Shown here: positions 1 through 64,000 of the stretch, one piece after another | Numbering within the stretch: the first letter of the stretch is position 1 | Layout of the letters: the number at the start of each line of letters is the position of its first letter | From: a virus | IMG/VR virus record: IMGVR_UViG_3300045988_102159 | Location: 64,001-128,000 of that record | Direction: 5' to 3' (one strand) | DNA: 64,000 bases | Translations under genes and position numbers: made by a program | The notes under the pieces: generated by a model | What the model was told of the DNA's origin: nothing | The model's database searches: none | The model's input: the letters and a program-made list of their open reading frames with translations, nothing else

Positions 1-679
1 GGTTAGAACCTGTCCATTTCATTACCCTTTTAATGCGGCGAGGTACATCCTCAATAACGATATTGTTTAAATCTTCACCACCATAATGATTCACTAGCTC
101 TTTGATAATGTCATAGATTAATACCTTTTTAGTAACATATGCGCCACTTGCGTCCTGCGTATCCATTTCATCGAAGATAACAGCCGCGGGTAATGTACCA
201 GAAACATCACCAGATAAACCGCACATCTTATCTTTCAGTGTCAGCTGTAAAGATACCGCAGATGAAACAGAAGATGATGCACTTGCACTTGCAATAAAGA
301 AAACACCTTGAGGAAACCATAAGATAGGATAATTTAGAAATTGATTGCTATGGTTTTCAACGCCAATTTCAATAAAAATTTTCTTGTTGATTGCAAAATC
401 ATATGACATATTTTCAATATCATATTCACCGCTATCAATAGATGCGGTCAATGAGCAAGTGCGTCTGATAGACGAAGAACCGTCTTTAGAAAGACTGCCA
501 GACGCAATAACGCCTTGAATCTCCTTTAACGGTTCTTCGTTCCAATTGAGGAGGGTTAGCCGTACATACTGTTTTTGATTTACAAAATTATCAATAGTCT
601 TGAGAAAATTTCTACGCTTTAATGCACTATTGGCATCTTCATAAAAGCTGTCATTTAAATAAGGATATGTCCTTCTCAT
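1..679 (-). CDS. Tail/baseplate structural protein, N-terminal part only (gene continues beyond left edge)
   Basis: Frame is open from ATG 679-677 down to position 2. A GGAGGG RBS overlaps the stop of the 1013-aa gene. Absent from the ORF track only because no stop lies in the window. Function inferred from position at the distal end of the tail operon. Confidence 0.55.
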   Translation of the reverse strand, partial: MRRTYPYLNDSFYEDANSALKRRNFLKTIDNFVNQKQYVRLTLLNWNEEPLKEIQGVIASGSLSKDGSSSIRRTCSLTASIDSGEYDIENMSYDFAINKKIFIEIGVENHSNQFLNYPILWFPQGVFFIASASASSSVSSAVSLQLTLKDKMCGLSGDVSGTLPAAVIFDEMDTQDASGAYVTKKVLIYDIIKELVNHYGGEDLNNIVIEDVPRRIKRVMKWTGSN

Positions 680-687
680 TTTCCCTC

Positions 688-3600
688 CTATTGATAATTC
701 GTAGTCATTACAGTACCATAGTAGTTAATCATACCCTCTACTGGCATTGCGGCAATACCAATACGCTCTGTCGATGTATTTCCATCAATCGTATCAATTG
801 ATGCAAATGCAAAATCATACCACTGATAATTATAGTATAATTTCAACTCATTGTTAATATTATACACGGTATTTAAAACAGGTTTTTTAATTTCATCTAT
901 TGAATTATACATTTGAGTGCCAGCGTCCATGCCAATAGCATTCCATGTCTCATCAAAGGAATCTTGCGGCTCTTGCTCGTCTTGAATAACTGAAACTGGT
1001 TGTTTCGTATCAGTATTATCTATTACAGTAAACCAATTAAGAGCTGTGGCATTAGTTGCGCCGACAGACGAATCAAGTCTAAATTCATTCTCTTGGAGAT
1101 ACTTTTTCTTATTTGTAAGTTTCATTCGTATACCCAAGAAACATATATCATCTACTGGAACGTCTCTCAGCATATGCAAAACGCCTGTTCCGCCGACAAG
1201 ATAATTCTTATATTCATCTTCATTATGATACTTGATACTAGCAACCGCATAAGGAGTAACATCTAAACAGATGCCTTTCCAATATTTCATGCGTTTACTA
1301 GAAAGCATAACATCACCATTCATTTGAATAAAATTATATTTATTTCTAATCTTATTGCCAAGATAAGCGTTAGGTTTAAATACGCCACTCTCCTGACCTA
1401 CAAGTGTGCGGTCAATTGATGCACCAGATACAGCTTCTTTTGCGCTAGAACGTTCTTTATAGCAAAGCGTGTATTCAATGGTAACAACATCGCCGATTTG
1501 GAAATAAAGACCAGTAACGTCTAGCTTGTTTGGAATTTGGTAATAACCACGTTCATTTACAAAGATATTATGATTACCATCGCTACCACGAGTAATAACG
1601 CCAAAATAATATCCACGCTGAACCTGATTTTGATTCAGCATTTCCGCAAGGCCATTTGTGTTTTCAGTAATTTCTGTTAGACCATCTGAATTTGCTTGAA
1701 ATGTATAATAGCGAGGTTTAGAATGATAAAAAATCTTAACATTTTTAAGAACAATATCCTCTGCTTTATATCCGGCTAAAACGCCACTATACTTCTTTGA
1801 TAGGGCATCGTTAATTTCATTCCTAATATCATTGTTATTTGTCACTGTCATCTTATACATCTGTGCAGGTTTAATTACTTCAATATAATCTTTAGGGTCA
1901 TCTTCTGAATCATGATTGCCGCCATTGATTGAACCAATCATTTTGCGGTTATAGATACCAAGAGTATCAAGAGTATCTAGAGAAGAAGCATCCTCAATCT
2001 CATAAACGGTAGCAGAAAAATTCCATAGCCTGCGGCCAACTGTAGAATTAGGTGTCAATGTAACATCTGTAAGCATTACAACCATTGAACCCTCTGCCAT
2101 TGAACGATATAGCTTAGGCTCACCATCATTTAACCATGCAATTAGCTTTTCACGGAATTCACGCTCGTAGAGCCAATCGTTTGTAGTAGTTGTTAGATAC
2201 TCCTGTGACGTTACACTAGAAATAGGTCCACTGGGATACTGATTTCCTCCAGTCTTTTCATAATTCTTAAAATCATTACGAATTAAATCTTTAACACCAG
2301 TTTCATCTTTATATTCTGAATATAGGTCTTTAAGAGTATCATTATTATGATGAATAAGTTCTGTCTTATTTGCAAATTCAGAATAAACATCAGACTCAGC
2401 ACTAATCAAACCTGAAATACTAAACTGCTTATAATTCAATACAGCATTTTCCGCAAACTTAGGATATTTACCACCAAGAGTATCAATCTTAGCTCTGTTG
2501 ACTACTGGCTTAAAGCTACTAACCTGATAATTATATCTTACCGCATATTGCTCCATACCACGAGAAAAATAAGCGTCATAGAATTGCGGCAAAACCACTT
2601 TTGACATAGTTGGTTTGGCAATAGACATTCCAGTAGAAGTAAGAGCTTCTACGCGATAACGATACCATGTCAGACTTTCTACAGTATTATCTACAATTGA
2701 AAAATCAATTTGCTGTAGCTTTGCGCTATAGATTGTCTCCCATTCTTTAAAGTTATCTTTATTAGATGCGCGTCTTACATATACAGATACACCGTCACTA
2801 AAAGAATATTCATTTTTAACCGAAACCTTAATTGACGCAGTTTCATCGTTGACTTCTGCGGCAATTGTAGGCTGCCATTCATCAGCACCAGTATATTCTC
2901 CAATTTGGAATTTATATTCTTTGCTAAGCTGATACTGATTCTTTGTGCGGCAAGTGATGCGGCATACATAATATGTACTAGTAGGGTCTGATGTAGAACC
3001 ATCCGCGCTGTTCTTTAAAGATGAAAAATCAATATTATATACAATATTATTTGGATTAAGATTTTCACCAGTGTAAATAGTGGGAGTAGAGAATAATACA
3101 TTATTTGAATCATCTAGAATGTCAAATTGATATGCTTCAAGTGTTTCGGTTTCAGTATTTAAAATTACTTCTTCGCCACTTTCATTTTTAGTGACAAAAA
3201 TAAGACCGCCCGCAATTTGCGTTAAGCCTTTATTAAAAGTCATATATGAATTGCCTGTATAGTTTTCAAATACAGACAGATAAATTTTAGGTTGGTGAAT
3301 AGGTCTAATTAGACAAACAGAAGACCATTCTGAAAAATATTGCGTATGTGATAAAAGATAACTATTCTTCTTTGCTTCATCATTAATAGGCACTTCATCA
3401 GTTCCATTATAGCTGTCAAATCGAATCTGAACTTTATAGAACTGATTCGTATTGAAAGCATTGCCCTCGATATAAGCGGTAGGTATCGTTACATAATACA
3501 TACCGCTTACTTTATCGAATTGTAAATCTTCAATTAGAATGCCCGAAAGTTTATTCAAGGCATTCTCATTATTAAGCTGATTTACGCAACTGACATGTAC

Positions 3601-3729
3601 GTGCTTAATCTCAGATGCAGAATTAAAAGAAGAAAGAGTAAAATACACAACAGCATCTTCTGTGTTTACAAAAGCATTTTGAAATGTTGAAACCACAGGT
3701 GGATACAGTGTACTAACGACTGTTGCCAT
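688..3729 (-). CDS. Large distal tail / fibre-like structural protein (1013 aa)
   Basis: Long ORF with AAGGAAG RBS, co-oriented downstream of the tape measure and the 1713-aa tail protein. Function by position only. Confidence 0.6.
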   Translation of the reverse strand: MATVVSTLYPPVVSTFQNAFVNTEDAVVYFTLSSFNSASEIKHVHVSCVNQLNNENALNKLSGILIEDLQFDKVSGMYYVTIPTAYIEGNAFNTNQFYKVQIRFDSYNGTDEVPINDEAKKNSYLLSHTQYFSEWSSVCLIRPIHQPKIYLSVFENYTGNSYMTFNKGLTQIAGGLIFVTKNESGEEVILNTETETLEAYQFDILDDSNNVLFSTPTIYTGENLNPNNIVYNIDFSSLKNSADGSTSDPTSTYYVCRITCRTKNQYQLSKEYKFQIGEYTGADEWQPTIAAEVNDETASIKVSVKNEYSFSDGVSVYVRRASNKDNFKEWETIYSAKLQQIDFSIVDNTVESLTWYRYRVEALTSTGMSIAKPTMSKVVLPQFYDAYFSRGMEQYAVRYNYQVSSFKPVVNRAKIDTLGGKYPKFAENAVLNYKQFSISGLISAESDVYSEFANKTELIHHNNDTLKDLYSEYKDETGVKDLIRNDFKNYEKTGGNQYPSGPISSVTSQEYLTTTTNDWLYEREFREKLIAWLNDGEPKLYRSMAEGSMVVMLTDVTLTPNSTVGRRLWNFSATVYEIEDASSLDTLDTLGIYNRKMIGSINGGNHDSEDDPKDYIEVIKPAQMYKMTVTNNNDIRNEINDALSKKYSGVLAGYKAEDIVLKNVKIFYHSKPRYYTFQANSDGLTEITENTNGLAEMLNQNQVQRGYYFGVITRGSDGNHNIFVNERGYYQIPNKLDVTGLYFQIGDVVTIEYTLCYKERSSAKEAVSGASIDRTLVGQESGVFKPNAYLGNKIRNKYNFIQMNGDVMLSSKRMKYWKGICLDVTPYAVASIKYHNEDEYKNYLVGGTGVLHMLRDVPVDDICFLGIRMKLTNKKKYLQENEFRLDSSVGATNATALNWFTVIDNTDTKQPVSVIQDEQEPQDSFDETWNAIGMDAGTQMYNSIDEIKKPVLNTVYNINNELKLYYNYQWYDFAFASIDTIDGNTSTERIGIAAMPVEGMINYYGTVMTTNYQ

Positions 3730-3745
3730 ATTTCACTCTTCCTTT

Positions 3746-4003
3746 CTATTGGTTAGAAGAACTTGTGTCAATCCAAATGCCAACATGAGTATTAGTAGGC
3801 TGTGTTTTGCCAGTATATACAAATGTTGTATTTTTCATGTAGTCCATGTAATTGTCAAAGAATTGGGCAAGAGAATAATTACCCTTATCTTTACGTGTGT
3901 CCACTACGTTGTCAAAGCCAACTCCAAATTCAGAGTAAGGCAAAGTAAGTGAACCATCTTTGGCCTTTTGACCAACCTTTTTAACAAAGGATTTTACTGC
4001 CAT
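3746..4003 (-). CDS. Small tail-module protein (85 aa), function unknown
   Basis: ORF track. Tightly packed between two giant tail genes, same strand. Confidence 0.55.
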   Translation of the reverse strand: MAVKSFVKKVGQKAKDGSLTLPYSEFGVGFDNVVDTRKDKGNYSLAQFFDNYMDYMKNTTFVYTGKTQPTNTHVGIWIDTSSSNQ

Positions 4004-4260
4004 TATTTAACTTCCTTCTCTTTAGGAGTGGCTTTTTGCTCCACTTGATTGACTTCTTGCTCCTGCTGTTGAGCTTTAGCCGCAACATCCATATCAATAG
4101 CTCTCAGCATTTCTCCTTGAACTTTTGGATAAAGACTGACAAGAATAGAATTAAGAGCATCTACCATAGCAGTAGCGCTAATTTCGTTTCTTAGCATAAA
4201 ATCGTCAATCATATCTTTTGCGAGAGCATGAACCCTCATACGTACTTCTAATTCGTTCAT
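4003..4260 (-). CDS. Small tail-module protein (85 aa), function unknown
   Basis: ORF track. AGGAGA-type RBS region. Its stop overlaps the start of the next gene. Confidence 0.55.
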   Translation of the reverse strand: MNELEVRMRVHALAKDMIDDFMLRNEISATAMVDALNSILVSLYPKVQGEMLRAIDMDVAAKAQQQEQEVNQVEQKATPKEKEVK

Positions 4261-4282
4261 ATCCTTTTATCTCCTTTTTAAT

Positions 4283-7200
4283 CTATTGAGCAGTAGATGT
4301 TATAACTCTATGACTACCAGCAGTAGATGTATTAATAATATCAACAACTGTTGTGTCTGCGTCTCCGCCCTTATGCCCAACAACTTTAATAGTACCATAG
4401 GCAAAAGTATGAGTGTGGTTCTTATCAATTTTGCTATTAGCAGTAGCTTGCGCAGCATTAGCCGCAGCATGTGCCGCATTTGCTTTTGCTCTAGCATCAT
4501 TTACATCAGACTTGCGGGCATTTACTTCATTGTTAATCTGTGTTTGCAGATTATTTAACAAATCATAAATACAACCTAGGTGGTCTGAAACCTTAGTTGA
4601 AGTTCTATTAGCACCCATACAATTATGTGAATAAGCATTGTTATAACAATATTCATTACTATAATTCCAACCACTGATACTACGTATATCTCGTTCAGCA
4701 GTAAGTGATGTAGTTGATTGTGAATCAGGCGTACCTGTGAATACACCCCAGTTTGAAACAACACCATGACCAATGCTAACATAAGTTCGTTTACCGACAT
4801 GCGGTACTTCATCATAATTAGACTGAATGGTACCAGTACCAGACCTAATATAGAAAGCACCATTGCCACCAGACTGTGGAATAAGACTAATGCTTACACC
4901 ACCTTGCGCTTCGTTGTCTTTAATAGCGGTAGCAACTAATTTAATGCCATCAGGTGAAGTATCACTTACGATATTTACACCATTATTTTCAGCATTGAAT
5001 TTAAGACCTTCGCCAACAAGTGTAGTATTCTGTCCTTTATTGTTATTCAATGTCAAAACAGCTTTGGCATTGTTTGCGCCAATAGTAAAAGTACCATCTT
5101 CATTATTTGCAACAGAAGAGAAAGCCTTTGAATACATTAAATAGTCTTCGCCAGCTTTAATTTGGAAATCTTTATCTGCAATATTCGTAATCGAATTTGT
5201 TGCATTGAGTCTTAGATTGCCACCAATTGCATAAGTATAATTTCCATCTTCATCTGTCTTATCATCTTTTGGAGTACCAATAGCAGAAAGAGTAAAATCA
5301 CCAGTAGACATGGTAGTTTTTCTGTCTTTTGGATTCATAAACTCAAAATTATTATTAAGATATAAAACAGATGTCTTAGTCTTTTCATCTGTTATATCAT
5401 CTGCCGCAGATAAAGCAGATAATCTTAAATAAGAATTTTCGTGACCAATAATAGCCTGCTCTGAATCTATATGAATCCTATGCGTTGAACTATCCGCAGA
5501 CTCTTTGCCCAAATCTGGCGCATAAAGGTTAACGTATTTACCATAGACGTTGAAACCTCTTGGATATTCATTATTGGTACCTGTACCAGTAGAAAGATAA
5601 AGGTCTGTACTAGCTTTTTCAGAATTCTTAACTGTACCATCAACAAAGAATTTAAATAGATTAGTATTAGACCAACCAAACTGCGCACCAATATATTTGT
5701 TATCAGCAGCGCTTTTTCCAAAGGCACCAATCTTACCAATGCCCATTGAAGAATCTTGGTCTTGAATGGCATTAGTATAAAATTGCCCGAAAGCGTTAAT
5801 ACCTACAAGAGGATATCTATCCCATTCACCTTTTTCATTTTTATAGTGCCTAAAAATAGAAAATGTAGACGCCTTTGCTGGGTCAATTTCAACTTCAAGG
5901 CTATCTCCTTCTTTAAGAGCGCAATTTGCACCTGTAAAATCAATACCACTAGACTTCCCAAAAAGTGGCTTGCCTTTTACAGAAATATATGCTGGATTAG
6001 CACCAAGAATCAGACCTTGCTGATTATGTGGAACAGCAAATTGAGAACCAACAACTTTTCTCTTATCGGTATATCCTCCAACAAGAACAGATGGGCCATC
6101 AAAAACTTGGTTGCCATTTTCATCTACTTCGTTCTGTTCTGTTCTTGCAATATTATATAATGCGCGAGAACCGATTCTCCATGCGCCAATATAACTTTCG
6201 CCACCTGGAACTAGTTTAATGCGGCCTTCCTCAAAATGATTATTCTGCGATGCCTGCTGCTCTGGCAAACCAAAAGTAGCTGAACCATCTTTAGCATCTA
6301 AGAAAATAGACTGCTTACCTTCTGAGAACCCCATTAAACCAATTTGAGATTCATCTGAATCATAAGTCTTTGAAGTTCCCATTACAACGCCAGTGAATTG
6401 ATTGTTCTTATTCTTTTCACCAGCGCCAATTTGCGGCGCAAGGATGTAATTTTCATCTTCATTGATTTCTAGGTGCGTTCCATCCCAGTCATTCAAAGAT
6501 TTAAGACCATAAGTATTCAGTGACATATAGATAGGAATATATAGCTCAACAACAGGATTAGCCGCATCTGCTGACGTATAAACTTTACAATGAACTAAAT
6601 TATTTCCATACTCACCATCATACACGTCATTTGGAAGAATATAGATTTGACTTAATCCTTTTGTGCGAACTGTCTTTTGCACACCATCTGACGTATTCTT
6701 TTCTGTAATAATCTTAAAGCAAGCACTTAATGGATTCTCGTCATATATTTGACTAGTTTTTGAAGGCTCGCCGCCCTCAGCTATCCATTCAATAAATAAA
6801 TCTTCAATGTCAGAGCCAATAAGCGTAACACCTTGATTCTTGTTATATAGCGGATTACGTCCATCTGCGTTATAAGTAATAGACTTTAAAAGAGAAGTTT
6901 TGTCAATTTGAATATCAGTATCTGCGTATTTCTTAATTACTGGAATGCCATAAAAAGCATAATACTTATATGAAGAATCTCCAACGGTATAAGTCGTTTG
7001 AGCCTTAACGATTTGGTTCATAAACTTCCGCTTATCCGCATCGGTCGCATTCCAAGAGACAACGCCATCATTACAACTCATATATTTGCTTTGACCGTAG
7101 CCCATAGACCAATAGACAGCAGAATCGTCATTGATTTTCTCATTGCGCTGATAGAGCTGAAATTGCAAAACTTGTTGCGAGATTGCTTGCCCTGTATTCC

Positions 7201-9424
7201 ACGCAACTTTATTATTCTTATCAATAATAAGCGCAAGCATTTTATTCTTTAGACTCTTGGAAGTAGGAGAAATCTTAGCAACAATATCTGTGCCATTTGT
7301 GCCATTCTCGCCTACCTTAGTAAATAGAAAATCAGTCATTTGACTATATGTAACACCTTGGTATGTTACGATAGCTTCAATCTGATTTGATACAGCGGAA
7401 TAGTCAAAGTTTGCGGCAATCGCCATAGGGTAAATTTGTGAAGTACAATATTCAATTTTCTGATTAGATTGATTAAGTACCATTCCTTCTTTTGGAATAG
7501 TAATCATTGAATCTGTTAATGGTACTCGCCATTTAATATCATATGTATCTTTGTTAACTTCAAGCCCAGCCGGGTCGAAGAAATGGCAAGTAAGTGGTTT
7601 AACCTCTAATGGGTCTTCATATCTATCATCATCAGGTGATACACCAGATTCACTATACTGGAATACTTGGTCGCCATTTTCAATAGTGATATAATAATCA
7701 GTAGGGTTTGCGGCAGTTGCATTCTTTAAAGTAAGTGTCGCAACACCGATATTATATTCAACATCTTCTACAGATTCATCTTTTGAAGGCTCCCTATCGC
7801 GCAAATAGACCGCGCATTTGAAAGCAGCCTTAGAGTCAATGCCTTTAACTGGATAAGTAAGCGTATTTTTATCCCATGACGCACCTTCAAGCGCATTCAT
7901 TTGATTCTTTAAAGCAGACAGGCTATTATATCCGATACCCTGCTTCATACCATCTTCGTAGCGCTTCTTTAACTCTTCAACTGTCTCGTTGAAAGATAAT
8001 GTTTGACCATAATCGTCAACTTTAGACCAAACAAATCTAAAGAAATTATCTGGATGCCCATTTGCTTTACCTGCTTCAAAGCTAGAAGATTTGCCGTCCA
8101 AGAGACAGGTTAAAGTTGGTTTACCACGGTCAAAACTAAAACTAACTCCAAGAGAAGAAGTAATTTCAATATCACGTTTTGCTGCTTCATTATATAAAAT
8201 AAAATAATCTTTTAAAACCATTTGCTCTTTATAGACGCAAACGCACATATATTTATTTTCATAAGCACGATTTTCCGCACCAGTAGTAACAAAGCCATAC
8301 TTATTGCCTTTGGCTTCAAGATAAGACCAGCCAGCTCCACCGTACATCTTATAATCTTTTGAGCTTGCGGTTACTCGTCCATCTTCTTTGAACCAGTAAA
8401 ACATAGCATCGCCTGATAAGTCTTCGTTTTTATGACGAAGAGTGCTGACAACGCTTAAAGAAGAGTTTTCAGTTAAGTCTCTAAGAGTTGAACCTTTCGG
8501 CATAGACAAGTGCATCTGATAATCACCATTTGCCGCACTAATCTTTTTCAGACCATAGAATTCAATATCTTTAATAAAAATATCATCGCCCCAGCCAATC
8601 GGCCTATCTTGTGATTGAATTGGGTCTGTTGTTTCTACGAAGTCTTTACAATAGAAGATAATCTGGTCAATATATAAGAAATTTTCAACATCTATTGGAA
8701 AAATCTGATATTGGTCAAAATAGTTTTGATATTTAAGTGGCGAACCTGTCATGCTATTGCTGTCGATAGTATACGACAGTTTTTTAACTAGCGCCTGACC
8801 GTTATCATCTGTAGCGTCTCCGTCTTTAAAAGCTAAGATAAAAGTAATACCATATTCGCCAGTCTTTGTAAGTTTATGCTCTCGCGGCAGAGATGTGCGG
8901 AAAGACGCTTCAATCAGCACCGCTTCTGCCTGTTTAATATTATTCTCTAGCTCTTGGGTATCAATAGATAAGAACTTAGGCTGAGAGCCACTTACATCTT
9001 CATCTTTCTTATATAGAACTTTGTAATCTTCCTTCTTATAAGAACGAAGTCCCGCAGGCATGACTTGATTTTTATCACTAAGGCAATTGCGGCCAATGAG
9101 ATTGTAGTTACTAATGGCCGAAGATACGAAACTGATATTATTATCATCTTCTGCCGCCTGTGCAACACCTACGATATTCTTTTTCTTGGTGAAATCACCT
9201 TCTGGAATAAGGACATACACTGATTGACCTTGAGTATATGTGTTTCCTTCTTGGGCATATGCTTTTAATTTGCCACCATTATAGGAAACGAGATATTCAC
9301 CTGTAAGTGAATTAGTACAGCCAGCGACAGTGGCGGTAACTGTTTTATCCGTAGCTATCTGTTCTATTCTATTGGATACAATTGTATCCACAGCTTCAAG
9401 AACAACGTCCTGTAGATTCGCCAT
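4283..9424 (-). CDS. Giant tail protein (1713 aa), candidate tail-tip / host-recognition protein
   Basis: 5.1-kb ORF with AAGGAG RBS, directly downstream of the tape measure and its terminator. Ala/Asn-rich coiled segment near the C-terminus. Function by position. Confidence 0.6.
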   Translation of the reverse strand: MANLQDVVLEAVDTIVSNRIEQIATDKTVTATVAGCTNSLTGEYLVSYNGGKLKAYAQEGNTYTQGQSVYVLIPEGDFTKKKNIVGVAQAAEDDNNISFVSSAISNYNLIGRNCLSDKNQVMPAGLRSYKKEDYKVLYKKDEDVSGSQPKFLSIDTQELENNIKQAEAVLIEASFRTSLPREHKLTKTGEYGITFILAFKDGDATDDNGQALVKKLSYTIDSNSMTGSPLKYQNYFDQYQIFPIDVENFLYIDQIIFYCKDFVETTDPIQSQDRPIGWGDDIFIKDIEFYGLKKISAANGDYQMHLSMPKGSTLRDLTENSSLSVVSTLRHKNEDLSGDAMFYWFKEDGRVTASSKDYKMYGGAGWSYLEAKGNKYGFVTTGAENRAYENKYMCVCVYKEQMVLKDYFILYNEAAKRDIEITSSLGVSFSFDRGKPTLTCLLDGKSSSFEAGKANGHPDNFFRFVWSKVDDYGQTLSFNETVEELKKRYEDGMKQGIGYNSLSALKNQMNALEGASWDKNTLTYPVKGIDSKAAFKCAVYLRDREPSKDESVEDVEYNIGVATLTLKNATAANPTDYYITIENGDQVFQYSESGVSPDDDRYEDPLEVKPLTCHFFDPAGLEVNKDTYDIKWRVPLTDSMITIPKEGMVLNQSNQKIEYCTSQIYPMAIAANFDYSAVSNQIEAIVTYQGVTYSQMTDFLFTKVGENGTNGTDIVAKISPTSKSLKNKMLALIIDKNNKVAWNTGQAISQQVLQFQLYQRNEKINDDSAVYWSMGYGQSKYMSCNDGVVSWNATDADKRKFMNQIVKAQTTYTVGDSSYKYYAFYGIPVIKKYADTDIQIDKTSLLKSITYNADGRNPLYNKNQGVTLIGSDIEDLFIEWIAEGGEPSKTSQIYDENPLSACFKIITEKNTSDGVQKTVRTKGLSQIYILPNDVYDGEYGNNLVHCKVYTSADAANPVVELYIPIYMSLNTYGLKSLNDWDGTHLEINEDENYILAPQIGAGEKNKNNQFTGVVMGTSKTYDSDESQIGLMGFSEGKQSIFLDAKDGSATFGLPEQQASQNNHFEEGRIKLVPGGESYIGAWRIGSRALYNIARTEQNEVDENGNQVFDGPSVLVGGYTDKRKVVGSQFAVPHNQQGLILGANPAYISVKGKPLFGKSSGIDFTGANCALKEGDSLEVEIDPAKASTFSIFRHYKNEKGEWDRYPLVGINAFGQFYTNAIQDQDSSMGIGKIGAFGKSAADNKYIGAQFGWSNTNLFKFFVDGTVKNSEKASTDLYLSTGTGTNNEYPRGFNVYGKYVNLYAPDLGKESADSSTHRIHIDSEQAIIGHENSYLRLSALSAADDITDEKTKTSVLYLNNNFEFMNPKDRKTTMSTGDFTLSAIGTPKDDKTDEDGNYTYAIGGNLRLNATNSITNIADKDFQIKAGEDYLMYSKAFSSVANNEDGTFTIGANNAKAVLTLNNNKGQNTTLVGEGLKFNAENNGVNIVSDTSPDGIKLVATAIKDNEAQGGVSISLIPQSGGNGAFYIRSGTGTIQSNYDEVPHVGKRTYVSIGHGVVSNWGVFTGTPDSQSTTSLTAERDIRSISGWNYSNEYCYNNAYSHNCMGANRTSTKVSDHLGCIYDLLNNLQTQINNEVNARKSDVNDARAKANAAHAAANAAQATANSKIDKNHTHTFAYGTIKVVGHKGGDADTTVVDIINTSTAGSHRVITSTAQ

Positions 9425-9445
9425 TGTCAGCTCCTTTTCAATCCA

Positions 9446-9480
9446 AATAAAAAACGGGAGAACATAAAGTTCTCCCGTTT
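9446..9480 (-). terminator. Intrinsic terminator between tape measure and 1713-aa gene
   Basis: Stem AAACGGGAGAAC/GTTCTCCCGTTT with a 5-nt loop, followed by a T-run on the minus strand. Confidence 0.7.
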
Positions 9481-9543
9481 ATAAAATTATGCTCTAAGAC
9501 ATATCAAAACCACAAATATTCGATTATAAAATTTTGCCCATGT

Positions 9544-12500
9544 TTATCTAAACTTATAGGCGTATTGAATTGCTCTATCGTTCAGAGACATAAGCGCAGA
9601 TTCGATTTCTGCTGCATTGTTCGCAGCTGGGAATTCAGCTGTGATATGTACGTTTTGGTCAATTGTCTCAGATGCGTTATTTGCTTTCGCGCCATTTACC
9701 GCTCCAAGAGCAGTAGAAAGTGATTGCGCAAGACTTGTAGATTTAAGTTTGTCCGCAAAAGACCTTACGGATTCAACTGCTGCAAGAATATTTTGCGTAT
9801 CTGTAGCATTAAGGACAAGTTCTTTTTGATGTAGGAATGCAAGTTTACCATTCTTAGCATCCGCTGTCTTGTCAGACCAAGAACCTGTGTAGCCGCCTGT
9901 ATCATATCCGATTAGATTCTTTGAGCTATATTTCATAGAACCGTAATCAACAAGTTTACCAGACCTAGAATATTGGTCGATAATATCCTGAACGTGGCGG
10001 GCAAAAGCGGTACCGTATGCGCCAGTCAGCTTGCTGGAACGTACAGGGTCATTGCCCCAGCCAGAAGCCCAGCCATAAGTCCAAATCGCCTTAGCAATGC
10101 CCCAAGCAGTATCTTCATTGGCGCCAGCTCCACCGCCGCCACCGCCAGATGAAGGACCGTTAGCGTTACCATAGTGTTCATAATTATAGTTCTTTTGCTC
10201 AGCCTGCTTTAGAGCTTCACTTAGATTAGCATTTTCTTGCTCTTTCTTGGCCAGCTTATTAGCAGTTTCATCAGCGAGTTGCTTGAATGCCTGCATATTG
10301 TTGTTAGCATCTGTAATACGATTGGCGTAATCAGTCATCGTAGATTCGGTCTTTTTGACTTCACCAGATACATCTTTAAGAATGTTAATAAATTCTTTTG
10401 TGCTGTCCGCAAGTTCTTTTGTCTTATCCGTTGTGCCGCTGATACTATTGGAAATATCATCAAAGTTAGTCTTGGCTATGTCTGCGATAGTCTTTGTACC
10501 ATCCGCATAATCTTTACCAGCTTGCGTCAAATCACCAAGCATCTTATCAGTGTCGGCTTTGAACTGGTCCATATTCTGTAACCAAGAGGTCAAAGAAGTA
10601 GACCAACGTGTATCAATCTGGTCAAAAGCATCGGTACTACCATTAACAATCTGGTCGTATACGTCTTGTAGATTATCTTTGTTCTCGCCAGTAAGCATAT
10701 CGCACATGCCGATGAAATCATTGATAATGTTCTTCTGGGATGTGCTTAGCTGTTCACTGGTTCCAGCGAGATATTCTTTGAGTGAGTCAATGATGGCCTG
10801 CGTTCTCTTAGTCTTCTCTTCAAGAGACAGATTAGCATTGTTCCAAATGTCATTGACTGTAGACTGGGCATCCTGTAGAGCAGACAGTGAATCCGCCTGA
10901 GTTTGCTTCATCTGGTCTTTAGACATATTGTATGCGTTGTTCTGTGCATCTAGAAGGTCAGACTGCGCGGAACGGACATTATCATCATTCGCTGTATAGA
11001 CATATGAATAGTTACCCTGAGTATCCCTGCGAAGTTTCATTTGAGACTTATTGCGCTGGGCTTCTTCAAGTGCAATTTGCTTCTGTAAGATTTCAAGCTG
11101 TGCATTTGCATAGTTTACATCATATTCAGATAGCTTAGTCTTATCACGCAGATATTCAAGCTGTTCTTTCATCTGTGCTGAAATCTTTTGCTGGATAGCC
11201 AAATCATTTGAACCATCCAAGAGGTCAAGATACTTGCTCTGTAGCTTTTGGATGTTATAGGATTTATTAACGTCATCGAGATAGTAATCAGCGTTGCGAT
11301 TGATTAGCTCCCACTGTGTATTCATCCAATCGAGGTCAGTGCCGACAGCTTTGGTTCCCCATGCTTTAGTAATCTTTGAAACTGTATTTGAATACTGCTT
11401 TTGTAGATTCTCTAAGGAGTTTTGAATAAGGTCATTAATGTCAGAAGTAGCATCTTTAATCTTGTCAGATACTTCATTCCACTCTTCCGAACCTTCTTTC
11501 ATGGAGCCAAGCATATCTTTCCAAATATCACGTTGCTGCATTAACTCATTCAACTGTGCTTTGTAATTATTCTGCTGCGCGCCAAGGATGGTATTTAAAT
11601 CATCGTAAGACTCTTCGCCATGTAGAAGTTCTGTAATATCTAACCAATGTTCAAGTTCATCTGTGATAGCTTCATACTGGTCTTTACGTCTATCCATCTT
11701 ATCGCTAATATCATCAATCATATCCATAACATTGTCATGGAGACTTTCAATTAATGACCAATAGTCCTGAGCAAGTCCTGCGGCCTGTTCATATACTGTC
11801 TTAGCCACGTCATAGAGGTCTGCGGAATTCTCACCGAAAATATCAGATTTACCAGTCTCTTCAAACTGCTTCATCTGAGCGTTAATATCAGTTAGATTCT
11901 TCATAGACATATCGAAATAACCAGTGCCGTAGTAGTCTACACTCTTGTCACCATTGAGCGCACGCTGTTTGGCAGCTTTAAGTTCCTCTACGCGGCCTGC
12001 TGACCATTTCTTGTATGCGTCAGATGCGCCTTTAGCATTTGCAGCATCCTCTTGCTTCTTGATAAGATTATCGTAGTATTCGTCAACGCTCATTGTTGCA
12101 ACATCAAAATATTTGCCGAGTTTGGCAACATTATCTGCTGCTTCTTGATAAGGCGTTAGCTGAATACCGCGATTGAACGCACGGTCGAAATCAACTAGAC
12201 TTTCTTGAATATCTTTAAGATTATCAAGCGATTCAATTTGAGTCTTTAATACGTTGATACGCAGGTCTTCAATTTCATCATTGAGGTCTTCAATTTGCTG
12301 GATTGTATCTCTTAAATCACTTGAAATCAAAGTGTCATAACGCTGATATAAAGTCTTAAATTTATCAAGGTTATCATTAGCCGCGTCAATTTGGTCATTA
12401 ATAGCATCTTGAGCTTCTTCTGTACCAGCCGCATTATATTGGTTAATAAGATTATTAACATTATCAATTAATCCTTGATGAATCTTTGCATAGTTAGAAA

Positions 12501-15500
12501 TATAACCTTCATCATCAAATTGAATACCATATCCAGATAATTTAGATTGCAGTTCATTCATTTCATCATTCTGGATACTTAACTTTTCTTTCTGTAAGTC
12601 AATTTGACGTTTTAAAAGTGAAGTCTGCTTAGAAAGATTCTCAACTAATTTATCACCAGTTAAGCGTTCCTGCTCTTTATTGATACGTTCATAGTCATTT
12701 GCGATTGCTTCAAGAAGTGTATTAACACGTTCATAACGGTCAATTTCATCATCAAGAGCTTCTTTAGTATCAGGAGTGAAGGAGCCACCGCCACCTCCAC
12801 CACCGCCGCCACCTCCGCCGCCTGAGCCAGACGAAGGAAATCCAAAGTTTGACGGTGGCACAGCGCCACCAACACCAGAAGGCGCCCAATCTTTAATGCT
12901 AGGAGTTGAAGACCCAAATAGTGAGCTTAGACCCTTTGCAAGTTGCTTAGAATGTTCTTTAATAGATGCTTGCGAACCTGTAGTAGCATTTGACCAAGTA
13001 GATTTGCCAGTAAATTTATTAACGTATTCTTCTTGAACAATTCCGTCAGCAGTAGTTCTTGTTTTACCAGTAGAAGTAAGATTCTTATTTCTGCTTGCAG
13101 CAGAACCATTAGAAGTAGAGTTATTGGTTCCTTTGATGTGCATCTTAAAGTTTGGAACAGTAATGGTACCTACTTTGTCTGTACCTTTTCCATCCTCGGT
13201 AGACTTAATATCATAGGTAGAAGCTGTAACTTCTTCTGTACTACTGCTAACGTCACCATCAATGCCACCAAACATAGCCATAATATCAGAAATAATACCT
13301 GATATGCCATCTGCCATATTTGAAACTGCGCCTTCGGCTTCTGCCATTGTTCCTTGCATCGCCGCACCAGCAACTTCACTATTGGACATCATAGCTTTTG
13401 CTAAGCCCTGTCCTGTAGTAAGCATGGTATATGCTTGGTCAAGTGTCATTGCTCCAGTAGACGCAATTGAAGCAGCTGTGTTTTTCGCGGCATCGGTATT
13501 TGTCTGATAAAAAGTTGTCATTGAACTAGCTAAGCCAGAAATGGTATCAGCATATTGCTCTTTAATGCCACCCATTTCATTTGTTGCGCTAGTAGCTACT
13601 TTACCAGTATCCTCAAATACTTCATTAATTTTTTCAAAATTGTCTGTAACAAAATTATTAAAATCAGCAGCAGCATCAAGATTTTTCATGCTCTTGGCTA
13701 GTTTATTAATTTGTTTGGCGGCATCTCTCTGCTTTTTTGACATACCAGCAGTAACATTGCTAATATCCCTAGAATTCTTAATTTGCTCAACTTGTTCATC
13801 AGTTAAACCACTAGTTGCCTGTTCCATTTTAATAGATTGCTGTGCAGCTTTTTTCATTGTATTGGAATACTGAGTAACATTCATTTTGCCACTCTTGAAC
13901 TGCTTATTAGCTTGCTGCAAGCCAGTATACAGTTCATTTGTCATAATCTGAGCAAAATTAGAAATATCATCATCGTTTAATACGTCAGCAAGTTTCTGAC
14001 CGCTGTTAACAGCGTTATCAATTTTGCTTGCTAAAGTATCAAAACCAGAATTTAACCTATCTAAGAAATCTGTGTTTGAAATAGCGCCATTAGTAAGTAA
14101 GTCATTAAGTTGTTGTATTTCTTGAAGTGGTTGTTGTAAATCAAGATTATTATTAGAAAGGTTCTGGTATGCCGCAAGAATGTCTGTATTCGCTTGAGAC
14201 ATATTAATGGCTTCGCCAGTTGCTTCTTTCATCGCAGCGGTCTGTTCACGTGTTTTTTGTGTCCACTGTTCAACCGCACGCTGATTCAGCTGATATTGGT
14301 CGCCAACCTTTTGCAAGAATTCAACATACCCTGGATGTTCTACCATAATATTAGCGGCTTCATCTTCTGTAAAACCACCGTTCTTTTGGTAAGCAGTTTG
14401 ATAGTCTTCAAGAACGTCTTTCATTGAAGACTTGCTCTTGACCGCACTCTCTAGGTTATCTGTTGAAATATCAGAACTTAATCCTGCCATAACAGAATTT
14501 TTAACATCGTCCTTGCCACCTTGCATAGCAGAAACGAGTCCGTCGATATATTCTTGTCCAGCTTCTTTTCCAAGAGACTGATATTTAGCTTTAATAGCTT
14601 CATTATCTAGAAGAGAATCTTCAATTTCTTTCTTAGATTTATTAACAAAATCACTCTTATTCAATCCGTCTTCTGCGGCACTAGCCATATTGTCAATAAT
14701 GGTTTTTGCATTAGCAATATTTTCGTCATTTAAGTAATCCTGAGCATCAGAAACATGTTGTTTTGCTTCATCTAGCTTTGACTTTGTATGTTCATACATA
14801 ACATCGTCTTTGCTCATGCTATTAAGTTTTTTCTGATACTTATCTACTTCTTTTTGAGCTTTAGCAGATGCTTCTGTAACATTACCGATTTTCTCTTGGA
14901 TAGATAATCCGCTAGTATCTTGACCAATCCAATTTGTAGTTAAACCAGCCTGATTGCTTAAAAAGTCATTCTCAAATGCAATTCTAGCGGCATTATTAAC
15001 AAAAGGCGTATAAGTAGAAGCTCCTTTATCTAGTGCAGTTAAAGCTTGCTTACCTTGTGACGCGGCTAATTCTTTAGATGCCGTACTAGCTTTACTAATT
15101 TTTTCGGCTAAAGTATCAAAGTCTCCTGAATTTTCAAGCGCCTTACCACCCGCGATGTCAAGAGAATCAATTAGATTATCAGTAGCACTCTTTAATTCAT
15201 CAGTAACTTCCCCAGTTTGCTTATACGAAGCATATGCCGCATCAAAGGAAGAGGTATCAACAGATGCCATCTGTTGAGTATTTGTATATGTCTCAACTTG
15301 TTTGTCTCTTTCAGCTTGATTTTTTTGATGAAGAAAATTGAGCAAAGCGCCACCAGCGGTAGCGATTCCAATAGTTGCCATACCAAGAGGACTACTTAAA
15401 CCTTCGATAAGCGCTTTAAATACTTGAAGACCAGCAGATGCAATTTTTGCTCCTGCACCAAAAGCCTTAAACTTAATAGTAGTTGCTGTAAGTCCATTCG

Positions 15501-17373
15501 CAAAAGAGCCAAGTTGCATTGAATCTAATGCTGTTTGCATTTTTGCAACTTCATTTGTTTTAATGGATGCAAAAAGGTTTCCAAAATCTAACTTTGATGC
15601 TTCTTTAAGCTCAATAAAACTAGAAATCAACTGTGGAACAGTCATAGAAAGATTCATTATAGTCTGTTCAACTTTTTCTCCAGTAGTTAAATCAGCATTT
15701 GCCCATATAGAACCTAAGTTTTGGAAAGATTGCCAAGCAAAACTAAGTTGCCCAATAGCAGCTGTAGCTTGAACAATATTTTGTACGTCCATTTGCTTTT
15801 TCAGCGTATCTTCAAGACCTTCGTTTTGACCTATAACTCCTCCAAGTACAGCATGTGCGCCAGTAACTTTTTGATTTTTACGGGTCAAATCGCCAGCTGA
15901 ACCTACAGCAACACGACTTTTAACTGATGGATTATTTGCTTTATCTAAAGCCCCTTCTGCTGTTTGGTAAACTTCATTCAAATATTCTTGAAGTTCATCT
16001 ATTAAACCTAAACCTTCACCTAAATTATCAGAATTTAAACCATTCTTTTTACCATTAGCAAGTATTGAAAGTTGACGTAATACTTTAATAACTTTATAAA
16101 TCGGCTGTAAACATTCAGTAGCTTGTTCATCTAACACTGCAAAAATAGAATCTTTTCCTGCAATATTAGTTTCAGTTATACCGTAGGCTTTAAGTAACTT
16201 TTTAGTATCATTATATATAATTCGTAAGCTTGACCGACCATCTGTAGCAATTTTTGTATTGTCAGAATCAGCACCAAGTGCAGCAATTTTATCACGATGT
16301 TTTGGAATGGTTACTGAACTAATACCAGAAGATTCATTTGCAATTCCTTGGAGTCTTTGCTTTGCTTCGTTGGAAGAAATATTTTTATATAAATCTTCTC
16401 TGCCAGCATTTACATTGTTATAATACTCTTGAGTACCTCTTGCTTGAAGGACTCCATTTTCGTCTCTTAAAAGCTGAATATATTCTTTATATTCACCAGT
16501 TGCCGCGCCAATAGCCATATTAGTTTCATTAACGGATTCACGAAGTTTGGCTTCTGCATCAGTAACGCCATTAATTGCGTGGCTTGTGTCAATAAGTAGT
16601 TTATTATATTGTGTTTGCTGTTCATTGCTCATGACTGATTGGTAATTTGTTCCAACATCAATCATATTTTTCAACGGGTCTAAAGACTTATCGTCAATCT
16701 TTTGATAACCCATTGCGTTAAGTTTTTCTTTTCTTACTTTGGCATTATTTTCTTTAATCTGCCCAAGTGAGAAATTCTGTGCCATCGCTGTTAAACCATG
16801 TGCTATCTGTTTACTAAATACTCTTGAAGCAGTAGCACCAAACAAAGTTAGTGCGGCAGAACCGCCACCAATAGAATCTATCAATTTCTGCATTAAATCT
16901 AATGCAGTAGATAATCCATCAATGAATCCATAAAAATCAGAAGAATTGCCAAGACTATTGATAATACCTTCAAAAGTAGTCTGTAATTTATTTAATTTTC
17001 CTTGTAATGAATCAACATACTTTTCATTCATTACATCTAGCGTACCGCTAGCATTTTCAGAACCAGCCTTATATTGATTATATAAGTCTGAACGATTCAT
17101 CAATGCTTCAAAACGTGTAAGCTGGAATTTACCAGCAAGCGTTTGACCTACGGCAGCTTTTTGCGTAGCATCAATAGAATCCCAAACTTTCATAAGGTCT
17201 TCCATGATGTTACCAACACCACGCATCTTTCCATCGCCGTCTGTGACTTGTACACCAATTTTCTCTAATGTGGATGTGACTTTTCCTAAGTCTACTCCGT
17301 CGTCTAGAGTCTTACCCATTGATAGGTCTGAAAAGCGTGCATAAAGTGTCTTTAATCCATTACCGATTTGTTC
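9544..17373 (-). CDS. Tape measure protein, exon 2 (2609 codons)
   Basis: Comprises the 2591-aa ORF plus 18 in-frame codons upstream of its first Met (EQIGNGLKTLYARFSDLS-MGKT...). These continue the TP901-type TMP core begun in exon 1. The C-terminal GYDTGGYTGSW...GKLAFLHQKELVLN pattern is typical of Firmicutes siphophage TMPs. A 13xGly tract lies at 12784-12822. Confidence 0.8.
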   Translation of the reverse strand, partial: EQIGNGLKTLYARFSDLSMGKTLDDGVDLGKVTSTLEKIGVQVTDGDGKMRGVGNIMEDLMKVWDSIDATQKAAVGQTLAGKFQLTRFEALMNRSDLYNQYKAGSENASGTLDVMNEKYVDSLQGKLNKLQTTFEGIINSLGNSSDFYGFIDGLSTALDLMQKLIDSIGGGSAALTLFGATASRVFSKQIAHGLTAMAQNFSLGQIKENNAKVRKEKLNAMGYQKIDDKSLDPLKNMIDVGTNYQSVMSNEQQTQYNKLLIDTSHAINGVTDAEAKLRESVNETNMAIGAATGEYKEYIQLLRDENGVLQARGTQEYYNNVNAGREDLYKNISSNEAKQRLQGIANESSGISSVTIPKHRDKIAALGADSDNTKIATDGRSSLRIIYNDTKKLLKAYGITETNIAGKDSIFAVLDEQATECLQPIYKVIKVLRQLSILANGKKNGLNSDNLGEGLGLIDELQEYLNEVYQTAEGALDKANNPSVKSRVAVGSAGDLTRKNQKVTGAHAVLGGVIGQNEGLEDTLKKQMDVQNIVQATAAIGQLSFAWQSFQNLGSIWANADLTTGEKVEQTIMNLSMTVPQLISSFIELKEASKLDFGNLFASIKTNEVAKMQTALDSMQLGSFANGLTATTIKFKAFGAGAKIASAGLQVFKALIEGLSSPLGMATIGIATAGGALLNFLHQKNQAERDKQVETYTNTQQMASVDTSSFDAAYASYKQTGEVTDELKSATDNLIDSLDIAGGKALENSGDFDTLAEKISKASTASKELAASQGKQALTALDKGASTYTPFVNNAARIAFENDFLSNQAGLTTNWIGQDTSGLSIQEKIGNVTEASAKAQKEVDKYQKKLNSMSKDDVMYEHTKSKLDEAKQHVSDAQDYLNDENIANAKTIIDNMASAAEDGLNKSDFVNKSKKEIEDSLLDNEAIKAKYQSLGKEAGQEYIDGLVSAMQGGKDDVKNSVMAGLSSDISTDNLESAVKSKSSMKDVLEDYQTAYQKNGGFTEDEAANIMVEHPGYVEFLQKVGDQYQLNQRAVEQWTQKTREQTAAMKEATGEAINMSQANTDILAAYQNLSNNNLDLQQPLQEIQQLNDLLTNGAISNTDFLDRLNSGFDTLASKIDNAVNSGQKLADVLNDDDISNFAQIMTNELYTGLQQANKQFKSGKMNVTQYSNTMKKAAQQSIKMEQATSGLTDEQVEQIKNSRDISNVTAGMSKKQRDAAKQINKLAKSMKNLDAAADFNNFVTDNFEKINEVFEDTGKVATSATNEMGGIKEQYADTISGLASSMTTFYQTNTDAAKNTAASIASTGAMTLDQAYTMLTTGQGLAKAMMSNSEVAGAAMQGTMAEAEGAVSNMADGISGIISDIMAMFGGIDGDVSSSTEEVTASTYDIKSTEDGKGTDKVGTITVPNFKMHIKGTNNSTSNGSAASRNKNLTSTGKTRTTADGIVQEEYVNKFTGKSTWSNATTGSQASIKEHSKQLAKGLSSLFGSSTPSIKDWAPSGVGGAVPPSNFGFPSSGSGGGGGGGGGGGGGSFTPDTKEALDDEIDRYERVNTLLEAIANDYERINKEQERLTGDKLVENLSKQTSLLKRQIDLQKEKLSIQNDEMNELQSKLSGYGIQFDDEGYISNYAKIHQGLIDNVNNLINQYNAAGTEEAQDAINDQIDAANDNLDKFKTLYQRYDTLISSDLRDTIQQIEDLNDEIEDLRINVLKTQIESLDNLKDIQESLVDFDRAFNRGIQLTPYQEAADNVAKLGKYFDVATMSVDEYYDNLIKKQEDAANAKGASDAYKKWSAGRVEELKAAKQRALNGDKSVDYYGTGYFDMSMKNLTDINAQMKQFEETGKSDIFGENSADLYDVAKTVYEQAAGLAQDYWSLIESLHDNVMDMIDDISDKMDRRKDQYEAITDELEHWLDITELLHGEESYDDLNTILGAQQNNYKAQLNELMQQRDIWKDMLGSMKEGSEEWNEVSDKIKDATSDINDLIQNSLENLQKQYSNTVSKITKAWGTKAVGTDLDWMNTQWELINRNADYYLDDVNKSYNIQKLQSKYLDLLDGSNDLAIQQKISAQMKEQLEYLRDKTKLSEYDVNYANAQLEILQKQIALEEAQRNKSQMKLRRDTQGNYSYVYTANDDNVRSAQSDLLDAQNNAYNMSKDQMKQTQADSLSALQDAQSTVNDIWNNANLSLEEKTKRTQAIIDSLKEYLAGTSEQLSTSQKNIINDFIGMCDMLTGENKDNLQDVYDQIVNGSTDAFDQIDTRWSTSLTSWLQNMDQFKADTDKMLGDLTQAGKDYADGTKTIADIAKTNFDDISNSISGTTDKTKELADSTKEFINILKDVSGEVKKTESTMTDYANRITDANNNMQAFKQLADETANKLAKKEQENANLSEALKQAEQKNYNYEHYGNANGPSSGGGGGGAGANEDTAWGIAKAIWTYGWASGWGNDPVRSSKLTGAYGTAFARHVQDIIDQYSRSGKLVDYGSMKYSSKNLIGYDTGGYTGSWSDKTADAKNGKLAFLHQKELVLNATDTQNILAAVESVRSFADKLKSTSLAQSLSTALGAVNGAKANNASETIDQNVHITAEFPAANNAAEIESALMSLNDRAIQYAYKFR

Positions 17374-17739
17374 CTTGTGTCTTAAACTCGGTCGTTAATC
17401 GAGTCCATATATAAATCCTATATGCTTCTCGTTTCCAAGAAGAAGAGACTATATTTTCTATAAAAATAGAACATTCTTTCGGATAGACTTCTATCCTATC
17501 AGAGCCAATCCTGATAGTCGTTGAACCTTTTACTAAATAGCAAAGTGGCTGCGGATTATCCAATTTTTATATCTTTTTACTATACCTAAGACATTACTCT
17601 TCGCCAATATTATATCACTATAATATTTTAGTAATATAAAACTCTAAGGATTTTCCCGCAATTTAATATTTTTCTTATAATTTAAATTATAAGCCCAATA
17701 TTTTCACTTATATATTTTAAGCAACAAGTAAAATCTTTT
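17374..17739 (-). mobile_element. Group I intron in tape measure gene (~366 nt, no ORF of note)
   Basis: Minus strand carries AAUUGCGGGAAA (rc 17653-17663), CCGCAGCC, GUUCAACGACUA (rc 17515-17526) and AAUAUAGUCUC. A G precedes exon 2 (GAACAAAUC). The 5' junction was chosen after GCCCCU. A P1 helix AAGCCC/GGGCUU is visible, but its register leaves +/-2 nt of doubt. Confidence 0.8.
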
Positions 17740-18708
17740 AGGGGCTTCTCGCGTAACGGATTCAATTGTCGCAATCTGGGCGTTTAATTGGTCTGTAGAA
17801 ACTCCAAGCGTAGCTGCCGCTGATGCAGCTTTCTGGGATGCTTCTGCCAACTCTCCAACATCCGCAGCAGAAATATTTGCTACGTTAGCCCAAGAGTCTA
17901 GTGCAGCATTAAGTTTATCAATATTATTATCAAGACCATAAGCATTCATGTATGCTGTGATTTGGTCCGACGTTGTAGCAGTGTCTTGTTGAGAGGCATT
18001 AGCTAATTTAGTTGACATCTCCGCAAGCTGCTGAGATTTGTTTAGGTCAAAACCTTGCTGGCCGAAGATAAGGGTACTATTCGTCATAGCAACAGTTGTA
18101 GAGCCAAGAGCCTTTGCAGCTTCATTAGCCTGCTTAGCATACTGAACCATCGAGTCACGTGAATAGTCAGTAACAAGCATAATTTGTGTCAGCGAATCAT
18201 CAAGGTCTTTTGCATATTCAACAGATTGACGAATAGAATCAGTAACGCCGTTAAAGGCGCTTGACATAATACCCCAACGGACTGTGTTGCCCATTGTGTT
18301 AAATAATTTATCTACCATTGAGCTGGTACTTTTGATACCAGTATCAATTTTACCCAATTGAGCAAGAACGTCTGTAAAGGCAATTTTACCAGTAGACTCT
18401 GCCATAGAAAATGAATTTTGCAGATTACGTAATGAAAGTCCACTCTCATTTAGCTGGCTAGTCAACTTTGTCATATCGAGCATTCCAATTTTAGTGTTAA
18501 AGCTCGAATTTAATGCTTTCTGAAATTTTTGAATATTGTTGATAGCCGCAGAAGCTTGCGTATTATCAATAATATCCCGAGACTGCATTTCCTTTAGCTG
18601 AACAGAAACTTTATTAAGCTCAGTCTGTAATTGAGTCAAACCAGAACGGTCTAATGTAGTTCGTAGATTATACTCAATAGTATTTGAATATTTACTAATG
18701 GTAATCAC
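17740..18708 (-). CDS. Tape measure protein, exon 1 (323 codons, GTG start)
   Basis: The ORF 17704-18708 makes sense up to ...IATIESVTREAP and then runs into intron sequence (KRFYLLLKIYK*). Coiled-coil N-terminus and TMP core motifs are present. The start is GTG 18708, preceded by a 13-codon uORF that holds the strong RBS. Confidence 0.75.
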
Positions 18709-18780
18709 CTACCTTATATTTATCTGTACGATTCATAATCGTACCTCCTTTTATATCTTTATTAACGTTAATATAGGCAT

Positions 18781-18815
18781 AAAAAAAAGAGCCTACTTTA
18801 TATAAAAGTAGGCTC
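18781..18815 (-). terminator. Intrinsic terminator/attenuator upstream of tape measure
   Basis: Stem GAGCCTACTTT/AAAGTAGGCTC followed by 8 T on the minus strand. Confidence 0.7.
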
Positions 18816-18837
18816 ATAATGATTATTGAATTTTGTA

Positions 18838-19488
18838 CTAAAGCTCGAACAGAGGACCTTCCTCTTGTTCGCTATCTTCTTTAACCTCTTTATTTTCTGT
18901 TGGTACGGCAGAAAGATAATCAGTAGCAGCTTTAATTGCATCATTGACTTGTTCAGGAGTTGCCATAGCCTTAACTTTAACTTTCTCCTTTAATTTACTT
19001 TCATCCTTTGGTGTATTATTCATACCCCACTTGTCAGCAATTTCAAGAACTGTCTTAGCATCACTTTCACTAAAAGCATCTTTAAAACGATTTACAGTAG
19101 ACTCTACAATATCGCCACTAAAAGTTTGAAATGTAGAGAAAATACCACGAGCAGATTGTAGATATTTAATATAATCATCAAGCCATACGCTACCAATACG
19201 ACCAAGAGCATCCATATCTACCGCAAAGTTTTTATTCATATCTTCGATAGTGCCATCAGCCAGAAGAGCATCCCAAGCATCTAAAATATTATTTGAAACC
19301 ATGCGGCCAACCTCTTCCTTACGGTCAGGATATAGAATAATCGCCGCATACGCATATAGCGCACGTTCAAAAACAAACTGATTGACAAAGCCATTATCCT
19401 CGGCAGACTGTGCCGCAAAATGGATAATGTCATACATGTCTTGAGAGGTTAGCTTTTTAGCCGTCTCTGTTTCAAAAAGAATTGCCAT
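18838..19488 (-). CDS. Possible tail assembly chaperone (216 aa)
   Basis: AAGGAG RBS and an acidic C-terminus. Sits immediately upstream of the TMP. Assignment by position only; no slippery site identified. Confidence 0.35.
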   Translation of the reverse strand: MAILFETETAKKLTSQDMYDIIHFAAQSAEDNGFVNQFVFERALYAYAAIILYPDRKEEVGRMVSNNILDAWDALLADGTIEDMNKNFAVDMDALGRIGSVWLDDYIKYLQSARGIFSTFQTFSGDIVESTVNRFKDAFSESDAKTVLEIADKWGMNNTPKDESKLKEKVKVKAMATPEQVNDAIKAATDYLSAVPTENKEVKEDSEQEEGPLFEL

Positions 19489-19552
19489 AAAATCTCCTTT
19501 TATCTCTATACCTATATGGTTGTATTATACCATACTTTTAAAACAATGTCAA

Positions 19553-21079
19553 CTAAGATTTAAAAATATCTGGCGTAAATAAATGGCCCATATTAAGTGT
19601 GATACTAATCTTAGTATTATTCAATACCTTGTAGGCAAGTTTATTACGATTTAACGCCATGCGGAAAACGTTATCTCCTTTCTGTGACGGCATAACTTTA
19701 CTTCTTAAAGTACCTAAGTCAAAACCTTCAACAAGATAATATTTGTTGCCGCCATACTTCAAAATAGTATCTGAATTATCGTAAATCTTTCTAAGAATAT
19801 CATAAATTGAAAATATCTTATTATTTACAATAAGTAAAGTTGAATAATCTCCTTTGATACCACTGCCAGCAATAGCATCCACAAGGCTTAAAGCGCCAGC
19901 TGCCTGTCTGATATTGTACCAATCCATAGCATCAACTGTAGTACCAAGAGCACCGACAAGACTATATCCATATTGACCAGCACCGGGCACAAAAGCATTT
20001 AATTTTTTTGCCAACTGCTGATATGTCATACTTCTGGCAACAAATCCTTCAACACCAAGAGCACGAGAACCTGGGCCACTGCCTTGAAATGGCGCACTTT
20101 CACGTAATTTGACATTGCCGCCAAATTCAAGTATTATACCATCTTTATTCCAATAAATATGAACGTCTTCCTTGGACTCTTTACCTTCAAGAGTATCAGT
20201 TATCTGTTGTGCTGTCCAACTTGAATAAAATTTACCATCTGCGGCAGATACAATCTGCTTTATCTTTTCGTCATTTTCCATAATAAGCTGTTGACCTTCA
20301 TTTGCGGCAACATTAATTGCATGTGCTTCTGCCATTTCGTGAACTGTGCCGCCAATAGAGTTGAAAGCAGCAGCGATAGAATCCACAGCAGATTGAAAAC
20401 TATTCTGAATATCCGCAACACCGCCATTGCCAAGAGAAGCAAGAATATCTAAGTTTTCACGTACCTTCTCCATTGCTAAAACCATCTTAGTTTCAGACTC
20501 TTTGACCATTCCCGCACTAATACTTGCGTCTGTTGGAATACCTTGTAAATCTGATGGTACATTTCCATTTGTGTAATAAGCATCTACTAAGCGTGCGGCA
20601 ACTAAAAATTCATAGTTATATGCAAGCGTCCAAATAATATTATTAACAGCTTCATTGACAGCTGTAGTAATGCTCGATACGTGCTCTAAACAGTCCTGCA
20701 CAGATGCATTAAACGCGGAACCAGCATTTGCCAGACTGACACCATCGACAAAAATATCGCCAGATGTACTATATGACTTAGCAATACCTTTGCTGTCAAA
20801 GTTCGCAATATTTTGCATTGCCTTATCAATATTTTGACCTATTACGCCGCCATTTGAAATCCAGTTATCCATCATAGATTTAATCTGTCTACCAGTATAT
20901 TTTTTGCCACTGGCCGCATTCACCTGATTAAATCTCTGAGTAAATGTACTTACTTGGCGTTTCATAATACGGTACATCGTGTCATTATCAATATCGGCTT
21001 GCCCTCTGGCAATAGTATAAGCAAGATACTCTTTACCGCCATTGTATGCTTGGACAGCACGCCAATTGAAATTGCTCAT
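19553..21079 (-). CDS. Tail-module protein (508 aa), function unknown
   Basis: AGGAGG RBS. Lies between the major tail gene and the chaperone-like gene. Confidence 0.6.
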   Translation of the reverse strand: MSNFNWRAVQAYNGGKEYLAYTIARGQADIDNDTMYRIMKRQVSTFTQRFNQVNAASGKKYTGRQIKSMMDNWISNGGVIGQNIDKAMQNIANFDSKGIAKSYSTSGDIFVDGVSLANAGSAFNASVQDCLEHVSSITTAVNEAVNNIIWTLAYNYEFLVAARLVDAYYTNGNVPSDLQGIPTDASISAGMVKESETKMVLAMEKVRENLDILASLGNGGVADIQNSFQSAVDSIAAAFNSIGGTVHEMAEAHAINVAANEGQQLIMENDEKIKQIVSAADGKFYSSWTAQQITDTLEGKESKEDVHIYWNKDGIILEFGGNVKLRESAPFQGSGPGSRALGVEGFVARSMTYQQLAKKLNAFVPGAGQYGYSLVGALGTTVDAMDWYNIRQAAGALSLVDAIAGSGIKGDYSTLLIVNNKIFSIYDILRKIYDNSDTILKYGGNKYYLVEGFDLGTLRSKVMPSQKGDNVFRMALNRNKLAYKVLNNTKISITLNMGHLFTPDIFKS

Positions 21080-21138
21080 ATTACCTCCTAAATAACATTA
21101 GTATATATTGCAATAGCAATACATATTATTGCTATTTA

Positions 21139-21175
21139 AAAAGAAAAAGGGTGTCCCAGTTAAGGAACACCCTTT
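21139..21175 (-). terminator. Intrinsic terminator after major tail gene
   Basis: Stem AAAGGGTGTCCC/GGAACACCCTTT followed by a T-run on the minus strand. Confidence 0.7.
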
Positions 21176-21318
21176 AGCTTATTTAGCTACAGACCTCTTT
21201 AGCTTAGAAACACTGGGAGTAGTCTCAGCTCCTGAAGTCTTAGTAGTCGAATCAACTGCGTTAGCAGTTACGTCTGAATGTTGTTCATCAGCCGCAGATT
21301 CAGTTGACGTTGCGGCCT

Positions 21319-21524
21319 TTATTCCCCCGCTGCTTCTGAGAAGACAGACTTAGAATACCAACTATCTACATCGGAATCCTTTGTGCGGCCATCGTGACCA
21401 AGGACATCCTTATTCTTGTAGTTGTGGGTCGTATCAGTCTTATCAACAACCTGTAGCGTAGCCATAACCTTCTTCTTCTTGTTGAACTTGGTGTAGGCAG
21501 GCATACAGTCAATAGTGAATGTAA
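21319..21524 (-). CDS. Major tail (tube-like) protein, exon 5
   Basis: Encodes (F)TFTIDCMPAYTKFNKKKKVMATLQVV...SEAAGE*. The frame is restored when it is joined to exon 4 after ...GDPST. An omega-G (21525) directly precedes it. Confidence 0.75.
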
Positions 21525-21781
21525 CATTATGTTATCTTATAGTTTCCTATAAGTTCAGACTATATCTTCACCTCTAATAATAGAGGGTTTTCCACTTCGC
21601 TTTGTTATAAAGCTACTCCATAAAGGATAGTCGTTGAACGTACTCGTTCGCTGCTGATTACCAGTTAAGGCTTCCAGCAATTCAAAAAAGATTTTACAAC
21701 GCATCGCTGCGCAGGTACCCGAACATCACTTTAAAAGACTACTAACAGACCAATTAAAGACTAATAGCAGACATTCTAGAC
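21525..21781 (-). mobile_element. Group I intron D of major tail gene (257 nt)
   Basis: P1 GUACCU/GGGUAC with U.G at the splice site. Also GAAUUGCUGGAAGCC, GUUCAACGACUA (rc 21628-21639), AGAUAUAGUCU (rc 21557-21568) and a terminal G. Confidence 0.85.
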
Positions 21782-22431
21782 AGGTACTTGGATCGCCATT
21801 GTTCGCCATAGAGAACGTAAAGTTACTCTGGATTTTACCACGAGGAATGACGAATTCGGCAGGAAGGTCTACGCCAGTCTCTTCATCACGGAAAAGTGTA
21901 GACGCTTCAATGTAATAGTAACCAGCGAAGTTCTCAGCATCAATCTGCATCTCATAGGCTTCATCGTAATGAACCTCATAGCAGTCAATGCGGACGGTAT
22001 CGCCAGCCTTTACAGCGGCATCTTGCTTGCTATCGCCGGGTTCATCGGCGGCAAGCTGGAAAGCGATAGTTTTACCTTCGGCTTGAATCTCACCATGATC
22101 GCCAAGGGTGGCGGCAGCTAGGGTCTTGCCATCATTGATAACAAAGACCTGCTTGTCGGTGACAGCAGAAAGGTAATTAGCTTGAGCACCAGCACTATCA
22201 AGAGTAACAGGATAGATAGGAGCTTCTTTTGTAACGATGATAGTCGCGCCATTGCGGTCTTCATCGGTTAACTTGGCGATAATCTTATCGCCAGAGGTTT
22301 CGGCAACCATATCATATGTAGCATGGACATAGATAGGAGTCTTATTTTCACCAGTTTTCTTACCGTGTACTAGACCAGCACCAGACAGCATAGCGAAACT
22401 GGTAGGACTCATTAGAGAGTCTTCAAGAGTG
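21782..22431 (-). CDS. Major tail (tube-like) protein, exon 4
   Basis: Corresponds to track ORF 21726-22412 plus in-frame upstream codons (..TLEDSL-MSPTSF...). The sense ends at ANNGDPST, and the ORF tail CLECLLLVFNW... is intron. An alternative 5' boundary is 22439. Confidence 0.75.
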
Positions 22432-22658
22432 CTTTTTAAACATATATACTTTCATATATAAACAGACTATATCTTATCTTTCGATTTTCTCACTTCCTTG
22501 CTTACAGCAAGTACACCTATACAGGTTAGTCGTTGAACCATTTTATTTGGCTGCGGATTGTCTAATTCTTATGGATTATTACTATAAAATAGTACCATAA
22601 AACTCTAAAGAGGTTCCCGCAATTCAAGAAATTTAATGACCCCCACATTTGTTAATTA
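22432..22658 (-). mobile_element. Group I intron C of major tail gene (~227 nt)
   Basis: P1 UGACCCU/GGGGUCA with U.G. Also AAUUGCGGGAAC, CCGCAGCC, GUUCAACGACUA (rc 22527-22538) and AGAUAUAGUCU (rc 22464-22475). Confidence 0.85.
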
Positions 22659-22679
22659 AGGGTCAGAGTCTTTTCACCA
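22659..22679 (-). CDS. Major tail protein, micro-exon 3 (~19-21 nt, GEKTLT)
   Basis: GGUGAAAAGACUCUGACCCU lies between the 3' end of intron B and the P1 of intron C. The frame from GGU through exons 4 and 5 is exactly 292 codons. The 5' boundary is uncertain (22676-22679). Confidence 0.6.
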
Positions 22680-22911
22680 CATTTGTATTATCTGTATCTT
22701 TATATATACATACAGCTTAGACTATATCTTTATTCTTTTAGAATATCTTGCACTTCGGATTGTAGCATCCTACACCTTAAAGGTTAGTCGTTGAACTTTA
22801 CTAAAAGTCTTAGCTGCGGATTCCCCTCGAAAGGGCTTTCCCGCAATTCACAAAATTTATTTCATTCTTAATGGTATACAAGCATTAAGCGGCCTGAGCA
22901 GTGAAGAAACT
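22680..22911 (-). mobile_element. Group I intron B of major tail gene (~230 nt, boundaries +/-6 nt)
   Basis: Contains AAUUGCGGGAAAGCC, CCGCAGCU, GUUCAACGACUA (rc 22785-22796) and AGAUAUAGUCU (rc 22709-22720). I could not draw a convincing P1 with a U.G pair, so both junctions are approximate. Confidence 0.75.
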
Positions 22912-22935
22912 TTCCCAGGCGATTAGACGAGGATT
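22912..22935 (-). CDS. Major tail protein, micro-exon 2 (~24-30 nt, NPRLIAWE..)
   Basis: AAUCCUCGUCUAAUCGCCUGGGAA starts directly after the omega-G of intron A (22936). It continues exon 1 in frame (..YAQGGKG-NPRLIAWE). The 3' boundary is uncertain (22906-22912). Confidence 0.6.
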
Positions 22936-23676
22936 CATAATATTCTAAATAGGTCGTTACTCTATTTATTGTTTACACAACTATATATTGCTATATAGAT
23001 TAGACTATATCTTATGCTAGATTACTAACATTTTCCTATTTCAAGCTACTTAGCTTTACTTCCTTGCGGAATAGTCGTTGAACTTTATTGAGTTATCCAC
23101 CTATAACCTCCTGTAGTATGACGTTTACCGCTACAAACAAGGCTAATTTTGCTAACACTACAACCTGTCTGACGATGCGCTTCTGACATACTTTTAAATT
23201 CACCAATAACATTTCCATTTAAATCAAGTTGGTAAACAGGAATCTCTGGATAACTTCCACTATTTACTTTATGCTGAACATAGCTATCATTCTTTTGACG
23301 AATAACCCAACGTAAATTTGTCAAATTATTGTCATCTCGAATTTCGTTTATATGATGACATTCCTCTCCTTCTAATGGAGGGCGAAGAAAAGTCTCAAGA
23401 ACCAAACGATGAATACGCCAATGTTTATAAGTGTTATTCTCTGTATTATATAACTTTACATACTGGTATCCATCTTTGTCATATTGAGGTTTCAACATAC
23501 GTTTAGTTGAAACAGTTCTAATTTCACCATGTTCATTTACCTCATAATAAGGAAAATCTTTTACAACTTTCCACATAAATAGCGCTCCAATCTTAGATGC
23601 TGATTGTCTTATAATACTTATATTATATCATAAGAGTTTCCAGCAGTCAAGGAAATTTTACAAGAGCAATCTATTT
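22936..23676 (-). mobile_element. Group I intron A of major tail gene (741 nt) carrying an HNH homing endonuclease ORF
   Basis: P1 AAGGGU/GCUCUU with U.G. Also UUGACUGCUGGAAAC, CAAUCAGCAUC, then the ORF, then GUUCAACGACUA (rc 23072-23083), AGAUAUAGUCU (rc 23002-23012) and a terminal G at 22936. Confidence 0.85.
23085..23576 (-). CDS. Intron-encoded HNH homing endonuclease (163 aa)
   Basis: N-terminal NUMOD4-like W..V.DFPYYEV...G.I motif, an H-N-H core (HRLVLETF...CHHINEIRDDNNLTNLRW) and a C-terminal HTH-like tail. Located inside the ribozyme core between the P6 and P7 elements. Confidence 0.8.
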   Translation of the reverse strand: MWKVVKDFPYYEVNEHGEIRTVSTKRMLKPQYDKDGYQYVKLYNTENNTYKHWRIHRLVLETFLRPPLEGEECHHINEIRDDNNLTNLRWVIRQKNDSYVQHKVNSGSYPEIPVYQLDLNGNVIGEFKSMSEAHRQTGCSVSKISLVCSGKRHTTGGYRWITQ

Positions 23677-23850
23677 ACCCTTGCCTCCTTGTGCATAAAC
23701 AGTAGTAGCAGCACCCTCAAGGCTAGAAGTCTTGGCAGTATCAATGTAAAGCATAGGCTGACCAGCATCGAAGTGCTGACCACCAAGGTCTACGGATGTT
23801 AGTGGCTTGAAGACCACATCACAAATCTCGCGCACACCAAAACGATTCAT
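23677..23850 (-). CDS. Major tail (tube-like) protein, exon 1 (58 codons)
   Basis: ATG 23850 with AAGGAG RBS, encoding MNRFGVREICDVVFKPL...TTVYAQGGKG. Too short for the ORF track because intron A brings an in-frame stop right after GGU. Confidence 0.75.
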
Positions 23851-23958
23851 AGATTTCTCCTTACGTTTAGGAATTTGTATACAGTTTCCTTAGTCATAGA
23901 AACATAACGCGCTAATTTCTATGTCTATTATATAAACGCGGCAAAACCACGATTATAC

Positions 23959-24729
23959 TCAGTAAATACCATCCATCCAATTATCAGGTTCATCCATCTT
24001 ACTAACATCCATCATTGGAGTAGTAGCAACTTTCTGATATAAGTCGTATGCCATTTTAAGTGTATACCTCTTAATACTGTCAAACAACTGAAATGGAGTA
24101 TAGTTATATATGACATTAATATCAATTGCCAAACCAATAGAAAGAGCAGAAGCATAATTACCAAATATACTATTAGCTTTTTTCTTGTCTTTATCGCTCT
24201 TTATCTGATTTCGTATTTCTCGACCACGTTGAAGTTTGGCCGCAATCTCGGCAGCTGCGTCATTAGCAGGGTTAAATTCTTCTTCATACTTATCAGTGCC
24301 TACTGGTAAAAACAACTCTTTCAATGTAATTCTGAAATTTTCAAAATTCATAGGATTAAGTTGCCCTACTATTGGCCCACTCTCCTGTACCCTAAAATTA
24401 ATGCACCCAGCGTCATATTCAACTATATAATCAGGGAAAATAAGGCCAAAAAGATTATCTACATTTCTTTTTGTATTTTCGTCCTGTTGGATGATTACTA
24501 ATAATATTTGAAAATCGTCCATATACCCTAATTGACTTTTGCCCACGTTTTTCATTTCTGCGGCAAGTTCTTTTGCCTTGACAAAAAGCTCAACGGACAT
24601 AAGAAACGAATCTTCACCAAAAGCGCAAATATCTTTAATAGACGGCTGCGAGATAGCAATATTAGCTCCCGCAACCGTCACTGGCATTCCAGAAAGATAT
24701 TTACCTAAATCTCCTTGTAACTCTGACAT
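23959..24729 (-). CDS. Head-tail joining / tail-module protein (256 aa)
   Basis: ORF track. Co-oriented between the connector genes and the major tail gene. Confidence 0.5.
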   Translation of the reverse strand: MSELQGDLGKYLSGMPVTVAGANIAISQPSIKDICAFGEDSFLMSVELFVKAKELAAEMKNVGKSQLGYMDDFQILLVIIQQDENTKRNVDNLFGLIFPDYIVEYDAGCINFRVQESGPIVGQLNPMNFENFRITLKELFLPVGTDKYEEEFNPANDAAAEIAAKLQRGREIRNQIKSDKDKKKANSIFGNYASALSIGLAIDINVIYNYTPFQLFDSIKRYTLKMAYDLYQKVATTPMMDVSKMDEPDNWMDGIY

Positions 24730-24741
24730 GCCGCACCAGCT

Positions 24742-25353
24742 TTATAAATCTTGCGGCGCAGGCTTAGTATTATCAATATTCTCTGAATCGTCCGCTTCAC
24801 TATGGGAGGAAGAATAGCGTAACATCACGCCACCTAAATATTCATTCAAGACTAGCTGTTGCGCACCTAGGAATTGTAGCTTGCCAATACCAGATAGACG
24901 AGTATCATTCATAATGCCGTCAACATATCCAGCAATCATCCAAGGACGTAACTGATAATCATCTAGTTCCCAATAGTCAAGTTGTGAGATAATTGTAAAG
25001 CTAATAACGCAATTGCGATAGCGAGGATTCTCAGAAGGAGAAAAATCATCAAAGTCTAACATGATATAAGATTTAACCTCTTCATGCTCCCCAAAAGAGA
25101 GTTTAGGAGTAGCCTTAATATATTGATTATCATGTAGGTCTTTAATAGTATATTGTTCAATCTTACGCTGATATTGGTCTTGCGTTTTGTCAAGACAATC
25201 AGGCGTATTGATAATAAGTAATTTTTTTAGCATATCGCTATAAGGTCTACTTTCAACAAAGAGTTTGCGCCAAATGGTTTCTTGGTCTTCTGCGTGTGAA
25301 AGAAAAGTAGACTTATAATTAGTTCGTAAGATATTAGAAGCAACGTGTTTCAT
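24742..25353 (-). CDS. Head-tail joining module protein (203 aa)
   Basis: GGAGG RBS; synteny. Confidence 0.5.
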   Translation of the reverse strand: MKHVASNILRTNYKSTFLSHAEDQETIWRKLFVESRPYSDMLKKLLIINTPDCLDKTQDQYQRKIEQYTIKDLHDNQYIKATPKLSFGEHEEVKSYIMLDFDDFSPSENPRYRNCVISFTIISQLDYWELDDYQLRPWMIAGYVDGIMNDTRLSGIGKLQFLGAQQLVLNEYLGGVMLRYSSSHSEADDSENIDNTKPAPQDL

Positions 25354-25367
25354 GTAACCTCCAATCC

Positions 25368-26504
25368 TTATAACGATTTAATCTTAACTGGTAAATCTGT
25401 TTCAACATCACCATATGCCGCATGAATAACAAATTTACCTTTCTTGCCAGATACAATCTCTACTTTGCAAGAATCATTATTGAAATCTATAATCTTAGCC
25501 ATAGATTCATCATCAATAGAGAATGAAACTCTTTCACCTTCTGGAAGTTTCTTAATCCAATAGGTATGAATATCATATGGATAAACTTCTTGAGGCCCTT
25601 GGATTAACGGTTTCTGCCATTCGATAATTACAGTCTGGAAGAAATCTCCATAGCAAATATCAAAAGTTTTGATTGCACCTGCATATACTTTAACCTTACA
25701 CATGCGGCCATTCTCATATTCATCAAGTATTTTTACTCTTGGATTATTCTTAACTTCCCAATGAATCTTGGGGTCATATGCTTCATTAGAAATAGCATAT
25801 CCAACAATAGTATCTTGCTTAGCAGTTGTCGCACCGCTAATAACATTGATAGGTGTAGTTTCGTCTTTGAGAATACTGGGCAGCTCTGCGATGCTGTTAT
25901 CATAATACTCTTGGATTTCAAGCTCTAAAATACCCGGTACTGTAATCGAATCTGTAACTTGTACTTCCCATGTATGTCCCGCAAGTTTAATATGGGTAAA
26001 ACGATGAAAAAAGTTTCTAGTATTTTCATCATTCTTAATATAGATGCGGCTAGACAAGTTAAGTTCATTGACATTAATGTTATTCTTAATGAACCATCGG
26101 AGGTCTGTTTCTACGGGTCCACGCATATACACCCAGTATTCTTTACCGTTTACATCAAGTGTATAATCACAGCGAATAATCTCAGACCGCAGATAAGCCG
26201 TCTCTGTAATCACTGGCAGATAGACCATCCAATGAGTTCCACTGTCTAATAGCTCAAAAGTTTCACCAGCTTTTAAACCGCTCTTGAAATCTACAGAGAT
26301 ATACTTTTTATCGTAATCAGATTTTAAGCCTCCTGACATGGAATTAATAAGACAAGGCCAAGACTGATTATTGAATTTAATCATTCTTTTATTATAGTCA
26401 TTTTTTAAAGCCGCTTGAAAAGACCTATACTTAGACTGATTAATTCTTCCCATGTTATCGCCGCCAAGATAATTAAGACGAGCACCTAGTGTCTGCATAC
26501 TCAT
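25368..26504 (-). CDS. Head-tail joining module protein (378 aa)
   Basis: Start overlaps the upstream stop (ATGA); synteny. Confidence 0.5.
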   Translation of the reverse strand: MSMQTLGARLNYLGGDNMGRINQSKYRSFQAALKNDYNKRMIKFNNQSWPCLINSMSGGLKSDYDKKYISVDFKSGLKAGETFELLDSGTHWMVYLPVITETAYLRSEIIRCDYTLDVNGKEYWVYMRGPVETDLRWFIKNNINVNELNLSSRIYIKNDENTRNFFHRFTHIKLAGHTWEVQVTDSITVPGILELEIQEYYDNSIAELPSILKDETTPINVISGATTAKQDTIVGYAISNEAYDPKIHWEVKNNPRVKILDEYENGRMCKVKVYAGAIKTFDICYGDFFQTVIIEWQKPLIQGPQEVYPYDIHTYWIKKLPEGERVSFSIDDESMAKIIDFNNDSCKVEIVSGKKGKFVIHAAYGDVETDLPVKIKSL

Positions 26505-26821
26505 AGGCTCTCCCTAATATCGTTGGAAATATTACATGCTTCAAAAATCATGCGGCGAAAAAGCATAAATTCAATATCTTTTCCTTGTTCTTTAATGCCT
26601 TGCAGCTTATATACGAGTTGATAAAGTTTTGGCACATTAGGAGTTACAAGAGCCATGCCTGTAATCTCTATAACTAGAGTATCTAATGGCTTAATCCAAT
26701 CTTTACCACTCTCAAATGTAGGTAGAAGTTTAAAAATTTGATTTGTTATGCGCTCTAAACTATCCTTTACATTTTCTACCTGATAGTTTAAAATCCTATC
26801 ATCTATTACTATTAATGCCAT
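26501..26821 (-). CDS. Head-tail connector-size protein (106 aa)
   Basis: ORF track; tight packing. Confidence 0.5.
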   Translation of the reverse strand: MALIVIDDRILNYQVENVKDSLERITNQIFKLLPTFESGKDWIKPLDTLVIEITGMALVTPNVPKLYQLVYKLQGIKEQGKDIEFMLFRRMIFEACNISNDIRESL

Positions 26822-26822
26822 T

Positions 26823-27332
26823 TTACTTCACTGGTTCCATAATCATGCCAAAAGAAGAACGAACATTGCCTTTCTTATCAACATATCTACGGCAATAAAG
26901 CCGCTGAGCGTGAAAGGCTTTCTGTTCATACTCCTGCTTCATTGTAATAAGTGAGCGCATATGATTGGCCTGAGAAGTGAATGCAAAATCAGAACTTGAA
27001 TATTTCTGACGAATAAGGTCAACAGTGGCAAGCTGATAACTAATCCATTCGGCAATCATATAGTAACGAATGATAATCTTTTCCTCTACAGTAAGGCATG
27101 TAGAGAAACATTTATTTTCATAGTCTAAAGTAAATGGGTGCGCCCAATGCGGAAACTCAAATTTAGGAACTGCCGCAATCAGAATTTCCTCAAGCAGCTT
27201 TTCAGTATCCTCTTTTGTAAGTTCCATAAACATATCATCGGTAACGCCCGCTAGGAAAAACTCATACATCTCCTGAAAAGAAGTTGGAGGTATGACTTCC
27301 ATATCTTTATCAATATCTGTATCTTGTGGCAT
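26823..27332 (-). CDS. Head-tail connector-size protein (169 aa)
   Basis: GAGGAGG RBS; synteny. Confidence 0.5.
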   Translation of the reverse strand: MPQDTDIDKDMEVIPPTSFQEMYEFFLAGVTDDMFMELTKEDTEKLLEEILIAAVPKFEFPHWAHPFTLDYENKCFSTCLTVEEKIIIRYYMIAEWISYQLATVDLIRQKYSSSDFAFTSQANHMRSLITMKQEYEQKAFHAQRLYCRRYVDKKGNVRSSFGMIMEPVK

Positions 27333-27358
27333 TGGGCAAACCTCCTACTTATTTCATA

Positions 27359-27928
27359 TTACTCGGTAGTTGCTTTGACACGGCGCTTGCGTGGCTCGGC
27401 AGCTTTCTGAACTCGGCGCTGACGTGGTTTATCAGCAACATTGGTATCGCTATTATCATAAGCATGTTTATTCTTAATAGCGGCATCAATATCGACACCT
27501 GTCTTTTCCGCAATAGCTTTAATTTTAGCACGGTCATTGATTTCAAGTTCAATAGCCTTATCTTTAAGAGTCTCTACAATACCTTGCGGCGCAAAATCAA
27601 GAGCGTCCAAGAGTACATCAATCTCATCTTCAAGCAAACACTTCTTTACGTCTGCTTCTGTCCAATTATATTCAATGGCATCACAAGGGACGCCAAATTC
27701 TGCGGCAAGTGACTTATTTCCTACATTGATATAGTTCTGTAGAAGAATAGAGCCACCGGGCTGGAAAAATAATTCACGTAGCTCACCTGCGGAAACACGC
27801 ATAGTAACGCCCGGAATAAGACGGCGTGCGCGACCAGAAGACGAAAGAATATAACCAGTCTCGCAGTTTACAATATTGCGGATAGGAACTAGTGTATCAT
27901 CGCTAATTAGTTCAACTTCATTACTCAT
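27359..27928 (-). CDS. Head-module protein with basic C-terminal tail (189 aa)
   Basis: Track ORF 27359-28273 trimmed to Met-116 (ATG 27928, AAGGAG RBS). The longer form overlaps the upstream gene and its terminator. Confidence 0.6.
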   Translation of the reverse strand: MSNEVELISDDTLVPIRNIVNCETGYILSSSGRARRLIPGVTMRVSAGELRELFFQPGGSILLQNYINVGNKSLAAEFGVPCDAIEYNWTEADVKKCLLEDEIDVLLDALDFAPQGIVETLKDKAIELEINDRAKIKAIAEKTGVDIDAAIKNKHAYDNSDTNVADKPRQRRVQKAAEPRKRRVKATTE

Positions 27929-27952
27929 ATTATATTTTCTCCTTTTAAATCT

Positions 27953-27982
27953 AAAAAAAGAAGGGACGCAGAGCGCCCCTTC
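27953..27982 (-). terminator. Intrinsic terminator after capsid/beta-helix genes
   Basis: Stem GAAGGGACGC/GCGCCCCTTC followed by 7 T on the minus strand. Confidence 0.7.
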
Positions 27983-27992
27983 CAATAATTTA

Positions 27993-28895
27993 TTATTTGA
28001 AATTAACAACGGGGTCGTTAACTCCATCAGCAAGGATTCCCTGAGTGTCGGCATATACATAATATACCTTATCCATTCCTTCACCTTTCTCCATGAGCTT
28101 CTTAGAGCCACGAACAAGGTTGTCGAAATTGATTGTAAACTTAGAGAAATCTTGCTTGCTGCCAGCCTTAGAATAATCCTGTAGCAGCATAAAAGCAGTA
28201 TAACCATCAGCATTTGGCGTATCACTATTGAATGAATACGTGGTATCCTTAAAATTAAAGATAGCAGAGACATTCTTAGGATTGCTTAGACGAATTGGGT
28301 TATTACTTACGTCAATATCTTCAAATACGTTACCCACAAAGTTTACGGTAGCACCTTCGGCAAGATTATAAAGGCTTACGCCGTTATTCTTTAGCTTACC
28401 CTTGAACGTATTATTCTTAAAGGTGACATCCGCAATATCACGTGCATTGCTGATGCTAAACTCAACCATATTGTAAATATTCTTATCGCCAGCATCGAAT
28501 ACGTTGTTCTCAAATACAATCTTGCCAGAAGTCATGACAGATAGTGCGGTGTGGGTAGTACCTGAAATTTCACTATTCTTTAGCGTGAAAGGCTTCGTAC
28601 CGTTAACCTTGACGGCAAGTGTCTTGTCATTAGCATCTGCGCCAGTAGCTACAAGTTTAACATTATCAAATGTAACTGCTGCATCTGAAACCACTACTGG
28701 TTTTTCAAAGGTTACACCATTACCCTTAACAGTAATATCATTATTAAAAGTTACAGGCTCTTCGATTGCAGCGGTTCCCGCAGGGACAAACAGTGTGCCA
28801 CCAGCGGGAACATTTGCGATTGCTTCTGAGATAGTATCATAATCGCCAGCATTTACCTCGTCTTTCCCAGGTGTGGGAGGTTCTGGGTCAGGCAT
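27993..28895 (-). CDS. Parallel beta-helix repeat domain protein (300 aa), probably made as a C-terminal extension of the capsid protein
   Basis: Repetitive N-x-x-F/V-x-N strands (pectate-lyase-like pattern). No RBS before its ATG. Its frame is open upstream into the capsid gene in the -1 frame, with a Pro-rich linker. Confidence 0.6.
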   Translation of the reverse strand: MPDPEPPTPGKDEVNAGDYDTISEAIANVPAGGTLFVPAGTAAIEEPVTFNNDITVKGNGVTFEKPVVVSDAAVTFDNVKLVATGADANDKTLAVKVNGTKPFTLKNSEISGTTHTALSVMTSGKIVFENNVFDAGDKNIYNMVEFSISNARDIADVTFKNNTFKGKLKNNGVSLYNLAEGATVNFVGNVFEDIDVSNNPIRLSNPKNVSAIFNFKDTTYSFNSDTPNADGYTAFMLLQDYSKAGSKQDFSKFTINFDNLVRGSKKLMEKGEGMDKVYYVYADTQGILADGVNDPVVNFK

Positions 28896-28906
28896 TGGAG
28901 TTGGGT

Positions 28907-29953
28907 TTAGCGAGTTGCTTTTTTTAGTGCTGTGTTCTGATAAGAGCAGATAGAAGGATTAGAGAATACAGCGACACCAAACTTCTTGTAAGTTTGGAGG
29001 TCGGTTGACCAATCGTCATTATCAGAAACTGTACGAACGGCAGTCTGACCCTCGAAGACAATCTTGACAGGCTTTTCGCCAACAGAAGCAAAGATGTAAG
29101 CCTGAGAGGGGTCAACAACCTTTTCGGCATTAGTTTCATCAACCATAGATTGCTGGAGGATGATTACAGGGTGACCCTTATAATCCGCGAAGAAGCCCTT
29201 GCGGAAAAGCTCTTCTTTCATGGAATCAGAAGCCCAGTCAGCAGAAGCAGGCTTCATAGTAGAAGCAAACTCACGAGTGCAGTAGATGGTAGAAGTACCA
29301 TTGCCGTAGGCGTCGGAAATAGCAAGCAGTTCGTCCATCTTAGTCTCGTCAAAGCCAGCGCCGACATACTTGTTAGCAGTAGGTAGCTGTTCGACAGTCT
29401 GTGTAAGAGCCTTTAGAATTTCAGCATAGATGTATTCATCGACACCTTCAAGCATGATATTAGTGAAGTCAGCGAATGAATAACGACCATCAAGGAATTC
29501 CTCAAAGCCAATGCGGATAGCATAGCCAATAGCGCTAGTAGCAACTTCGAGTTCCTTACCATCAAGCATCATTGTCTCATAACGACCAGCAAGGCCGACA
29601 CGAGTTACGAAAGCCTTGGCACGCTTACGAGCAGCTTCAGTAATGCGGAGCTTGAAGACGGCCTTATCGCCCTGAGCGATTGTCTGAACGTCAGCGAACT
29701 GTTCAAATTGCTGCATAACCTTGACGGGAAGAATCTCGTCAATGGTATTCTCAATTAGTTCGTAGACAGCGACCTCGTTGCGACGGAAGAGACGATAATC
29801 GCCAGCAAGTAGATTGAACTGTTCACGAAGAGTACGGTTAACGGTATCAACGTCAAATGATTCCTCGTTGCCATTTACTGAAAAAGTAAGGGGAGCATTC
29901 TTGGTAGCGGCACGAGCGAGCTTTTTAAGTTCGTCAAATTTCATTAGTTCCAT
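28907..29953 (-). CDS. Major capsid protein (348 aa)
   Basis: AAGGAG RBS. Size and position after the scaffold and the small head protein fit a capsid protein. Sequence feel of an HK97-fold capsid protein, not verified. Confidence 0.7.
   Translation of the reverse strand: MELMKFDELKKLARAATKNAPLTFSVNGNEESFDVDTVNRTLREQFNLLAGDYRLFRRNEVAVYELIENTIDEILPVKVMQQFEQFADVQTIAQGDKAVFKLRITEAARKRAKAFVTRVGLAGRYETMMLDGKELEVATSAIGYAIRIGFEEFLDGRYSFADFTNIMLEGVDEYIYAEILKALTQTVEQLPTANKYVGAGFDETKMDELLAISDAYGNGTSTIYCTREFASTMKPASADWASDSMKEELFRKGFFADYKGHPVIILQQSMVDETNAEKVVDPSQAYIFASVGEKPVKIVFEGQTAVRTVSDNDDWSTDLQTYKKFGVAVFSNPSICSYQNTALKKATR
28919..28925 (-). promoter_or_regulatory. A_AAA_AAA slippery heptamer (candidate -1 programmed frameshift site)
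   Basis: Seven A on the coding strand in X_XXY_YYZ register (CUA AAA AAA GCA), 4 codons before the capsid stop. The -1 frame runs stop-free into the beta-helix ORF. Confidence 0.5.
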
Positions 29954-29972
29954 TATCTATCTTACTCCTTTC

Positions 29973-30497
29973 TTATTCAGCGATGACTTGTAGTTTAAGG
30001 CCGGGCTGACCATCAGGCATGGTGGTGAGCTTAGCAACCTTGACGGCTAGACCTTCGCCCTTAGCGCCTTTCTCAAGAACACCATTAGTGCCGGGGACGA
30101 GAACGTCACCTAGGTCATAATCGTCAGCCTTGACGTTATTTGTGGTGAAAATATCACCAGCATACATGCGGAAAACACGAGGTGTCATAACGCCGTCATA
30201 GAAGTCAGACTTCTTCATGGCGTAGTCACGGTGCATCTGCTTACGCTCGTCATAGAGCTTTTCTTCATTGAAGACCATCATCCAAGGGCCTTCACCAGTG
30301 AAGTTAATTTTGCCAGCAGCATAATCGTACTTAACGAAAGTGCCCTGTTCAAGCATTGTAATAGAATCATCAGCGGGGAGCTGACCATAAACGCCACCAC
30401 TGCGGGGAGCAGAGAGGTGGTTAGGCTCGACAACTGAATAATTGTCGTGGCCTGTAAGCTGAACCTTAGTGTCAGCGCGGTCTACATGTAGAGCCAT
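29973..30497 (-). CDS. Small head protein (174 aa), possible decoration/auxiliary capsid protein
   Basis: AGGAGG RBS. Lies between the scaffold and capsid genes. Confidence 0.45.
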   Translation of the reverse strand: MALHVDRADTKVQLTGHDNYSVVEPNHLSAPRSGGVYGQLPADDSITMLEQGTFVKYDYAAGKINFTGEGPWMMVFNEEKLYDERKQMHRDYAMKKSDFYDGVMTPRVFRMYAGDIFTTNNVKADDYDLGDVLVPGTNGVLEKGAKGEGLAVKVAKLTTMPDGQPGLKLQVIAE

Positions 30498-30510
30498 TTA
30501 ATCCTCCTAT

Positions 30511-31854
30511 TTAATAGTTTTGTGCTTCGCGGAGAGCAGATAGCATTGGGTCAGCATCTTCCGCAATAGTTTCATCGTCTAAAGAGAATGTCGTAAGAGG
30601 TGTAGAATCTACCTCTTCCTCTTCATCAAAGTTAACATTCTTCTGAACGTATAGTAAAGCGAGCTTGCTTTCAATCTCGCCAAGAGTGAATTTATCTTTA
30701 TCAGCGATAATTTCCGCTTTGTCTTCGTCAGAGAGCATATGATATTTAGCAATCATAGCATCCTTGTCGGCATCAATGCGCTCTGCCTTAAACTTACGAA
30801 GCTCTTCTGCTTCTGCTTCGAGAGCCGTAAACTTATCTGTAAGCTCTTTTAGCTGTTCAGAAAGTTCAGAAACCTGATTCTCAAGCTCATGCTTTTTCTC
30901 TGGCTTCTTTTCATCTTCCTTATCATCAGAATCATTAGAATCGTCATCTGATTCATCTTCATTATCTTCGGAATCAGAGTCTTCTTTATCTTCTTTCTTC
31001 TCTTCTTCCTTAGCAAAAGTTTCTTCGGCGGAGTCTTCGCTAGATTCAACGTCTTCATTTGTCTCAACGTTTTCAGCAAACTCTTCTGCCGCAGGAGTTT
31101 CTTCCTCAGCTGTGGCAGTAGGCTCTACCTCAACGCTTTCAACGTTTTCTTTCGGCATAGACCCTCCTTTTGTCAACGCACTTTTTAATTCATTCATCAT
31201 AGCAAATAAAGTATGCGAAAATTCTTTATTATAAGAGAAATGTTCGCTTACTTCTGGGCTAGTGACAGATGCGCCCTCAAAACAAGGTTCTACATCATCG
31301 CCCAAGATACAAAGTTTTGTAAAGATTGCATCATTTATAATAAAAAACTCAATATCGTTGCTATCGGTAGTCCAATGTCCGTCAACGTCATCAATTTCCA
31401 TTGACTGTCCTTGGCCTTGGTTGATACATTTATCCAATTCAGGATACTGCCCAGTCCATAGATAACCAGTAGTCATCATGTATTCACGTGTAGTGGTTTC
31501 ACCGAATTCATTTGTATCATCGAATTTCTGAAACCATACTTCTGCATCTGGAGCAACGAAACCGTAAGGAACGGTCTTGCAAGAGAATTTTACTTCCCCA
31601 TCTTCAATGTGAAGAACTTCACCGTGGTCACCAAAGTCTTCTTTGTTCTCATTATAGGCAGCTACAATTGGCGTAGCAGGTAATGAGTTCGCCATCTGGA
31701 TGGCCGTGTTCTTATCAATGAAAGAACCGTTGCGGTTCTTACCAAGATACATGACCTTAATCTCACATTTAGAAATACCGGGGTTGATAGCATCTGGTGC
31801 TAGATTAATGAATTCTGGACTATCAATTGTAGCCACAGACCTATTTCTTAGCAT
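30511..31854 (-). CDS. Scaffolding protein, possibly with N-terminal prohead-protease-like domain (447 aa)
   Basis: The C-terminal half is extremely acidic and coiled (EEEKKEDKEDSDSEDNEDESDDD...). Sits between portal and capsid. Confidence 0.5.
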   Translation of the reverse strand: MLRNRSVATIDSPEFINLAPDAINPGISKCEIKVMYLGKNRNGSFIDKNTAIQMANSLPATPIVAAYNENKEDFGDHGEVLHIEDGEVKFSCKTVPYGFVAPDAEVWFQKFDDTNEFGETTTREYMMTTGYLWTGQYPELDKCINQGQGQSMEIDDVDGHWTTDSNDIEFFIINDAIFTKLCILGDDVEPCFEGASVTSPEVSEHFSYNKEFSHTLFAMMNELKSALTKGGSMPKENVESVEVEPTATAEEETPAAEEFAENVETNEDVESSEDSAEETFAKEEEKKEDKEDSDSEDNEDESDDDSNDSDDKEDEKKPEKKHELENQVSELSEQLKELTDKFTALEAEAEELRKFKAERIDADKDAMIAKYHMLSDEDKAEIIADKDKFTLGEIESKLALLYVQKNVNFDEEEEVDSTPLTTFSLDDETIAEDADPMLSALREAQNY

Positions 31855-31860
31855 TTAATT

Positions 31861-33462
31861 CTATCCTTCCGCTTCTATATTAGCGATTGTTTTATCAGAC
31901 TTCTCGGAATCTGGCTTCTCAGGGCGACCACCCTTATTGCCCGAAGATGGAGTCTGCTGTTGTTTTGTCTTCGCGGTAGTATCTCCATTGCCGCCATTGC
32001 TCATAGTAGAAGATAGAGCTGGAGCAACGAAAACCTCATTCAAAGACATAATATCATTCTCAAAATATGCGGTCATAAGTACCGCACTTTGAGATTGACC
32101 AAGAGCAACTTGCGGCAATAGCTTGGAGAATCCAAGAGAAGTCATATCTTTATACTGCTTAGATAGGTCTTTATAATTATAAACGGTCGTAGGCAGAATA
32201 TCGACATGATAATAAAGTCGCTTACTGTTCTTGTTAAATGGTGCCAACAGACGTTCCGCAAATGTCTGAAATTGTAAAATAAGGTCAGACATAGTAGCTT
32301 CATCATTTGCAATAGATTTCTCCAATGCAAGATTACCATCCGCATTAAAAAGGTTTTGTCCAGTACCAGCTTCGTTGTACACAGAACGTTCAACCTTATT
32401 GAGCTGGTCAACAGAAGAGACATTACCTTTGTCAGAAAGGTCTGCCACATCAACATCCGCGAACGTTGTCAACACGTCAACTCCAACAGCGTCACCAAGC
32501 ATGGCAACCGCATTAGTGTGGAGCTGTTGCGCTTCTTGGACATCAAAGATTAAATCGCCGTTCTTATCAATTGGCATCTTTTGGATAATAATCTTTAAAA
32601 TCTGTTGAAGCATCTTTTTCTTATCTAAATCCTGCGCGTCTTCCAAATCCAACAGCTTAGGAATAATACTCATGAACAGTGGCGCGTCACCGCCCGTGAT
32701 ATTAAATTTCACTGTTGTCGATGGGTCAAGTAAAAACCAGCCGTTGGTATCGCCAGCATAGTCAATGGGTAACCTCCCATCCTTATAAGCAAGGTAAGCC
32801 TTCTGGACTTCCTTCGGCCACAGTTTTAGAACTCTTAAACGATACGCAGTATCGGAAAAAGCATCATCGAAATATTTCATATTAAATTCAACCGCAGGAT
32901 TACCGTTAAGTTGATAACGGCTGCGGCAATAGGAAATAGGTAATTCTTGAATAAAACAAGCGTCCTTTTGCGGCACAATCACGCCATAATAGGCACCTGT
33001 GCGCACAACTTTTAACGCAATCTCGCCAAACACTTTTTTGAGATTGCAATTTTCAAGATAGCGTGTTGATTTATACCAACCTTCAACTACCTTTTTAGAT
33101 TTACCATCTTGTTTTAATTTTTCATCATATATCATTGGCGTAATAAACCAATCATATTTGAATAGGAAAGCCATATAACGACACAGGCGGCTATAGATAC
33201 CGCTTGTTTTGAAGAAATAATTAGAAATCTTACGCTGTTCATTCATATTATTCTGCTCAAGAGCCTTTAGTACATCTTCTTTAGTGTACTTCTTGCGGCG
33301 AGAATATTTGTCTGTAATAACTTGACCAATATCAAGAACAACGTCATTGGAGAGAGTTTTGTTCCCTACCTTAATTTTATTAAATGCTAAAGAACCAGAT
33401 TGAGTATTACCATTTGCAATGATGCGGCAATCTCGCTCATTTTTATTTTTAACGGTAGCCAA
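31861..33462 (-). CDS. Portal protein (533 aa)
   Basis: TTG start with AGGAGG RBS. Size and position next to the terminase fit a portal. C-terminal Gly/Lys-rich tail. Confidence 0.65.
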   Translation of the reverse strand: MATVKNKNERDCRIIANGNTQSGSLAFNKIKVGNKTLSNDVVLDIGQVITDKYSRRKKYTKEDVLKALEQNNMNEQRKISNYFFKTSGIYSRLCRYMAFLFKYDWFITPMIYDEKLKQDGKSKKVVEGWYKSTRYLENCNLKKVFGEIALKVVRTGAYYGVIVPQKDACFIQELPISYCRSRYQLNGNPAVEFNMKYFDDAFSDTAYRLRVLKLWPKEVQKAYLAYKDGRLPIDYAGDTNGWFLLDPSTTVKFNITGGDAPLFMSIIPKLLDLEDAQDLDKKKMLQQILKIIIQKMPIDKNGDLIFDVQEAQQLHTNAVAMLGDAVGVDVLTTFADVDVADLSDKGNVSSVDQLNKVERSVYNEAGTGQNLFNADGNLALEKSIANDEATMSDLILQFQTFAERLLAPFNKNSKRLYYHVDILPTTVYNYKDLSKQYKDMTSLGFSKLLPQVALGQSQSAVLMTAYFENDIMSLNEVFVAPALSSTMSNGGNGDTTAKTKQQQTPSSGNKGGRPEKPDSEKSDKTIANIEAEG

Positions 33463-33472
33463 AGCTCACCTC

Positions 33473-33829
33473 CTAATATCCTGCTGCTTTCATGATATAA
33501 TCATAGCTTAATCTTCCTTCATCATAATAAGGAATAGTGACTAATTTCAGATTATGTTCCAAGCAAAATTTTCTTTTTAACGTATCGTTATATTTTTGAT
33601 ATTTGAGGGCACGAGCACCACCATAACGACTGACAGGTACATAATGCTGTTCGCCTTGTGCTTCTATTAAAAAATCAATATTGCCGCAATCGTCAAAAAT
33701 ACAAAAATCAAATCTAAGATTTCTGCCAGACTTACCGACAAGTCCCTCAAATTCATACTCTTCCTCAAAAGGTAAACCTGCGTCTTTCAATATGTTATAT
33801 ATTTTTATTTCTAATAAAGAATCACGCAT
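33473..33829 (-). CDS. PD-(D/E)XK-fold nuclease (Vsr/DUF559-like, 118 aa), possible free-standing homing endonuclease
   Basis: Pattern ...RFDFCIF...IDFLIEAQGEQH.... Inserted between TerL and portal. Confidence 0.45.
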   Translation of the reverse strand: MRDSLLEIKIYNILKDAGLPFEEEYEFEGLVGKSGRNLRFDFCIFDDCGNIDFLIEAQGEQHYVPVSRYGGARALKYQKYNDTLKRKFCLEHNLKLVTIPYYDEGRLSYDYIMKAAGY

Positions 33830-33921
33830 AATTTGTCCTTTCGGAATTTCTTACTATACCATATAAAATTACACTCTATAAAATAATACAGTTTTGCCCA
33901 ACTTTTATAAAAATTTTTACA

Positions 33922-33956
33922 TAAAAATAGGGTACGACCGCATGGGCCGCACCCTA
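33922..33956 (-). terminator. Intrinsic terminator directly after terL
   Basis: Stem TAGGGTACGACC/GGGCCGCACCCTA (imperfect) followed by 5 T on the minus strand. Confidence 0.6.
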
Positions 33957-35378
33957 CTAATGCTTCGTAAAGAACATGAATCCACTTAAATCTCTGGAAT
34001 TGCGGCGATTTCGCCTATCCTCTTGGCGTTTACACCAATAGAGTCCATAGATTAGAGCAGACACTTTATCCTTTAGAATCTTTCTATTGGATTGTTTCAG
34101 AATGATATTTGCACCTTCATTATCTTGTACGAGATTTGCCATCTGTGATTTCAAAATATCAGTGGCAACATATGGCCGCAAATAATCTTGACGCTGTAAC
34201 GGAGTCATTTTCTTTCCTTGCGCTTGCTGCAATAGCTTATTCTTAGCAGTATTAGAGTCAATTAAGAACTTTAACTTGCCGTTGCGTAATTGTGTTTGTG
34301 TATAAGAATATAACTCTGTATTCATTGGAGCATTTGCTTTCATCATCCAAATTGCATTCTTGATTGTATTCTCATTCTCGAACGATTTATAGTTCTTGCG
34401 GTCTTGCTCGTTAGGAATATCGTCTAGATTGATAATACCCATGTTAGGAAGAAGCTCGTCTGTTTCTGGGTCGTTCTGGTCTGTAATTAAGTAATCAAGA
34501 AGTCCAATGCCTAATCCGTTCGCGTCTAAAACGATGGCTTCGCACTTGAACGCATTAAAGAGCTGCTTAATCTTAATTGCTTGATATTCAAAGTGAGATT
34601 CAGATAAAGTGAAGATGTTCACTATCTTCTTATCGTTGACACCTGTTGTTCTTGCAGGAGAAGATTCAATGATTACAATTTCTGTAGGGCAGTTAAGACG
34701 GCCTACGTCTACGCCCATAACGTAAAATGTATCTTTATTTTGTCCCTTGTCGTATCCATTCTTGGCGAGATTGATAATCCTGTGTTTGTCAAACTTATTC
34801 ATATCGAAGAAAGCACCGTCTAAAGTTCCGCTCCAGACTGAGCCGTATTCCCGTTCAAAGCCAATCTCGTCCATCGAATTGCCTGTCTCTTGGGCTTGAA
34901 TATAGTTCGCTGGTTGTAACCCTTCGACTACAGGTACTCTCCAGTCGCCTCCTAGAATGAAAGCATCGTATCCATTGCTAGATACCATGCGACACAGCGC
35001 GTCAATTAGTTTGTCGTAAGCGTAAGTACCTTTGAATCCGGCGCTTGTGACGTAGATGTCGTTCTGGTTCAGTGTCTCGTCTGGGTCTACCTTACCATTG
35101 ACTTTTCTAGAAATTACAAGCATAGGCGCAATGATTTCTTCGTACTTTTGCTGGTCTGTAATGGTCGCTACCTCTTCTGTAAGTACTGCTTGAGCACGGA
35201 AACCACGAGAACCAGAAGTCATGCTTACGTTCTTTATCGTACTTCCGTTGCGGAAACTGTAAGTTACTTCGTCTTTCGATTGACTTGTCTTTGCCAAAGT
35301 TCCTCGTGTGTCCCAAACAATTTCTCTAGCGAGTCCGGGGATTAACTTACATATTTCCTGCATCTTTGATTGCAGAAT
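33957..35378 (-). CDS. terL: Terminase large subunit, exon 2 (473 codons)
   Basis: RNaseH-like nuclease pattern (VMGVDVGR..., IVLDANGLGIG...). The ORF's leading Met is probably intron/exon junction sequence. The 5' boundary is proposed at 35378. Confidence 0.8.
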   Translation of the reverse strand: MLQSKMQEICKLIPGLAREIVWDTRGTLAKTSQSKDEVTYSFRNGSTIKNVSMTSGSRGFRAQAVLTEEVATITDQQKYEEIIAPMLVISRKVNGKVDPDETLNQNDIYVTSAGFKGTYAYDKLIDALCRMVSSNGYDAFILGGDWRVPVVEGLQPANYIQAQETGNSMDEIGFEREYGSVWSGTLDGAFFDMNKFDKHRIINLAKNGYDKGQNKDTFYVMGVDVGRLNCPTEIVIIESSPARTTGVNDKKIVNIFTLSESHFEYQAIKIKQLFNAFKCEAIVLDANGLGIGLLDYLITDQNDPETDELLPNMGIINLDDIPNEQDRKNYKSFENENTIKNAIWMMKANAPMNTELYSYTQTQLRNGKLKFLIDSNTAKNKLLQQAQGKKMTPLQRQDYLRPYVATDILKSQMANLVQDNEGANIILKQSNRKILKDKVSALIYGLYWCKRQEDRRNRRNSRDLSGFMFFTKH

Positions 35379-35584
35379 CATAGCTGATTCATAAAATTAT
35401 AGACTATATCATTTTCTCCGAAGAGAAACTTTCCGCTTCGCCGCATAAGCAGCTACTCCCTTTTAGGATAGTCGTTGAACTTATAAATTAGATGCTGATT
35501 GCCAATAGATGGTGTCCCAGCAGTTCAAAAAGTTAGTTTTTCAAGGTATCGCTACCAAGCAGGACAATCAATTCGTCCTTTTGC
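35379..35584 (-). mobile_element. Group I intron in terL (~206 nt, boundaries +/-15 nt)
   Basis: Contains GAACUGCUGGGACACC, CAAUCAGCAUC, GUUCAACGACUA (rc 35469-35480) and GAUAUAGUCU (rc 35401-35410). Proposed P1 is GCAGAU/GU(C)CUGC with U.G, and omega-G is at 35379. Confidence 0.8.
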
Positions 35585-35923
35585 ATCTGCTACTGTAATC
35601 AAAGTTGAACCAGGATAAAGAATTGCCTTAACCATGAGAGACAAAACAGCCATAAAGGATTTAGAAAATCCTCGACTAAATACTTCATAAACAGTCCTAT
35701 ATCGCATATTAATGCGAAGAATCATACGCTGAGTTGGATAAAATTGAAATTTATTATTAGGGTTGAGTGAAGCCATATAATCCACAAACTTATCTGGATA
35801 CATACGCCAATAGGCAATGATACGTTGATATTTATCTAGATTATCTTCAATCTTCTTTGGGTCAATCTCGGCAACGCTTTTCTTATCATGTGCCGCAATT
35901 TTCAATAAATTACTCAACGCCAT
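35585..35923 (-). CDS. terL: Terminase large subunit, exon 1 (113 codons)
   Basis: ATG 35923 overlaps the stop of the upstream gene (AUGGCGUUGAGUAA). Walker-A-like VFSRGFSKSF motif. The track ORF 35552-36049 runs on into the intron (..AKGRIDCPAW*). Confidence 0.75.
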
Positions 35924-37424
35924 ATTGCTCTGCCAATCTCTTAGCTTCTTCTTCACGTTCCTCAATCTGGAACTGCTGGAAGTCCGCAGCTTCTTCATCA
36001 GTGATCGCATTATCTTCATCGGTCTTGATGCCCTCTGCGATAATTTCATCTACACTCTTGGTCTTATTCTCTTCAAGTTTCTTGATATAAGATTCGATAA
36101 GATTTCCTAGACCAAGCTCGTTCTTAACTAGATTGTCTGTATAGTTCTTCATATCATTGATGATAAAATCAATCTTATCTTGCGGCACATTGATTGGGTC
36201 ATCTTGTCTTGGGATAATACCACCCTTGGACTCTACGAACGCAACAAGCTCTCCAATCGAGTCAATGTCTCTCTTCTTCTCTTCCTGCTTCTGAGAATCG
36301 GTGAATTTGCCTGACTTACGCAACATATCATTGGCTCCCTGTAAGTCTTTAAAGGTCTTAATGTCACCTACATCTAAGGCTTGATTCATCTTTAGGTCTG
36401 TCTTACAGATATTCTTTAATACCTGTTCACGGTCTGTAGACAACTCATAGTCTGCCGCATACTTCTGATATAGTTCTTCCATCTTAACCCACTCAGATGG
36501 CTTATAGAGAAGACCCCATTTAAGAGAAAGATATTTAATATCATCTTCTGTAAGGCTTTCTGTAATCTGCGCTTCATCAATACGCGCAACATCTGGGATA
36601 AATTCATTCTGCATTTCGCCAGTAATGTCTAATGGCGCATTATTGATATTTTCTACAGGGTTCACACCAAGAGAAGAAGCAACATCAGGTATGAGGTCAA
36701 GCACTTGCGGCTCAGGCTCTTCTGTTTCTTTTGGTTGCTCTTTTTTCTTCTCCTTTTCAGCTTTCTTGGCTAAAAATTCCTGCTCAACATCTTTTGCCGC
36801 GCTGATAACATCTTCATTCTTTTTTATTTCTTCTGAACTAACTGTATTTTCAGGAACTTCAAGTTCTTTCTTATCAAGTACGCTGTCAGGATTGCTAGCA
36901 ACCTCTTCCTCGCCTTGCCGCATCTTCTCATTGATACGGTCTAAGACACTTTTGCGACTCATGGTATTGTATTCAGCTTGTGAAATCTCGCCAGCTTTAA
37001 GACTTTCCAAGAGTCTGTTCTCAAACTCTTCATCATATGATGTGCCTTTGATGTTCTGTTGCTCTTTCCTAGCTTGCTGGAATTTCTCATTATTAATTCG
37101 CTCAGAATCCGCATACGTTAGATTCTTATATTGTTCCATATTCATAGTGCGAAGATATGTGCCGATAACCGACATAGGACCAAATGTGGCAGGGTTTTTC
37201 ATATAGCTTTTATTTGCTAATTCAACCCATTTCTTCTCAACATACGGCACGTCCATCTTCTTTAAAATCCATTTGAATGTATCTGGACGGCGATTGTCAA
37301 TATACATCGTTAGGCAAGTCTTACAAAGGTCACATCTTTCATCTTTATTAGGTATCTTATAGAAATCTGTTTCCTTTTTTGTCTTGCCGCATTTCGCGCA
37401 TGTTTTCATAGGTACGTCTGCCAT
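35910..37424 (-). CDS. Packaging-module protein with N-terminal zinc ribbon (504 aa), terminase small subunit candidate
   Basis: Start moved to ATG 37424 (AAGGAG RBS). Carries CAKCGKTKKETDFY...CDLCKTC and a long acidic/coiled middle region. Sits immediately upstream of terL. Confidence 0.5.
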   Translation of the reverse strand: MADVPMKTCAKCGKTKKETDFYKIPNKDERCDLCKTCLTMYIDNRRPDTFKWILKKMDVPYVEKKWVELANKSYMKNPATFGPMSVIGTYLRTMNMEQYKNLTYADSERINNEKFQQARKEQQNIKGTSYDEEFENRLLESLKAGEISQAEYNTMSRKSVLDRINEKMRQGEEEVASNPDSVLDKKELEVPENTVSSEEIKKNEDVISAAKDVEQEFLAKKAEKEKKKEQPKETEEPEPQVLDLIPDVASSLGVNPVENINNAPLDITGEMQNEFIPDVARIDEAQITESLTEDDIKYLSLKWGLLYKPSEWVKMEELYQKYAADYELSTDREQVLKNICKTDLKMNQALDVGDIKTFKDLQGANDMLRKSGKFTDSQKQEEKKRDIDSIGELVAFVESKGGIIPRQDDPINVPQDKIDFIINDMKNYTDNLVKNELGLGNLIESYIKKLEENKTKSVDEIIAEGIKTDEDNAITDEEAADFQQFQIEEREEEAKRLAEQYGVE

Positions 37425-37487
37425 AAGTCTCCTTTCTATACAAGAAACCCACTCCATCCAAGAGAAGGAAGAAGTGGGTCAGTAATA

Positions 37488-38576
37488 TTATTTCTTTTTA
37501 GATTTGCGGCACTCACGACATGTAGAATAGAAGCCATCTTTCGCGGAATTATTCTTTGAGAAGAATAAAGGATGTGCCAACTTGGTCTTTCCGCATTTGC
37601 CGCACTTTTTCCATTGTCCATATTCCACATTTGTGTAATACCACATAACATAATTCTTTTGAGCCTGTTCCGCAATCATCTTTGGAATCTTTTTACGCCA
37701 TAGCGTTGAAAAATATTGTGCTGTATGTGAAACACCATATTCAGCTTCCATCATGCCGCATATCTCATCATTCGATTTTCCATCAATCTTCCATATTAAA
37801 AGGTCATACAGCATAGATGTTGTTTGGTCTTTAGATTTAAAGGTCTGTTCAATTAAATTCTCAAGGTCTAGAAGCTCCCAATGCATATCACAATTAAGGT
37901 CAGTATAGCATTCCTGCTTGATTGATGAATAATATGTTAGTAAGAATGAAATGTGGACTGGGTTGAATAATGAAATAACTCCATCGGATACAGGATAACC
38001 ACGTGAATCGAAATAAATCTTCTCAGACAAGTCCATATGCGCCATGTTCTTTAGCTGCGCTGAAACCTTCGACTTTGCGGGCCAGCCCTTGACTGATTGC
38101 TTTAGTAAATACATTTGCTGATATGTCTCGATAATCTGCTTTTTCAGGTAATAACGTTGCTTACCAGTAGCAGAAAGAAATTGTCGTTTTAGTGATGTGA
38201 TGATAGAATCGAATTCCTGCATACCTGGGATATTCTCTAAGTCATCTTCTGAGATAGTATCTTTATTATCTAGTATTTGATTCTTATCGTTATTGACGAG
38301 TGCGTAGATGCCATCCTCGCCATTCTCCATATTTTCAACCATTTCCTCAAAAGAAATCTGTCGTTTGTTTACTGTTGCTTCTCTATTCTTTGTGATAATA
38401 CTACGTTCTTTTTTCTTTTCCTTTTTGGTTTGATTTCTGTCTGCGGCAAAGAGCAAATAATCTGTCATAACACGCAGATAATTTGCATCTAGATTCTCTT
38501 GAGAAGTGGTTTCAATGGTTTCCCGCACACATTTAAGTCGTTCTTCCTGTGTCTTCAATGTGTAATCAAGTGCCAT
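37488..38576 (-). CDS. Putative DNA-binding regulator (sigma region-4-like HTH) with C-terminal zinc ribbon (362 aa)
   Basis: First gene of the leftward late operon. Segment ...GKSNDEICGMMEAEYGVSHTAQYFSTLWRKKIPKM... resembles a sigma-70 region 4 HTH. C-terminal CGKCGKTKLAHPLFF...CRECRK. Confidence 0.4.
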   Translation of the reverse strand: MALDYTLKTQEERLKCVRETIETTSQENLDANYLRVMTDYLLFAADRNQTKKEKKKERSIITKNREATVNKRQISFEEMVENMENGEDGIYALVNNDKNQILDNKDTISEDDLENIPGMQEFDSIITSLKRQFLSATGKQRYYLKKQIIETYQQMYLLKQSVKGWPAKSKVSAQLKNMAHMDLSEKIYFDSRGYPVSDGVISLFNPVHISFLLTYYSSIKQECYTDLNCDMHWELLDLENLIEQTFKSKDQTTSMLYDLLIWKIDGKSNDEICGMMEAEYGVSHTAQYFSTLWRKKIPKMIAEQAQKNYVMWYYTNVEYGQWKKCGKCGKTKLAHPLFFSKNNSAKDGFYSTCRECRKSKKK

Positions 38577-38616
38577 ATCTTTACTTCTCCTTTTCTATTG
38601 GTTTTATTGCAACTAT

Positions 38617-38645
38617 ATTATACCACAAAAAAGTATGAAGTGCAA
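38617..38645 (-). promoter_or_regulatory. Sigma-70-type promoter of the leftward late/packaging operon
   Basis: -35 TTGCAC (rc 38640-38645), 17-bp spacer, -10 TATAAT (rc 38617-38622), with a T/A-rich upstream region. Confidence 0.6.
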
Positions 38646-38699
38646 GTTTGTCAAGAAAAAATTTTAAATATTTTAAAAATTTTTTCTATGTATATTATA

Positions 38700-39300
38700 T
38701 TTAAGTATGCGGCAAATGTGATTACCGTTTTTTGCCCATAAAATGATTACACTCGCTAGTTTGCTCCTAAAATGATTACACCTACGATTGGCCGCATCAG
38801 TAGTGCTGTTATAAGTTGCCGCTCGCTTCGCTGCCCTCAGCGAGCGCAACGGCAGACTATTTGTTTTTTCTATTGGAAAAAACTTGAGCGTAGCGAAAGT
38901 TTATAGCGAATGGCGCTACGTAGTAGCGACAATCGCCTAGTGCTGTATTGGATATACTTAAAATGGATAGAGATGTACCTATAAAGATGTATAGAAAATT
39001 CTGCACGATTACCCATGCTCACTCTCCCCTTGCATGAAACCTATTGGATGTGCTACTTTTCTAAGAGTATCCTATCCCCTCTGTATGCGGCACGGTAGAG
39101 ATACCGTTCGTCTCCTGTAAACTAATAAACCAACGCAAGACCGCTTGGCTACAGAAATATTCTACTGCAAGTGAGAGTACATCCATACTTCTCACGGCAG
39201 AATAAATCTGTAACGTTTAAGACCCAGCTATTCACCTCATTGGGGATTTTTGATTTAGGATAGCTCCTAAGCCGACTGGGAACGGCGCTATGGTTAGTTT
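38700..39300 (-). ncRNA. Candidate large structured non-coding RNA or structured operon leader (~600 nt)
   Basis: No credible ORF. Downstream of a perfect consensus promoter. At least 7 GC-rich stems sit in AT-rich context, e.g. GTTGCCGCTCGCT...AGCGAGCGCAAC at 38817-38857, ACGGTA-gaga-TACCGT near 39093, and a ~70-nt imperfect hairpin at 39152-39222. A G.U pair favours the minus strand. Confidence 0.3.
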
Positions 39301-39307
39301 AAAATGT

Positions 39308-39336
39308 ATTATAATAGATAATTAGATATTTGTCAA
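39308..39336 (-). promoter_or_regulatory. Perfect consensus sigma-70 promoter, leftward
   Basis: TTGACA (rc 39331-39336), 17 bp, TATAAT (rc 39308-39313). Confidence 0.7.
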
Positions 39337-39533
39337 TATCTTTTTCTATTGGCTTATGAGGAACTATCGTCCCTCTCTTGGGTTTTTATTCTAGCATATT
39401 TTTTTTGAAAAGTCAATGGTTTTGTGAAAATTTTTTTATGCGGACAATGCCATAATCGGAAATACCAAGAAAGCCAATAGAGGAAATAAATAAGAAAGGT
39501 ATTTCATTTTATGGAATTTGAAAAATCCTCTTA

Positions 39534-39614
39534 GGTCGTATTTTGGTATTTGAAAAAATGATTTTGGTCGGTATTTTGGTATTTCAAAAAATAACTGAGG
39601 TCGGTAATTTGTGC
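39534..39614. repeat. Three direct repeats GGTCG(G)TATTTTGGTATTT(G/C)AAAAAAT (~32-bp period)
   Basis: Copies start at 39534, 39566 and 39599 (the last partial). An inverted repeat GAAATACC/GGTATTTC lies just to the left (39454-39505). Confidence 0.7.
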
Positions 39615-39655
39615 AGGGCGGGGCGTGCCTGGCCAAAAACCGGACAAAAACCTAA

Positions 39656-39692
39656 AACAGACCCCCGGGCACGCTTGCCCGGGGCGTCTTTT
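39656..39692. terminator. GC-rich hairpin terminator
   Basis: GACCCCCGGGCA-cgct-TGCCCGGGGCGTC flanked by A-run and T-run, directly after the stop of 39694-40059. Confidence 0.65.
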
Positions 39693-39693
39693 A

Positions 39694-40059
39694 TTATTTC
39701 AGTAGCTTAGCGTCCGCGAGTCGGTCAAGCGCTTCCCCCACGTGCGCTGAATAATCGAAGCTCCATCCACCTATGAGCGCATCGGCGAACGTCTCCACGG
39801 TGTCACTGTCGAACGTCTCTAAGTCGTTGACAAGACGCGCGGCAATGGCTGCAACCGTGCTATCAGATACCGGCCTACGGCCCTCAAACGCCACAGACAG
39901 CGCGCTAACGGTTGCGCCGTCCCTAATAGCCGTGAGCGTCAAAACCTCACCGTGAGCGGCCGCACAGACGGCGAGAACGTGGCCCGCGTTGGTCGATGTG
40001 CGAGCGATGCAAACAGGACGATTAGAGCGGGCAAGCAGGCGGACGGTAGACTTTTTCAT
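39694..40059 (-). CDS. GC-rich hypothetical protein (121 aa)
   Basis: AGGAGC RBS and a terminator. GC content is far above the neighbourhood. Confidence 0.6.
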   Translation of the reverse strand: MKKSTVRLLARSNRPVCIARTSTNAGHVLAVCAAAHGEVLTLTAIRDGATVSALSVAFEGRRPVSDSTVAAIAARLVNDLETFDSDTVETFADALIGGWSFDYSAHVGEALDRLADAKLLK

Positions 40060-40153
40060 GTTTAGGCTCCTAACCTAGAATCGAGCGCGGGCGGTATTGC
40101 CCGCTATGGATAGTATAGGGCAAAACTTTATCTGATGCAATAGAAACTTTAGC

Positions 40154-40182
40154 TAGACAACGGGATGGTTTTGACCTATACT
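40154..40182 (+). promoter_or_regulatory. Rightward promoter
   Basis: TAGACA, 17 bp, TATACT. Confidence 0.5.
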
Positions 40183-40237
40183 ATACAGCGTAGCGGGGAT
40201 ATAGGGTCGCCCGCGCGTAGAAGGTCAGGAGGACTCA

Positions 40238-40543
40238 ATGCTTTTCATGGATTATGATAGCGTCAAGTTCAAGGATTACGTCAAGAGTTTTTGCATCATC
40301 CCGCGCGTTCGTAACGGCGCTGCCGAGTTTACACTACTTGTGCAGCTGGTGAACAACGAGCGCACAGAAGTTTACGACGACACTTACAAAGACCCGTGCG
40401 ACCTGCTGCATGACCTCCGCAACGGCTGGTATCTGGGCCGAGGGATGCAGGAGCCAGCATACTATGAGGCCGTCCGAGACCTCACGGCATACGTGGACGG
40501 ACTAGCAGATGCTGGATTAAACGTTGCTCGTATAGACAGATAA
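40238..40543 (+). CDS. Hypothetical protein (101 aa)
   Basis: AGGAGG RBS and a downstream terminator. Confidence 0.65.
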   Translation: MLFMDYDSVKFKDYVKSFCIIPRVRNGAAEFTLLVQLVNNERTEVYDDTYKDPCDLLHDLRNGWYLGRGMQEPAYYEAVRDLTAYVDGLADAGLNVARIDR

Positions 40544-40550
40544 TCAACGA

Positions 40551-40581
40551 GGACCGGGGTTAAAACCCGGTCCGTTTTTTT
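40551..40581 (+). terminator. Intrinsic terminator
   Basis: GGACCGGG/CCCGGTCC stem followed by 7 T. Confidence 0.75.
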
Positions 40582-40904
40582 AGGTAACGTAAAACCTAAA
40601 GGGTGGGGATGATTCCACTAACTCGAATTATGTTTTTTTTGGTGTAAAATTGCAATTCTCGACCTCAACCCAATAGCTTTGTGCTAGACCGAACAAACGT
40701 TCGGTTGTTGACGCATCAACATCGAACAGACGTTCGGGGTGTCGGTAATTCCGTGGTCGGGACTTTGCCTTGTCACGCTCACATATGGCAAAAATTTCAT
40801 GATTTTGGCCTATATTGCCAACAGCCCCTGAATCCTGATTGTCATATAAAGCAAACTATGATATGCTTTCAAGTAAAGAAAAGCCCAATAGAAGGGATAT
40901 AGAA

Positions 40905-41219
40905 ATGGGTGAAAACATTCAGATAGAACTTACTAACGGTGAGGTTCTAGAAATTGATGAGTTCGATTTAGACGCGTTGGCACTGCAAGCTAAGTATCGT
41001 ATGGCTTCTCGCCCGTGGTCACAGAACGGCTATGACCTTTATTGTACGTGCAAAGATACGTTCGTCGATTATTTTGAGGTTCGCGTAACGAATGAAACTA
41101 CAATCGAGGTCGAGAGTAAATGTTGGGGTGACGCAGTAGAGTATATAGCAAAAAATAGCTTAGATGCTAATCGAATGGCATTAGCTTTGATGCAACGTAT
41201 CGACATAATAATAGAGTAA
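40905..41219 (+). CDS. Hypothetical protein (104 aa)
   Basis: Track ORF 40839 trimmed to ATG 40905 with GAAGGGA RBS. A terminator hairpin follows at ~41225-41255. Confidence 0.6.
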   Translation: MGENIQIELTNGEVLEIDEFDLDALALQAKYRMASRPWSQNGYDLYCTCKDTFVDYFEVRVTNETTIEVESKCWGDAVEYIAKNSLDANRMALALMQRIDIIIE

Positions 41220-41340
41220 AGTAAAGGCGTTGCCGCAAGTGGTAGCGCCTTTATTATTGTCTATCTCATGCGGAACAATCCAAGAGACAAAAGAGTATCA
41301 ATACAAACATAAATAGTCGAAACTTTTTAGTTGCGCTCAT

Positions 41341-41369
41341 GCGGCCAAAGTGCTATACTTTCAGTAAGG
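41341..41369 (+). promoter_or_regulatory. Rightward extended -10 promoter
   Basis: TTGCGC, 17 bp, TGcTATACT. Confidence 0.55.
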
Positions 41370-41396
41370 AAACTAACCAAGAGAAAGGATACAACA

Positions 41397-41705
41397 ATGG
41401 GCTATGATACGTATGAGCTTTGGTTTAATTGTTGTAGCTGTCTACTTATTCAAGAAGAAGAATTGGAAACAATTGCAGAACAGGTAAAGGACTATACAAA
41501 CAAGCACCCATATGATAATACTATTTCTGATATTTATGACACTACCCAAAATATACTGCAAGAGTTTTTAGAAAAGCAGATGACCGAAGTAATGCTTTCA
41601 TCTGGAGATGAAAGTAAGATAGAATATAATGCTGCGATTAGCCGAGATGATGAAACATTTTTGATATTTAAAGTATTAGACAAGATAAATGTTACTATTG
41701 AATAG
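41397..41705 (+). CDS. Hypothetical protein (102 aa)
   Basis: Track ORF 41331 trimmed to ATG 41397 with GAAAGGA RBS. A terminator follows. Confidence 0.6.
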   Translation: MGYDTYELWFNCCSCLLIQEEELETIAEQVKDYTNKHPYDNTISDIYDTTQNILQEFLEKQMTEVMLSSGDESKIEYNAAISRDDETFLIFKVLDKINVTIE

Positions 41706-41813
41706 ATTAAAACAAGGCGTTACTAAATAGTAGCGCCTTTATTTTGTTTAGAATAATTAAAGCACTTGCCGCAAACACTATAGTTCTTTAGTCTCATGAT
41801 ATGCGGCCTATGT

Positions 41814-41827
41814 TTCACGTGAAACGT
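41814..41827. repeat. Perfect 14-bp palindrome GTTTCACGTGAAAC (copy 1 of 4)
   Basis: Read directly from the sequence. Confidence 0.9.
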
Positions 41828-41955
41828 TAATAGCATCCTGAAACCATAACCAAGTGCCGCATAGTCAAGCAACTGTTTTAGTTGCTTTTGGTCTGATGCA
41901 ACTGTTTTAGTTGCTCTTCTGGTTGACCATGCAAAAAGGGCGAAGCCCACAAAAA

Positions 41956-42003
41956 GGCCATTTATGGCCGCGAAATTATACACCATGCGTACAGCTTTGT
42001 CAA
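41956..42003 (-). promoter_or_regulatory. Leftward promoter-hairpin cassette a
   Basis: TTGACA (rc 41998-42003), 17 bp, TATAAT (rc 41975-41980), then hairpin GGCCA-TTTA-TGGCC (41956-41969) followed by T's on the minus strand. Confidence 0.6.
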
Positions 42004-42200
42004 GAGTTTTTGACGAGATTTTTCAAAACTTTTTTCTCCACACAGTGCCCACAATCCCGAAACTGGGCATACTTTTGCATTCCATCGCATGGGACAAAAG
42101 CAGGTCTATTTTAAATTGCCGTCTTTTTTGCTTTTGCGCTGAAAATGACTTTTAATCTGATTTTGAAATTGAATCTGAAAATGATTTCTGATTTGAAAAT

Positions 42201-42263
42201 TGATTTTGAATCTGATTTTCAATTTGATTTTGAATCTGATTTTCAATTTGATTTTGAATCTGA
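42201..42263. repeat. 24-bp tandem repeat TGATTTTGAATCTGATTTTCAATT x2.6 within a wider degenerate array (42150-42265)
   Basis: Read directly. It is responsible for the DFESDFQF repeats in the spurious ORF 42145-42354. Confidence 0.85.
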
Positions 42264-42267
42264 AAAT

Positions 42268-42281
42268 GTTTCACGTGAAAC
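42268..42281. repeat. GTTTCACGTGAAAC (copy 2)
   Basis: Read directly from the sequence. Confidence 0.9.
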
Positions 42282-42315
42282 GCAAGCGCGCCGTAGGCGA
42301 AACTTAATCACAAAA

Positions 42316-42363
42316 GCCCATTTATGGGCAGAAAATTGTACTACCGCGATTTAGTTTTGTCAA
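42316..42363 (-). promoter_or_regulatory. Leftward promoter-hairpin cassette b
   Basis: TTGACA (rc 42358-42363), 17 bp, TACAAT (rc 42335-42340), hairpin GCCCA-TTTA-TGGGC (42316-42329). Confidence 0.6.
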
Positions 42364-42406
42364 GAACTTTTTTCAAAAAATTTTTTGGCGCACTTGCCGC
42401 CCGAGT

Positions 42407-42432
42407 CCAAAAAAAGGCTCCCCGAGGGGAGC
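42407..42432 (-). terminator. Terminator of the leftward 63-aa gene
   Basis: GGCTCC-ccgagg-GGAGCC followed by a T-run on the minus strand. Confidence 0.6.
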
Positions 42433-42442
42433 CTAGCCGAAC

Positions 42443-42634
42443 TTATGAAAATTGCTCTATGTTCTGGTCGATTACATTACGGATGGTGGTTAGCGCTTCA
42501 AGTATTTCGTCCTTCTGCTTTTGGATTATCTCGCGCTCGCGGTCGCTTTTGGCGTTAGCGTAGTTCGCCTGAGCCGAGTAAAGCATCCCGAGAAGGTCGA
42601 GGGTAGGCAGGCTTGCGAGGTTTTTGTCGATCAT
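42443..42634 (-). CDS. Hypothetical helical protein (63 aa)
   Basis: Track ORF trimmed to ATG 42634 with AAGGAG RBS. It has its own leftward promoter (TTGCGC, 18 bp, TATACT near 42680-42715) and a terminator. Confidence 0.6.
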   Translation of the reverse strand: MIDKNLASLPTLDLLGMLYSAQANYANAKSDREREIIQKQKDEILEALTTIRNVIDQNIEQFS

Positions 42635-42759
42635 TTGAAACTCCTTTAGTTTGTTCTTCCCAACTGACAAGGTCAGTATACACCTGCTAGGGCATGGTGC
42701 GCAATAGTTATTTTGAAAAAAGTTTCCCCAAAAGCAAAAAAGTTTTTAGAAAAAAGTTC

Positions 42760-42788
42760 TTGCGCTCGGTATAATGTTCCCTTATACT
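42760..42788 (+). promoter_or_regulatory. Rightward promoter of the early-cassette type
   Basis: AAAAAGTTCTTGCGC, 17 bp, TATACT. Same upstream half as the leftward early promoters. Confidence 0.6.
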
Positions 42789-42827
42789 ATAGTTGTAACG
42801 CAAGGAGCTAACCCAAAGGAGTTGCCA

Positions 42828-43010
42828 ATGTTCAAGAACAGCACAATGGCAAAGTGGTATGATATTGTCGAGGTCATTGCATGGATTGTCTATGCCGCAA
42901 CATTCGTCTGGTTCCTGCTCACGGATGCGAACGCTGCTGTAAATGCTAACTTATTAGCGGCTGCGTGGGCGTTTCCCATGCAAATGTACCGCGCCTATTG
43001 GAATTTGTAG
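42828..43010 (+). CDS. Small membrane protein (60 aa)
   Basis: ATG 42828 with AAGGAG RBS and a hydrophobic core. Confidence 0.55.
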   Translation: MFKNSTMAKWYDIVEVIAWIVYAATFVWFLLTDANAAVNANLLAAAWAFPMQMYRAYWNL

Positions 43011-43087
43011 AAAATATGGCGGTTGCAATAACCGCCATAATCTGATAGAATAATAAGCGTAGCGAAGCAACAAGGAAAGGAAATACT

Positions 43088-43558
43088 ATGTGCAACATTG
43101 ACAAGACCATCAAGGAGCTGAACACGGCTCTGGTTCTGCTTGACGCTTTTGGTGATGGGCATGAGTTCACTATGCACCATTATGAGGAACTTGCCGCAAC
43201 CGCCAACGAGCTTTTTGGTGGTCGTTACAGCGATTCAAACGTTTGCTATAGTGTTAGTTGGGTTCGCAAGCATCTAAACTATTTCGGCATTCATAAGACT
43301 GGTTCGCGTGAGATTGAAGTTATTAGTTCTCACAAAGTTTACAAGAGTGTTTATAGTGACTTTTTTAAGGGTATATACGATGGGAACAAAATTGATACTA
43401 AAACCGTTGAGCAATTCATTTACCGCATGGATGCAGTAGAGGACTGCAAGAACTTTATCAAGCGTCGCAAGGATGAAATTCGTTGTGAAATGGATAGAAT
43501 AGAAGCGACCATCGAGCGCGACAAGCAGCGTCTTGAAACACTCAAGAAAATGCTTTAG
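43088..43558 (+). CDS. Hypothetical protein (156 aa)
   Basis: AAGGAAAGGA RBS and a terminator. Confidence 0.65.
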   Translation: MCNIDKTIKELNTALVLLDAFGDGHEFTMHHYEELAATANELFGGRYSDSNVCYSVSWVRKHLNYFGIHKTGSREIEVISSHKVYKSVYSDFFKGIYDGNKIDTKTVEQFIYRMDAVEDCKNFIKRRKDEIRCEMDRIEATIERDKQRLETLKKML

Positions 43559-43570
43559 CAGATAGCAAAA

Positions 43571-43600
43571 CCGTCCATCTGAAAAGGTGGGCGGTTTATT
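43571..43600 (+). terminator. Intrinsic terminator (plus-strand specific)
   Basis: CCGTCCATC/GGTGGGCGG. The two U.G pairs become C.A mismatches on the other strand. Confidence 0.65.
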
Positions 43601-43614
43601 GTTTCACGTGAAAC
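43601..43614. repeat. GTTTCACGTGAAAC (copy 3)
   Basis: Read directly from the sequence. Confidence 0.9.
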
Positions 43615-43636
43615 GTTAAAGCACGCACACTCAAAA

Positions 43637-43684
43637 GCCCATAGTTGGGCAGAAAATTATACACGAGTACAAAACGTTTGTCAA
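43637..43684 (-). promoter_or_regulatory. Leftward promoter-hairpin cassette c
   Basis: TTGACA (rc 43679-43684), 17 bp, TATAAT (rc 43656-43661), hairpin GCCCA-TAGT-TGGGC (43637-43650). Confidence 0.65.
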
Positions 43685-43750
43685 GCGTTAAATTGAAAAA
43701 ACTTGAGAAAAATAAAAATAATTTTATCCCAAAATAATTAGGTTTTTCGC

Positions 43751-43778
43751 TTGCGCTCACACGCAAAGCGTGTATAAT
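43751..43778 (+). promoter_or_regulatory. Rightward promoter
   Basis: TTGCGC, 16 bp, TATAAT. Confidence 0.5.
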
Positions 43779-43818
43779 AATAGCTGTAAGCAAGCAAGGA
43801 ACAGAAAGGACTTGCAAA

Positions 43819-43923
43819 ATGTTTGAAACCATGAACCCCAACAGCCCGTACTTCTCTGATTACATTGATGAGCTTGAAGCCTACTACCCGGACGAACCTA
43901 TGGAATTCGATTTTGAGGACTAG
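43819..43923 (+). CDS. Small acidic peptide (34 aa)
   Basis: Below the ORF-track cutoff. Has a GAAAGGA RBS, its own promoter and the terminator GCCCGCCC..GGGTGGGC. Encodes MFETMNPNSPYFSDYIDELEAYYPDEPMEFDFED. Confidence 0.45.
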   Translation: MFETMNPNSPYFSDYIDELEAYYPDEPMEFDFED

Positions 43924-44191
43924 GACAAGTAACCAACATAAAGCCCGCCCGAAAAGGGTGGGCTACCTTTTACAAGAAAGGCTAAAGTATGGGCGATTTT
44001 GAAAATTGCAATTCTTATGCGGAAGTGTGCGCTTGTATTCTAGGTAAGTTCGTAGGGCTTGCTGCCAAATACAGCATCTTTTGGTGGGTAGGTAAAATAA
44101 TCCTAGGACTATAAAAATTAGGCGGATTGGGTATCCTAATCCGCCTTTTTATGTTATACTTGGGTCGTAGACCAAGAGAAGGGATAGAATA

Positions 44192-44374
44192 ATGTATTAC
44201 CTCAAGCGTGACAACACCAAAGACTTTAGCATTGATAAATACAAATGCTACGATTCGAGCGCTCCACTTGCGGCGCATAAGGCAAGGGCACAAGAGATAG
44301 TCGAGTACGAACGCACAACGTGCGAGGTCGTAGACGATAGCGGCAACGTTGTATTTGTCGCATTAGCTCATTGA
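44192..44374 (+). CDS. Hypothetical protein (60 aa)
   Basis: GAAGGGA RBS and the terminator AAGGCGCT-ttat-AAGCGCCTT followed by T's. Confidence 0.6.
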   Translation: MYYLKRDNTKDFSIDKYKCYDSSAPLAAHKARAQEIVEYERTTCEVVDDSGNVVFVALAH

Positions 44375-44706
44375 TTCTAAGGCGCTTTATAAGCGCCTTT
44401 TTATTTGCCGCTTTGGTTGCACCAATGCGCGTAGGCATTTTATCAAATGGCACCTTGTAGGCGATTCGGTCACAACTTGACCGAGTTGTTTTTTTTATGT
44501 ATTCGCGTATTCACGCTCTCATGGTTTGACTTTTCGCTTGACTTATGTTACACTAAAGGATTAGACCAAAAGACTTATGGAGGAATTGTGTGCGGCAAAT
44601 TGATACTTGCCAAACTAGGACGCTTACCGCATAATAATAGTTGTCCAAAGGCGAGGGCGTAAGAGTAACAGGTAGTTACACGCCCGAACGGGGACAGGAG
44701 GTTACT

Positions 44707-44943
44707 ATGTTGTATCTGGTTTCGGTTAGCGGCGTTAGCGCGGGTGAATCGCTTGACGATTACGAGAACTTTATCGTTGAAGCTGATAGCGAGAAAAAAC
44801 TTGCCGCTGCTATCGTTGCTGACCGTTTGGATGGCATGGAGTCGAAAGAACTTGACGGTTCTGTTTGGCGCGTGCGTGAGTTGGGCGAAGAGTTCGACTA
44901 TAACGTTAATCTTGAGTACGTTTGCAAGGGCGAACGTCTTTAG
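44707..44943 (+). CDS. Hypothetical protein (78 aa), GC-rich paralogue of 45001-45252
   Basis: ATG 44707 with GGAGG RBS. Shares MLYLV...FIVEAD..K.LA.AI...W.VRELG..F...G.RL with the next gene. Confidence 0.6.
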   Translation: MLYLVSVSGVSAGESLDDYENFIVEADSEKKLAAAIVADRLDGMESKELDGSVWRVRELGEEFDYNVNLEYVCKGERL

Positions 44944-45000
44944 TTTTATTTAAAAGGCGGGCGAAACAAAGCCCGCCTACTTTAAAAATTGGAGTTTATT

Positions 45001-45252
45001 ATGTTGTATTTGGTTTGCCATGATACTATTGATACCGTCAACGAATTTATTTGTGATGATAATAATTATTTTATCGTTGAAGCTGATAACGATAAAGAGC
45101 TTGCAACCGCAATTGCTAACGTTGCGATTGAGTATGATTGGTGTAGTGATGCAACAGGAATCGATACTACTTGTTGGAACGTTCGAGAGCTAGGCGATAA
45201 CTTTGAGTTTCAAATTTTTTCGCCCAAGACGTTTGACGGCAAGCGTCTTTAG
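45001..45252 (+). CDS. Hypothetical protein (83 aa), AT-rich paralogue of 44707-44943
   Basis: ATG 45001 with TGGAG RBS; terminator. Confidence 0.6.
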   Translation: MLYLVCHDTIDTVNEFICDDNNYFIVEADNDKELATAIANVAIEYDWCSDATGIDTTCWNVRELGDNFEFQIFSPKTFDGKRL

Positions 45253-45305
45253 TTGAAAAGGGTAGGGCGTAAGCCCTACCCACTTTTGAAAGTGGATACA
45301 GATAG

Positions 45306-45548
45306 ATGAAAAAAATTGTTGCGTGGGAAAACGTGCAATACGTTGTTTTATTCCTTACAGTGGTTGGGCAGATTCTTATTGGCGTTAACTACTTTTTAGG
45401 CCAAGGTACGTGGTTACTTGCAAATGTTATCACTGTTACGCGAAACGTTAAATTAGACCGTCCAAGAGCTGATAAAGTGCAAGGTTGGTTTATGTTTGCA
45501 CTAACGTTTGGCCTTATTGCCGCAAACGCTTTTATTCAGTTGCACTAA
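45306..45548 (+). CDS. Small membrane protein (80 aa, 2-3 TM)
   Basis: ORF track; hydrophobic segments. Confidence 0.55.
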   Translation: MKKIVAWENVQYVVLFLTVVGQILIGVNYFLGQGTWLLANVITVTRNVKLDRPRADKVQGWFMFALTFGLIAANAFIQLH

Positions 45549-45616
45549 TCGCAAACATTTGATACAATAAAGGATGTGGAGCAAACGTTCCACGTCCTAC
45601 TATCACAAGGGAATAA

Positions 45617-46099
45617 ATGAAAGCAATTGTATTAGACCTTGATGGCGTGCTTGTTGATTTTTACAACGTCAACGGTTGGTTGTCTATGTTGCAAGCGGAA
45701 AACGCGGCGCCTTATTTAATCGCAAAACCGTTAGGCGATTACAAGAAACTAAACGGTTTACTTGCCGCGTTGCAAGGCTACGGTTACGCGGTCGAGGTCG
45801 TTAGTTGGTTGGCAAAGGGCGAAACGTCTAAGCAATTTGATAGCGCGGTACGTAAGAACAAACTCGCATGGTTGCGCAAATATTATCCTGCTATTAACTT
45901 GAAGAATGTTCACGTTGTCAAGCATGGTACAAACAAATGGCGCGTATCAAACTACAAGGGCGGCATTTTGTTTGACGATGAAAGCGGCAACGTACACGCA
46001 TGGCAACGTGATACGTCAAGCGGCAAGGCGGTACGTATCAAAGACGAAACTACTTTGCTAGACGCGCTAGAGTCTCTTATTATCCAAGAGCTAGAATAG
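45617..46099 (+). CDS. HAD-superfamily phosphatase, 5'(3')-deoxyribonucleotidase-like (160 aa)
   Basis: Motif I DLDGVL at residues 7-12 and a later ILFDDES motif. Size fits NT5C-like phage enzymes. Confidence 0.55.
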   Translation: MKAIVLDLDGVLVDFYNVNGWLSMLQAENAAPYLIAKPLGDYKKLNGLLAALQGYGYAVEVVSWLAKGETSKQFDSAVRKNKLAWLRKYYPAINLKNVHVVKHGTNKWRVSNYKGGILFDDESGNVHAWQRDTSSGKAVRIKDETTLLDALESLIIQELE

Positions 46100-46129
46100 A
46101 GTTAGGGGAGCGGCAACGCTTCCCTTTTT

Positions 46130-46143
46130 GTTTCACGTGAAAC
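46130..46143. repeat. GTTTCACGTGAAAC (copy 4)
   Basis: Read directly from the sequence. Confidence 0.9.
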
Positions 46144-46156
46144 ATTAAAACCGTTA

Positions 46157-46202
46157 CGCCATAGTTGGCGGCGATTTTACCACAACACGCAACCAAAAGC
46201 AA
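46157..46202 (-). promoter_or_regulatory. Leftward promoter-hairpin cassette d (degenerate)
   Basis: TTGCTT (rc 46197-46202), 17 bp, TAAAAT (rc 46174-46179), hairpin CGCCA-TAGT-TGGCG (46157-46170). Confidence 0.45.
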
Positions 46203-46417
46203 GAGAAAAATTAGAAAAAGTTTTTTATTTTCTCGCGTGCGGCACGTCATAAAAGTGCTATACTAACCTTAGTCGGGAGGACAACGGCACTTAAATAGCC
46301 CACTCATTATGACTTCGGTGTTGGCGCATTCTGCTCCGACCCCGGCGTTTGCTACGCAAACGGCGACACGTTCTCTACAGTTAGGTACCTTGAGTTAGCT
46401 ATAGTTAATTTTTATAC

Positions 46418-46446
46418 TTGACAAATTATGAATTTTATGTTATGAT
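46418..46446 (+). promoter_or_regulatory. Promoter of the free-standing HNH gene
   Basis: TTGACA, 17 bp, TATGAT. Confidence 0.6.
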
Positions 46447-46467
46447 TATTGACAAAGGAGGTAAATT

Positions 46468-46974
46468 ATGGTTTTATCAAAAGAATATCCAGACAACAAA
46501 AATTACATAATTTATTCAGATGGACGTATTTATTCTAAATGTAGTAGCATTTTTCTTAAACCTAAAATAGATAAAGCAGGTTACGCAAATGTTACGTTTT
46601 GCGACAAAGGAAAAAGACGATATTTTAAAGTGCATCAATTAGTGGCAAAAATGTTTATACCAAATCCAAACAATTATGACCAAGTTAATCATTTAGACGA
46701 AAACAAATTAAATAATGACGTTTCTAACCTTGAATGGTCAACGCCTTATTTAAATTCAAATTATGGTACTAGAAATAAGCGAATTGGCATTACTCTAGCT
46801 GTTCCTATTTTAATGCTAGACAAAGAAACAAAGCAACCACTTAAACGTTTCGGTGGCATTGCAGACGCTGAAAAATGGTTAGCTAAAAAAGACGGACGCA
46901 GTAACATAATTGCTGCTCTAAAAGGTCGTAGACCTTATGCTTACGGTTTTTGTTGGAAATATGTAGAGCAATAA
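46468..46974 (+). CDS. Free-standing HNH homing endonuclease (168 aa)
   Basis: AAGGAGG RBS. NUMOD4-like N-terminus, HQLVAKMF...VNHLDENKLNNDVSNLEW core and a C-terminal HTH-like tail. AT-rich insert with the same architecture as the intron-encoded enzyme. Confidence 0.75.
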   Translation: MVLSKEYPDNKNYIIYSDGRIYSKCSSIFLKPKIDKAGYANVTFCDKGKRRYFKVHQLVAKMFIPNPNNYDQVNHLDENKLNNDVSNLEWSTPYLNSNYGTRNKRIGITLAVPILMLDKETKQPLKRFGGIADAEKWLAKKDGRSNIIAALKGRRPYAYGFCWKYVEQ

Positions 46975-47046
46975 TCAGTTGACGCAACAACGCAAAACGC
47001 TATACTAGTTAGTGTAATCAGTTAAGCCTAAGCGAAAGGTTTTAAA

Positions 47047-47760
47047 ATGGCTAACTTCTGTGTTTTAGACTGTGAAACTTGTACAACTGTCAACCACAAA
47101 GACGGCAAGGCTCACCCCGAAACGTCTTTGGTGTATGACTTTGGTTACACCATCCGCGACAACGACAACAACGTTATTCGTGAGCGCTCATTTGTTGTAA
47201 CGGATACGTTTTATCAAGTTGACCTAATGAAAAGCGCTTACTATGCCGACAAAATCCCGACTTATTATGAGGGTATCAAGTCGGGCGAATGGGTTGAAGC
47301 GTCTTTCAATGAGGTTTGGCGCACGTTCAAAGCTGATTGTAAAGAGTGCAACGTCAAAAGCGCGTGGGCTTACAATTGTAGGTTTGACGAAATAGCGCTA
47401 AACAATACGTTGCGCACGTATTCAAACGGTTTCGCTACATGGTTCATGCCTTTCAAGCTACGACTGAAAGACATTTGGGACTACGCAAGTAACATTACTA
47501 GTTCCAAGCGCTATTTAAAGTATTGCGTAGCAACGGGAGCCTTTACACCTAGCGGAAACCCTTCAACTAGCGCTGAAAGTGTTTACCGTTTTATCAACAA
47601 TGAGCACGACTTTACAGAAGACCATACGGCACTTTCAGACGCGCGTATTGAAGCGGCTATTTTGCTTGCGGCAAAGGCAAAGCACAAAAAGACGCGCCAT
47701 AGTTCGCGTGGTCAAGGTTGGCGAGACGCAAGCACGGCATTTAAGGCGCTCGACCTTTAA
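47047..47760 (+). CDS. DEDDh (DnaQ-like) 3'-5' exonuclease (237 aa)
   Basis: ExoI VLDCET, ExoII AYNCRFDE, ExoIII HTALSDA. Confidence 0.6.
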   Translation: MANFCVLDCETCTTVNHKDGKAHPETSLVYDFGYTIRDNDNNVIRERSFVVTDTFYQVDLMKSAYYADKIPTYYEGIKSGEWVEASFNEVWRTFKADCKECNVKSAWAYNCRFDEIALNNTLRTYSNGFATWFMPFKLRLKDIWDYASNITSSKRYLKYCVATGAFTPSGNPSTSAESVYRFINNEHDFTEDHTALSDARIEAAILLAAKAKHKKTRHSSRGQGWRDASTAFKALDL

Positions 47761-47976
47761 ACGAATGGGGAGCCTAACGGCTCCCTTTTCTTTTGCCATG
47801 AGTAAAGGCGATTCTAGCGCTCTAGAGCGTGCGGCAAGCACTTTATTTAAAATAAGGACTTTGACCAAATGGCACCTTAAAACGCGTCTCATGGCTTCTA
47901 TGGCGATATTTTTTTATTTAGGTACCGCATTATCCGGCAAGAAGTTAGCTACAGTTAACACCGCTTAAATCGGCTC

Positions 47977-47990
47977 TCATGGCTTCGTTA
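47977..47990. repeat. Perfect 14-bp palindrome GTTAGGTACCTAAC (copy 1 of 2)
   Basis: Read directly. TTAGGTACC half-sites also occur near 46381, 47920 and 49566. Confidence 0.9.
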
Positions 47991-48041
47991 GGTACCTAAC
48001 TAATCAAGCAAAGTTTGCCATTGGTAACTTTGGATTTAAAA

Positions 48042-48057
48042 GTTTACCCAGGTAAAC
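48042..48057. repeat. Near-palindrome GTTTACCCAGGTAAAC
   Basis: Read directly. Followed by CTCC, as in the 49765 copy. Confidence 0.85.
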
Positions 48058-48067
48058 TCCATCAAAA

Positions 48068-48117
48068 CGCCATTTATGGCGCAAAAAATTTTACACCCGC
48101 CACCATAGTTTTGTCAA
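48068..48117 (-). promoter_or_regulatory. Leftward promoter-hairpin cassette e
   Basis: TTGACA (rc 48112-48117), 18 bp, TAAAAT (rc 48088-48093), hairpin CGCCA-TTTA-TGGCG (48068-48081). Confidence 0.55.
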
Positions 48118-48154
48118 GCACTTTTTTGTCTACATTTTTTCTACATATTTCCTA

Positions 48155-48243
48155 TTTGAAACGCTTCAATTATTGAAACGCTCTAAAAAGTTACCCTAGG
48201 GTAACGCTGATTGAAACGCTTCAAGTTTTAAAACGCTTTAAAT
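48155..48243. repeat. Four direct repeats T(T/A)(G/A)AAACGCT(T/C)(C/T)AA
   Basis: Copies lie near 48155, 48172, 48209 and 48227, flanking the 16-bp palindrome. Confidence 0.8.
48190..48205. repeat. Perfect 16-bp palindrome GTTACCCTAGGGTAAC
   Basis: Read directly from the sequence. Confidence 0.9.
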
Positions 48244-48284
48244 GCACTTGTTTAAACAACCGTAGCTCCGAGGTTGGGTTCAAA

Positions 48285-48314
48285 ATTTTACACCCACCTG
48301 ATTAGGTTTGTCAA
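48285..48314 (-). promoter_or_regulatory. Leftward promoter f
   Basis: TTGACA (rc 48309-48314), 18 bp, TAAAAT (rc 48285-48290), 10-A upstream tract. The hairpin is poorly conserved. Confidence 0.5.
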
Positions 48315-48627
48315 CAATTTTTTTTTTGTAATTTTTCGTTTTGACCACAAACTTTTCACAACCTGAAACTCAAATTTTTTTATGCAAGATTTGCCGCAAA
48401 TGGCCTGATTCTATTCATTTTGCTTTGTCTGGCTACAGTGCCGATATTTTGAGAATCTGAAAAAACTAGGCTATTTACCTGGGGTTTCCATATTTTGAAC
48501 ACAATTTTTAAAATAGTTCTTGCCAAAAAGTTTATGCAAGCGTATAGTAATAGTTGTCCAAAGGGGACAGAGAAAAAAGAGCCGAACGGCGGCTCGCTCG
48601 CGTCTCGGGGACAGATTGGGGTTAGCT

Positions 48628-49056
48628 ATGGCTACCACTCGCACCAAGTTCCAGTTCACCGACTACCAGATGTTCGCGGCTCTCGTGAACGTCGCAGGCG
48701 ATATCTCGCCCGAGGTCATTGCCAAGGCTTTGGGGGATAACTATGACCCCGAGAAGCACACGCCTGAGAGCCTTGCCCGCAAGGTCTCGCATAAGTTCCA
48801 TGTTCTCAAGGAGAACGCGACCAAGCCCAAGGCCCCGAGCAAGACGGCACAGCTGAATAAGGCGCTTGCCGAGCAGGTTGCTGCTGAGTTCGCGGACGGT
48901 GAGCCGTTCACGCTTAATGACGTGATGGCAAAGCACCCAGCCGATATCAAGACGTTTAGCAAGGCGGGTGTTGTGGTGAACGTACTCCTTGCCGAGAAGC
49001 GTGTCCGCAAGGCGGCACCTATCAACAACAAGACCGCCTATGTTATCGTAGCGTAG
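48628..49056 (+). CDS. GC-rich winged-helix-like protein (142 aa)
   Basis: Track ORF 48520 trimmed to ATG 48628. C-terminal pattern ...KAGVVVNVLLAEKRVRKA..NNKTAYVI resembles 50858-51187. Confidence 0.5.
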   Translation: MATTRTKFQFTDYQMFAALVNVAGDISPEVIAKALGDNYDPEKHTPESLARKVSHKFHVLKENATKPKAPSKTAQLNKALAEQVAAEFADGEPFTLNDVMAKHPADIKTFSKAGVVVNVLLAEKRVRKAAPINNKTAYVIVA

Positions 49057-49131
49057 CCGTCTATAGGGTGGGGGAGATAATCCCCCACCCACTACCCAAG
49101 CACCTATAAAACAGCATAAGGACGGTCACGT

Positions 49132-49398
49132 TTGGAATCCTACAGACGTAACGCGCTAATTGCAGCATTTGGCGAGCTACCCGACAAAGAGTTGCAATGC
49201 CTAGGGCGCGGGCTAGAAGCTCACCACGTAAACAGCATGGCAAGCGGAAACGTAGTTTTGCTACCTTGCGAGATTCATAAAGTGGTTCACACACTAACGC
49301 AATTGGGCGGTAACGCCTACGCGAGCGGTGAGATAGAGAACGCCGAAACGCTCACCAAATGCGCACAAATGCTATTAGCGCAATTTACAATAAAATAA
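49132..49398 (+). CDS. Small HNH-motif protein (88 aa, TTG start)
   Basis: EAHHVNS...GNVVLLPCEIHKVVH; AAGGA RBS; terminator. Confidence 0.45.
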   Translation: MESYRRNALIAAFGELPDKELQCLGRGLEAHHVNSMASGNVVLLPCEIHKVVHTLTQLGGNAYASGEIENAETLTKCAQMLLAQFTIK

Positions 49399-49413
49399 CA
49401 CAATTAAATAAAT

Positions 49414-49444
49414 AACCCCACCGGGTAGGTGGGGTTTTCTTTTG
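49414..49444 (+). terminator. Intrinsic terminator
   Basis: AACCCCACC/GGTGGGGTT followed by a T-rich tail. Confidence 0.7.
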
Positions 49445-49553
49445 CGTTTAATTCCTACTAAAAAGGTAGGAAAAAGATCGCCCTGCCCAGCACAAACGCG
49501 CGAAAAAGTCAAGACTTTTTGAAAAAATTCACAGAAATTCCATAGTTGGGTCG

Positions 49554-49583
49554 ATTTTACACGATTAGGTACCTTATTGTCAA
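49554..49583 (-). promoter_or_regulatory. Leftward promoter g
   Basis: TTGACA (rc 49578-49583), 18 bp, TAAAAT (rc 49554-49559). Remnant hairpin CCATAGTTGG lies to its left. Confidence 0.5.
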
Positions 49584-49764
49584 GATTTTTCAAGCAAAAA
49601 CACAACTTTTACACAAAAAACTGAGCGCCTGAAACGCGTTTAAACGACCTTGCGCCCGGTTCCCTTGCGTTCCTAGGCACTTTTGGCTATCGCCCGCTCT
49701 AGGGCTATCTCAGGGCCGCACACGCGAAAAAAATTAACTTCGGTACCGAGCGACCCGAGCAGGT

Positions 49765-49780
49765 GTTACCCTAGGTAAAC
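49765..49780. repeat. Near-palindrome GTTACCCTAGGTAAAC
   Basis: Read directly from the sequence. Confidence 0.85.
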
Positions 49781-49791
49781 TCCGAGTTATT

Positions 49792-49805
49792 GTTAGGTAC
49801 CTAAC
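49792..49805. repeat. GTTAGGTACCTAAC (copy 2)
   Basis: Read directly from the sequence. Confidence 0.9.
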
Positions 49806-49845
49806 TATTATTTGTGGAGATTCCGTGTTGGTTTTGTGAAGGTAC

Positions 49846-49874
49846 TTGACAAATCAATAATTGTATAGTATAAT
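49846..49874 (+). promoter_or_regulatory. Perfect consensus sigma-70 promoter, rightward
   Basis: TTGACA, 17 bp, TATAAT. Confidence 0.7.
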
Positions 49875-50374
49875 ATAATAGAGTAATACTATACAATAAT
49901 ACCATATTTGGGACTGCCGCCGCCGTTGCGCCCATATGGCGAAATTGTGTAGAAATGGGGACTATATGCCAAGAGCCTATAAAATCCTAAAACGAAAGTC
50001 AATCCTAAAATTAAATAAAAAAATCCCTCCACACCTATATAGTGAGAAGGGACAGAACTACCATATGTATATGCCAAGAGAACGTTCTAAAATGAATTTT
50101 AATCGTTTTTTGCGTACCCCTGTACGGCATAAGAAAAATAAGTCTATTTGTCTTGATTCCTGCGGCCAGTAGAAACTCAAAACTAATCGTAAAAGACTTT
50201 AGGCTCACACAAACCAAGAGACAGAAGAAAAAGAAGCGTGCGGCACATGCCTTTTGTAAGTGAAAATTAATGCGGAAATGTGACTAATTTAGTTACATTT
50301 AAAAAGTGTTTTTTTAATATATGTTTTTACTAAGGTATAAATTACACATTCCTGCCCAAAAATTTTGGCCGCAT

Positions 50375-50746
50375 TTACTTTGCCTTGGGCTTGCGCTTGC
50401 ACACCATAGATAGCTCATACGTCTTGGAATTGAGAATGAATCGGATTTTGCCATCATCGCCTACCTCGATGCCATGCGGCGCATCCTCCCAGTCACCGAT
50501 GGTCATGGTAAGTTCTCCCAGTGCGTCCGCAATGGAATTCATAATCAATCGCTTTTCAGACATTTTCTTCTCCTTCTTGTCTGTGTCAGGTCGATAGGCT
50601 GCGTCATATTCGATTCCATTTTCAATCAAAAAAAGGTTGGCAGCGCTTGCCTTGAGTATTGCCTGCTGTCTCTTGGACTCGATATACTCATCAGGAATAT
50701 CTATGGTATGCTCGTTACCCTTCATATCATAATAGGTGTGCCGCAT
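50375..50746 (-). CDS. Hypothetical early protein (123 aa)
   Basis: CCAAGAGA leader and AAGGAAG RBS. Confidence 0.6.
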   Translation of the reverse strand: MRHTYYDMKGNEHTIDIPDEYIESKRQQAILKASAANLFLIENGIEYDAAYRPDTDKKEKKMSEKRLIMNSIADALGELTMTIGDWEDAPHGIEVGDDGKIRFILNSKTYELSMVCKRKPKAK

Positions 50747-50857
50747 ATGCTTACTTCCTTTTGTCTCTTGGAATAGGCCGGGAGTCCCGTCAAATGGACT
50801 CCACGGCCCCTCTAATAAAAAACTCTAATAAGTAGACCCTACTTATTAAATATTTCG

Positions 50858-51187
50858 CTACAGAGCCTTGTAGGTGAAGGTCTTGCTGTTCACCGCAACC
50901 TTCTCGGCACGACCGTCCTCAACGAGGAAACGCATGTTGGCCGCAACCTTGCGGGAGCTGACATCCTCACCCATGTGCAGAGCCACAGCCTTAGAGGTCG
51001 CAGGCTCATCAAAGGACTTGAGAGCTGCGTAAATCTCGTCAAGGAAAGCCTGCTTCTCAGCGGTCTTCTCAGCGTCCTTGGCACGCTTGCGCTCAATCGC
51101 CGCCAGCTGCTTGTCGCAGAACTCTACGACCTCTGCGTTGTCGAACATAGCGGACTTGATGGTGTTATAAATCTCAAACTGGGTCAT
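50858..51187 (-). CDS. GC-rich winged-helix-like early protein (109 aa)
   Basis: Promoter cassette, CCAAGAGAAAGAAG leader and RBS. Confidence 0.6.
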   Translation of the reverse strand: MTQFEIYNTIKSAMFDNAEVVEFCDKQLAAIERKRAKDAEKTAEKQAFLDEIYAALKSFDEPATSKAVALHMGEDVSSRKVAANMRFLVEDGRAEKVAVNSKTFTYKAL

Positions 51188-51249
51188 GTTAATCTTCTTT
51201 CTCTTGGAACCCGTGGGAGGTTTCTTATCCCCTCCATTTCTTTAATTAT

Positions 51250-51278
51250 ATTATACTATAAGTTTTCACTGGCCGCAA
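51250..51278 (-). promoter_or_regulatory. Early promoter cassette 1
   Basis: AAAAAGTTCTTGCGG, 17 bp, TATAAT. Confidence 0.65.
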
Positions 51279-51290
51279 GAACTTTTTCAG

Positions 51291-51370
51291 AATGAATTTG
51301 GTTTTGAAAATGAAAACCGAAATGAAACTCAAAATGAAATTGAAAATGAAATTCAAAATTGAATTTCAAA
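51291..51370. repeat. 12-bp periodic AAATGAAA array (phased A-tracts)
   Basis: AATGAAA occurs at 51309, 51321, 51333 and 51345, plus degenerate flanks. Confidence 0.75.
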
Positions 51371-51590
51371 ACCATTTTTATAAACCAATAGCGCGTTGGA
51401 ATCGAAAATTAAAAGGGTTGGGCTAGATTTTTTTCTTGACATTTGTTTGCTGAACTGGTAAAATGCGCCACTTCAACAAACCACCTCATGTAATCATTTC
51501 CTACCTTATATGGGCTTTCTTCACAGCTTTTGGACTCTATTCAAGACCAATCTTTCATCATTTTTCACGCAGTGAAAAACTAGCGAAGCA

Positions 51591-52442
51591 TCATTTTATA
51601 TCATCGCAGAAATTACCAAGCTCTAATTTCTTATTGGAAAGTGCAAGTATAGCATTCACCTTATCTTTATCCTTGTCACGGTCTGCGAACCTTGCGACAA
51701 ACTTCAACCAAGCATCTCCCCTCTCTTCATCCATTAACAGATAATGCTCTCTAACCTCTTGCAAAGTCATATATCCTAAATCTGTATAGACTTTCATTTC
51801 TCTCAGCGTATTCTCAATAGATTCCTTCTGCGCACGAGCATAATCATTTACCCTATATAGTTCAGTATAAAGACCTTTCTTTCCTTTGCGATACACAGCC
51901 TTCTCCGCATACTCAATAAGACCAACATCTCTAAGTACGATAAGGAATTCATCTACTCGGCGAATATTCCTCGCATCCTTATAATATCCAAGAGCCTTCA
52001 AAATCTCTGTACGAGAAAAGAAATAATTCTCACCGCCCTCGAAGAACGCTTTATGAAGCTGATACCACCTTTTAAGATAACAATATGTCTTGAAGCAATC
52101 CGCACTCAACGCACTAAGACAAAACCTAACTGTATCCACTGGAATCGTAACATACTGCCCTTCCACTGGCTGCACTATAACATTCATGCCATTCATCTTA
52201 ATAACTTCTAAAGATTCAAAGCAGCTCATGACTTTTCTAATCTGATAGTTGGTCAATCCTACACTTTTTAATCTGGCTCGACTATCCTGCATCGACAAAA
52301 TTCTTGTATTGTCTTTCTCTAACTTAGTATCTAACATGAGACTACCCATCGCATTGTAGTTACAATTTTTATTTTCCAACTTCTCAGGGTCTACGCTAAA
52401 ACTTAGCTTAGGCGCTTTATGATTTTCTTCTTTATCTGTCAT
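51591..52442 (-). CDS. Putative replication initiator / origin-binding protein (283 aa)
   Basis: AAGGAGA RBS and HTH-like segments. Its upstream region carries iterons. Function inferred from context. Confidence 0.4.
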   Translation of the reverse strand: MTDKEENHKAPKLSFSVDPEKLENKNCNYNAMGSLMLDTKLEKDNTRILSMQDSRARLKSVGLTNYQIRKVMSCFESLEVIKMNGMNVIVQPVEGQYVTIPVDTVRFCLSALSADCFKTYCYLKRWYQLHKAFFEGGENYFFSRTEILKALGYYKDARNIRRVDEFLIVLRDVGLIEYAEKAVYRKGKKGLYTELYRVNDYARAQKESIENTLREMKVYTDLGYMTLQEVREHYLLMDEERGDAWLKFVARFADRDKDKDKVNAILALSNKKLELGNFCDDIK

Positions 52443-52514
52443 ATTTTCTCCTTCCTTGCACGCACGTGCATGACATGTTATTTATTATATTAATTTATTA
52501 TATAATTTATTAGG

Positions 52515-52719
52515 GGTGTGCATTTTTTAACAGTTTTGAAGGGACTGGTGTGCATTTTTTAACAATTTTACCTTAACTGGTGTGCATTTTTTAACTTTCT
52601 AGCCACTCCTTTCACTTCGTTAAAAATTTAAGATTAAAAAATACCCACCAAAATACCTGCGAAAACTATAACTGGTGTGCATTTTTTAACCGTTTTGACA
52701 CTGGTGTGTATTTTTTAAT
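52515..52719. repeat. Five iterons (A)CTGGTGTGCATTTTTTAAC
   Basis: Copies at 52515, 52545, 52577, 52672 and 52701. Spacing is 32, 32, 95 and 29 bp. Confidence 0.85.
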
Positions 52720-52759
52720 CGCTCCGAAAGTGAAAAAATACCCACCAAAATACCTGCGG
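52636..52759. repeat. 26-bp perfect direct repeat AAAAAATACCCACCAAAATACCTGCG x2
   Basis: Copies at 52636-52661 and 52734-52759, interleaved with the iterons. Confidence 0.85.
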
Positions 52760-52920
52760 TTTTGTCATTTACAAAACCGTCTTGTCCGTTAAAGAAAATT
52801 TACCGCGCTCTTGCGCAATTAGTCAGTTAACACGCAGAAACGCATAAACATATTTCACACGGACATCAAGATACTCTACCACATCTATATTATAACATAC
52901 TTCGTCTATTTTGTCAAATA

Positions 52921-52955
52921 AAAGAAAGACCCACGGCCATAGGCCGCAGGTCTTT
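52921..52955 (-). terminator. Intrinsic terminator
   Basis: AAAGACCCACGGCC-ata-GGCCGCAGGTCTTT. Confidence 0.6.
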
Positions 52956-52962
52956 ACATGCA

Positions 52963-53229
52963 CTATTTAGTTTTTGCAACTACAAAATATCCATCAGACA
53001 AAGTGCGTTCTATTTCATCATTAACAGTTATTCCGTCTTCTTTCAGCATTAACATTACAGGCATGAAAGCTCTACTGCCAAAAGGAAACCAAGAATCACA
53101 TTCTGGAGTAATATTTTGTCGAATTTCTTCTAATGAAAAAAGTCTCATATCTCTATAAGATTGCATTCGACCTTCCAAAGACTCTTCTATATAATCAACA
53201 ACTTTCTGTTGCCATTCTAATTTATTCAT
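52963..53229 (-). CDS. Hypothetical early protein (88 aa)
   Basis: Trimmed to ATG 53229 with AGGTGA RBS. Confidence 0.55.
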   Translation of the reverse strand: MNKLEWQQKVVDYIEESLEGRMQSYRDMRLFSLEEIRQNITPECDSWFPFGSRAFMPVMLMLKEDGITVNDEIERTLSDGYFVVAKTK

Positions 53230-53233
53230 ATTA

Positions 53234-53572
53234 TCACCTACCAGGCACTCCATCAACTCCGTCAATACCCTCAAGGATAGTCTTACCGTCTTCTTCAACT
53301 ATCATACAACCAAAAGCAAAGTCGGTATTATAATTGTCGGTCACACCCCAGCAACTATAGCACTCACCATCTTCGTCTGGGCCAATAGCCAAAGCATCAT
53401 CAATCAAGTCATACATAGTAGGCAACTCAGTATCATTACACGTATCCTTATTGGCCGCAAGAATCCCAACTTGCTTTGCGGCACACTGATAGATATAATA
53501 GTGAGCAGATAACACGAAGTCCAAAGTCCAATAGACATTCTTCTTCTTATACTCTTCGTTGCTCAACAACAT
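53234..53572 (-). CDS. Hypothetical early protein (112 aa)
   Basis: AAGGAG RBS. Confidence 0.6.
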   Translation of the reverse strand: MLLSNEEYKKKNVYWTLDFVLSAHYYIYQCAAKQVGILAANKDTCNDTELPTMYDLIDDALAIGPDEDGECYSCWGVTDNYNTDFAFGCMIVEEDGKTILEGIDGVDGVPGR

Positions 53573-53598
53573 ATATACTCCTTAATTTTAATTATACG

Positions 53599-53952
53599 CT
53601 ATTCTTTTTGGATAAGTAAATAATCAAGACACCAATCATCTACTGGGCCGCATTCATGCACAATTACAGAGTAACGATATTCAAATTCACTAAGGGCATG
53701 TCTAAAATCTCTATAACCGAAAGCAGCAGAGCATTTACTGGAAATATAGTTCAGATACTCAACAGGCACAATGCAAACGTCTTTGCCATAAGTTGCATAA
53801 ATACTGGCAAGATACTCAATAAAACATTCTTTAATTGCATTTATGTCATTGCCAGCAGCTTCAAGCAGGTTCTTATAAGTAACATTAATAAGGTCGATTT
53901 CAGTTGACCAAGGAATATTAAATTTCTTATGACGTCCATCACTCAACAGCAT
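53599..53952 (-). CDS. Hypothetical early protein (117 aa)
   Basis: Trimmed to ATG 53952 with AGGAG RBS. Confidence 0.55.
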   Translation of the reverse strand: MLLSDGRHKKFNIPWSTEIDLINVTYKNLLEAAGNDINAIKECFIEYLASIYATYGKDVCIVPVEYLNYISSKCSAAFGYRDFRHALSEFEYRYSVIVHECGPVDDWCLDYLLIQKE

Positions 53953-53960
53953 ATGCGCTC

Positions 53961-54287
53961 CTAATCCCAATCATTAACAGTCCAATAGACGCTCAAATGA
54001 CCACCAGCGGTGTCATACTTGTCAGCATCATGCCAGTAGTAATCCTCGACAGAAAGACCAAGATTCTCAAGGGTATCCTTGGCATCAAGCATTTCCTTCT
54101 CAGTGCCATTGCAAATAACCCAATAAGCGCAACCAGCATAATAGTCCTTGCGCTCTTCGATAAGCATCTCAGCAGCAATATTCACCAAAGGAGTAACATC
54201 CTTCCAAGACTTGCGGCCATTGACAACCTCATATGCCGCATCCAGAAGACCGTCAACCTGTGCAAGAATCGTCTCAACCTTGGTCAT
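53961..54287 (-). CDS. Hypothetical early protein (108 aa)
   Basis: Promoter cassette, CCAAGAGAAGGAG leader. Confidence 0.6.
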   Translation of the reverse strand: MTKVETILAQVDGLLDAAYEVVNGRKSWKDVTPLVNIAAEMLIEERKDYYAGCAYWVICNGTEKEMLDAKDTLENLGLSVEDYYWHDADKYDTAGGHLSVYWTVNDWD

Positions 54288-54343
54288 ATACTTTCTCCTT
54301 CTCTTGGAGGACTTTATCTTGTCCTCTCCCTTTCTCTATATAT

Positions 54344-54372
54344 ATTATATAATATTATAGAGCAGACTGCAA
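54344..54372 (-). promoter_or_regulatory. Early promoter cassette 2
   Basis: AAAAAGTTCTTGCAG, 17 bp, TATAAT. Confidence 0.65.
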
Positions 54373-54379
54373 GAACTTT

Positions 54380-54670
54380 TTATAGGTCAATTTTATCAAG
54401 ACAAAGATAAACACAATGCTTACCATCAGATGCCGCATAGAACATACAATCCCAAGATGCCTTATAACCAAAAGACACAAGAATATGGTTCAAAGCGGCG
54501 ATTGAATAAATCACATCTTGCACGCCATTAAGAGGGACATGAATATAGTCGAGGCTCTCTTTGTTCTCGTACATGCGTCCAATGGTTTTAGCAATATCAG
54601 CGAGAATATCCAAATCATCAATGCTATCAAGAAGGTAGCCAAGCGGCATATTATCATACTTGTTAGTCAT
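54380..54670 (-). CDS. Hypothetical early protein (96 aa)
   Basis: Promoter cassette and GGAAAGGA RBS. Confidence 0.6.
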   Translation of the reverse strand: MTNKYDNMPLGYLLDSIDDLDILADIAKTIGRMYENKESLDYIHVPLNGVQDVIYSIAALNHILVSFGYKASWDCMFYAASDGKHCVYLCLDKIDL

Positions 54671-54702
54671 TTAAAATCCTTTCCTTGCCTTTCTTTAATA
54701 AT

Positions 54703-54731
54703 ATTATATAATATTATTAGACAGACTGCAA
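54703..54731 (-). promoter_or_regulatory. Early promoter cassette 3
   Basis: TTTTTCTTGCAG, 17 bp, TATAAT. Confidence 0.65.
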
Positions 54732-54756
54732 GAAAAATCTTACGCGGCCAATGGCA

Positions 54757-54915
54757 TTATTTTTCTTTCTCTTGGATTATCTCACGCACAAGAAGCACAG
54801 TCTCCTTGGCCGCATACAGAATCATACAAATACCTGCGATAAAGCCAATGACGCACAGAACAGTAAAAATAAGCAGGCTCATAGGAGAACTACCAATCAA
54901 TGTCGCCAGCGTCAT
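54757..54915 (-). CDS. Small membrane protein (52 aa; alternatively 74 aa from TTG 54981)
   Basis: One strong TM segment. Start ambiguous. Confidence 0.45.
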   Translation of the reverse strand: MTLATLIGSSPMSLLIFTVLCVIGFIAGICMILYAAKETVLLVREIIQEKEK

Positions 54916-55004
54916 TATCGTATCCCCAGCAGGAGAATATAAAAGATAGGACAGCGCATACTCCAACGATTGTAAAAACAAAACAGATAACCCCTAACAC
55001 TTCA

Positions 55005-55166
55005 TTAATCATAATCTTCATAGTCCCATACATCAATTACGTTGCCGAGCCAATCATAGAAATTCTCACCACTGCCACTTTCAATCTTATTAACATAATC
55101 AGCAATATTATCTGTATCATCCGTAGCTTTAAGCGCATCTAAAATATCATCATATGTATAATCCAT
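55005..55166 (-). CDS. Small acidic protein (53 aa)
   Basis: Below the ORF-track cutoff. GGAGG RBS, follows a terminator. Encodes MDYTYDDILDALKATDDTDNIADYV.... Confidence 0.45.
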   Translation of the reverse strand: MDYTYDDILDALKATDDTDNIADYVNKIESGSGENFYDWLGNVIDVWDYEDYD

Positions 55167-55181
55167 ATAACCTCCAATAGC

Positions 55182-55212
55182 AAAAAGGAGAATAGATTTC
55201 TCTATTCTCCTT
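55182..55212 (-). terminator. Intrinsic terminator
   Basis: AAGGAGAATAGA-tttc-TCTATTCTCCTT followed by T's on the minus strand. Confidence 0.7.
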
Positions 55213-55223
55213 ATGCAGCCAAT

Positions 55224-55889
55224 CTAATTTTCAAAATTCATTTCTTTTCGCTCTTGGCGCTCATAGTTTTTACCGTCCTCGAAGCCTTCATCGTAGCCAT
55301 CATCGTGACCTTCAACATAGCCATCATCGCGACCATTTTCGTAGCCAGTATCATAACCATCCTGCCAGCCAGCAGCTTCATCGTTATGTAAATCAGAGCA
55401 ATAAGTCTTTAAAACCTTATTATATGCACCATTAGTCTGGAAATAGCGTTTAGCTACACAAGCATTAAAACCTGCGGCTTCATTATACACATCGGTATCA
55501 GCGCATTTAGAACGCGTCACTTCACCATCTTTCCACCATACGATTGTCCAAGGCTTATCATATTTAACACGCTTAATCTGATTCACTTGAGACTCATTAA
55601 ACTTGCGGCGAACCTTTTCATCTTGCTTTTTCTTCTTTTGGATTAGCTTTTCATGTCCGTCCACAAGCGCATCATAAAGATTCTCAAGCAAATCATCTGA
55701 CAGCTCCATATCAACAATGCGGTCATTGCCGTCAGTACTATAGTTAAACTTACTCAGAAACTTTGCGTTAGTGACCGCAAGCAAATGTGCGGCACGTGCA
55801 ATCTCATTTGCATTGTATACTTGATGCTGAATGCTAGCATCCTTATACAGCACATCATTGGATACTGTAGTCTTCTCAACACCAAGCAT
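55224..55889 (-). CDS. Hypothetical early protein with DGY-repeat acidic tail (221 aa)
   Basis: Trimmed to ATG 55889 with AAGGAGA RBS. C-terminal GWQDGYDTGYENGRDDGYVEGHDDGYDEGFEDG. Confidence 0.55.
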   Translation of the reverse strand: MLGVEKTTVSNDVLYKDASIQHQVYNANEIARAAHLLAVTNAKFLSKFNYSTDGNDRIVDMELSDDLLENLYDALVDGHEKLIQKKKKQDEKVRRKFNESQVNQIKRVKYDKPWTIVWWKDGEVTRSKCADTDVYNEAAGFNACVAKRYFQTNGAYNKVLKTYCSDLHNDEAAGWQDGYDTGYENGRDDGYVEGHDDGYDEGFEDGKNYERQERKEMNFEN

Positions 55890-55890
55890 A

Positions 55891-56313
55891 CTAGTTCTCC
55901 TTATCAAAGTCATTCTGGACTTGCTCAAAATATTTATAAAGGTCATCGTTCAGCTCGCACAGCATTGCAATACGAATCCATGTATCAAATTTAGTGATAC
56001 CATCCTGACCATGCCCAATAAACTCATACCAAGGCACTTCGTCACCATATGTATCTTCAAGCAGCTCACGAATATCTTCGTCAGCGAACGCATTCGCAAT
56101 ATTTTCACGGTCAGGTCCATACGTCACAAGGAAACAATCAGGATGCCCAGCAGACGAAGCATTGCCAGTTACATCATCAGAAAAATACATATCATCGAAG
56201 ACTTCATCCCACTCGGTGTCGGCATTATATGTGCCGTCCTCGAAGTTTGCAACGATGAAATTCTTTACATCGTCCTCGACCATATGATTAAAAGAAGTAT
56301 AAGACCAACCCAT
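55891..56313 (-). CDS. Acidic hypothetical early protein (140 aa)
   Basis: AGAGGAA RBS. Confidence 0.6.
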   Translation of the reverse strand: MGWSYTSFNHMVEDDVKNFIVANFEDGTYNADTEWDEVFDDMYFSDDVTGNASSAGHPDCFLVTYGPDRENIANAFADEDIRELLEDTYGDEVPWYEFIGHGQDGITKFDTWIRIAMLCELNDDLYKYFEQVQNDFDKEN

Positions 56314-56348
56314 TTCTAATTCCTCTCTTGAATAACTAATATATCAGA

Positions 56349-56549
56349 TTAAAGGTTCTCAATACTACCGACATAGCCCTCATAGACAAGATGATGCTCA
56401 CGAAGGTTCTTGGCGGCAACCTCAGCCATGATGCGGTCAAGCTGCTCAAGGCTCTTGAAGATGCACTCGGTATACTCGATACCGCAGAAGCGACCATCGC
56501 CCTCATAGAACTTGTTGAAGATAATGTTAGCCTTCATGTACTTAGCCAT
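56349..56549 (-). CDS. Hypothetical early protein (66 aa)
   Basis: Promoter cassette upstream. Confidence 0.55.
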   Translation of the reverse strand: MAKYMKANIIFNKFYEGDGRFCGIEYTECIFKSLEQLDRIMAEVAAKNLREHHLVYEGYVGSIENL

Positions 56550-56587
56550 ATTGGAAAACCTTTCTTCCTTGCCCTTTCTTTAATTAT

Positions 56588-56616
56588 ATTATATAACAAT
56601 TTCAGGCAGGGCGCAA
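56588..56616 (-). promoter_or_regulatory. Early promoter cassette 4
   Basis: AAAAAGTTCTTGCGC, 17 bp, TATAAT. Confidence 0.65.
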
Positions 56617-56635
56617 GAACTTTTTAAAACTAATG

Positions 56636-56908
56636 TTAATAATGATAACAAACAGTCACTTCTACATCATCAGTATCATCACAATGATGTGCGGTTTGAA
56701 TGATAATATCATATCCAGCTTCTGCATACTTGGCAAGGACTTTCATATCACAACCATTCAAGGCAGGACGAAATAAAGTACAATAAGTGACATTGCTGAA
56801 AGGGTCATATTTGAGAGCCGCATCAATCATGGTTTCAAGACCAACATCTATCTCTGAGTGCGGATTATTATGAAGATACTCGCGTTTAAACTCCAAAGGC
56901 TGAATCAT
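56636..56908 (-). CDS. Paralogue family A, member 3 (90 aa)
   Basis: TAATG overlap with the upstream gene. Shared pattern ..D.AL.YDP......C.L.......KY..AGYD(I/V).... Confidence 0.6.
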   Translation of the reverse strand: MIQPLEFKREYLHNNPHSEIDVGLETMIDAALKYDPFSNVTYCTLFRPALNGCDMKVLAKYAEAGYDIIIQTAHHCDDTDDVEVTVCYHY

Positions 56909-57189
56909 TAATTATCCCTATTATTGAAATAGTGATAAATAGTCAATGTTATATCATTATTCTCATTAGATTCATTGCTAATCATAACATCATATCCAGC
57001 GTCAATATATTTAAAAAGAGTAGTAATGCTGTAAGTGGTAAGACAACCAAGAGCAAGGTCACAATGCACACGATTCTTGCGTGGGTCATACCTAAGAGCG
57101 TCATCAATCCTCACTTCAAGAGTATGAGAATAATTCTCAGGGTCGGAGTTTTGAATAGACTTTCTTTTTACTCCGTTTGGTGTAATCAT
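56908..57189 (-). CDS. Paralogue family A, member 2 (93 aa)
   Basis: AAGGAG RBS. Confidence 0.6.
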   Translation of the reverse strand: MITPNGVKRKSIQNSDPENYSHTLEVRIDDALRYDPRKNRVHCDLALGCLTTYSITTLFKYIDAGYDVMISNESNENNDITLTIYHYFNNRDN

Positions 57190-57218
57190 TGTTGACTCCT
57201 TAATAGAAAAATTATTTG

Positions 57219-57476
57219 TTAAAACTTATAAACAATAGTAATATAGATTTTTGTTTCGCCATTATAAAAACGCGGCTTCATAGTAACTTTATACCCATTG
57301 TCTATATATTTTGTTAAAGTTTTCATCTTGTCAGCAGAAACTTCTGAAAAGACAAAACTTACACTACAAGAATCGGTCCCAGAGCTATATGTTAGTCCTT
57401 TATCAATTTTAAGCTCAAAGGGATCATTATAACTTTGATTAAGCTGCTTATCTTTAACTTCATAGGGTGAAATCAC
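57219..57476 (-). CDS. Paralogue family A, member 1 (85 aa, GTG start)
   Basis: AAGGAG RBS. Confidence 0.55.
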   Translation of the reverse strand: MISPYEVKDKQLNQSYNDPFELKIDKGLTYSSGTDSCSVSFVFSEVSADKMKTLTKYIDNGYKVTMKPRFYNGETKIYITIVYKF

Positions 57477-57485
57477 ATTTACTCC

Positions 57486-57644
57486 TTAATAAGACAAAAG
57501 CTCCCAAGTATTGACCAGAAATGCTTCATTCGTATCGACCGCATACAGAAGAACATGACCATCGCCATAAATCTCTTCAATCTGGCAGATGATGAACTTA
57601 TGAGTATAGGGGTTAAGATACTGTACGTAATCGTTGCGCTTCAT
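57486..57644 (-). CDS. Hypothetical early protein (52 aa)
   Basis: Trimmed to ATG 57644. The longer track ORF would read through its own promoter cassette. Confidence 0.5.
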   Translation of the reverse strand: MKRNDYVQYLNPYTHKFIICQIEEIYGDGHVLLYAVDTNEAFLVNTWELLSY

Positions 57645-57674
57645 ATACTTTCCTTTCCCTCTTGGTATACTTAT

Positions 57675-57703
57675 ATTATATACTATTATTTCACCATCTG
57701 CAA
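57675..57703 (-). promoter_or_regulatory. Early promoter cassette 5
   Basis: TTTTTTCTTGCAG, 17 bp, TATAAT. Confidence 0.65.
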
Positions 57704-57724
57704 GAAAAAATTTAGACATGCGGC

Positions 57725-58138
57725 CTAAAAACTACTCATATAATATAGTTCATCCACCAAGAGATAGAAATAACGCCCAAGTAAATCATTAGGATATTCA
57801 TAACGACTTGGCGGCAAGGTAATTTTAGGATAAACATTGCCAATTTCGTCTACATCTTCTTTATAAGTTCTAAATGAAACAGTCATATAACTACTTGAAG
57901 GTGCATCTGGCGAACACGTATTAATAGAAAATTCACATTCGCCTAATGGCACTTGGTCATATTTACTTAAAACATCAAACCAGCAGCCTGCTGAATAACT
58001 AGTAATCTTGCCAAACTGCACATGCCCAATAGTCCAACGCGTAGAATTTTGTTTAAGACAATAATCTTTTAAGAGATTATATGTATCTTCACAGATTTTC
58101 GTAATATCGTCAACACCCAAAATACTATAAGTATCCAT
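57725..58138 (-). CDS. Paralogue family B, member 2 (137 aa)
   Basis: AGGAGA RBS. C-terminal ..RYFYLLVDELYYM resembles ..QYIYSFVDEIDALI of the next gene. Confidence 0.55.
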   Translation of the reverse strand: MDTYSILGVDDITKICEDTYNLLKDYCLKQNSTRWTIGHVQFGKITSYSAGCWFDVLSKYDQVPLGECEFSINTCSPDAPSSSYMTVSFRTYKEDVDEIGNVYPKITLPPSRYEYPNDLLGRYFYLLVDELYYMSSF

Positions 58139-58145
58139 GACTCTC

Positions 58146-58544
58146 CTAATAGCAACGTATCAAAGCGTCAATTTCGTCTACAAAACTATAAATATATTGT
58201 CCAATAGAATCACAAACATCGTAATGATATGGCATGATGAAACGACCTCTCGCGTCACCAGTATAAGGCCCATATTCCAAAATAGAAAAAATTAAACTAT
58301 GCCGCGCATCTGAAACAGGTCCAGTATAAATTACTAAGTCTTCAACAGATGCACATCCCATAAGAGATTCATCATCAAGATAAACCATATCGAAAAGCAC
58401 TTTATTTGGATGAATTCTATCTACAGAGATGCGTGCGGGTTTCCAATCAAAATGGCAAAGAGGACGCTCACGATATGCCTGCTCAACCTTGGCGGCATAT
58501 TCAGTCAAACTATCAATAATCTCATCAGTCAGATAATAACTCAT
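58146..58544 (-). CDS. Paralogue family B, member 1 (132 aa)
   Basis: AAGGA RBS. Confidence 0.55.
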   Translation of the reverse strand: MSYYLTDEIIDSLTEYAAKVEQAYRERPLCHFDWKPARISVDRIHPNKVLFDMVYLDDESLMGCASVEDLVIYTGPVSDARHSLIFSILEYGPYTGDARGRFIMPYHYDVCDSIGQYIYSFVDEIDALIRCY

Positions 58545-58645
58545 GATTAATCCTTATCAAAATCGTTTGCGGCCAATAGACAAAATACTTAGAAATATTG
58601 TCATATATAAAATCATTGATAAGCTAATTCATAAACTTGTTCATT

Positions 58646-58954
58646 TTACACTCCCAGTGCATCGCAAATAGCAGCGTAAATATATGCACACTCCATATAA
58701 CCTGCGCTATATACGGTCAACTTCTCAACGGCAGCATCATCGAGTGCGGCAATTGTGAATCGCGGCACATATTCAAAGTCCTCGCAGGCAACGCAAGCCG
58801 TGACTGTCACATGCTTATCGCCAAGAGAATAAGTATAAGCCTGCTCGTCCATACTTGCAATTGCTATGTCCTCATGGCACGTGCGCATTACCTTGTTGAC
58901 GCTAGAGAAAACCTGATTGATAGTATGCTCGAATTTCTTGCTGCTTTGTGTCAT
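58646..58954 (-). CDS. Hypothetical early protein (102 aa)
   Basis: Promoter cassette and GAGGGGA RBS. Confidence 0.6.
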   Translation of the reverse strand: MTQSSKKFEHTINQVFSSVNKVMRTCHEDIAIASMDEQAYTYSLGDKHVTVTACVACEDFEYVPRFTIAALDDAAVEKLTVYSAGYMECAYIYAAICDALGV

Positions 58955-58986
58955 GTTTTATCCCCTCTTTGTCTTTCTTTATATAT

Positions 58987-59015
58987 ATTATATAATAATA
59001 TAAGACTGGCCGCAA
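58987..59015 (-). promoter_or_regulatory. Early promoter cassette 6
   Basis: ACTTGCGG, 17 bp, TATAAT. Confidence 0.6.
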
Positions 59016-59023
59016 GTATAAAA

Positions 59024-59356
59024 TTATCGGTAGAGCATCTTAATTGCCATGTCGATAATATCATTCATATAGATACTGCCGACCTCGCATTTATAATCAT
59101 CTACATTAAATTCTAAAGCATCGCAACCATCACAGAATAAGAAATGCACACGACCAACAGGATAATCACAATCGCGTATGTACTCTTCAAAACAGCTTAG
59201 GTCGCAAGAGCAAAGAAGCTGATTGTCTGCCTTTTGCCGCACATCAAATGATACTACGTTATTACGCTCTTTAGGTTTACATGCTTTCCAGTTATACATA
59301 TCGCCATTGCTGCGCTTGCCGTGAATAGTATCAAACAAAACCTTAGCGCTCTTCAT
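59024..59356 (-). CDS. Hypothetical early protein (110 aa)
   Basis: Trimmed to ATG 59356, preceded by CCAAGAGAGGAAA. Confidence 0.55.
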   Translation of the reverse strand: MKSAKVLFDTIHGKRSNGDMYNWKACKPKERNNVVSFDVRQKADNQLLCSCDLSCFEEYIRDCDYPVGRVHFLFCDGCDALEFNVDDYKCEVGSIYMNDIIDMAIKMLYR

Positions 59357-59375
59357 TCTATTTCCTCTCTTGGAA

Positions 59376-59404
59376 AATAAAAACAGGGGCTTGCGCCCCT
59401 GTTT
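59376..59404 (-). terminator. Intrinsic terminator
   Basis: AAACAGGGGC-ttgc-GCCCCTGTTT followed by T's on the minus strand. Confidence 0.7.
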
Positions 59405-59408
59405 ACGA

Positions 59409-59570
59409 CTAGTATAGAGACAACTTATTCTCTGGTACGTAGACTGTAGAACCATTTAGATATTTAACAAGGACTGTCCCATTGCTATTGAAGTGCAGAA
59501 TCTTAACGACACTTACAAGACCATTAGGACCAGTATAGGTAACATAATCTCCAACAGACAGCTTAATCAT
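59409..59570 (-). CDS. Hypothetical early protein (53 aa)
   Basis: Trimmed to ATG 59570 with GAGGA RBS. Confidence 0.5.
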   Translation of the reverse strand: MIKLSVGDYVTYTGPNGLVSVVKILHFNSNGTVLVKYLNGSTVYVPENKLSLY

Positions 59571-59841
59571 TTTCGTCCTCTTCCTCTTTGTCATCCTCAA
59601 TCCACTCATGGTCTTCGTTTAAGAAACCGGCTTCTTCAAGGTCATCTGCCATATAGAACCAAAGATAGTCGTTAATCTCAGTCTCAGTACGGATTTCACC
59701 ATCTCCGTACAGGTCAGCTTCTTCAATCAGGTCAACGATATAATCGTAAGCCTTTGGATGGTCAATCAGCTCTTCCAACCAAGTCTTGCCGCCAGACCAT
59801 GCTTGGAAACGATTAAGTTCACAATCAACAACGTAACGCAT
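59563..59841 (-). CDS. Acidic hypothetical early protein (92 aa)
   Basis: Trimmed to ATG 59841, preceded by GCCAAGAGAAAGAAG. The longer ORF reads through the promoter cassette. Confidence 0.55.
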   Translation of the reverse strand: MRYVVDCELNRFQAWSGGKTWLEELIDHPKAYDYIVDLIEEADLYGDGEIRTETEINDYLWFYMADDLEEAGFLNEDHEWIEDDKEEEDEND

Positions 59842-59874
59842 ACTTTCTTCTTTCTCTTGGCTTTCTTTAATAAT

Positions 59875-59903
59875 ATTATATAATATTAAAGAACGTAGGT
59901 CAA
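59875..59903 (-). promoter_or_regulatory. Early promoter cassette 7
   Basis: TTGACC, 17 bp, TATAAT. Confidence 0.65.
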
Positions 59904-60230
59904 CTAGAAAATAGTGAGAATTTTTGATTCCTTTATCATATCGCAAAAAAGCATGGCTGCAAAATTCTGCACTGGACTCTCACCCATAACGCCCTTCTCA
60001 CCTAGATATGTGCGGCCAATCTTGCTGTACGTAACATCATTTCCATTTTGATATTCACAATAAATATCAAAGTAGACAGGTACTTGCTTGCGGCCAACTA
60101 CTGTGAACTTGATACCATGATAATAGAACGTGCTGCGCGTCTCGCCGTTATACTCACCAACCAGCCAACCTTCATTATATGCGATAGTTTCCAAAGCTGA
60201 CAGAATGTTAGAGATAAGGTTGCAATTCAT
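59904..60230 (-). CDS. Hypothetical early protein (108 aa)
   Basis: AAGGAGA RBS. Confidence 0.6.
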   Translation of the reverse strand: MNCNLISNILSALETIAYNEGWLVGEYNGETRSTFYYHGIKFTVVGRKQVPVYFDIYCEYQNGNDVTYSKIGRTYLGEKGVMGESPVQNFAAMLFCDMIKESKILTIF

Positions 60231-60239
60231 TAAATCTCC

Positions 60240-60458
60240 TTAGAGCTTGCGGCTACAGAAAGGACAATACTTAATCTCATGCGACCAACCGAGCTTATCA
60301 ATACCTTTATCATAATACTCGCCCATGAGATAATAGGCTTTGTCTGCATCAGAATAATGAATATACATACCAACATCAGAATCGGCACTATCATAATCAG
60401 TACAGTCGATGCTCTCGCCCCAACGGGTATTCATCTTGAAATTACAATACTTGCACAT
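60240..60458 (-). CDS. Zinc-ribbon protein (72 aa)
   Basis: Trimmed to ATG 60458 with AAGGAG RBS. CKYC...CPFC. Confidence 0.55.
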   Translation of the reverse strand: MCKYCNFKMNTRWGESIDCTDYDSADSDVGMYIHYSDADKAYYLMGEYYDKGIDKLGWSHEIKYCPFCSRKL

Positions 60459-60468
60459 GTTAAACTCC

Positions 60469-60618
60469 TTAGAGATAGTAGACATCTTCACGCTTGGCAG
60501 TGTGGAACACGCCGTCTTCATCAACAATGACAAGGCTATCGCAGAATAGAAGAACATCCACAACTACGCCATAAACATCGCCGTACAGAGCTTTATAGAG
60601 AACCATTGAGCCAATCAT
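60469..60618 (-). CDS. Hypothetical early protein (49 aa)
   Basis: Trimmed to ATG 60618. The longer ORF overlaps the promoter cassette. Confidence 0.45.
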   Translation of the reverse strand: MIGSMVLYKALYGDVYGVVVDVLLFCDSLVIVDEDGVFHTAKREDVYYL

Positions 60619-60649
60619 GCAATTTCCTTTCCCCTCTTGGTCTATATAT

Positions 60650-60678
60650 ATTATATAATAATATATAGCGAAACGCAA
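60650..60678 (-). promoter_or_regulatory. Early promoter cassette 8
   Basis: AAAAAGTTCTTGCGT, 17 bp, TATAAT. Confidence 0.65.
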
Positions 60679-60688
60679 GAACTTTTTA

Positions 60689-61078
60689 TCACGGCATCAG
60701 AAGATGTACAAAGGCACCATAAGGCGAGATAATCCAAGGGATAATGGTAGCAAATTCTATAACCGCAATACCCGCGAAAGCTGCACTTAGGCCATAGCAG
60801 ACATAACTTGTAGTTTCGAGAGCTTCATATTTATTTCTTACACAGCTTTTTTGATACTTTGTTAACGGTAATTTCTCCCAGTCAGAATATTCCTTACTTT
60901 TAGCCATACAAAATCGAGCTACAACCAAAAGAGCAATAGCAAGAATGGCAAGGATGATAACCCTACTAGCGTATGCCGCAATCACATATGAAGCATATGC
61001 TGGAATTACGTCTTTCGTGACAGCGCTTACGGCGATTCCAAGTTGATTCGCAATTTCTTTAATAACTTCGGTATTCAT
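60689..61078 (-). CDS. Membrane protein (129 aa, 3-4 TM)
   Basis: Hydrophobic segments; ORF track. Confidence 0.55.
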   Translation of the reverse strand: MNTEVIKEIANQLGIAVSAVTKDVIPAYASYVIAAYASRVIILAILAIALLVVARFCMAKSKEYSDWEKLPLTKYQKSCVRNKYEALETTSYVCYGLSAAFAGIAVIEFATIIPWIISPYGAFVHLLMP

Positions 61079-61224
61079 TATTCACATTCTTTCATTATTG
61101 CGCAGTCAGTTTTGGAAACAATATAACCGCAGTTTCTTCCTTTGATAAATAAAAACGTCAAACCAATAAGGCCAATTTAATATTTTATATACTCCATAGT
61201 AAACTTGCATATTTTATATACCCA

Positions 61225-61515
61225 TTAGTACCGAGGAATTCGTCCCTTGAACTTGCGCTCGCAGCATTTAATAAATTTGTCGCAATTTAAGTAAGAACAT
61301 ACAAAGTTATCTTCTTCATCGAAGATACCGTTATCACTATGGAATACATATACATCGTGCGGCTTCTCATACTCTTCCCAAGCATCCATATTGTAAGCAA
61401 TATCATGTGCGAGGAAAAGCGCAATATCTGCATCGTCATCTAGAATAGGGATTACCTTCATTCCACGATAAGAATCAACGCCATCTTCAAACCAGTCCAT
61501 CACAACAAAAAACAT
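61225..61515 (-). CDS. Hypothetical early protein (96 aa)
   Basis: ATG 61515 with GGTGGAG RBS inside the upstream gene's end. Confidence 0.55.
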   Translation of the reverse strand: MFFVVMDWFEDGVDSYRGMKVIPILDDDADIALFLAHDIAYNMDAWEEYEKPHDVYVFHSDNGIFDEEDNFVCSYLNCDKFIKCCERKFKGRIPRY

Positions 61516-61517
61516 AT

Positions 61518-61793
61518 TTACCACTCCACCACTAAAACAAAGTTACCGTTGTCTGGTGTCACATAACAGTTATAACCTAAGCTATGATAATAAATTACAA
61601 TACTGCGGCGAAATTCTACATCTTGCGCACGTTCATCATCGCAAGGAAAAAGCTCGACCTTACAACGGAATTTCATGCGCTCTGCCGCAGCGACAATCTC
61701 TTCATTAATTTTATCTTCTAGCTCTTTTGGAATATCATACTCATATTTATATAGAGTATCATATACCATTGTGCGAGCATCGTTAGCAATCAT
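61518..61793 (-). CDS. Hypothetical early protein (91 aa)
   Basis: Trimmed to ATG 61793 with GAAAGG RBS. Confidence 0.5.
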   Translation of the reverse strand: MIANDARTMVYDTLYKYEYDIPKELEDKINEEIVAAAERMKFRCKVELFPCDDERAQDVEFRRSIVIYYHSLGYNCYVTPDNGNFVLVVEW

Positions 61794-61804
61794 AAAATAC
61801 CTTT

Positions 61805-61999
61805 CTAAATCATTGCGCGACAAGTTACAACTGGGCTACCTTGCCAATCACGCATACAATCTCTATTAAACCAAGTATCACAAGGGCGATACTTAGGTTC
61901 AAACCAAGGACAATTAGGACAAGACGCCCGTAATGGTGTGATACTGCCTGTCTGCCGCATCCATGCACGGCATACGTCTCCATGAATACATGCAGCCAT
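61805..61999 (-). CDS. Cys-rich small protein (64 aa)
   Basis: TAATG overlap with the upstream gene; 7 Cys. Confidence 0.5.
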   Translation of the reverse strand: MAACIHGDVCRAWMRQTGSITPLRASCPNCPWFEPKYRPCDTWFNRDCMRDWQGSPVVTCRAMI

Positions 62000-62310
62000 T
62001 ATTCATGCTCCTTACGATAACGCTCAACATCTGCCGCAGTTGCTAAGAAATATTCATGCTCATGACCGGGCCAATTATACTCAACGAAGATACCCATCGA
62101 GCGCAGAATGGACTGCGCACCGCGAAGCTGCGTCTCATAACGCTCACGGCTCTCAGAGAAAGCCTTTAGCTCACGTTCAGATTTACTCTTTACAGAAGAG
62201 CTGATAATACTGCGTTCAATGTCTTTCGTGGTATTAAACCAGCTTAGAACGCTTTCCTGCTGGTCTTTTGTAAGATAATTATAATGTTCTGGATAATCAA
62301 ATGTACACAT
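61999..62310 (-). CDS. Hypothetical early protein (103 aa)
   Basis: GAAAGAG RBS. Confidence 0.55.
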   Translation of the reverse strand: MCTFDYPEHYNYLTKDQQESVLSWFNTTKDIERSIISSSVKSKSERELKAFSESRERYETQLRGAQSILRSMGIFVEYNWPGHEHEYFLATAADVERYRKEHE

Positions 62311-62312
62311 AT

Positions 62313-62528
62313 TTACTCTTTCTCAACTATAATTATAGACTCACTACCGAGTCTGTGTTCTATAATTGCATTATACCCAAGTTTCTGCAAGATTATACAT
62401 ATATCTTCACACTCTTTTTGTGGCATTTCATATACGCAATATTCAAAGCCAATAGGTAAACCAATCTTTTCTAGCTCTTGGATAGCATCTAAAATCTGCT
62501 TAAAAACATATACGGTATCTTTTTCCAT
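62313..62528 (-). CDS. Hypothetical early protein (71 aa)
   Basis: ATG 62528 with AGGTGA RBS. Confidence 0.5.
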   Translation of the reverse strand: MEKDTVYVFKQILDAIQELEKIGLPIGFEYCVYEMPQKECEDICIILQKLGYNAIIEHRLGSESIIIVEKE

Positions 62529-62534
62529 ATTCAC

Positions 62535-63014
62535 CTACACAATCATATACTCGTCTACAAGACCTGCGGCCTTTGCGCGAGCAGGCATATAACGACCAGC
62601 CCACATGCGCTTAATAACATCCTCGGGGACACGCTCGACTCCACCACGCTTAGCATTTTGCGGCAAAGCAATATCAAGACCACGATTGAAGTATACAAGG
62701 ATAATCTTATTGGCGTTCTTGCCGCAATTCTCAACGGTCTTGCAAAGCGACTTCCAAGAGATATGGGTAGCATCTGCGATAACGTTAATATCATTACAGA
62801 GATTGTCGTTAATCTGATTATAGAAGTCACGGATAACATTCTTCTCATACTTAAAATAATCTATAGAGGGAAGAAAATCAGGGTCGTTTGCTATATAGGT
62901 GAAACGAATGTTGTCACGAGAAATAACCTTGGCATTGCAGTCGGTGTTATGCTCATGCGCCCAAGTGCTCTTGCCGCAAGCGGGACAGCCTGCGAGAATA
63001 TAAAGGTTAGCCAT
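62535..63014 (-). CDS. P-loop kinase (AAA_33 / polynucleotide-kinase-like, 159 aa)
   Basis: Walker A GCPACGKST at residues 9-17. Promoter cassette and CCAAGAGAAGGAG leader. Confidence 0.55.
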   Translation of the reverse strand: MANLYILAGCPACGKSTWAHEHNTDCNAKVISRDNIRFTYIANDPDFLPSIDYFKYEKNVIRDFYNQINDNLCNDINVIADATHISWKSLCKTVENCGKNANKIILVYFNRGLDIALPQNAKRGGVERVPEDVIKRMWAGRYMPARAKAAGLVDEYMIV

Positions 63015-63046
63015 GTGATTCTCCTTCTCTTGGTTTCTTTAACTAT

Positions 63047-63076
63047 ATTATAGCATATCTTTTAACCAAAAGTCAA
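63047..63076 (-). promoter_or_regulatory. Early promoter cassette 9
   Basis: TTTTTTCTTGACT, 18 bp, TATAAT. Confidence 0.65.
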
Positions 63077-63083
63077 GAAAAAA

Positions 63084-63356
63084 TTAAGCATAAAATTCAT
63101 TGAAATCATTTAGCCAATCCAAGAGAGCCAAAGATGTAAGTGGAGCAATGTCCCATAACTGCTCAGCACAATAAATACTAGCATGAGAAGGATTCTTTTC
63201 CATAGCATTTACAACAAGCTCATGGAAAACAGCGCGGTCAACCTTTTTAAGTTCATCTACAATCTTCTCAATATCTTTCTGCTGACTAAGATATACAATA
63301 AAATCAAGAATCATAGCAGTCATTTTGTTAAGATGCATACTACACCTTTCACTCAT
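63084..63356 (-). CDS. Hypothetical early protein (90 aa)
   Basis: Trimmed to ATG 63356 with GGAGA RBS. Confidence 0.5.
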   Translation of the reverse strand: MSERCSMHLNKMTAMILDFIVYLSQQKDIEKIVDELKKVDRAVFHELVVNAMEKNPSHASIYCAEQLWDIAPLTSLALLDWLNDFNEFYA

Positions 63357-63798
63357 ATTTCTGTCTCCAAAGTTCACGTGCGGCCATTCGTGCTTCACGG
63401 CATTCAGGCGAAGAATCATTCTTTCCTGTCTGCTGGAAAACATAATCTTCAATAAAATCATAATGATTTATACCATCGACATTTTTTACGAATTTAGGAC
63501 AGCACGTAGGCCACCAAGCTCCAATTCTGCCAATCCTATAAAAACAAGAACCGAATTTCTCATGGCGTTTTCCTTTTGAAGTAACATCGCCTAACCAATG
63601 AACGCATTCACCGCATGTATGGTCAGAGTTTACATCACAAAACTGAAAACAAGATTCACCAATAACATCGTGCATCTGACCTTTGCAAACGCAAGGAAAG
63701 AAATCATGCCTTACACGATTATTGCGACCTTCACAATGCTGCGGACAATGGCTTAAACCCTTGCAAGAGATTTCATATTCTTCTTTAGTCAGACTCAT
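63349..63798 (-). CDS. Cys/His-rich protein (149 aa)
   Basis: Trimmed to ATG 63798 with TGGAGA RBS. About 16 Cys, suggesting metal binding. Confidence 0.5.
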   Translation of the reverse strand: MSLTKEEYEISCKGLSHCPQHCEGRNNRVRHDFFPCVCKGQMHDVIGESCFQFCDVNSDHTCGECVHWLGDVTSKGKRHEKFGSCFYRIGRIGAWWPTCCPKFVKNVDGINHYDFIEDYVFQQTGKNDSSPECREARMAARELWRQKYE

Positions 63799-63985
63799 GT
63801 TTCTCCAATTTAGGATGAATTGCCCATTCACCGCATCTATCTCCAGGCGCAGGCGATGGATGAACTGTATAGATATTATAATCTGTTGGGTCAATAATTA
63901 CGTTAGGCGGGAAACGATAGCATGAGCAATGTACATAAAATTTACATGTTTTGCATGTTCGGTCTATCTTTTTATTCATTACCAT
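63785..63985 (-). CDS. Cys-rich small protein (66 aa)
   Basis: CKTCKF..HCSC...C pattern; ORF track. Confidence 0.5.
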   Translation of the reverse strand: MVMNKKIDRTCKTCKFYVHCSCYRFPPNVIIDPTDYNIYTVHPSPAPGDRCGEWAIHPKLEKHESD

Positions 63986-64000
63986 TAACTTCCATTAGAA

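Follow-up and report, generated by a model that had tools for sequence, protein, structure and literature searches.

The 64-kb stretch of DNA analysed here (the window, positions 1 to 64,000) is part of an SPbeta-like siphovirus of approximately 143 kb from the human gut. Its GC content is 39.05 %, rather than the 37 % or so estimated in an earlier, sequence-only reading that had drawn attention to the hexamer GCCGCA/TGCGGC. The features of the window considered here are as follows:

1..64000, both strands: scatter of TGCGG/CCGCA, 227 sites (119 CCGCA and 108 TGCGG on the + strand)
1..64000, both strands: scatter of GCSGC (GCCGC/GCGGC), 196 sites
1..64000, both strands: GCCGCA/TGCGGC, the hexamer of the earlier reading, 126 sites
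748..754: an example of the degenerate palindrome TGCSGCA, one of 66 in the window
2946..2964: two copies of TGCGGCA, 12 nt apart, within a 1013-aa tail gene (688-3729, - strand)
31861..33462, - strand: portal gene, the anchor for gathering relatives and orienting the comparison loci
39956..39964: overlapping GCGGC/GCCGC pair GCGGCCGCA, one of 54 GCSGC sites outside called genes (non-coding by a crude gene call; the ORF listing puts a 121-aa ORF there, 39694-40059, - strand)
41231..41237: intergenic TGCCGCA, between two small + strand ORFs

The last of these sites is intergenic, and the motif therefore occurs outside coding sequence. The more than 100 occurrences and roughly tenfold excess first reported for GCCGCA/TGCGGC are borne out by exact counting, which gives 126 sites (59 + 67) against 11.1 expected at order 0 (observed/expected, O/E, 11.4). 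The Markov-model check proposed at that time also finds enrichment through order 3, with 19.8 sites expected at order 1, 23.8 at order 2 and 60.9 at order 3 (O/E 2.07), and none of 100 dinucleotide shuffles attains the observed number (19.56 +/- 4.18, maximum 29). At order 4 the expectation rises to 109 (O/E 1.15); this ratio near 1 is no refutation, because a model of that order conditions on the embedded 4- and 5-mers that carry the signal. Among the example sites originally given, those at 748, 965, 2585, 2946, 2958, 33946, 51272 and 59009 are correct, but 19265, 19327 and 19392 lack the motif (the true positions are 19302, 19343 and 19412) and 62975 lies 2 nt from the true position, 62973.

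The hexamer leads all 6-mers at orders 0-3, CCGCA leads the 5-mers at order 3 and CCGC the 4-mers at order 2; a sister word, GCGGCA/TGCCGC, is nearly as enriched (106 vs 11). TGCGG/CCGCA is the top pentamer of the window, with 227 sites where an order-1 model expects 73.3 (z 18) and a density of 3.55 per kb. The overlapping word GCSGC occurs 196 times vs 61 expected, and the 7-mer TGCSGCA 66 times vs 6.36 +/- 2.32 in shuffles. The flanks of GCSGC are weak and symmetric (T at -1 in 54 %, A at +1 in 64 %), and the leading T of TGCGG is specific, as AGCGG, CGCGG and GGCGG are not enriched; the information in the word lies in its GC core of 4 nt and in one specific A at the flank. The unit is the pentamer TGCGG/CCGCA, accompanied in this clade by GCSGC and TGCSGCA, and the hexamer is a fragment of tGCSGCa, so that the enrichment first noticed stands but belongs to a shorter word and, as described below, to a whole lineage rather than to one genome. 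CCAAGAG, a word unrelated to the first, shows the same kind of enrichment. The genome also strongly avoids GATC, CCGG, GAGGC, AAGCTT, CCWGG and GGWCC, and GCWGC is depleted against a codon null (z -4.2).

The evidence supports an enrichment that acts on DNA, not on protein or codons, and that is not caused by repeats. GCSGC occupies every codon phase of the coding strand (71/49/22), as had been claimed, and it is found in intergenic DNA as well, at 3.40 per kb in non-coding vs 2.95 per kb in coding sequence. In synonymous-codon shuffles, which keep both the protein and the codon usage, the excess survives for GCSGC (142 vs 66.4 +/- 6.6, z 11.4), for the hexamer (91 vs 24.2, z 15.4) and for TGCSGCA (50 vs 8.3, z 15.6), in agreement with the original proposal of selection on DNA (z 11-16 overall). 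Spacing of GCSGC is Poisson-like (CV 1.06), with 10-18 sites per 4 kb except for 3 in the 28-32 kb bin, and the word is spread evenly over all genome modules at approximately 3-4 sites per kb. A few repeated elements, which the sequence-only reading had listed as a possible cause, would not give this uniformity; no longer context common to the non-coding GCSGC sites was found, and the word does not lie inside a longer conserved repeat (flanks of at most 0.5 bit per position). An artefact of coding constraints (Ala-Ala and Cys-Gly dipeptides, codon usage) or of a few repeats might be suspected from the fact that approximately half of the coding-strand GCSGC sites encode Ala-Ala, that TGCGG falls mostly in the phase xxT-GCG-Gxx and that distances between copies favour multiples of 3. 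However, the real counts exceed synonymous and codon-permutation shuffles at z 11-24, sense-strand counts are balanced (83:83), and that explanation, to which we attach almost no probability, is refuted by these shuffles together with the equal non-coding density and the missing repeat context.

The word also has no polarity. The two orientations of the hexamer are equally frequent, as stated earlier for the left 38 kb (59 GCCGCA vs 67 TGCGGC in the whole window), and TGCGG:CCGCA is 108:119 on the + strand of the window, 83:83 relative to the sense strand of transcription, 360:351 and 105:106 in other tiers of relatives and at most 60:40 anywhere. Neither the 64-kb window nor 79 kb of a relative shows a strand switch. 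No module has polarity with respect to strand, transcription or replichore, and copies show no preferred spacing or pairing.

The word is restricted to a single lineage of large, SPbeta-like phages of the gut, rumen and mouth. In almost every one of approximately 60 relatives (portal identity 51-98 %, GC 27-41 %), TGCGG outranks all other pentamers; of 59 IMG/VR loci linked through the portal and no shorter than 9 kb (GC 27-41 %), 51 have CCGCA in first or second place and 54 have it within the top three, at O/E 2.5-9.2. Word density in relatives of GC 27-41 % is 1.3-5.7 per kb, 4-9 times that of control words, and the fold-enrichment climbs as phage GC drops, having gone in members of 60 % GC (2.5-2.9 per kb, O/E 1.0). 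The form of the word varies by clade: the window's clade extends it to TGCGGCA and the 61 % tier to TGCGGGAA (50 vs 1.3) and TGCGGAAA (55 vs 2.4), the palindrome TGCSGCA occurs in only some clades, the word being asymmetric in others, and in two relatives of 50 % GC (L062 and L065) the motif changes to TGCCG. No TGCGG enrichment was seen in cultured distant relatives, and an unrelated phage, whose portal is of the T4 type and whose endolysin is 86 % identical, gives O/E 1.0-1.1 for TGCGG and 0.5 for GCCGC. Relatives have been binned into MAGs labelled Clostridium, Bacilli, Endomicrobiaceae and Gastranaerophilaceae.

Within this lineage, individual sites come and go. Among 18 strains, sites are both gained and lost, and their retention is 0.78 vs 0.73 overall. 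Losses outnumber gains 35:7 (5:1), compared with approximately 1:1 for controls; none of 27 loss alleles exceeds a frequency of 0.5, vs 36 % of all derived alleles, and approximately 50 % of loss alleles are singletons, vs 21 %. Losses occur via transitions at every C/G position, with none spared. The rarity of loss alleles and the turnover fit selection on the number of sites rather than on their positions, although biased gene conversion gives the same signature. A force favouring site number keeps the word 3-9-fold more frequent than expected by chance.

As to gene content, the clade encodes its own replisome, with a DnaB-like helicase, a Toprim primase (L191:16073-17152) and Pol III alpha, and the phage has recombination genes of its own, namely a Sak4-type AAA_24 protein and a RecJ-like exonuclease, as well as a weak RuvC-like match. 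Several uncharacterized Zn-ribbon and wHTH proteins, including Zn-ribbon proteins adjoining the terminase and portal and a small winged-helix protein, are also encoded, as are three radical-SAM proteins. Around the genome circle we found no DNA methyltransferase, no DpdA, no Vsr and no other enzyme known to modify DNA, and gene content therefore lends no support to the earlier suggestion of a target for phage DNA modification. The only N6_Mtase match was rejected as a methyltransferase, being sub-threshold and, on reading of its sequence, devoid of catalytic motifs; no structural relative of it was found. The endolysin points to high-GC Actinobacteria, and the host could be actinobacterial instead of a firmicute. 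Word density in candidate hosts is approximately 4 per kb, and the O/E of the word in candidate host DNA is 0.6-1.3; in the candidate actinobacterial DNA beside homologous endolysins, a small sample (27 kb) of uncertain host assignment, it is 0.87-1.28.

We infer that a sequence-specific protein reads the word and that its effect depends on site density. The leading specific model, which we nevertheless consider less likely than not, is that of a Chi-like attenuation signal for an end-entering helicase-nuclease of the host (AddAB, AdnAB or RecBCD type). Such an enzyme would enter at double-strand ends and have its nuclease attenuated by the word; headful-packaged, permuted genomes would present ends of either direction at many different positions, and sites would therefore be needed genome-wide and in both orientations. 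In a GC-rich host, an AT-rich phage would acquire too few GC-rich words by chance and would build the word up to the host-like density of approximately 4 per kb, which would explain why fold-enrichment depends on GC and is lost in relatives of 60 % GC. The Chi core is AGCGG in Bacillus subtilis and GAAGCGG in Staphylococcus aureus. TGCGG is one base from AGCGG (4/5 identical), is short, asymmetric and G-rich, and is selected for site number; these points favour the Chi-like hypothesis of the sequence-only reading. Additionally, Chi enrichment in phages that rely on host end-processing has precedent (PMC12315714, PMC3784561). However, the documented Chi-rich phages all show orientation bias or terminal clustering (PMC12315714), the lambdoids having ratios of 20:3 and 32:0. 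AGCGG in SPbeta itself is oriented 37:4, whereas the word in the window has neither orientation bias (119:108) nor terminal clustering. The phage also carries recombination functions that the known Chi-rich lambdoids lack, none of six cultured relatives builds up its host's Chi (Bacillus phage FADO avoids it, 2 vs 21), and the unrelated phage of probably the same host is not enriched in the word. We know of no Chi for high-GC Actinobacteria, and the resemblance to AGCGG is weakened because it is to that group that the endolysin points. Lastly, the same core in gut, rumen and oral phages of GC 27-41 % would need one Chi across many hosts, and is explained more simply by a conserved phage-encoded reader.

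A reader of this kind could take several forms. It is possible, if doubtful, that a phage-encoded protein reads the word as a lineage-private genome signature for self-marking or end protection, the word acting either as a Chi equivalent for a phage nuclease/helicase or as the site of a protective binder. An AT-rich phage would by this means tell its own DNA from that of a GC-rich host, and co-evolving specificity would give TGCGGCA, TGCGG(G)AA and TGCCG by clade, with CCAAGAG as a second word. Another lineage-conserved phage protein might instead bind or modify the word on duplex DNA, without polarity, for genome marking and self-recognition, for protection from host defence or for compaction; we consider this unlikely. 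Proteins that could serve as readers are encoded (the small winged-helix protein, the Zn-ribbon proteins by the terminase and portal, or a radical-SAM enzyme that would act on DNA), the word is polarity-free, uniform and lineage-bound, its degenerate palindrome in this clade is as expected of a dimeric duplex binder, and the like enrichment of CCAAGAG suggests that these phages use several DNA words. Against this, the word is asymmetric elsewhere (TGCGGGAA), making the palindrome not general, copies show no preferred spacing or pairing, the genome circle has yielded no DNA methyltransferase, DpdA or Vsr, and we know of no precedent tying a modification target to enrichment. Ranking below it, and likewise improbable, is the proposal that CCGC-A is the priming site of the phage's own DnaG-type primase, with four templating bases and a cryptic 3' base as in T7, whose primase uses pentanucleotide sites. 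Each site would yield a stable, GC-rich primer in an AT-rich genome, and selection would lift the density of sites such that lagging-strand priming is not limiting. The clade's own helicase, primase and Pol III alpha, a word that tracks phage lineage rather than host, the 4-nt GC core with its specific flanking A, and selection on the number of uniformly spread sites are all in keeping with this. However, the lack of strand bias or switch, in the window or in 79 kb of a relative, speaks, though not decisively, against a primase site, because bidirectional theta and rolling-circle replication both predict asymmetry for a signal on the lagging-strand template. Furthermore, SPbeta and a Staphylococcus SPbeta-like phage, cultured relatives with homologous replisomes, have no standout word, and DnaG-type primases normally need only trinucleotides.

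A non-adaptive origin is still less probable, whether through very-short-patch-like biased repair or gene conversion, in which near-cognate sequences would be turned into the word during phage recombination, or as a by-product of avoiding GC-rich restriction sites. Biased gene conversion also produces such allele frequency spectra, the avoided words listed above and the depletion of GCWGC are in line with restriction avoidance, and precedents exist in the shaping of CCWGG by Dcm/Vsr in Escherichia coli and in HIP1 of cyanobacteria. Yet we found neither an m5C methyltransferase gene nor a Vsr-like one, sequences one base away from the word (GTSGC, GCSAC and others) that should have been drained are not depleted, and no C/G position is spared from loss by transition. 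Avoidance varies among relatives (GATC O/E 0.0-1.0) while TGCGG enrichment is constant, the 20-40-fold excess of 7-8-mers is beyond what avoidance can yield, and five losses to each gain are not expected at mutation/repair equilibrium.

Selected genome-wide words (Chi, uptake sequences, KOPS, HIP1) have each exposed a DNA-handling machine. TGCGG is a new case, being orientation-free, fitting no known reader and confined to widespread, uncultured phages of approximately 140 kb from the gut, rumen and mouth; the identity of its reader would expose either the Chi-type signal used by a group of hosts not yet studied or a new, phage-encoded system of DNA recognition. In practice, TGCGG offers an easy marker by which to identify this phage lineage in metagenomic data, and host prediction or binning based on k-mers could be distorted by it.

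Among known systems, a restriction-modification target would be expected to be avoided by the phage or protected by its methyltransferase, whereas this word is enriched and no phage DNA methyltransferase was found. KOPS (FtsK) and SRS (SpoIIIE) are likewise short, over-represented words, read by a DNA translocase, but they are defined by strong replichore polarity, of which the phage word has none. The T7 primase sites (GGGTC, TGGTC, GTGTC) combine a four-base template with a specific flanking base, are needed along the whole genome and have a phage-encoded reader; they differ in not being known as enriched and in acting on the lagging-strand template, whereas here there is no strand asymmetry and the primase is of the DnaG/Toprim type. 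Chi sites and Chi-enriched phages share a short, G-rich, asymmetric word whose number matters more than its position; the present case differs in having no orientation bias, no terminal clustering, recombination genes of the phage's own and cultured relatives that do not build up host Chi. HIP1 (GCGATCGC) of cyanobacteria is a short, GC-rich palindrome that is many-fold enriched genome-wide, in all codon phases and with lineage variants, but it belongs to cellular genomes and is linked to cognate methyltransferases, whereas the phage word is lineage-bound, palindromic in only some clades, without a methyltransferase and not enriched in candidate host DNA. Finally, the uptake sequences of Pasteurellaceae and Neisseriaceae (USS/DUS), although 9-12 nt long, read by the competence machinery of naturally transformable bacteria and not a phage feature, share with the phage word a genome-wide and largely orientation-neutral distribution, placement within coding sequence, a drive on site number and turnover among strains.

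The hexamer GCCGCA/TGCGGC, described in the sequence-only reading as roughly tenfold over-represented, occurs 126 times in the window by exact count (59 GCCGCA and 67 TGCGGC), in DNA with a GC content of 39.05 %. The expected number is 11.1 under a mononucleotide model, 19.8 at order 1, 23.8 at order 2, 60.9 at order 3 and 109 at order 4, while 100 dinucleotide-preserving shuffles gave 19.56 +/- 4.18 with a maximum of 29, and the over-representation is thus genuine. A ratio near 1 under a higher-order Markov model had been named in advance as grounds for abandoning the claim; the order-4 ratio satisfies the wording of that test but not its spirit, since the order-4 model conditions on the embedded pentamers, which hold the signal. 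Eight of the 12 example coordinates offered for the hexamer are exact, three miss their site by 16-37 nt and one by 2.

The hexamer is one expression of a more general enrichment than had been visible to that reading. The most over-represented words in the window are the tetramer CCGC (order 2), the pentamer CCGCA (order 3) and the hexamer GCCGCA (orders 0-3), and the sister hexamer GCGGCA/TGCCGC is enriched nearly as much as the original (106 versus 11 expected). GCSGC (GCCGC/GCGGC) is found 196 times versus 61 expected at order 1, CCGCA/TGCGG 227 times versus 73, and the degenerate palindrome TGCSGCA 66 times versus 6.4 +/- 2.3. Flanking GCSGC, T stands at -1 in 54 % and A at +1 in 64 % of sites, a weak symmetry whose two halves are statistically independent of each other. 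The core is accordingly corrected to the pentamer TGCGG/CCGCA, and the scope to a whole phage lineage. SPbeta-group phages possess GGCC/GCNGC methyltransferases, which prompted consideration of GCNGC (Fnu4HI-type) as the unit; this was rejected, as GCWGC is unenriched and even depleted relative to the codon null (z -4.2), GGCC occurs at a roughly neutral level and the phage encodes no m5C methyltransferase.

Within the window, GCSGC numbers 8-18 per 4 kb, except for 3 in the 28-32 kb bin, and its gaps are Poisson-like (CV 1.06). As had been proposed, the motif lies outside genes as well as within them (3.40 per kb non-coding versus 2.95 per kb coding) and in every codon phase (71/49/22), and the 54 non-coding GCSGC sites share no longer context. 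When codons were shuffled synonymously within genes, preserving both protein sequence and codon usage, the excess persisted: 142 observed versus 66.4 +/- 6.6 for GCSGC (z 11.4), 50 versus 8.3 for TGCSGCA (z 15.6) and 91 versus 24.2 for the hexamer (z 15.4). The effect is therefore on DNA and not on protein, and a coding or codon artefact is excluded by the synonymous and codon-permutation shuffles. Repeats and hairpin stems are likewise excluded, given the Poisson gaps, the lack of excess among close GCCGC...GCGGC pairs and the lack of common context; the enrichment does not stem from a few repeated elements. On the sense strand, TGCGG and CCGCA are balanced at 83:83, which excludes an RNA-level role.

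The core also lacks polarity. Relative to the portal strand, its orientations number 119:108 in the window, upholding the earlier impression of near-equal frequency, and 360:351 and 105:106 in other tiers of relatives, with at most 60:40 in the low-GC tiers; TGCGGAA has an additional sense bias, attributed to a coding effect. Along 79 kb of a near-complete relative, each module carries 3.1-4.0 sites per kb in balanced orientation, with no switch point. Distances between copies show only codon-phase effects and no preferred value, and cooperative or dimer spacing was not detected in them.

The spread of the word was assessed in eight MAG-binned relatives and 80 IMG/VR loci, each spanning 10 kb on either side of the portal gene (in the window, 31861..33462, minus strand). 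CCGCA ranks first or second among pentamers in nearly all loci, usually with GCCGC next, and enrichment holds over portal identities from 98 % to 51 % and GC contents of 27-41 %, with order-1 observed/expected ratios (O/E) of 2.5-9.2. Information is confined to TGCGG, in which the T is specific and beyond which the flanks hold <=0.5 bit. The 3' extension differs by clade, being -CA in the window's clade, where it yields the palindrome, and -(G)AA in the 61 % tier, in which TGCGGGAA occurs 50 times versus 1.3, TGCGGAAA 55 times versus 2.4, and the core reaches a z of about 40. Two 50 % GC relatives (loci L062 and L065) have switched to TGCCG (98 versus 37) and are depleted of CCGCA; in these, CTCAG (2 versus 102) and CTAAG (1 versus 71) are nearly absent and GCNGC is depleted. 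Two 60 % GC relatives (L068 and L069) show no enrichment, yet have an equal absolute density of 2.5-2.9 per kb. Density in other relatives is 1.3-5.7 per kb, or 4-9 times that of composition-matched control words, a range in which a strictly constant site density holds only partly. In phAss-1 (L011-L013; 44.5 % GC, TAG-recoded), GCCGC is enriched in another context (CGCCGCC, 64 versus 8.7) and CCGCA is unenriched.

A population signature was sought in a 21.6-kb portal region aligned from the window, 17 strains (85-92 % nucleotide identity) and two outgroups (71 %), giving 14,346 clean columns. Retention of CCGCA sites (0.78) is barely above the overall value (0.73; 0.59-0.69 for similar CG-containing words), so that sites turn over. 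Outgroup-polarised losses and gains are 35:7 for CCGCA, the second highest ratio among 148 words, 25:6 for GCCGC and 19:6 for CGGCA, versus about 1:1 for control words. Losses are transitions, at each C/G position. Loss alleles have a mean frequency of 0.11, about 50 % being singletons and 0/27 exceeding 0.5, whereas all derived alleles together have a mean of 0.40, with 21 % singletons and 36 % above 0.5. Were the enrichment maintained by a mutation or repair equilibrium, fluxes should be balanced, unlike the 35:7 observed, and mutation-selection balance predicts a surplus of loss alleles that are young and rare. Biased gene conversion would give the identical allele pattern and is for that reason retained as a rival. 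Non-adaptive origins as a whole are judged very unlikely; a Vsr-like drain of one-off neighbours was rejected, as their depletion is not seen.

The window comprises the late structural module and early genes of a large siphovirus, including the portal, YonB/YonD/YonG/YomU/YomW-type proteins, tape-measure pieces and three group I introns. A 142.6-kb human-gut contig carries proteins identical to the window's. No close relative was found among deposited phages, the nearest by portal identity being a faecal fragment of 12 kb (56 %), followed by phAss-1 (40 %), Enterococcus phages of the Schiekvirus type (30 %) and SPbeta-like phages (about 25 %). The remaining genome circle was surveyed by walking through relatives' contigs, and the features of interest are as follows.

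Features of the window and of its relatives (L-numbers are fetched comparison loci, with coordinates within the locus)
Window 21536-22916 (-) and 23085-23576 (-): three group I introns (Rfam RF00028, 61-80 bits) within 1.4 kb of the tail-tube/tape-measure region
Window 35910-37457 and 37488-38576: Zn-ribbon proteins
L168:16442-16714: wHTH protein; HU-like proteins also occur
Window 38600-50400: ORF-poor, richer in GC (42 %), transcribed on the opposite strand
RNA-repair/nucleotide-metabolism island: Ro60/TROVE, two RNA ligases, PNK-like kinases, SpoU, PhoH, dCMP deaminase, radical-SAM proteins
Right of the window in L111, L125 and L153: large island for RNA repair and modification, with Rnl1- and Rnl2-type RNA ligases, two PNK-like AAA_33 kinases, SpoU methylase, RlmN/Cfr-like radical-SAM fragment, viperin/NrdG-like radical-SAM protein, SPFH protein, PhoH, Ro60/TROVE
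Genome circle, relatives: type IIA topoisomerase, DNA ligase, ThyX
Genome circle, relatives: Sak4-type ATPase, split DnaB-like helicase, Toprim primase (L191:16073-17152), RecJ-like exonuclease
Genome circle, relatives: split Pol III alpha, guanylate kinase, NrdD/NrdG, dUTPase, FolD
Genome circle, relatives: Amidase_2 endolysin
L229:13416-14462, L237:10001-11056, L234, L235 and L236: endolysin loci

The introns adjoin an HNH/NUMOD homing-endonuclease ORF, and LAGLIDADG or GIY-YIG elements likewise interrupt the genes for helicase, Pol III alpha and NrdD elsewhere in the genome. Reading TAG, TGA or TAA as sense opens no long ORFs at 38.6-50.4 kb; whereas the distant relative phAss-1 recodes TAG, this stretch gives no sign of it. 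Seven independent IMG/VR contigs (L146, L147, L149, L152, L155, L159 and L160) share one endpoint, ~3.5-3.8 kb upstream of a 197-aa gene (L125:339-932), through which others read; possible explanations are a genome terminus, a terminal repeat and a hypervariable stretch at which assembly breaks. The genome circle, as reconstructed through relatives, yielded neither a DNA methyltransferase nor a Vsr or DpdA. The sole N6_Mtase match scores below threshold; its 150-aa ORF shows no catalytic motifs by eye and has no structural relatives, and the radical-SAM genes, considered as QueE of the 7-deazaguanine pathway, are assigned by NCBIfam to RlmN/Cfr-like and viperin/NrdG-like proteins.

Other words are also unusual. 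CCAAGAG/CTCTTGG, unrelated to the core, is over-represented (61 versus 5.6; CCAATAG, 42 versus 7.8), stays significant at order 5 as well as relative to the synonymous null (z 9-10), and is present in either orientation, non-coding DNA included. This enrichment extends to relatives down to the 61 % tier (L003, L004, L034, L047 and L229) and to the cultured Enterococcus phage EF1 (L016; 25 versus 4), but not to the low-GC tier. GATC is nearly missing from the window (6 versus about 216, O/E 0.03; synonymous-codon null, 4 versus 133), and varies among relatives from O/E 0.0 to 1.0 independently of core enrichment, a pattern that points to clade- or host-specific GATC restriction. Further avoided words are CCGG (O/E 0.36), GAGGC/GCCTC (7 versus 70), AAGCTT, CCWGG, GGWCC and TGCA.

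As to the host, the clade's endolysin combines Amidase_2 with an uncharacterised C-terminal half of about 200 aa. Prophages adjoining bacterial genes carry full-length homologues (47-58 % identity), one in Bifidobacterium platyrrhinorum and the others on two further contigs, with 63-66 % GC, and more occur in Berryella and in an Eggerthella phage, a moderate hint from gene likeness that the host of this 39 % GC phage may be a high-GC gut actinobacterium. An endolysin 86 % identical to the clade's is carried by an unrelated phage of 166 kb, whose portal is T4-type and which shares the avoidance of GAGGC (O/E 0.14-0.37; L229, L237/L238), which suggests a common host and may reflect a common host restriction system. 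In that phage, TGCGG has an O/E of 1.0-1.1, GCCGC 0.5, and CCAAGAG is lacking; candidate host DNA stands at 0.6-1.3. Because both are unenriched, a host-generic signature is rejected: the enrichment belongs to this phage lineage and does not arise generically from host mutation, repair or amelioration. Family contigs in GTDB (L003-L010) are binned in MAGs labelled Clostridium, Bacillota, Bacilli, Clostridia, Endomicrobiaceae and Gastranaerophilaceae; all are 140 kb or shorter, without host flank, and are probably mis-binned free phage genomes. MAG labels and cluster names are uninformative as host evidence.

Taken together, the data support the view that the core is a selected, density-dependent, polarity-free recognition word for a putative reader, tied to the phage lineage. 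As to what reads it, the phage type IIA topoisomerase was rejected, since many phages that lack the motif carry homologues of it, and an odd palindrome of 7 bp would mismatch a 4-bp staggered dyad. Some other phage-encoded binder or modifier is a rather unlikely reader; the absence of polarity and the presence of a second enriched word fit it, but it has neither candidate nor precedent. A site for the phage primase is distinctly unlikely, for although the lineage pattern and the 4+1 architecture fit, strand asymmetry would be predicted.

The leading specific reading, albeit a tentative one, is the Chi-like role (a RecBCD/AddAB-type recombination signal) that the sequence-only reading had placed first. 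In its favour, TGCGG resembles AGCGG. Phages are known to accumulate Chi (PMC12315714, PMC3784561). In a headful, permuted genome, both orientations of a Chi-like word would be needed throughout, and, where the host is GC-rich and the phage AT-rich, copies of a GC-rich host word would need to be accumulated; such a build-up would fit the O/E rising as phage GC falls and the absence of enrichment at 60 % GC. Against a Chi-like role stand the complete lack of orientation bias, the negative co-host phage, the recombination genes that the phage itself carries, the occurrence of one core across very different phages and habitats, and a host that may be actinobacterial. Cultured relatives also behave otherwise: neither TGCGG nor GCSGC is enriched in SPbeta, Enterococcus EF1, Lactococcus P1048, a Staphylococcus SPbeta-like phage, Bacillus FADO or C. 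difficile phiCD211, and none of these six builds up the known Chi of its host, contrary to a family habit of doing so. The temperate SPbeta (L014+L015, 1-100 kb) carries AGCGG, the Chi of B. subtilis, as often as expected but oriented 37:4, the lytic FADO (L227, 60-110 kb) avoids it (2 versus 21 expected), and P1048 has zero copies of its host's known Chi, GCGCGTG. A literature search for TGCGG as Chi, or for any Clostridia Chi, found none. Published Chi-rich phages and SPbeta show an orientation bias, whereas the core word here shows none. The core word is, in any case, a fresh case of a known class, that of genome-wide selected oligonucleotide words, and is of interest in being widespread, statistically strong and directly testable.

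Follow-up and report, generated by a model that had tools for sequence, protein, structure and literature searches.

The window analysed here (64,000 nucleotides; positions 64,001 to 128,000 of the IMG/VR virus record IMGVR_UViG_3300045988_102159) contains two neighbouring ORFs on the minus strand, 18708..17704 and 17319..9544, with the appearance of a phage tape measure protein (TMP) gene cut in two. What is the DNA between them, and if it is spliced out, at which 5' splice site? The initial annotation had proposed a group I intron inside a TP901-type TMP core, with a 5' splice site that was either non-canonical or wrongly aligned by hand. The phage (~140 kb, human gut) is known from metagenomes only, and no near-identical DNA was found among GenBank phages. 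A host search in bacterial genomes gave only two MAG matches of 53-55% identity (a Bacillales bacterium and an uncultured Clostridium sp.), and the host is probably a Firmicute.

The two open reading frames and their junction

ORF 18708..17704 (334 aa) ends in ...IATIESVTREAP followed by KRFYLLLKIYK*, the latter being read-through into the intron and the "nonsense" that had been noticed earlier; the -1 base of exon 1 is U17740. In the frame of ORF 17319..9544, the 18 codons preceding the Met at 17319 read EQIGNGLKTLYARFSDLS and do continue the TMP core, as had been claimed. Joining exon 1 (18708..17740) and exon 2 (17373..9544) in silico gives a 2932-aa protein. The PF10145 profile (PhageMin_Tail) matches exon 1 alone over positions 1-128 of 201 (54.5 bits), with the match stopping at the end of the ORF, whereas the spliced protein is matched contiguously over 1-201 of 201 (95.6 bits; cutoff 33.2). 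The spliced protein also matches TIGR01760 (tape_meas_TP901, NCBIfam) with 134.7 bits (cutoff 28.8), and the neighbouring structural ORFs have no matches in Pfam.

The spliced junction protein, ...ESVTREAP|EQIGNGLKTLYARF..., is common to uninterrupted homologues. In 268 GenBank phage records, one tblastn piece spans 80% or more of the junction region, and 34 uninterrupted metagenomic homologues align over the junction without a gap, with an invariant Glu directly after it; exact REAPEQIGNGLKTLYARF or ESVTREAPEQIGNGLKTLYARF is found in several uninterrupted homologues, and the homologue N-termini on the exon 1 side read MITISKYSNTIE. Because these 34 homologues align gap-free and several are identical, the junction is placed at REAP|EQIGNG, between the Pro and Glu codons. 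The comparison with TMP homologues that had been called for thus supports REAPEQIGNG and leads to the rejection of REAQQIGNG, which would drop one conserved residue. Removal of the intron in silico restores the host reading frame and the conserved protein sequence exactly. These results support that the two ORFs belong to one TP901-type TMP gene, split within its conserved core.

Boundaries, structure and class of the insert

The boundaries of the insert can be read from alleles that lack it. Seven IMG/VR contigs with 97% protein identity over the first 620 residues (98-99% over a 265-residue junction query) have no insert at the junction; their empty sites read GAAGCACCA|GAACAAATCGG (intron-less site sequence GAAGCACCAGAACAAATCGG). 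Since these alleles set the boundaries, the intron extends from 17739 to 17374, exon 1 ends at U17740 and the final base of the intron is G17374. G17374 directly precedes exon 2, as expected for omega-G. The four motifs named in the initial annotation (AAUUGCGGGAAA, CCGCAGCC, GUUCAACGACUA and AAUAUAGUC) all lie within this segment.

A covariance-model search, also suggested earlier, matched Rfam RF00028 (Intron_gpI) over its full length (model positions 1-253) at 17715..17425 with 41.2 bits; the E-value is 6e-9 locally and 4e-7 when the whole window is searched. This score falls below the gathering cutoff of 50 bits, and at the default gathering threshold the intron went unreported, although the same search of the window gave three other group I introns. 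The large insertions relative to the model correspond to an 86-nt extension of P5 and to P7.1/P7.2, and the P9.1/P9.2 tail lies outside the match. The consensus strings of P4, P6 and P7 are present in the alignment; for P7, GGUUCAACGACUA and AAUAUAGUC agree with the Rfam consensus. An explicit helix map of P1-P9.2, in which all pairs are standard, is given in Table 1. The conserved catalytic core (P3-P8, with P4-P6 and the P3/P7 pseudoknot) is predicted to be present in full.

Table 1. Positions of the tape measure exons, the intron and its predicted helices, and other group I matches in the window.
Feature	Position	Strand	Description
TMP exon 1	17740..18708	-	323 codons, GTG start at 18708, 3' end ...GAA GCC CCU
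Group I intron	17374..17739	-	366 nt, 28% GC, without homing endonuclease gene
TMP exon 2	9544..17373	-	2609 codons + stop, first codons GAA CAA AUC (EQI)
P1	17694..17742	-	5'-CCU/AA-3' 17742-17738 (slash, splice site) with guide 5'-UUGGG-3' 17698-17694
P1a hairpin	17702..17733	-	17733-17724/17711-17702, within expanded P1 loop, predicted fold
P2 hairpin	17674..17693	-	CUUAUAAU/AUUAUAAG, 8 bp, UUAA loop
Catalytic core	17447..17669	-	P3-P8, from standard pairs and the Rfam alignment
P3	17669-65/17475-71	-	helix map
P4	17660-55/17555-50	-	helix map
P5	17651-48/17561-58	-	86-nt extension 17647-17562
P6/P6a	17549-17525	-	helix map
P7	17519-15/17451-47	-	GACUA/UAGUC, 96% paired across relatives
P7.1	17514-11/17502-17499	-	helix map
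P7.2	17496-91/17486-81	-	6 of 6 pairs with changes on both sides
P8	17470-57	-	helix map
3' domain	17375..17442	-	P9, P9.1, P9.2 and 11-nt tail
P9	17442-36/17431-25	-	GAAA loop; five pairs changed on both sides
P9.1	17424-19/17411-06	-	helix map
P9.2	17404-00/17390-86	-	96% paired across relatives
Omega-G (terminal guanosine)	17374..17374	-	3' splice site, set by intron-less alleles
Group I match	21536-21767	-	RF00028, 76.1 bits
Group I match	22443-22668	-	RF00028, 61.0 bits
Group I match	22698-22916	-	RF00028, 80.1 bits
Group I match	22981-23235	-	RF00028, 41.0 bits
Homing endonuclease ORF	23085-23576	-	163 aa; NUMOD4, HNH_3, NUMOD1 and I-HmuI-like domains
Group I match	35382-35584	-	RF00028, 47.2 bits, just under cutoff

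The helix map is supported by covariation among 11 introns, namely the introns at the same TMP site (site 1) together with those of a crAss-like phage, Bacillus phage Internexus (gyrB) and Bacillus phage SBSphiJ5. In this alignment 81.6% of the cells are paired, compared with 35-44% when the partners are slid, and 35 pairs are changed on both sides, compared with 15-26 for slid partners; none of 500 shuffles reached the observed covariation score. The helices with compensatory changes include P3, P4, P6a and P7.2. Among the near-identical copies of the intron, 5 of the 7 distinct substitutions at paired positions keep the pairing. These results support the reading of the insert as a group I intron of subgroup IA, the subgroup following from the presence of P7.1 and P7.2, and its resemblance to published phage introns points to IA2 rather than IA1. 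The original proposal of a group I intron within the TP901-type core is thus borne out by the RF00028 match, the empty sites and the full helix map.

The 5' splice site and competing explanations

The oddity raised by the initial annotation was a P1 formed by AAGCCC/GGGCUU, which places a C-G pair at the 5' splice site. In this register cleavage would follow C17742, the terminal G would be G17373 and the product would be REAQQIGNG. The 6-bp helix is real (17747-17742/17696-17691), and taken alone it is more stable than the canonical P1 (-6.3 vs +0.6 kcal/mol), of which the exon side provides 3 bp only, a point against the splicing proposed here. Moreover, the REAQQIGNG product would be in frame, and exon 1 ends in GAAGCCCCT, which permits the AAGCCC pairing, in every copy of the intron family. 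This register, however, takes up the first three bases (CUU) of P2, and with a loop hairpin and P2 included it folds to -5.6 kcal/mol, compared with -15.2 kcal/mol for the local minimum-energy fold of the 5' region, which contains the canonical P1, a 10-bp P1a and an intact 8-bp P2. It also removes one residue of a motif that is gap-free in 34 of 34 uninterrupted homologues. The same codon boundary is occupied by more distant introns (L048-I1, 347 nt; L052, 228 nt; L047-I1, 216 nt; L050-I1, 232 nt; 69-91 bits against Rfam), and in L047 the shifted register has 4 contiguous pairs vs 7 of 8 for the canonical one, and in L052 and L050 it is no better. All 9 distinct site-1 introns keep CCU/GGG, with U(-1)-G1, two C-G pairs, a mismatch at -4 and a helix that continues into the intron. 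Finally, the -1 base is U in all intron-bearing alleles, whereas the closest intron-less alleles end in CCA, a difference that fits the need for a U-G wobble. A non-canonical 5' splice site is thus highly improbable: the helix described earlier exists but is not the functional register, and the alignment points to a canonical site with P1 formed by CCUAA/UUGGG and the wobble U17740-G17696. The alternative that had been offered, a junction 2 nt downstream after CCU, was right, and the apparent oddity arose from hand alignment, because a run of four C residues faces three G residues. The AAGCCC/GGGCUU helix nevertheless competes with P1 and P2 and could slow folding.

Could the insert instead be a decayed relic that no longer splices, leaving the TMP as two polypeptides (334 aa and ~2591 aa without splicing) or as a dead gene? 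Such decay would agree with the missing endonuclease gene, the Rfam score under the cutoff and a weak P10. Yet the core motifs, the P7 helix of the guanosine site, the U-G wobble and the terminal G are all intact, and copies in at least five independent contigs (23-147 kb) are 98% identical, with most substitutions keeping the pairing. A second polypeptide is also hard to reconcile with the locus: by inspection no Shine-Dalgarno-like sequence lies directly 5' of the ATG at 17319, this ATG sits 18 codons into the conserved domain, and two proteins parted at PF10145 position 128 of 201 would each hold only a piece of one domain. A relic is thus improbable. The chance that the insert is something else altogether (a group II intron, an insertion sequence or MITE, an intein or an assembly artefact) is vanishingly small. 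We found no point in favor of any of these; RF00028 is the only significant RNA family locally (the other three matches have E-values of 2.4 or more), an intein is ruled out because stop codons begin 12 codons in and the insert is untranslatable in frame, and an assembly artefact is ruled out because the same insert occupies the same site in several independent assemblies. It is very probable, on the sequence evidence, that the insert is a group I intron able to splice and thereby to join REAP to EQIGNG, and presumably a self-splicing one.

In the proposed reaction, P1 would arise in the late transcript by base pairing of CCU|AA with the internal guide UUGGG, and a free guanosine bound in P7 would attack 3' of U17740. 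G17374 would next occupy the guanosine site and the exons would be ligated to ...GAAGCCCCU-GAACAAAUC..., restoring the full-length TMP gene. The predicted ligated-exon junction is GAAGCCCCU|GAACAAAUCGG, i.e. GCCCCUGAACAA, in the canonical register, whereas the shifted register would give GCCCAACAA.

The P1 of the Rfam model (AUAAGU at 17711-17706 with GGGCUUAU) was rejected. Splicing after U17706 would leave KRFYLLLKIYK in the protein, and past the in-frame stop at 17397-17395 the frame is restored by no 3' site that ends in G; segment 17711-17706 forms the P1a hairpin instead.

P10 comprises 2 bp in the window intron and 6-8 bp in L048, L052 and L047, among which it shows compensatory changes (GAGAAU/AUUCUU vs GAACAA/UUGUUU). 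P10 is dispensable in some group I introns. It was also observed that UUGUU at 17723-17727, in the 5' strand of P1a, is complementary to AACAA at 17368-17372 in the 3' exon; in the L047 intron the aligned segment is the P10 strand (UUGUUU|GGG). UUGUU may represent either a displaced P10 or what is left of an earlier guide sequence.

Mobility, insertion sites and relation to known introns

Copies of the same intron (367 nt, 97.8-98.6% identical) occupy the same site in L046/L133, L135 and L071/L151. The L071 copy (4967-5333; also in L151) is 98.6% identical and also lacks an endonuclease gene, and the TMP proteins of L071 and the window share only 68% identity in exon 1 and 48% downstream. In the 30-nt exon bins adjacent to the intron, however, 30 of 30 and 29 of 30 positions are identical between the two, compared with 13-26 of 30 further out. 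This pattern reads as a classical co-conversion tract of ~30 nt, and the near-identical copy with its identical flanks suggests transfer of a non-autonomous intron between divergent phages, possibly with the help of an endonuclease acting in trans. A 1207-nt form of the same intron was found in L041 (1797-3003; also in L067 and L132), with a ribozyme 98.8% identical over nt 36-366 (L041/L132). Its P1 loop is 884 nt long and holds, at the position of P1a, a 271-aa LAGLIDADG ORF (1875-2690) that matches PF14528 (LAGLIDADG_3) with 29.3 bits (cutoff 22.5) and also has a matching N-terminal helix-turn-helix. The largest ORF in the window intron is 67 aa, and none of its ORFs has a match in Pfam. 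Because it lacks the endonuclease ORF that the L041 form carries, the window copy is regarded as a non-autonomous derivative. Presence/absence polymorphism among close relatives and co-conversion are both found, and it is most likely that the intron spread by homing and that the endonuclease gene was lost afterwards; of the two directions, loss is preferred over gain because it fits the usual cycle of invasion and decay. A scan for a dedicated promoter of the L041 endonuclease gene, of which the window copy might keep a remnant, gave 11 promoter-like sites vs 7.0 +/- 2.4 expected by chance, and no such promoter is claimed.

Most relatives have an uninterrupted TMP gene: of 62 IMG/VR loci, 55 are covered by a single piece (one of them shortened by the contig end) and 6 carry an interruption, and of 82 metagenome and MAG loci 66 are uninterrupted. 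The interruptions fall at several sites. Inserts of 302 to ~1445 nt lie at TMP residue 219/220 in L046 (~2700-2960), L108, L109 and L133-L136, the one in L046 matching RF00028 with 57 bits; the window is uninterrupted there. Further sites lie after REAP, after EQIG (+12 nt; L048, RF00028 50.7 bits) and after GNGL. Tandem insertions in L048 (1912-2533) and L047 (3467-3926) leave a 12-nt mini-exon between them (GAGAATATCGGT and GAACAAATTGGT); the second insertion in L047 has no significant RF00028 match and by eye resembles that of L048. In L050 (3470-4956) the mini-exon of the tandem pair is ~21 nt (ENIGNGL), and a DUF723/DUF2726 ORF lies within the second intron. A ~1.5-kb insert after EQIG, in the absence of the site-1 intron, is found in L043 (1494-2999; also L057 and L130), a relative with 95-96% protein identity; the insert matches RF00028 weakly (37.7 and 33.2 bits) and holds a 308-aa ORF with DUF723 and a treble-clef zinc finger. 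Judged from the ends of called ORFs, more intron sites probably lie after the U of UGG, before two Trp codons: many of the called ORFs of homologues P0020, P0029, P0035, P0038, P0040, P0072-P0075 and P0101-P0120 end exactly before Trp, at ...EDLMxV|W... or ...ALDS|W.... This makes at least five insertion positions in the TMP gene, with the two at Trp only probable, and three of them lie within ~21 nt, giving mini-exons of 12 to 21 nt. A wider reading, to which we give somewhat less than an even chance, is that the conserved TMP core of these ~140-kb gut and rumen phages attracts group I introns at unusually high density. The window intron would then have moved between TMPs only 48-68% identical, with co-conversion tracts of 30 nt or less, presumably through the LAGLIDADG enzyme of the 1207-nt form acting in trans, and the conserved AAGCCC/GGGCUU helix might serve as a switch of folding or regulation as well.

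Six RF00028 matches were found in the window, all on the minus strand and all in the structural module, of which the gathering threshold recovers three. Four of them lie within 1.7 kb (21536-23235), two being ~30 nt apart, which implies a mini-exon. ORF 21726-22412, flanked by clustered matches, matches "virion structural protein" genes of ~140-kb Enterococcus phages, and the homing endonuclease ORF overlaps the weak match at 22981-23235. The sixth match (35382-35584) lies between ORF 33957-35381 and ORFs 35552-36049 and 35910-37457; the flanking ORFs have no matches in Pfam, and, from its position, this match probably interrupts a further gene for structure or packaging. Gut phages of this lineage are thus intron-rich. 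Because default thresholds miss half of the matches, the TMP intron and two others, metagenomic phage genomes probably contain more introns in structural genes than are called, and those with long peripheral insertions in particular escape default Rfam settings.

Group I introns in TMP genes are a known kind, published in 2008 and 2023. TMP-IVS1, IVS2 and IVS3 of Bacillus cereus-group prophages, including lambdaBa01-like ones, belong to subgroups IA1/IA2 and occupy several alternative sites within one TMP gene; related introns are fitted to different sites via P1 and the guide, different introns occur at one site, and distinct phages carry copies whose endonuclease gene is incomplete or missing (Tourasse & Kolsto 2008; PMC2504315). 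The window intron is likewise a subgroup IA intron without an endonuclease gene in a phage TMP, but it comes from a ~140-kb human-gut phage lineage with different hosts and phages, and this lineage shows more sites, including tandem introns with 12-nt mini-exons. Plasmid pBWB404, through which the positions of IVS1-3 could have been compared, was not among the plasmid matches. The TMP of Vibrio phage ICP1 is also split by an intron, the spliced TMP having been seen by RNA-seq and RT-PCR; its endonuclease content varies by isolate, and the TMP has been termed a frequently interrupted gene (Barth et al. 2023; PMC10448857). The window TMP resembles that of ICP1 in being intron-split and in the varying endonuclease content among relatives. 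Unlike in ICP1, the window intron has no endonuclease gene, a LAGLIDADG gene is found in a longer relative, and splicing is predicted from sequence.

Nucleotides 77-227 of the window intron share 74-77% identity with many Staphylococcus, Bacillus, Enterococcus and Vibrio phage genomes. These relatives, among them Staphylococcus Silviavirus (DELF3) amidase/endolysin, Bacillus phage Internexus gyrB, Enterococcus phage VRE9_1 nrdD and crAss-like cr108_1, share the P3-P7 core and the long P5 extension, covary in P3-P9 and are mostly confirmed by RF00028 matches. They differ in their host genes (those annotated interrupt endolysin/amidase, gyrB or nrdD, or lie directly 5' of a primase gene) and in P1/P2 and the guides, and several have an endonuclease gene in other loops. 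The window intron thus reveals no new mechanism; it extends a known kind to an uncultured gut phage lineage, combines empty sites, endonuclease-plus and -minus forms and co-conversion tracts in one well-resolved case, and fits the established view of mobile introns as targeting the best-conserved region of essential phage genes. For annotation, both ORFs should be merged into a single TMP, since a tail length derived from the ORF fragments would be wrong.

A last observation concerns plasmids. Three TMP-like plasmid matches from Clostridium botulinum and Clostridioides difficile (H49, H50 and H53) start at query residues 117-125, and the intron site in this query is at residue 123/124. Judging from these match starts, the TMP-like genes on C. 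botulinum and C. difficile plasmids may be split at the same place.

What the first reader, a model, noticed from the sequence alone, without database searches (positions are those of the whole stretch)
17374..35584. Six introns form one family with two P4 subtypes, and only one carries a homing endonuclease
All six introns share an identical P7 strand (GUUCAACGACUA) and a near-identical P7' strand. They fall into two P4 classes. AAUUGCGGGAA occurs in the TMP intron and tail introns B and C. (A/U)CUGCUGGRA occurs in tail introns A and D and the TerL intron. Only intron A (741 nt) has an ORF (HNH); the others are 206-366 nt. This suggests intragenomic spread of a minimal ribozyme into three essential late genes. 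The spread may have been mobilised in trans by the single intron-encoded HNH or by the free-standing HNH at 46468. Alternatively the other introns are decayed and have lost their endonuclease genes. All lie in the late operon, so splicing could act as a global late-gene checkpoint.
Basis: inference. Interest (0 to 1): 0.7.

Follow-up and report, generated by a model that had tools for sequence, protein, structure and literature searches.

The report
Six independent self-splicing introns in phage
[quoted passage not shown] They are unrelated mobile hitch-hikers that come and go among sister phages, not copies of one element that spread inside this genome.

Summary
The six introns are real. All are on the minus strand, in the probable major tail protein gene (four introns), the tape-measure gene and the large terminase gene. 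Rfam's group I model hits all six. Removing them restores reading frames colinear with intron-free alleles in sister phages. All six show the phage-type IA2 layout (P7.1 and P7.2 hairpins). Only intron A has an ORF, an I-HmuI-like NUMOD4-HNH-NUMOD1 endonuclease.

The "one family" reading fails. The shared P7/P7' strands and both P4 variants are subgroup-wide consensus, found in more than 120 unrelated viral contigs. The six are not each other's nearest relatives. Sister phages carry 0 to 7 or more introns at 16 or more different sites in the same three genes, with HNH, LAGLIDADG or Zn-ribbon/Vsr-like endonucleases. Introns are more conserved between phages than the flanking exons (B: 95% against 73-89%).

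So these are independent, horizontally moving introns caught at different stages of endonuclease gain and loss. This is a known kind.

Points worth follow-up:
- The micro-exons are only 23 and 15 nt long.
- Two inferred 5' splice sites lack the canonical U: A in intron B and C in the terminase intron.

The parts
17374..17739 (-). Group I intron in the tape-measure protein (TMP) gene, 366 nt, no ORF. It has an extended P5 and three 3' hairpins (P9 region).
   Evidence: RF00028 41.2 bits, E 4e-7. The intron-free allele L155 joins window 17741 to 17373. The same intron sits at the same site in L177 (97.8%), L169 (98.8%, plus a LAGLIDADG ORF) and L019. U at -1 and G at the 3' end.
9544..17373 (-). 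TMP exon 2
   Evidence: 2591-aa ORF. It is continuous with exon 1 after intron removal.
17740..18708 (-). TMP exon 1
   Evidence: PF10145 PhageMin_Tail, E 1.8e-14, truncated at the intron.
21319..21524 (-). Tail-gene exon 5 (includes the stop codon)
   Evidence: 95.6% identical to the intron-free allele L003.
21525..21781 (-). Intron D, 257 nt, no ORF
   Evidence: RF00028 76.1 bits. Junction ACCU|UUACAU gives PSTFTFTI, as in L003. P1 is GUACCU/GGGUAC with a U.G pair. No relative has an intron at exactly this site.
21782..22431 (-). Tail-gene exon 4
   Evidence: tblastn match to Enterococcus phage VRE9_4 virion structural protein. 90% identical to L003.
22432..22664 (-). Intron C, 233 nt, no ORF (the alternative 3' end at 22441 would give 224 nt)
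   Evidence: RF00028 61 bits. L013 has an intron at the same site whose only in-frame 3' site is AAAAG|CAC. The internal guide sequence (IGS) GUGGGGGUC is complementary to the ligated GACUCU|CAC.
22665..22679 (-). Tail-gene exon 3, a 15-nt micro-exon (UGGUGAAAAGACUCU)
   Evidence: Matches L003 nt 199-212. Seven nt pair in P10 of intron B and six nt pair in P1 of intron C.
22680..22912 (-). Intron B, 233 nt, no ORF. The inferred 5' splice site follows an A.
   Evidence: RF00028 80.1 bits. The junction GGGA|...AUG|UGGUGA is shared with L006, L023 and L026, and the same 5' junction with L032. Intron-free L018 reads GGGATGGTGA. P1 (GCNUGGG/CUCANGC) covaries in three forms.
22913..22935 (-). Tail-gene exon 2, a 23-nt micro-exon
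   Evidence: 100% identical to L003 nt 175-197.
22936..23676 (-). Intron A, 741 nt, with an endonuclease ORF in the P6 loop
   Evidence: RF00028 41 bits on the 3' half. Junction GGU|AAAUAG...UAUG|AAUCC. P1 is CAAGGGU/GCUCUUG with a U.G pair and a contiguous P10.
23085..23576 (-). Intron-encoded HNH homing endonuclease gene (163 aa)
   Evidence: NUMOD4 1e-8, HNH_3 5e-7, NUMOD1 7e-9, I-HmuI NUMOD-like 3e-4. A GGAG motif lies 8 nt upstream of the ATG, and the stop codon lies 1 nt before P7.
23677..23850 (-). Tail-gene exon 1
   Evidence: 53% identical to the VRE9_4 N-terminus. 88.6% nt identity to L003.
33957..35389 (-). Large terminase (TerL) exon 2
   Evidence: 36-43% aa identity to YonF-type terminases. 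91-94% nt identity to the IMG/VR sister phages.
35390..35574 (-). TerL intron, 185 nt, no ORF and no P9 hairpin. The inferred 5' splice site follows a C.
   Evidence: RF00028 47.2 bits, E 7e-9. All 22 sister TerL loci join 35577 to 35387 without an intron. Only synonymous differences occur in the flanking codons. The IGS UUGAUUGUCCU pairs over 11 contiguous bp with the ligated AGGAC|AAUCAG.
35575..36049 (-). TerL exon 1 (start codon uncertain; possibly near 35925)
46468..46974 (+). Free-standing HNH endonuclease gene. It is not part of any intron and is only a candidate trans-acting enzyme.
   Evidence: HNH_3 9e-7. Its closest match among the relatives' intron endonucleases is the site-B HNH of L006/L026, 44% over about 100 aa.

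Best explanation
The window holds six separate IA2-type group I self-splicing introns. They interrupt three late genes of a 142.6-kb SPbeta/EF1-like siphovirus from a human gut metagenome: the PHROG-2729 virion structural protein (probably the major tail protein, four introns), the tape-measure protein (one) and the large terminase (one).

Each intron is expected to fold on the pre-mRNA. It pairs its internal guide sequence (IGS) with the end of the upstream exon (P1) and the start of the downstream exon (P10). It then excises itself in two transesterifications and restores the ORF. An in-frame stop codon follows every 5' splice site within 2-19 codons.

The six are not paralogues made inside this genome. 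Each belongs to its own site-associated lineage circulating in a population of related phages. Spread is by endonuclease-triggered gene conversion during co-infection, with endonuclease genes being gained and lost.

Intron A still carries an intact I-HmuI-like HNH enzyme. The five ORF-less introns are endonuclease-free versions. B and C lie only 23 and 38 exon nucleotides from A's insertion site. They would probably be copied together with A in one co-conversion tract (inferred).

Shown here: the introns, their architecture, their junctions by comparison with intron-free alleles, presence/absence polymorphism, and intron-versus-exon discordance. Inferred: actual splicing, endonuclease activity and the route of mobilisation.
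For: Core and frame:
- Rfam group I hits for all six.
- Removing the introns gives uninterrupted proteins colinear with homologues and with intron-free alleles at 88-96% nt identity.

Architecture:
- P4-P5, P7.1, P7.2 and P8 hairpins are present in all six, and P9 in five. Helix sequences differ while the pairing is kept.
- The IGS is complementary to the ligated exons. z is -2.6 to -3.5 for five introns and -1.3 for the TMP intron.

Not a single genome-internal family:
- Pairwise P7-to-P7' distance among the six is 0.34-0.50. Their mutual ranks are 5th to 135th of 203.
- The best BLAST partners are introns at the same site in other phages, or introns in unrelated contigs.
- The P7...P7' motif is found in more than 120 unrelated IMG/VR contigs.
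- Both P4 variants are common elsewhere: AATTGCTGG in 104 of 166 and AATTGCGGG in 20 of 166 unrelated cores.

Mobility:
- 18 of 32 sister tail-gene loci are intron-free.
- None of 22 sister TerL loci has the window's intron, yet they carry introns at five other TerL sites.
- I count 16 or more sites in total, and loads of 0 to at least 7 per phage.
- Intron B is 95.3% identical between the window and L023, while the flanking exons are 78-89% and the upstream gene 73% identical.
- The TMP intron is 97.8-98.8% identical against 88-96% for its exons.

Endonuclease gain and loss:
- The same TMP intron occurs with and without a LAGLIDADG gene (L169 against the window and L177).
- Site B occurs with HNH (L006, L026) or without (window, L023).
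- The TMP site is occupied in L159 by an unrelated intron with a Zn-ribbon/DUF2726-like nuclease.
Against: - No RNA data: splicing is inferred for all six.
- Three Rfam hits fall below the family's gathering score.
- Two inferred 5' splice sites lack the canonical U(-1).G pair: B has A and TerL has C. Either the junctions are slightly different or these introns splice unusually or poorly.
- P1 of the TMP intron is weak (z -1.3).
- A, D and the TerL intron have no close copy in IMG/VR or the JGI metagenomes. For these three, horizontal origin is inferred only from their absence in sister phages.
- B, C and D are moderately closer to each other than to most others (ranks 5-19). An old diversification among neighbouring sites of this gene cannot be excluded.
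Confidence: 0.85

Rival explanations
1. One reading: one minimal ribozyme multiplied inside this genome into three late genes, mobilised in trans by the single intron-encoded HNH or by the free-standing HNH.
For: - The P7 strand is identical in all six.
- They share the same IA2 architecture.
- The A and TerL insertion sites are partly alike (AAGGGU|AAUC against AAGGAC|AAUC).
- A and TerL alone carry ACTGCTGG...CAATCAGCATCTAA, a combination absent from IMG/VR.
- The free-standing HNH is 44% identical to site-B intron HNHs of relatives.
Against: - P7/P7' and both P4 forms are subgroup consensus.
- Outside the universal core, the helices P1, P2, P5, P6, P7.1, P7.2, P8 and P9 all differ.
- The mutual similarity ranks are poor.
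- A and TerL differ at 7 of 30 positions in the P4/P4' core, while each has matches with only 3-5 differences in unrelated contigs. They give no BLAST hit to each other.
- Each of the TMP intron, B and C has a nearer relative in other phages.
- The six exon flanks share no common target.
Confidence: 0.04
2. The ORF-less introns are mobilised by free-standing endonucleases encoded elsewhere (collaborative or trans homing), rather than by riding on intron A's co-conversion tract.
For: - Collaborative homing is documented in T4-like phages (review PMC3984707).
- The window has a free-standing HNH at 46468-46974.
- It also has a free-standing nuclease-domain ORF at 33473-33829, just downstream of TerL. 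That ORF matches PHROG 9084 'homing endonuclease' and is 33-35% identical to the nuclease domain of intron endonucleases at site C and the TMP site in relatives.
- The TMP and TerL introns have no endonuclease gene within their host gene.
Against: - Identities of 33-44% say nothing about target specificity.
- The 118-aa ORF lacks the Zn-ribbon DNA-binding part seen in the intron-encoded versions.
- No cleavage data exist.
Confidence: 0.25
3. The introns serve the phage as a splicing-dependent checkpoint that gates late gene expression.
For: All six lie in one co-oriented late block, from TerL through the tail genes to TMP. Three essential genes depend on splicing.
Against: - Sister phages with 88-96% identical genes have none of these introns. 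Six contigs have none in any of the three genes. Others have different introns at different sites.
- A conserved regulatory device would not be this dispensable and variable.
Confidence: 0.04
4. One or more of the six (especially the TerL intron with C at -1, and B with A at -1) are splicing-defective or are spliced at other positions than inferred.
For: - U(-1).G is treated as universally conserved (PMC11835236).
- The TerL intron is unique to this genome, lacks P9 and scores below the Rfam gathering threshold.
Against: - TerL: only synonymous changes occur in the codons on both sides of the insertion, and there is an 11-bp contiguous IGS match to the ligated exons.
- Engineered Anabaena introns tolerate a Watson-Crick pyrimidine at this position (PMC12355055).
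- B: the same junction is kept in at least four diverged phages (five counting L032's 5' junction), with P1 covariation. In L006 it is the only in-frame solution with a 3'-terminal G that preserves the conserved WDGEKTL peptide; other in-frame solutions add or change residues.
- TerL and the tail protein are essential, and the contig is a 142.6-kb assembled consensus.
Confidence: 0.15

Closest known systems
Staphylococcus phage Twort orf142 (tail tube protein gene) with three group I introns
   Same: Several IA2-type group I introns are packed into one tail structural gene of a Firmicute phage, leaving short internal exons. Exon skipping was seen there (cited in PMC11878797).
   Different: - Here there are four introns in the gene, with micro-exons of 23 and 15 nt.
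- The host gene is an unrelated protein family (PHROG 2729) in a siphovirus.
- Splicing is not demonstrated here.
Bacillus phage SPO1/SP82 DNA polymerase intron encoding I-HmuI, and related HNH-bearing phage introns
   Same: Intron A has the same design: an IA2-like ribozyme with a NUMOD4-HNH-NUMOD endonuclease ORF in a peripheral loop. Pfam's I-HmuI NUMOD-like domain gives a weak hit.
   Different: - The host gene is different.
- The protein is at most 40% identical to any HNH in cultured phages.
- Nicking or cleavage activity is untested.
Group I introns in terminase and polymerase genes of Bastillevirinae (NAR 2025, PMC11878797)
   Same: - TerL genes are split by up to three group I introns.
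- HNH, LAGLIDADG and VSR-like endonucleases occur.
- The IA2 set is heterogeneous.
- Presence is variable between related phages.
   Different: - That survey found introns only in DNA-metabolism and packaging genes.
- Here the tail protein and tape-measure genes are also invaded.
- The population shows 16 or more sites in three genes.
T-even phage introns (td, nrdB, sunY) and collaborative homing
   Same: These are polymorphic, horizontally transferred 'old' introns. ORF-less introns there are mobilised by endonucleases encoded elsewhere. Flanking exon markers are co-converted (review PMC3984707).
   Different: Different hosts and genes. No genetic crosses are available here.

Membership tests
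Group I intron (Rfam RF00028) | Conserved catalytic core (P3-P8, P7 G-binding helix) recognised by the covariance model | tested here: met
   Six hits. B scores 80.1, D 76.1 and C 61.0 bits, above the gathering score of 50. TerL scores 47.2, TMP 41.2 and A 41.0 bits, below it, with E of 7e-9 to 5e-7.
Group I intron (Rfam RF00028) | Interrupts a gene; removal restores a reading frame colinear with uninterrupted homologues | tested here: met
   Spliced tail protein, TerL and TMP are colinear with the intron-free alleles L003, L194 and L155 and with the VRE9_4 protein.
Group I intron (Rfam RF00028) | P1 formed by an internal guide sequence, with a U.G wobble at the 5' splice site | tested here: inconclusive
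   U.G is present in A, C and D. U(-1) is present but P1 is irregular in the TMP intron. B has A(-1) opposite the conserved G. TerL has a C(-1)-G pair.
Group I intron (Rfam RF00028) | Terminal guanosine (omega G) before the 3' splice site | tested here: met
   All six inferred 3' ends are G.
Group I intron (Rfam RF00028) | Self-splicing of the transcript | not testable with these tools
   This needs an in vitro splicing assay or RNA-seq.
Subgroup IA2 (phage-type group I introns) | Extra hairpins P7.1 and P7.2 between P7 and P3' | tested here: met
   Two hairpins follow GACUA in all six. They are clear by minimum-free-energy folding for five. For B, P7.1 (ACCUU/AAGGU) and P7.2 (GGAU/AUCC) were read by eye. 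No subgroup-specific covariance model was available.
HNH homing endonuclease (I-HmuI-like) | HNH catalytic motif plus NUMOD DNA-binding modules, encoded in an intron loop | tested here: met
   HNH_3, NUMOD4 and NUMOD1 all score above the Pfam cut-offs. The ORF lies between P6 and P7.
HNH homing endonuclease (I-HmuI-like) | Cuts or nicks the intron-free allele near the insertion site | not testable with these tools
   This needs a cleavage assay on an L003-type allele.
   Mutual ranks are 5-135 of 203 and distances 0.34-0.50. BLAST partners lie in other phages. P4/P4' core strings are closer to unrelated contigs.
   The six 30-nt flanks have no common motif. Only A and TerL share AAGGnn|AATC.

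The most novel reading that the evidence does not exclude
Two of these natural group I introns splice without the supposedly universal U(-1).G wobble. The site-B lineage, kept in at least four diverged phages, would use an A opposite the conserved guide G. The 185-nt, P9-less terminase intron would use a Watson-Crick C-G pair. In addition, the 15-nt micro-exon is almost entirely consumed by guide pairings of the two flanking ribozymes (P10 of B and P1 of C), which would force an order of splicing.
Probability: 0.3. Interest if true: 0.65.

Novelty: new member of a known kind. Interest (0 to 1): 0.45.

Why it matters
It gives a clean natural example of selfish-intron population dynamics in uncultured human-gut phages. 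Three late genes have 16 or more landing sites, and sister genomes carry 0 to 7 or more introns. The same ribozyme occurs with and without an endonuclease gene, and introns move between phages whose genes are 73-89% identical.

Practically, such split genes break automated annotation of the terminase, tail and tape-measure genes that are used as phage markers.

The non-canonical 5' splice sites and the 15-nt and 23-nt micro-exons are concrete, cheap targets for splicing experiments.

Tried and rejected
- **Structural alignment.** MAFFT plus RNAalifold on the six cores recovered only P7, because the peripheral helices differ in length. I therefore built no covariance model and read the helices from segment folds instead.
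- **A special A-TerL relationship.** The shared ACTGCTGG...CAATCAGCATCTAA signature is absent from IMG/VR. I rejected the idea because their P4/P4' cores differ at 7 of 30 positions, closer matches exist in unrelated contigs, and BLAST finds no A-TerL alignment.
- **Other copies of the TerL, A and D introns** **and of the A endonuclease**. None were found. The one D-motif hit (L216) is a more distant phage with at least three introns in its own tail-gene homologue, not the same intron.
- **Near-DNA search in cultured phages**: no relative.
- **Host search in 185,000 genomes**: nothing.
- **Pfam and PDB sequence searches for the tail protein**: nothing. 'Major tail protein' therefore rests on PHROG 2729 and on gene order only.
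Rejected because they would delete seven conserved residues whose codons differ from sister alleles only at synonymous positions.
- **An early misreading of exon 3 as DTDNTNVVK**. Corrected with the intron-free allele.

Full report
**What is there**

The motif GTTCAACGACTA occurs exactly six times, always on the minus strand, against 0.22 expected by chance. Each copy lies inside a hit to Rfam's group I intron model. Three hits exceed the gathering score: B 80.1, D 76.1 and C 61.0 bits. Three fall below it with small E-values: TerL 47.2, TMP 41.2 and A 41.0 bits, E 7e-9 to 5e-7 over the whole window. Nothing else in the 64 kb resembles a group I intron, and no tRNA was found.

The window comes from a 142,586-bp scaffold of a human gut metagenome, ENA ERZ28662543, ZEEV15-1_SAMEA3665086_METAG-scaffold_46. 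Its terminase is 36-43% identical to YonF-type terminases of Geobacillus E3, Enterococcus EF1/H1-like phages and phAss-1. No cultured phage matches at the DNA level.

**Host genes and junctions**

The four-intron gene is a homologue of the Enterococcus phage VRE9_4 'virion structural protein' (PHROG 2729, E 2e-49). In VRE9_4 that gene lies a few genes upstream of the tape-measure gene. It is probably the major tail protein. Pfam and PDB sequence searches gave nothing, so this identification is by position only.

IMG/VR holds many sister phages, which supplied 32 tail-gene loci, 39 TMP loci and 22 TerL loci. Eighteen of the 32 tail-gene loci are completely intron-free. Aligning such alleles (L003, L155, L194) to the window fixes the insertions:

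| Intron | Coordinates | Length (nt) |
|---|---|---|
| A | 22936-23676 | 741 |
| B | 22680-22912 | 233 |
| C | 22432-22664 | 233 |
| D | 21525-21781 | 257 |
| TMP | 17374-17739 | 366 |
| TerL | 35390-35574 | 185 |

For C, a same-site intron in L013 and the guide-sequence match favour the 3' end at 22432 over 22441. Conceptual splicing gives uninterrupted proteins colinear with the intron-free homologues. TMP exon 1 carries a PF10145 domain cut by the intron. The internal exons of the tail gene are only 23 nt and 15 nt long. Every 5' splice site is followed by an in-frame stop within 2-19 codons (read).

**Architecture**

Folding the segments shows a P4-P5 domain, two hairpins (P7.1 and P7.2) between P7 and P3', and a P8 hairpin in all six. 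A P9 hairpin is present in five, and the TerL intron has none. Helix sequences differ from intron to intron while pairing is kept. The P7.1/P7.2 pair is the hallmark of subgroup IA2, the usual phage type.

Each intron has a 5'-proximal guide sequence complementary to its ligated exons. z-scores against shuffled exons are -2.6 to -3.5 for five introns and -1.3 for TMP.

Intron A's ORF (23085-23576) lies between P6 and P7 and has a GGAG motif 8 nt upstream of the ATG. It encodes a NUMOD4-HNH_3-NUMOD1 protein of the I-HmuI type. The other five have no credible ORF. The 67-aa TTG ORF at 17360-17563 straddles the TMP 3' junction and was not pursued. The ORF at 46468-46974 is a free-standing HNH_3 protein.

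**The shared motifs are not evidence of common origin within the genome**

The P7 and P7' strings match the Rfam consensus.

The two 'P4 subtypes' are also generic. Among cores from unrelated contigs, AATTGCTGG occurs in 104 of 166, AATTGCGGG in 20 and AACTGCTGG in 4. The classes differ by one compensated base pair (G-C versus U-A).

**Are the six each other's relatives?**

No. BLAST of each intron against all fetched loci gave the following:

| Intron | Nearest relatives |
|---|---|
| TMP | Same site in L177, L169 and L019, 98-99% identical |
| B | Same site in L023, 95%. Endonuclease-bearing site-B introns of L006 and L026, about 80% over the 3' half |
| C | L026 site C, 77% |
| D | An intron at a different site, 13 nt upstream, in L026 (84% over the 3' half) |
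| A | An unrelated contig (L079, 70%) |
| TerL | Nothing close. Best is D, at 51 bits |

In a 204-sequence alignment of the P7-to-P7' segment, the six differ from each other by 34-50% and rank 5th to 135th among each other's neighbours. B, C and D are the least distant (ranks 5-19). An old diversification among neighbouring sites of this gene remains possible.

A and TerL share ACTGCTGG...CAATCAGCATCTAA, which is absent from IMG/VR, and their insertion sites are alike (AAGGGU|AAUC against AAGGAC|AAUC). However, their P4/P4' cores differ at 7 of 30 positions, while unrelated contigs match each at 3-5 differences. I dropped the lead.

**Population picture**

Sister phages show introns at many other positions.

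- The tail gene has at least eight sites. In L003 CDS nucleotides these are 17/18, about 165, 174 (A), 197 (B), 212 (C), 855, 864 and 868 (D).
- TerL has six sites.
- The TMP gene has two sites.

Loads in these three genes range from zero (six contigs) to at least seven. Contig ..._099276 has 2+2+3, and ..._094705 has 3+2+2 or more. A more distant phage (L216) also has at least three introns in its tail-gene homologue.

The resident endonucleases are diverse: many HNH, two LAGLIDADG, and a Zn-ribbon plus DUF723/DUF2726(Vsr)-like type.

Two kinds of observation bear on endonuclease gain and loss. First, L169 has the window's TMP intron (98.8%) with an 846-nt LAGLIDADG insertion. Second, the same TMP site in L159 holds an unrelated intron with a Zn-ribbon nuclease. 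The A site in L023 likewise holds a different, ORF-less ribozyme that resembles the window's C.

Intron and host histories disagree.

- Intron B is 95.3% identical between the window and L023. Their flanking exons are 78-89% identical and the upstream gene 73%.
- L006 has genes 93-94% identical to the window but carries a B variant only 81% identical over its 3' half.
- The TMP intron is 97.8-98.8% identical where its exons are 88-96%.

This is the signature of horizontal transfer by homing.

**How the ORF-less introns persist**

This part is inference. B and C sit 23 and 38 exon nucleotides from A's insertion site, so a break made by A's HNH in an intron-free allele would probably copy all three in one co-conversion tract. 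In the sister phages, most multi-intron clusters in one gene contain at least one endonuclease gene.

The TMP and TerL introns have no endonuclease within their gene. Trans-acting candidates are the HNH at 46468 and a 118-aa nuclease-domain ORF at 33473-33829, immediately downstream of TerL. The HNH is 44% identical to site-B intron HNHs. The 118-aa ORF matches PHROG 9084 and is 33-35% identical to the nuclease domains of site-C and TMP-site endonucleases. These identities are too low to infer specificity. Collaborative homing is an established precedent (PMC3984707).

A regulatory 'checkpoint' role is unlikely, because closely related phages lack the introns altogether.

**Unexplained: non-canonical 5' splice sites**

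Comparison with intron-free alleles puts the 5' splice site of B after an A (GGGA|AAGU...AAAUG|UGGUGA).

- L006, L023 and L026 share the same junction, and L032 shares the same 5' junction.
- Intron-free L018 reads GGGATGGTGA.
- In L006, which has only this intron, it is the only in-frame solution with a 3'-terminal G that preserves the conserved WDGEKTL peptide. Other in-frame solutions add or change residues.
- P1 covaries in three forms: GCCUGGG/CUCAGGC, GCUUGGG/CUCAAGC and CGUGGG/CUCACG. The A always faces the conserved guide G.
- In the ligated-exon duplex, the A is bulged and U(+1) pairs with that G.

The TerL intron follows a C. Its guide UUGAUUGUCCU pairs over 11 contiguous bp with AGGAC|AAUCAG, and the flanking codons differ from sister alleles only synonymously.

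A database paper treats U(-1).G as completely conserved (PMC11835236). Engineered Anabaena introns tolerate a paired pyrimidine there (PMC12355055).

In sister phages, the introns at tail-gene position about 165 show U(-1).G in L020 but C(-1).A in L016, L017 and L026, an isosteric wobble swap. All of this needs cDNA evidence.

**Comparison with the known, and verdict**

Multiple IA2 introns in one tail gene are known from Twort orf142 (tail tube, three introns, exon skipping). Multi-intron terminase genes with HNH, LAGLIDADG or VSR-like endonucleases are known from Bastillevirinae (PMC11878797). I-HmuI-type intron endonucleases are classical.

The paper on the related phAss-1 group does not mention introns.

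The finding is therefore a new member of a known kind. It is notable for intron density (four introns, micro-exons of 23 and 15 nt), for invasion of a tape-measure gene, and for the rich presence/absence polymorphism. The 'intragenomic family' interpretation is not.

Noticed in passing
window 33473-33829 (-): A 118-aa ORF lies between TerL and the portal gene. It matches PHROG 9084 'homing endonuclease' (E 3e-25). It is 33-35% identical to the C-terminal nuclease domain of the Zn-ribbon endonucleases found inside site-C and TMP-site introns of sister phages. It lacks their Zn-ribbon part, so it may be a free-standing or truncated homing endonuclease.
   Followed up: partly
window 22913/22912 (intron B) and 35575/35574 (TerL intron): The inferred 5' splice sites follow A and C instead of the canonical U. 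Support comes from intron-free alleles, guide-sequence complementarity and, for B, conservation with P1 covariation in at least four other phages.
   Followed up: partly
L016:3655, L017:3108, L026:2391 versus L020:3132 (tail-gene CDS position about 165): Homologous introns at one site have either U(-1) paired with G (L020, L021) or C(-1) facing A (L016, L017, L026). This is a natural U.G to C.A wobble exchange at the cleavage site.
   Followed up: partly
window 22665-22679 and 22913-22935 (-): Micro-exons of 15 and 23 nt lie between group I introns. Thirteen of the 15 nt of exon 3 are engaged in P10 of intron B or P1 of intron C. This suggests ordered splicing or a risk of exon skipping.
   Followed up: partly
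L003-L034, L155-L216 (IMG/VR sister phages): The phage lineage is an intron hot spot. It has 16 or more insertion sites in three genes and 0 to 7 or more introns per genome. Four sites lie within about 50 nt of tail-gene coding sequence (TVYAQGGKGNPRLIAWDGEKTL). The same site can be occupied by unrelated introns.
   Followed up: partly
window 35390-35574 (-): At 185 nt, with no P9 hairpin inside the intron, the TerL intron is very small. A hairpin GAAUCA-GCUA-UGAUUC is formed by the 3'-terminal G (35390) plus the first 15 nt of exon 2 (35389-35375), and Rfam aligned it as P9.
   Followed up: no
window 35910-37457 (-) and 37488-38576 (-): The 515-aa ORF upstream of TerL overlaps TerL exon 1 by about 140 nt. 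Its N-terminus gives weak Zn-finger, HNH and Lar-like PHROG hits. The next gene is sigma-factor-like (PHROG 5767) with a weak endonuclease-VII-like C-terminal match.
   Followed up: no
window 48654-48665 (+): A seventh, one-mismatch copy of the P7 string (GTTCACCGACTA) lies on the other strand. There is no Rfam hit there, so it is probably chance.
   Followed up: no
window 17360-17563 (-): A 67-aa TTG-initiated ORF starts inside the TMP intron and runs 14 nt into exon 2. I did not search it against any family library and treated it as spurious.
   Followed up: no
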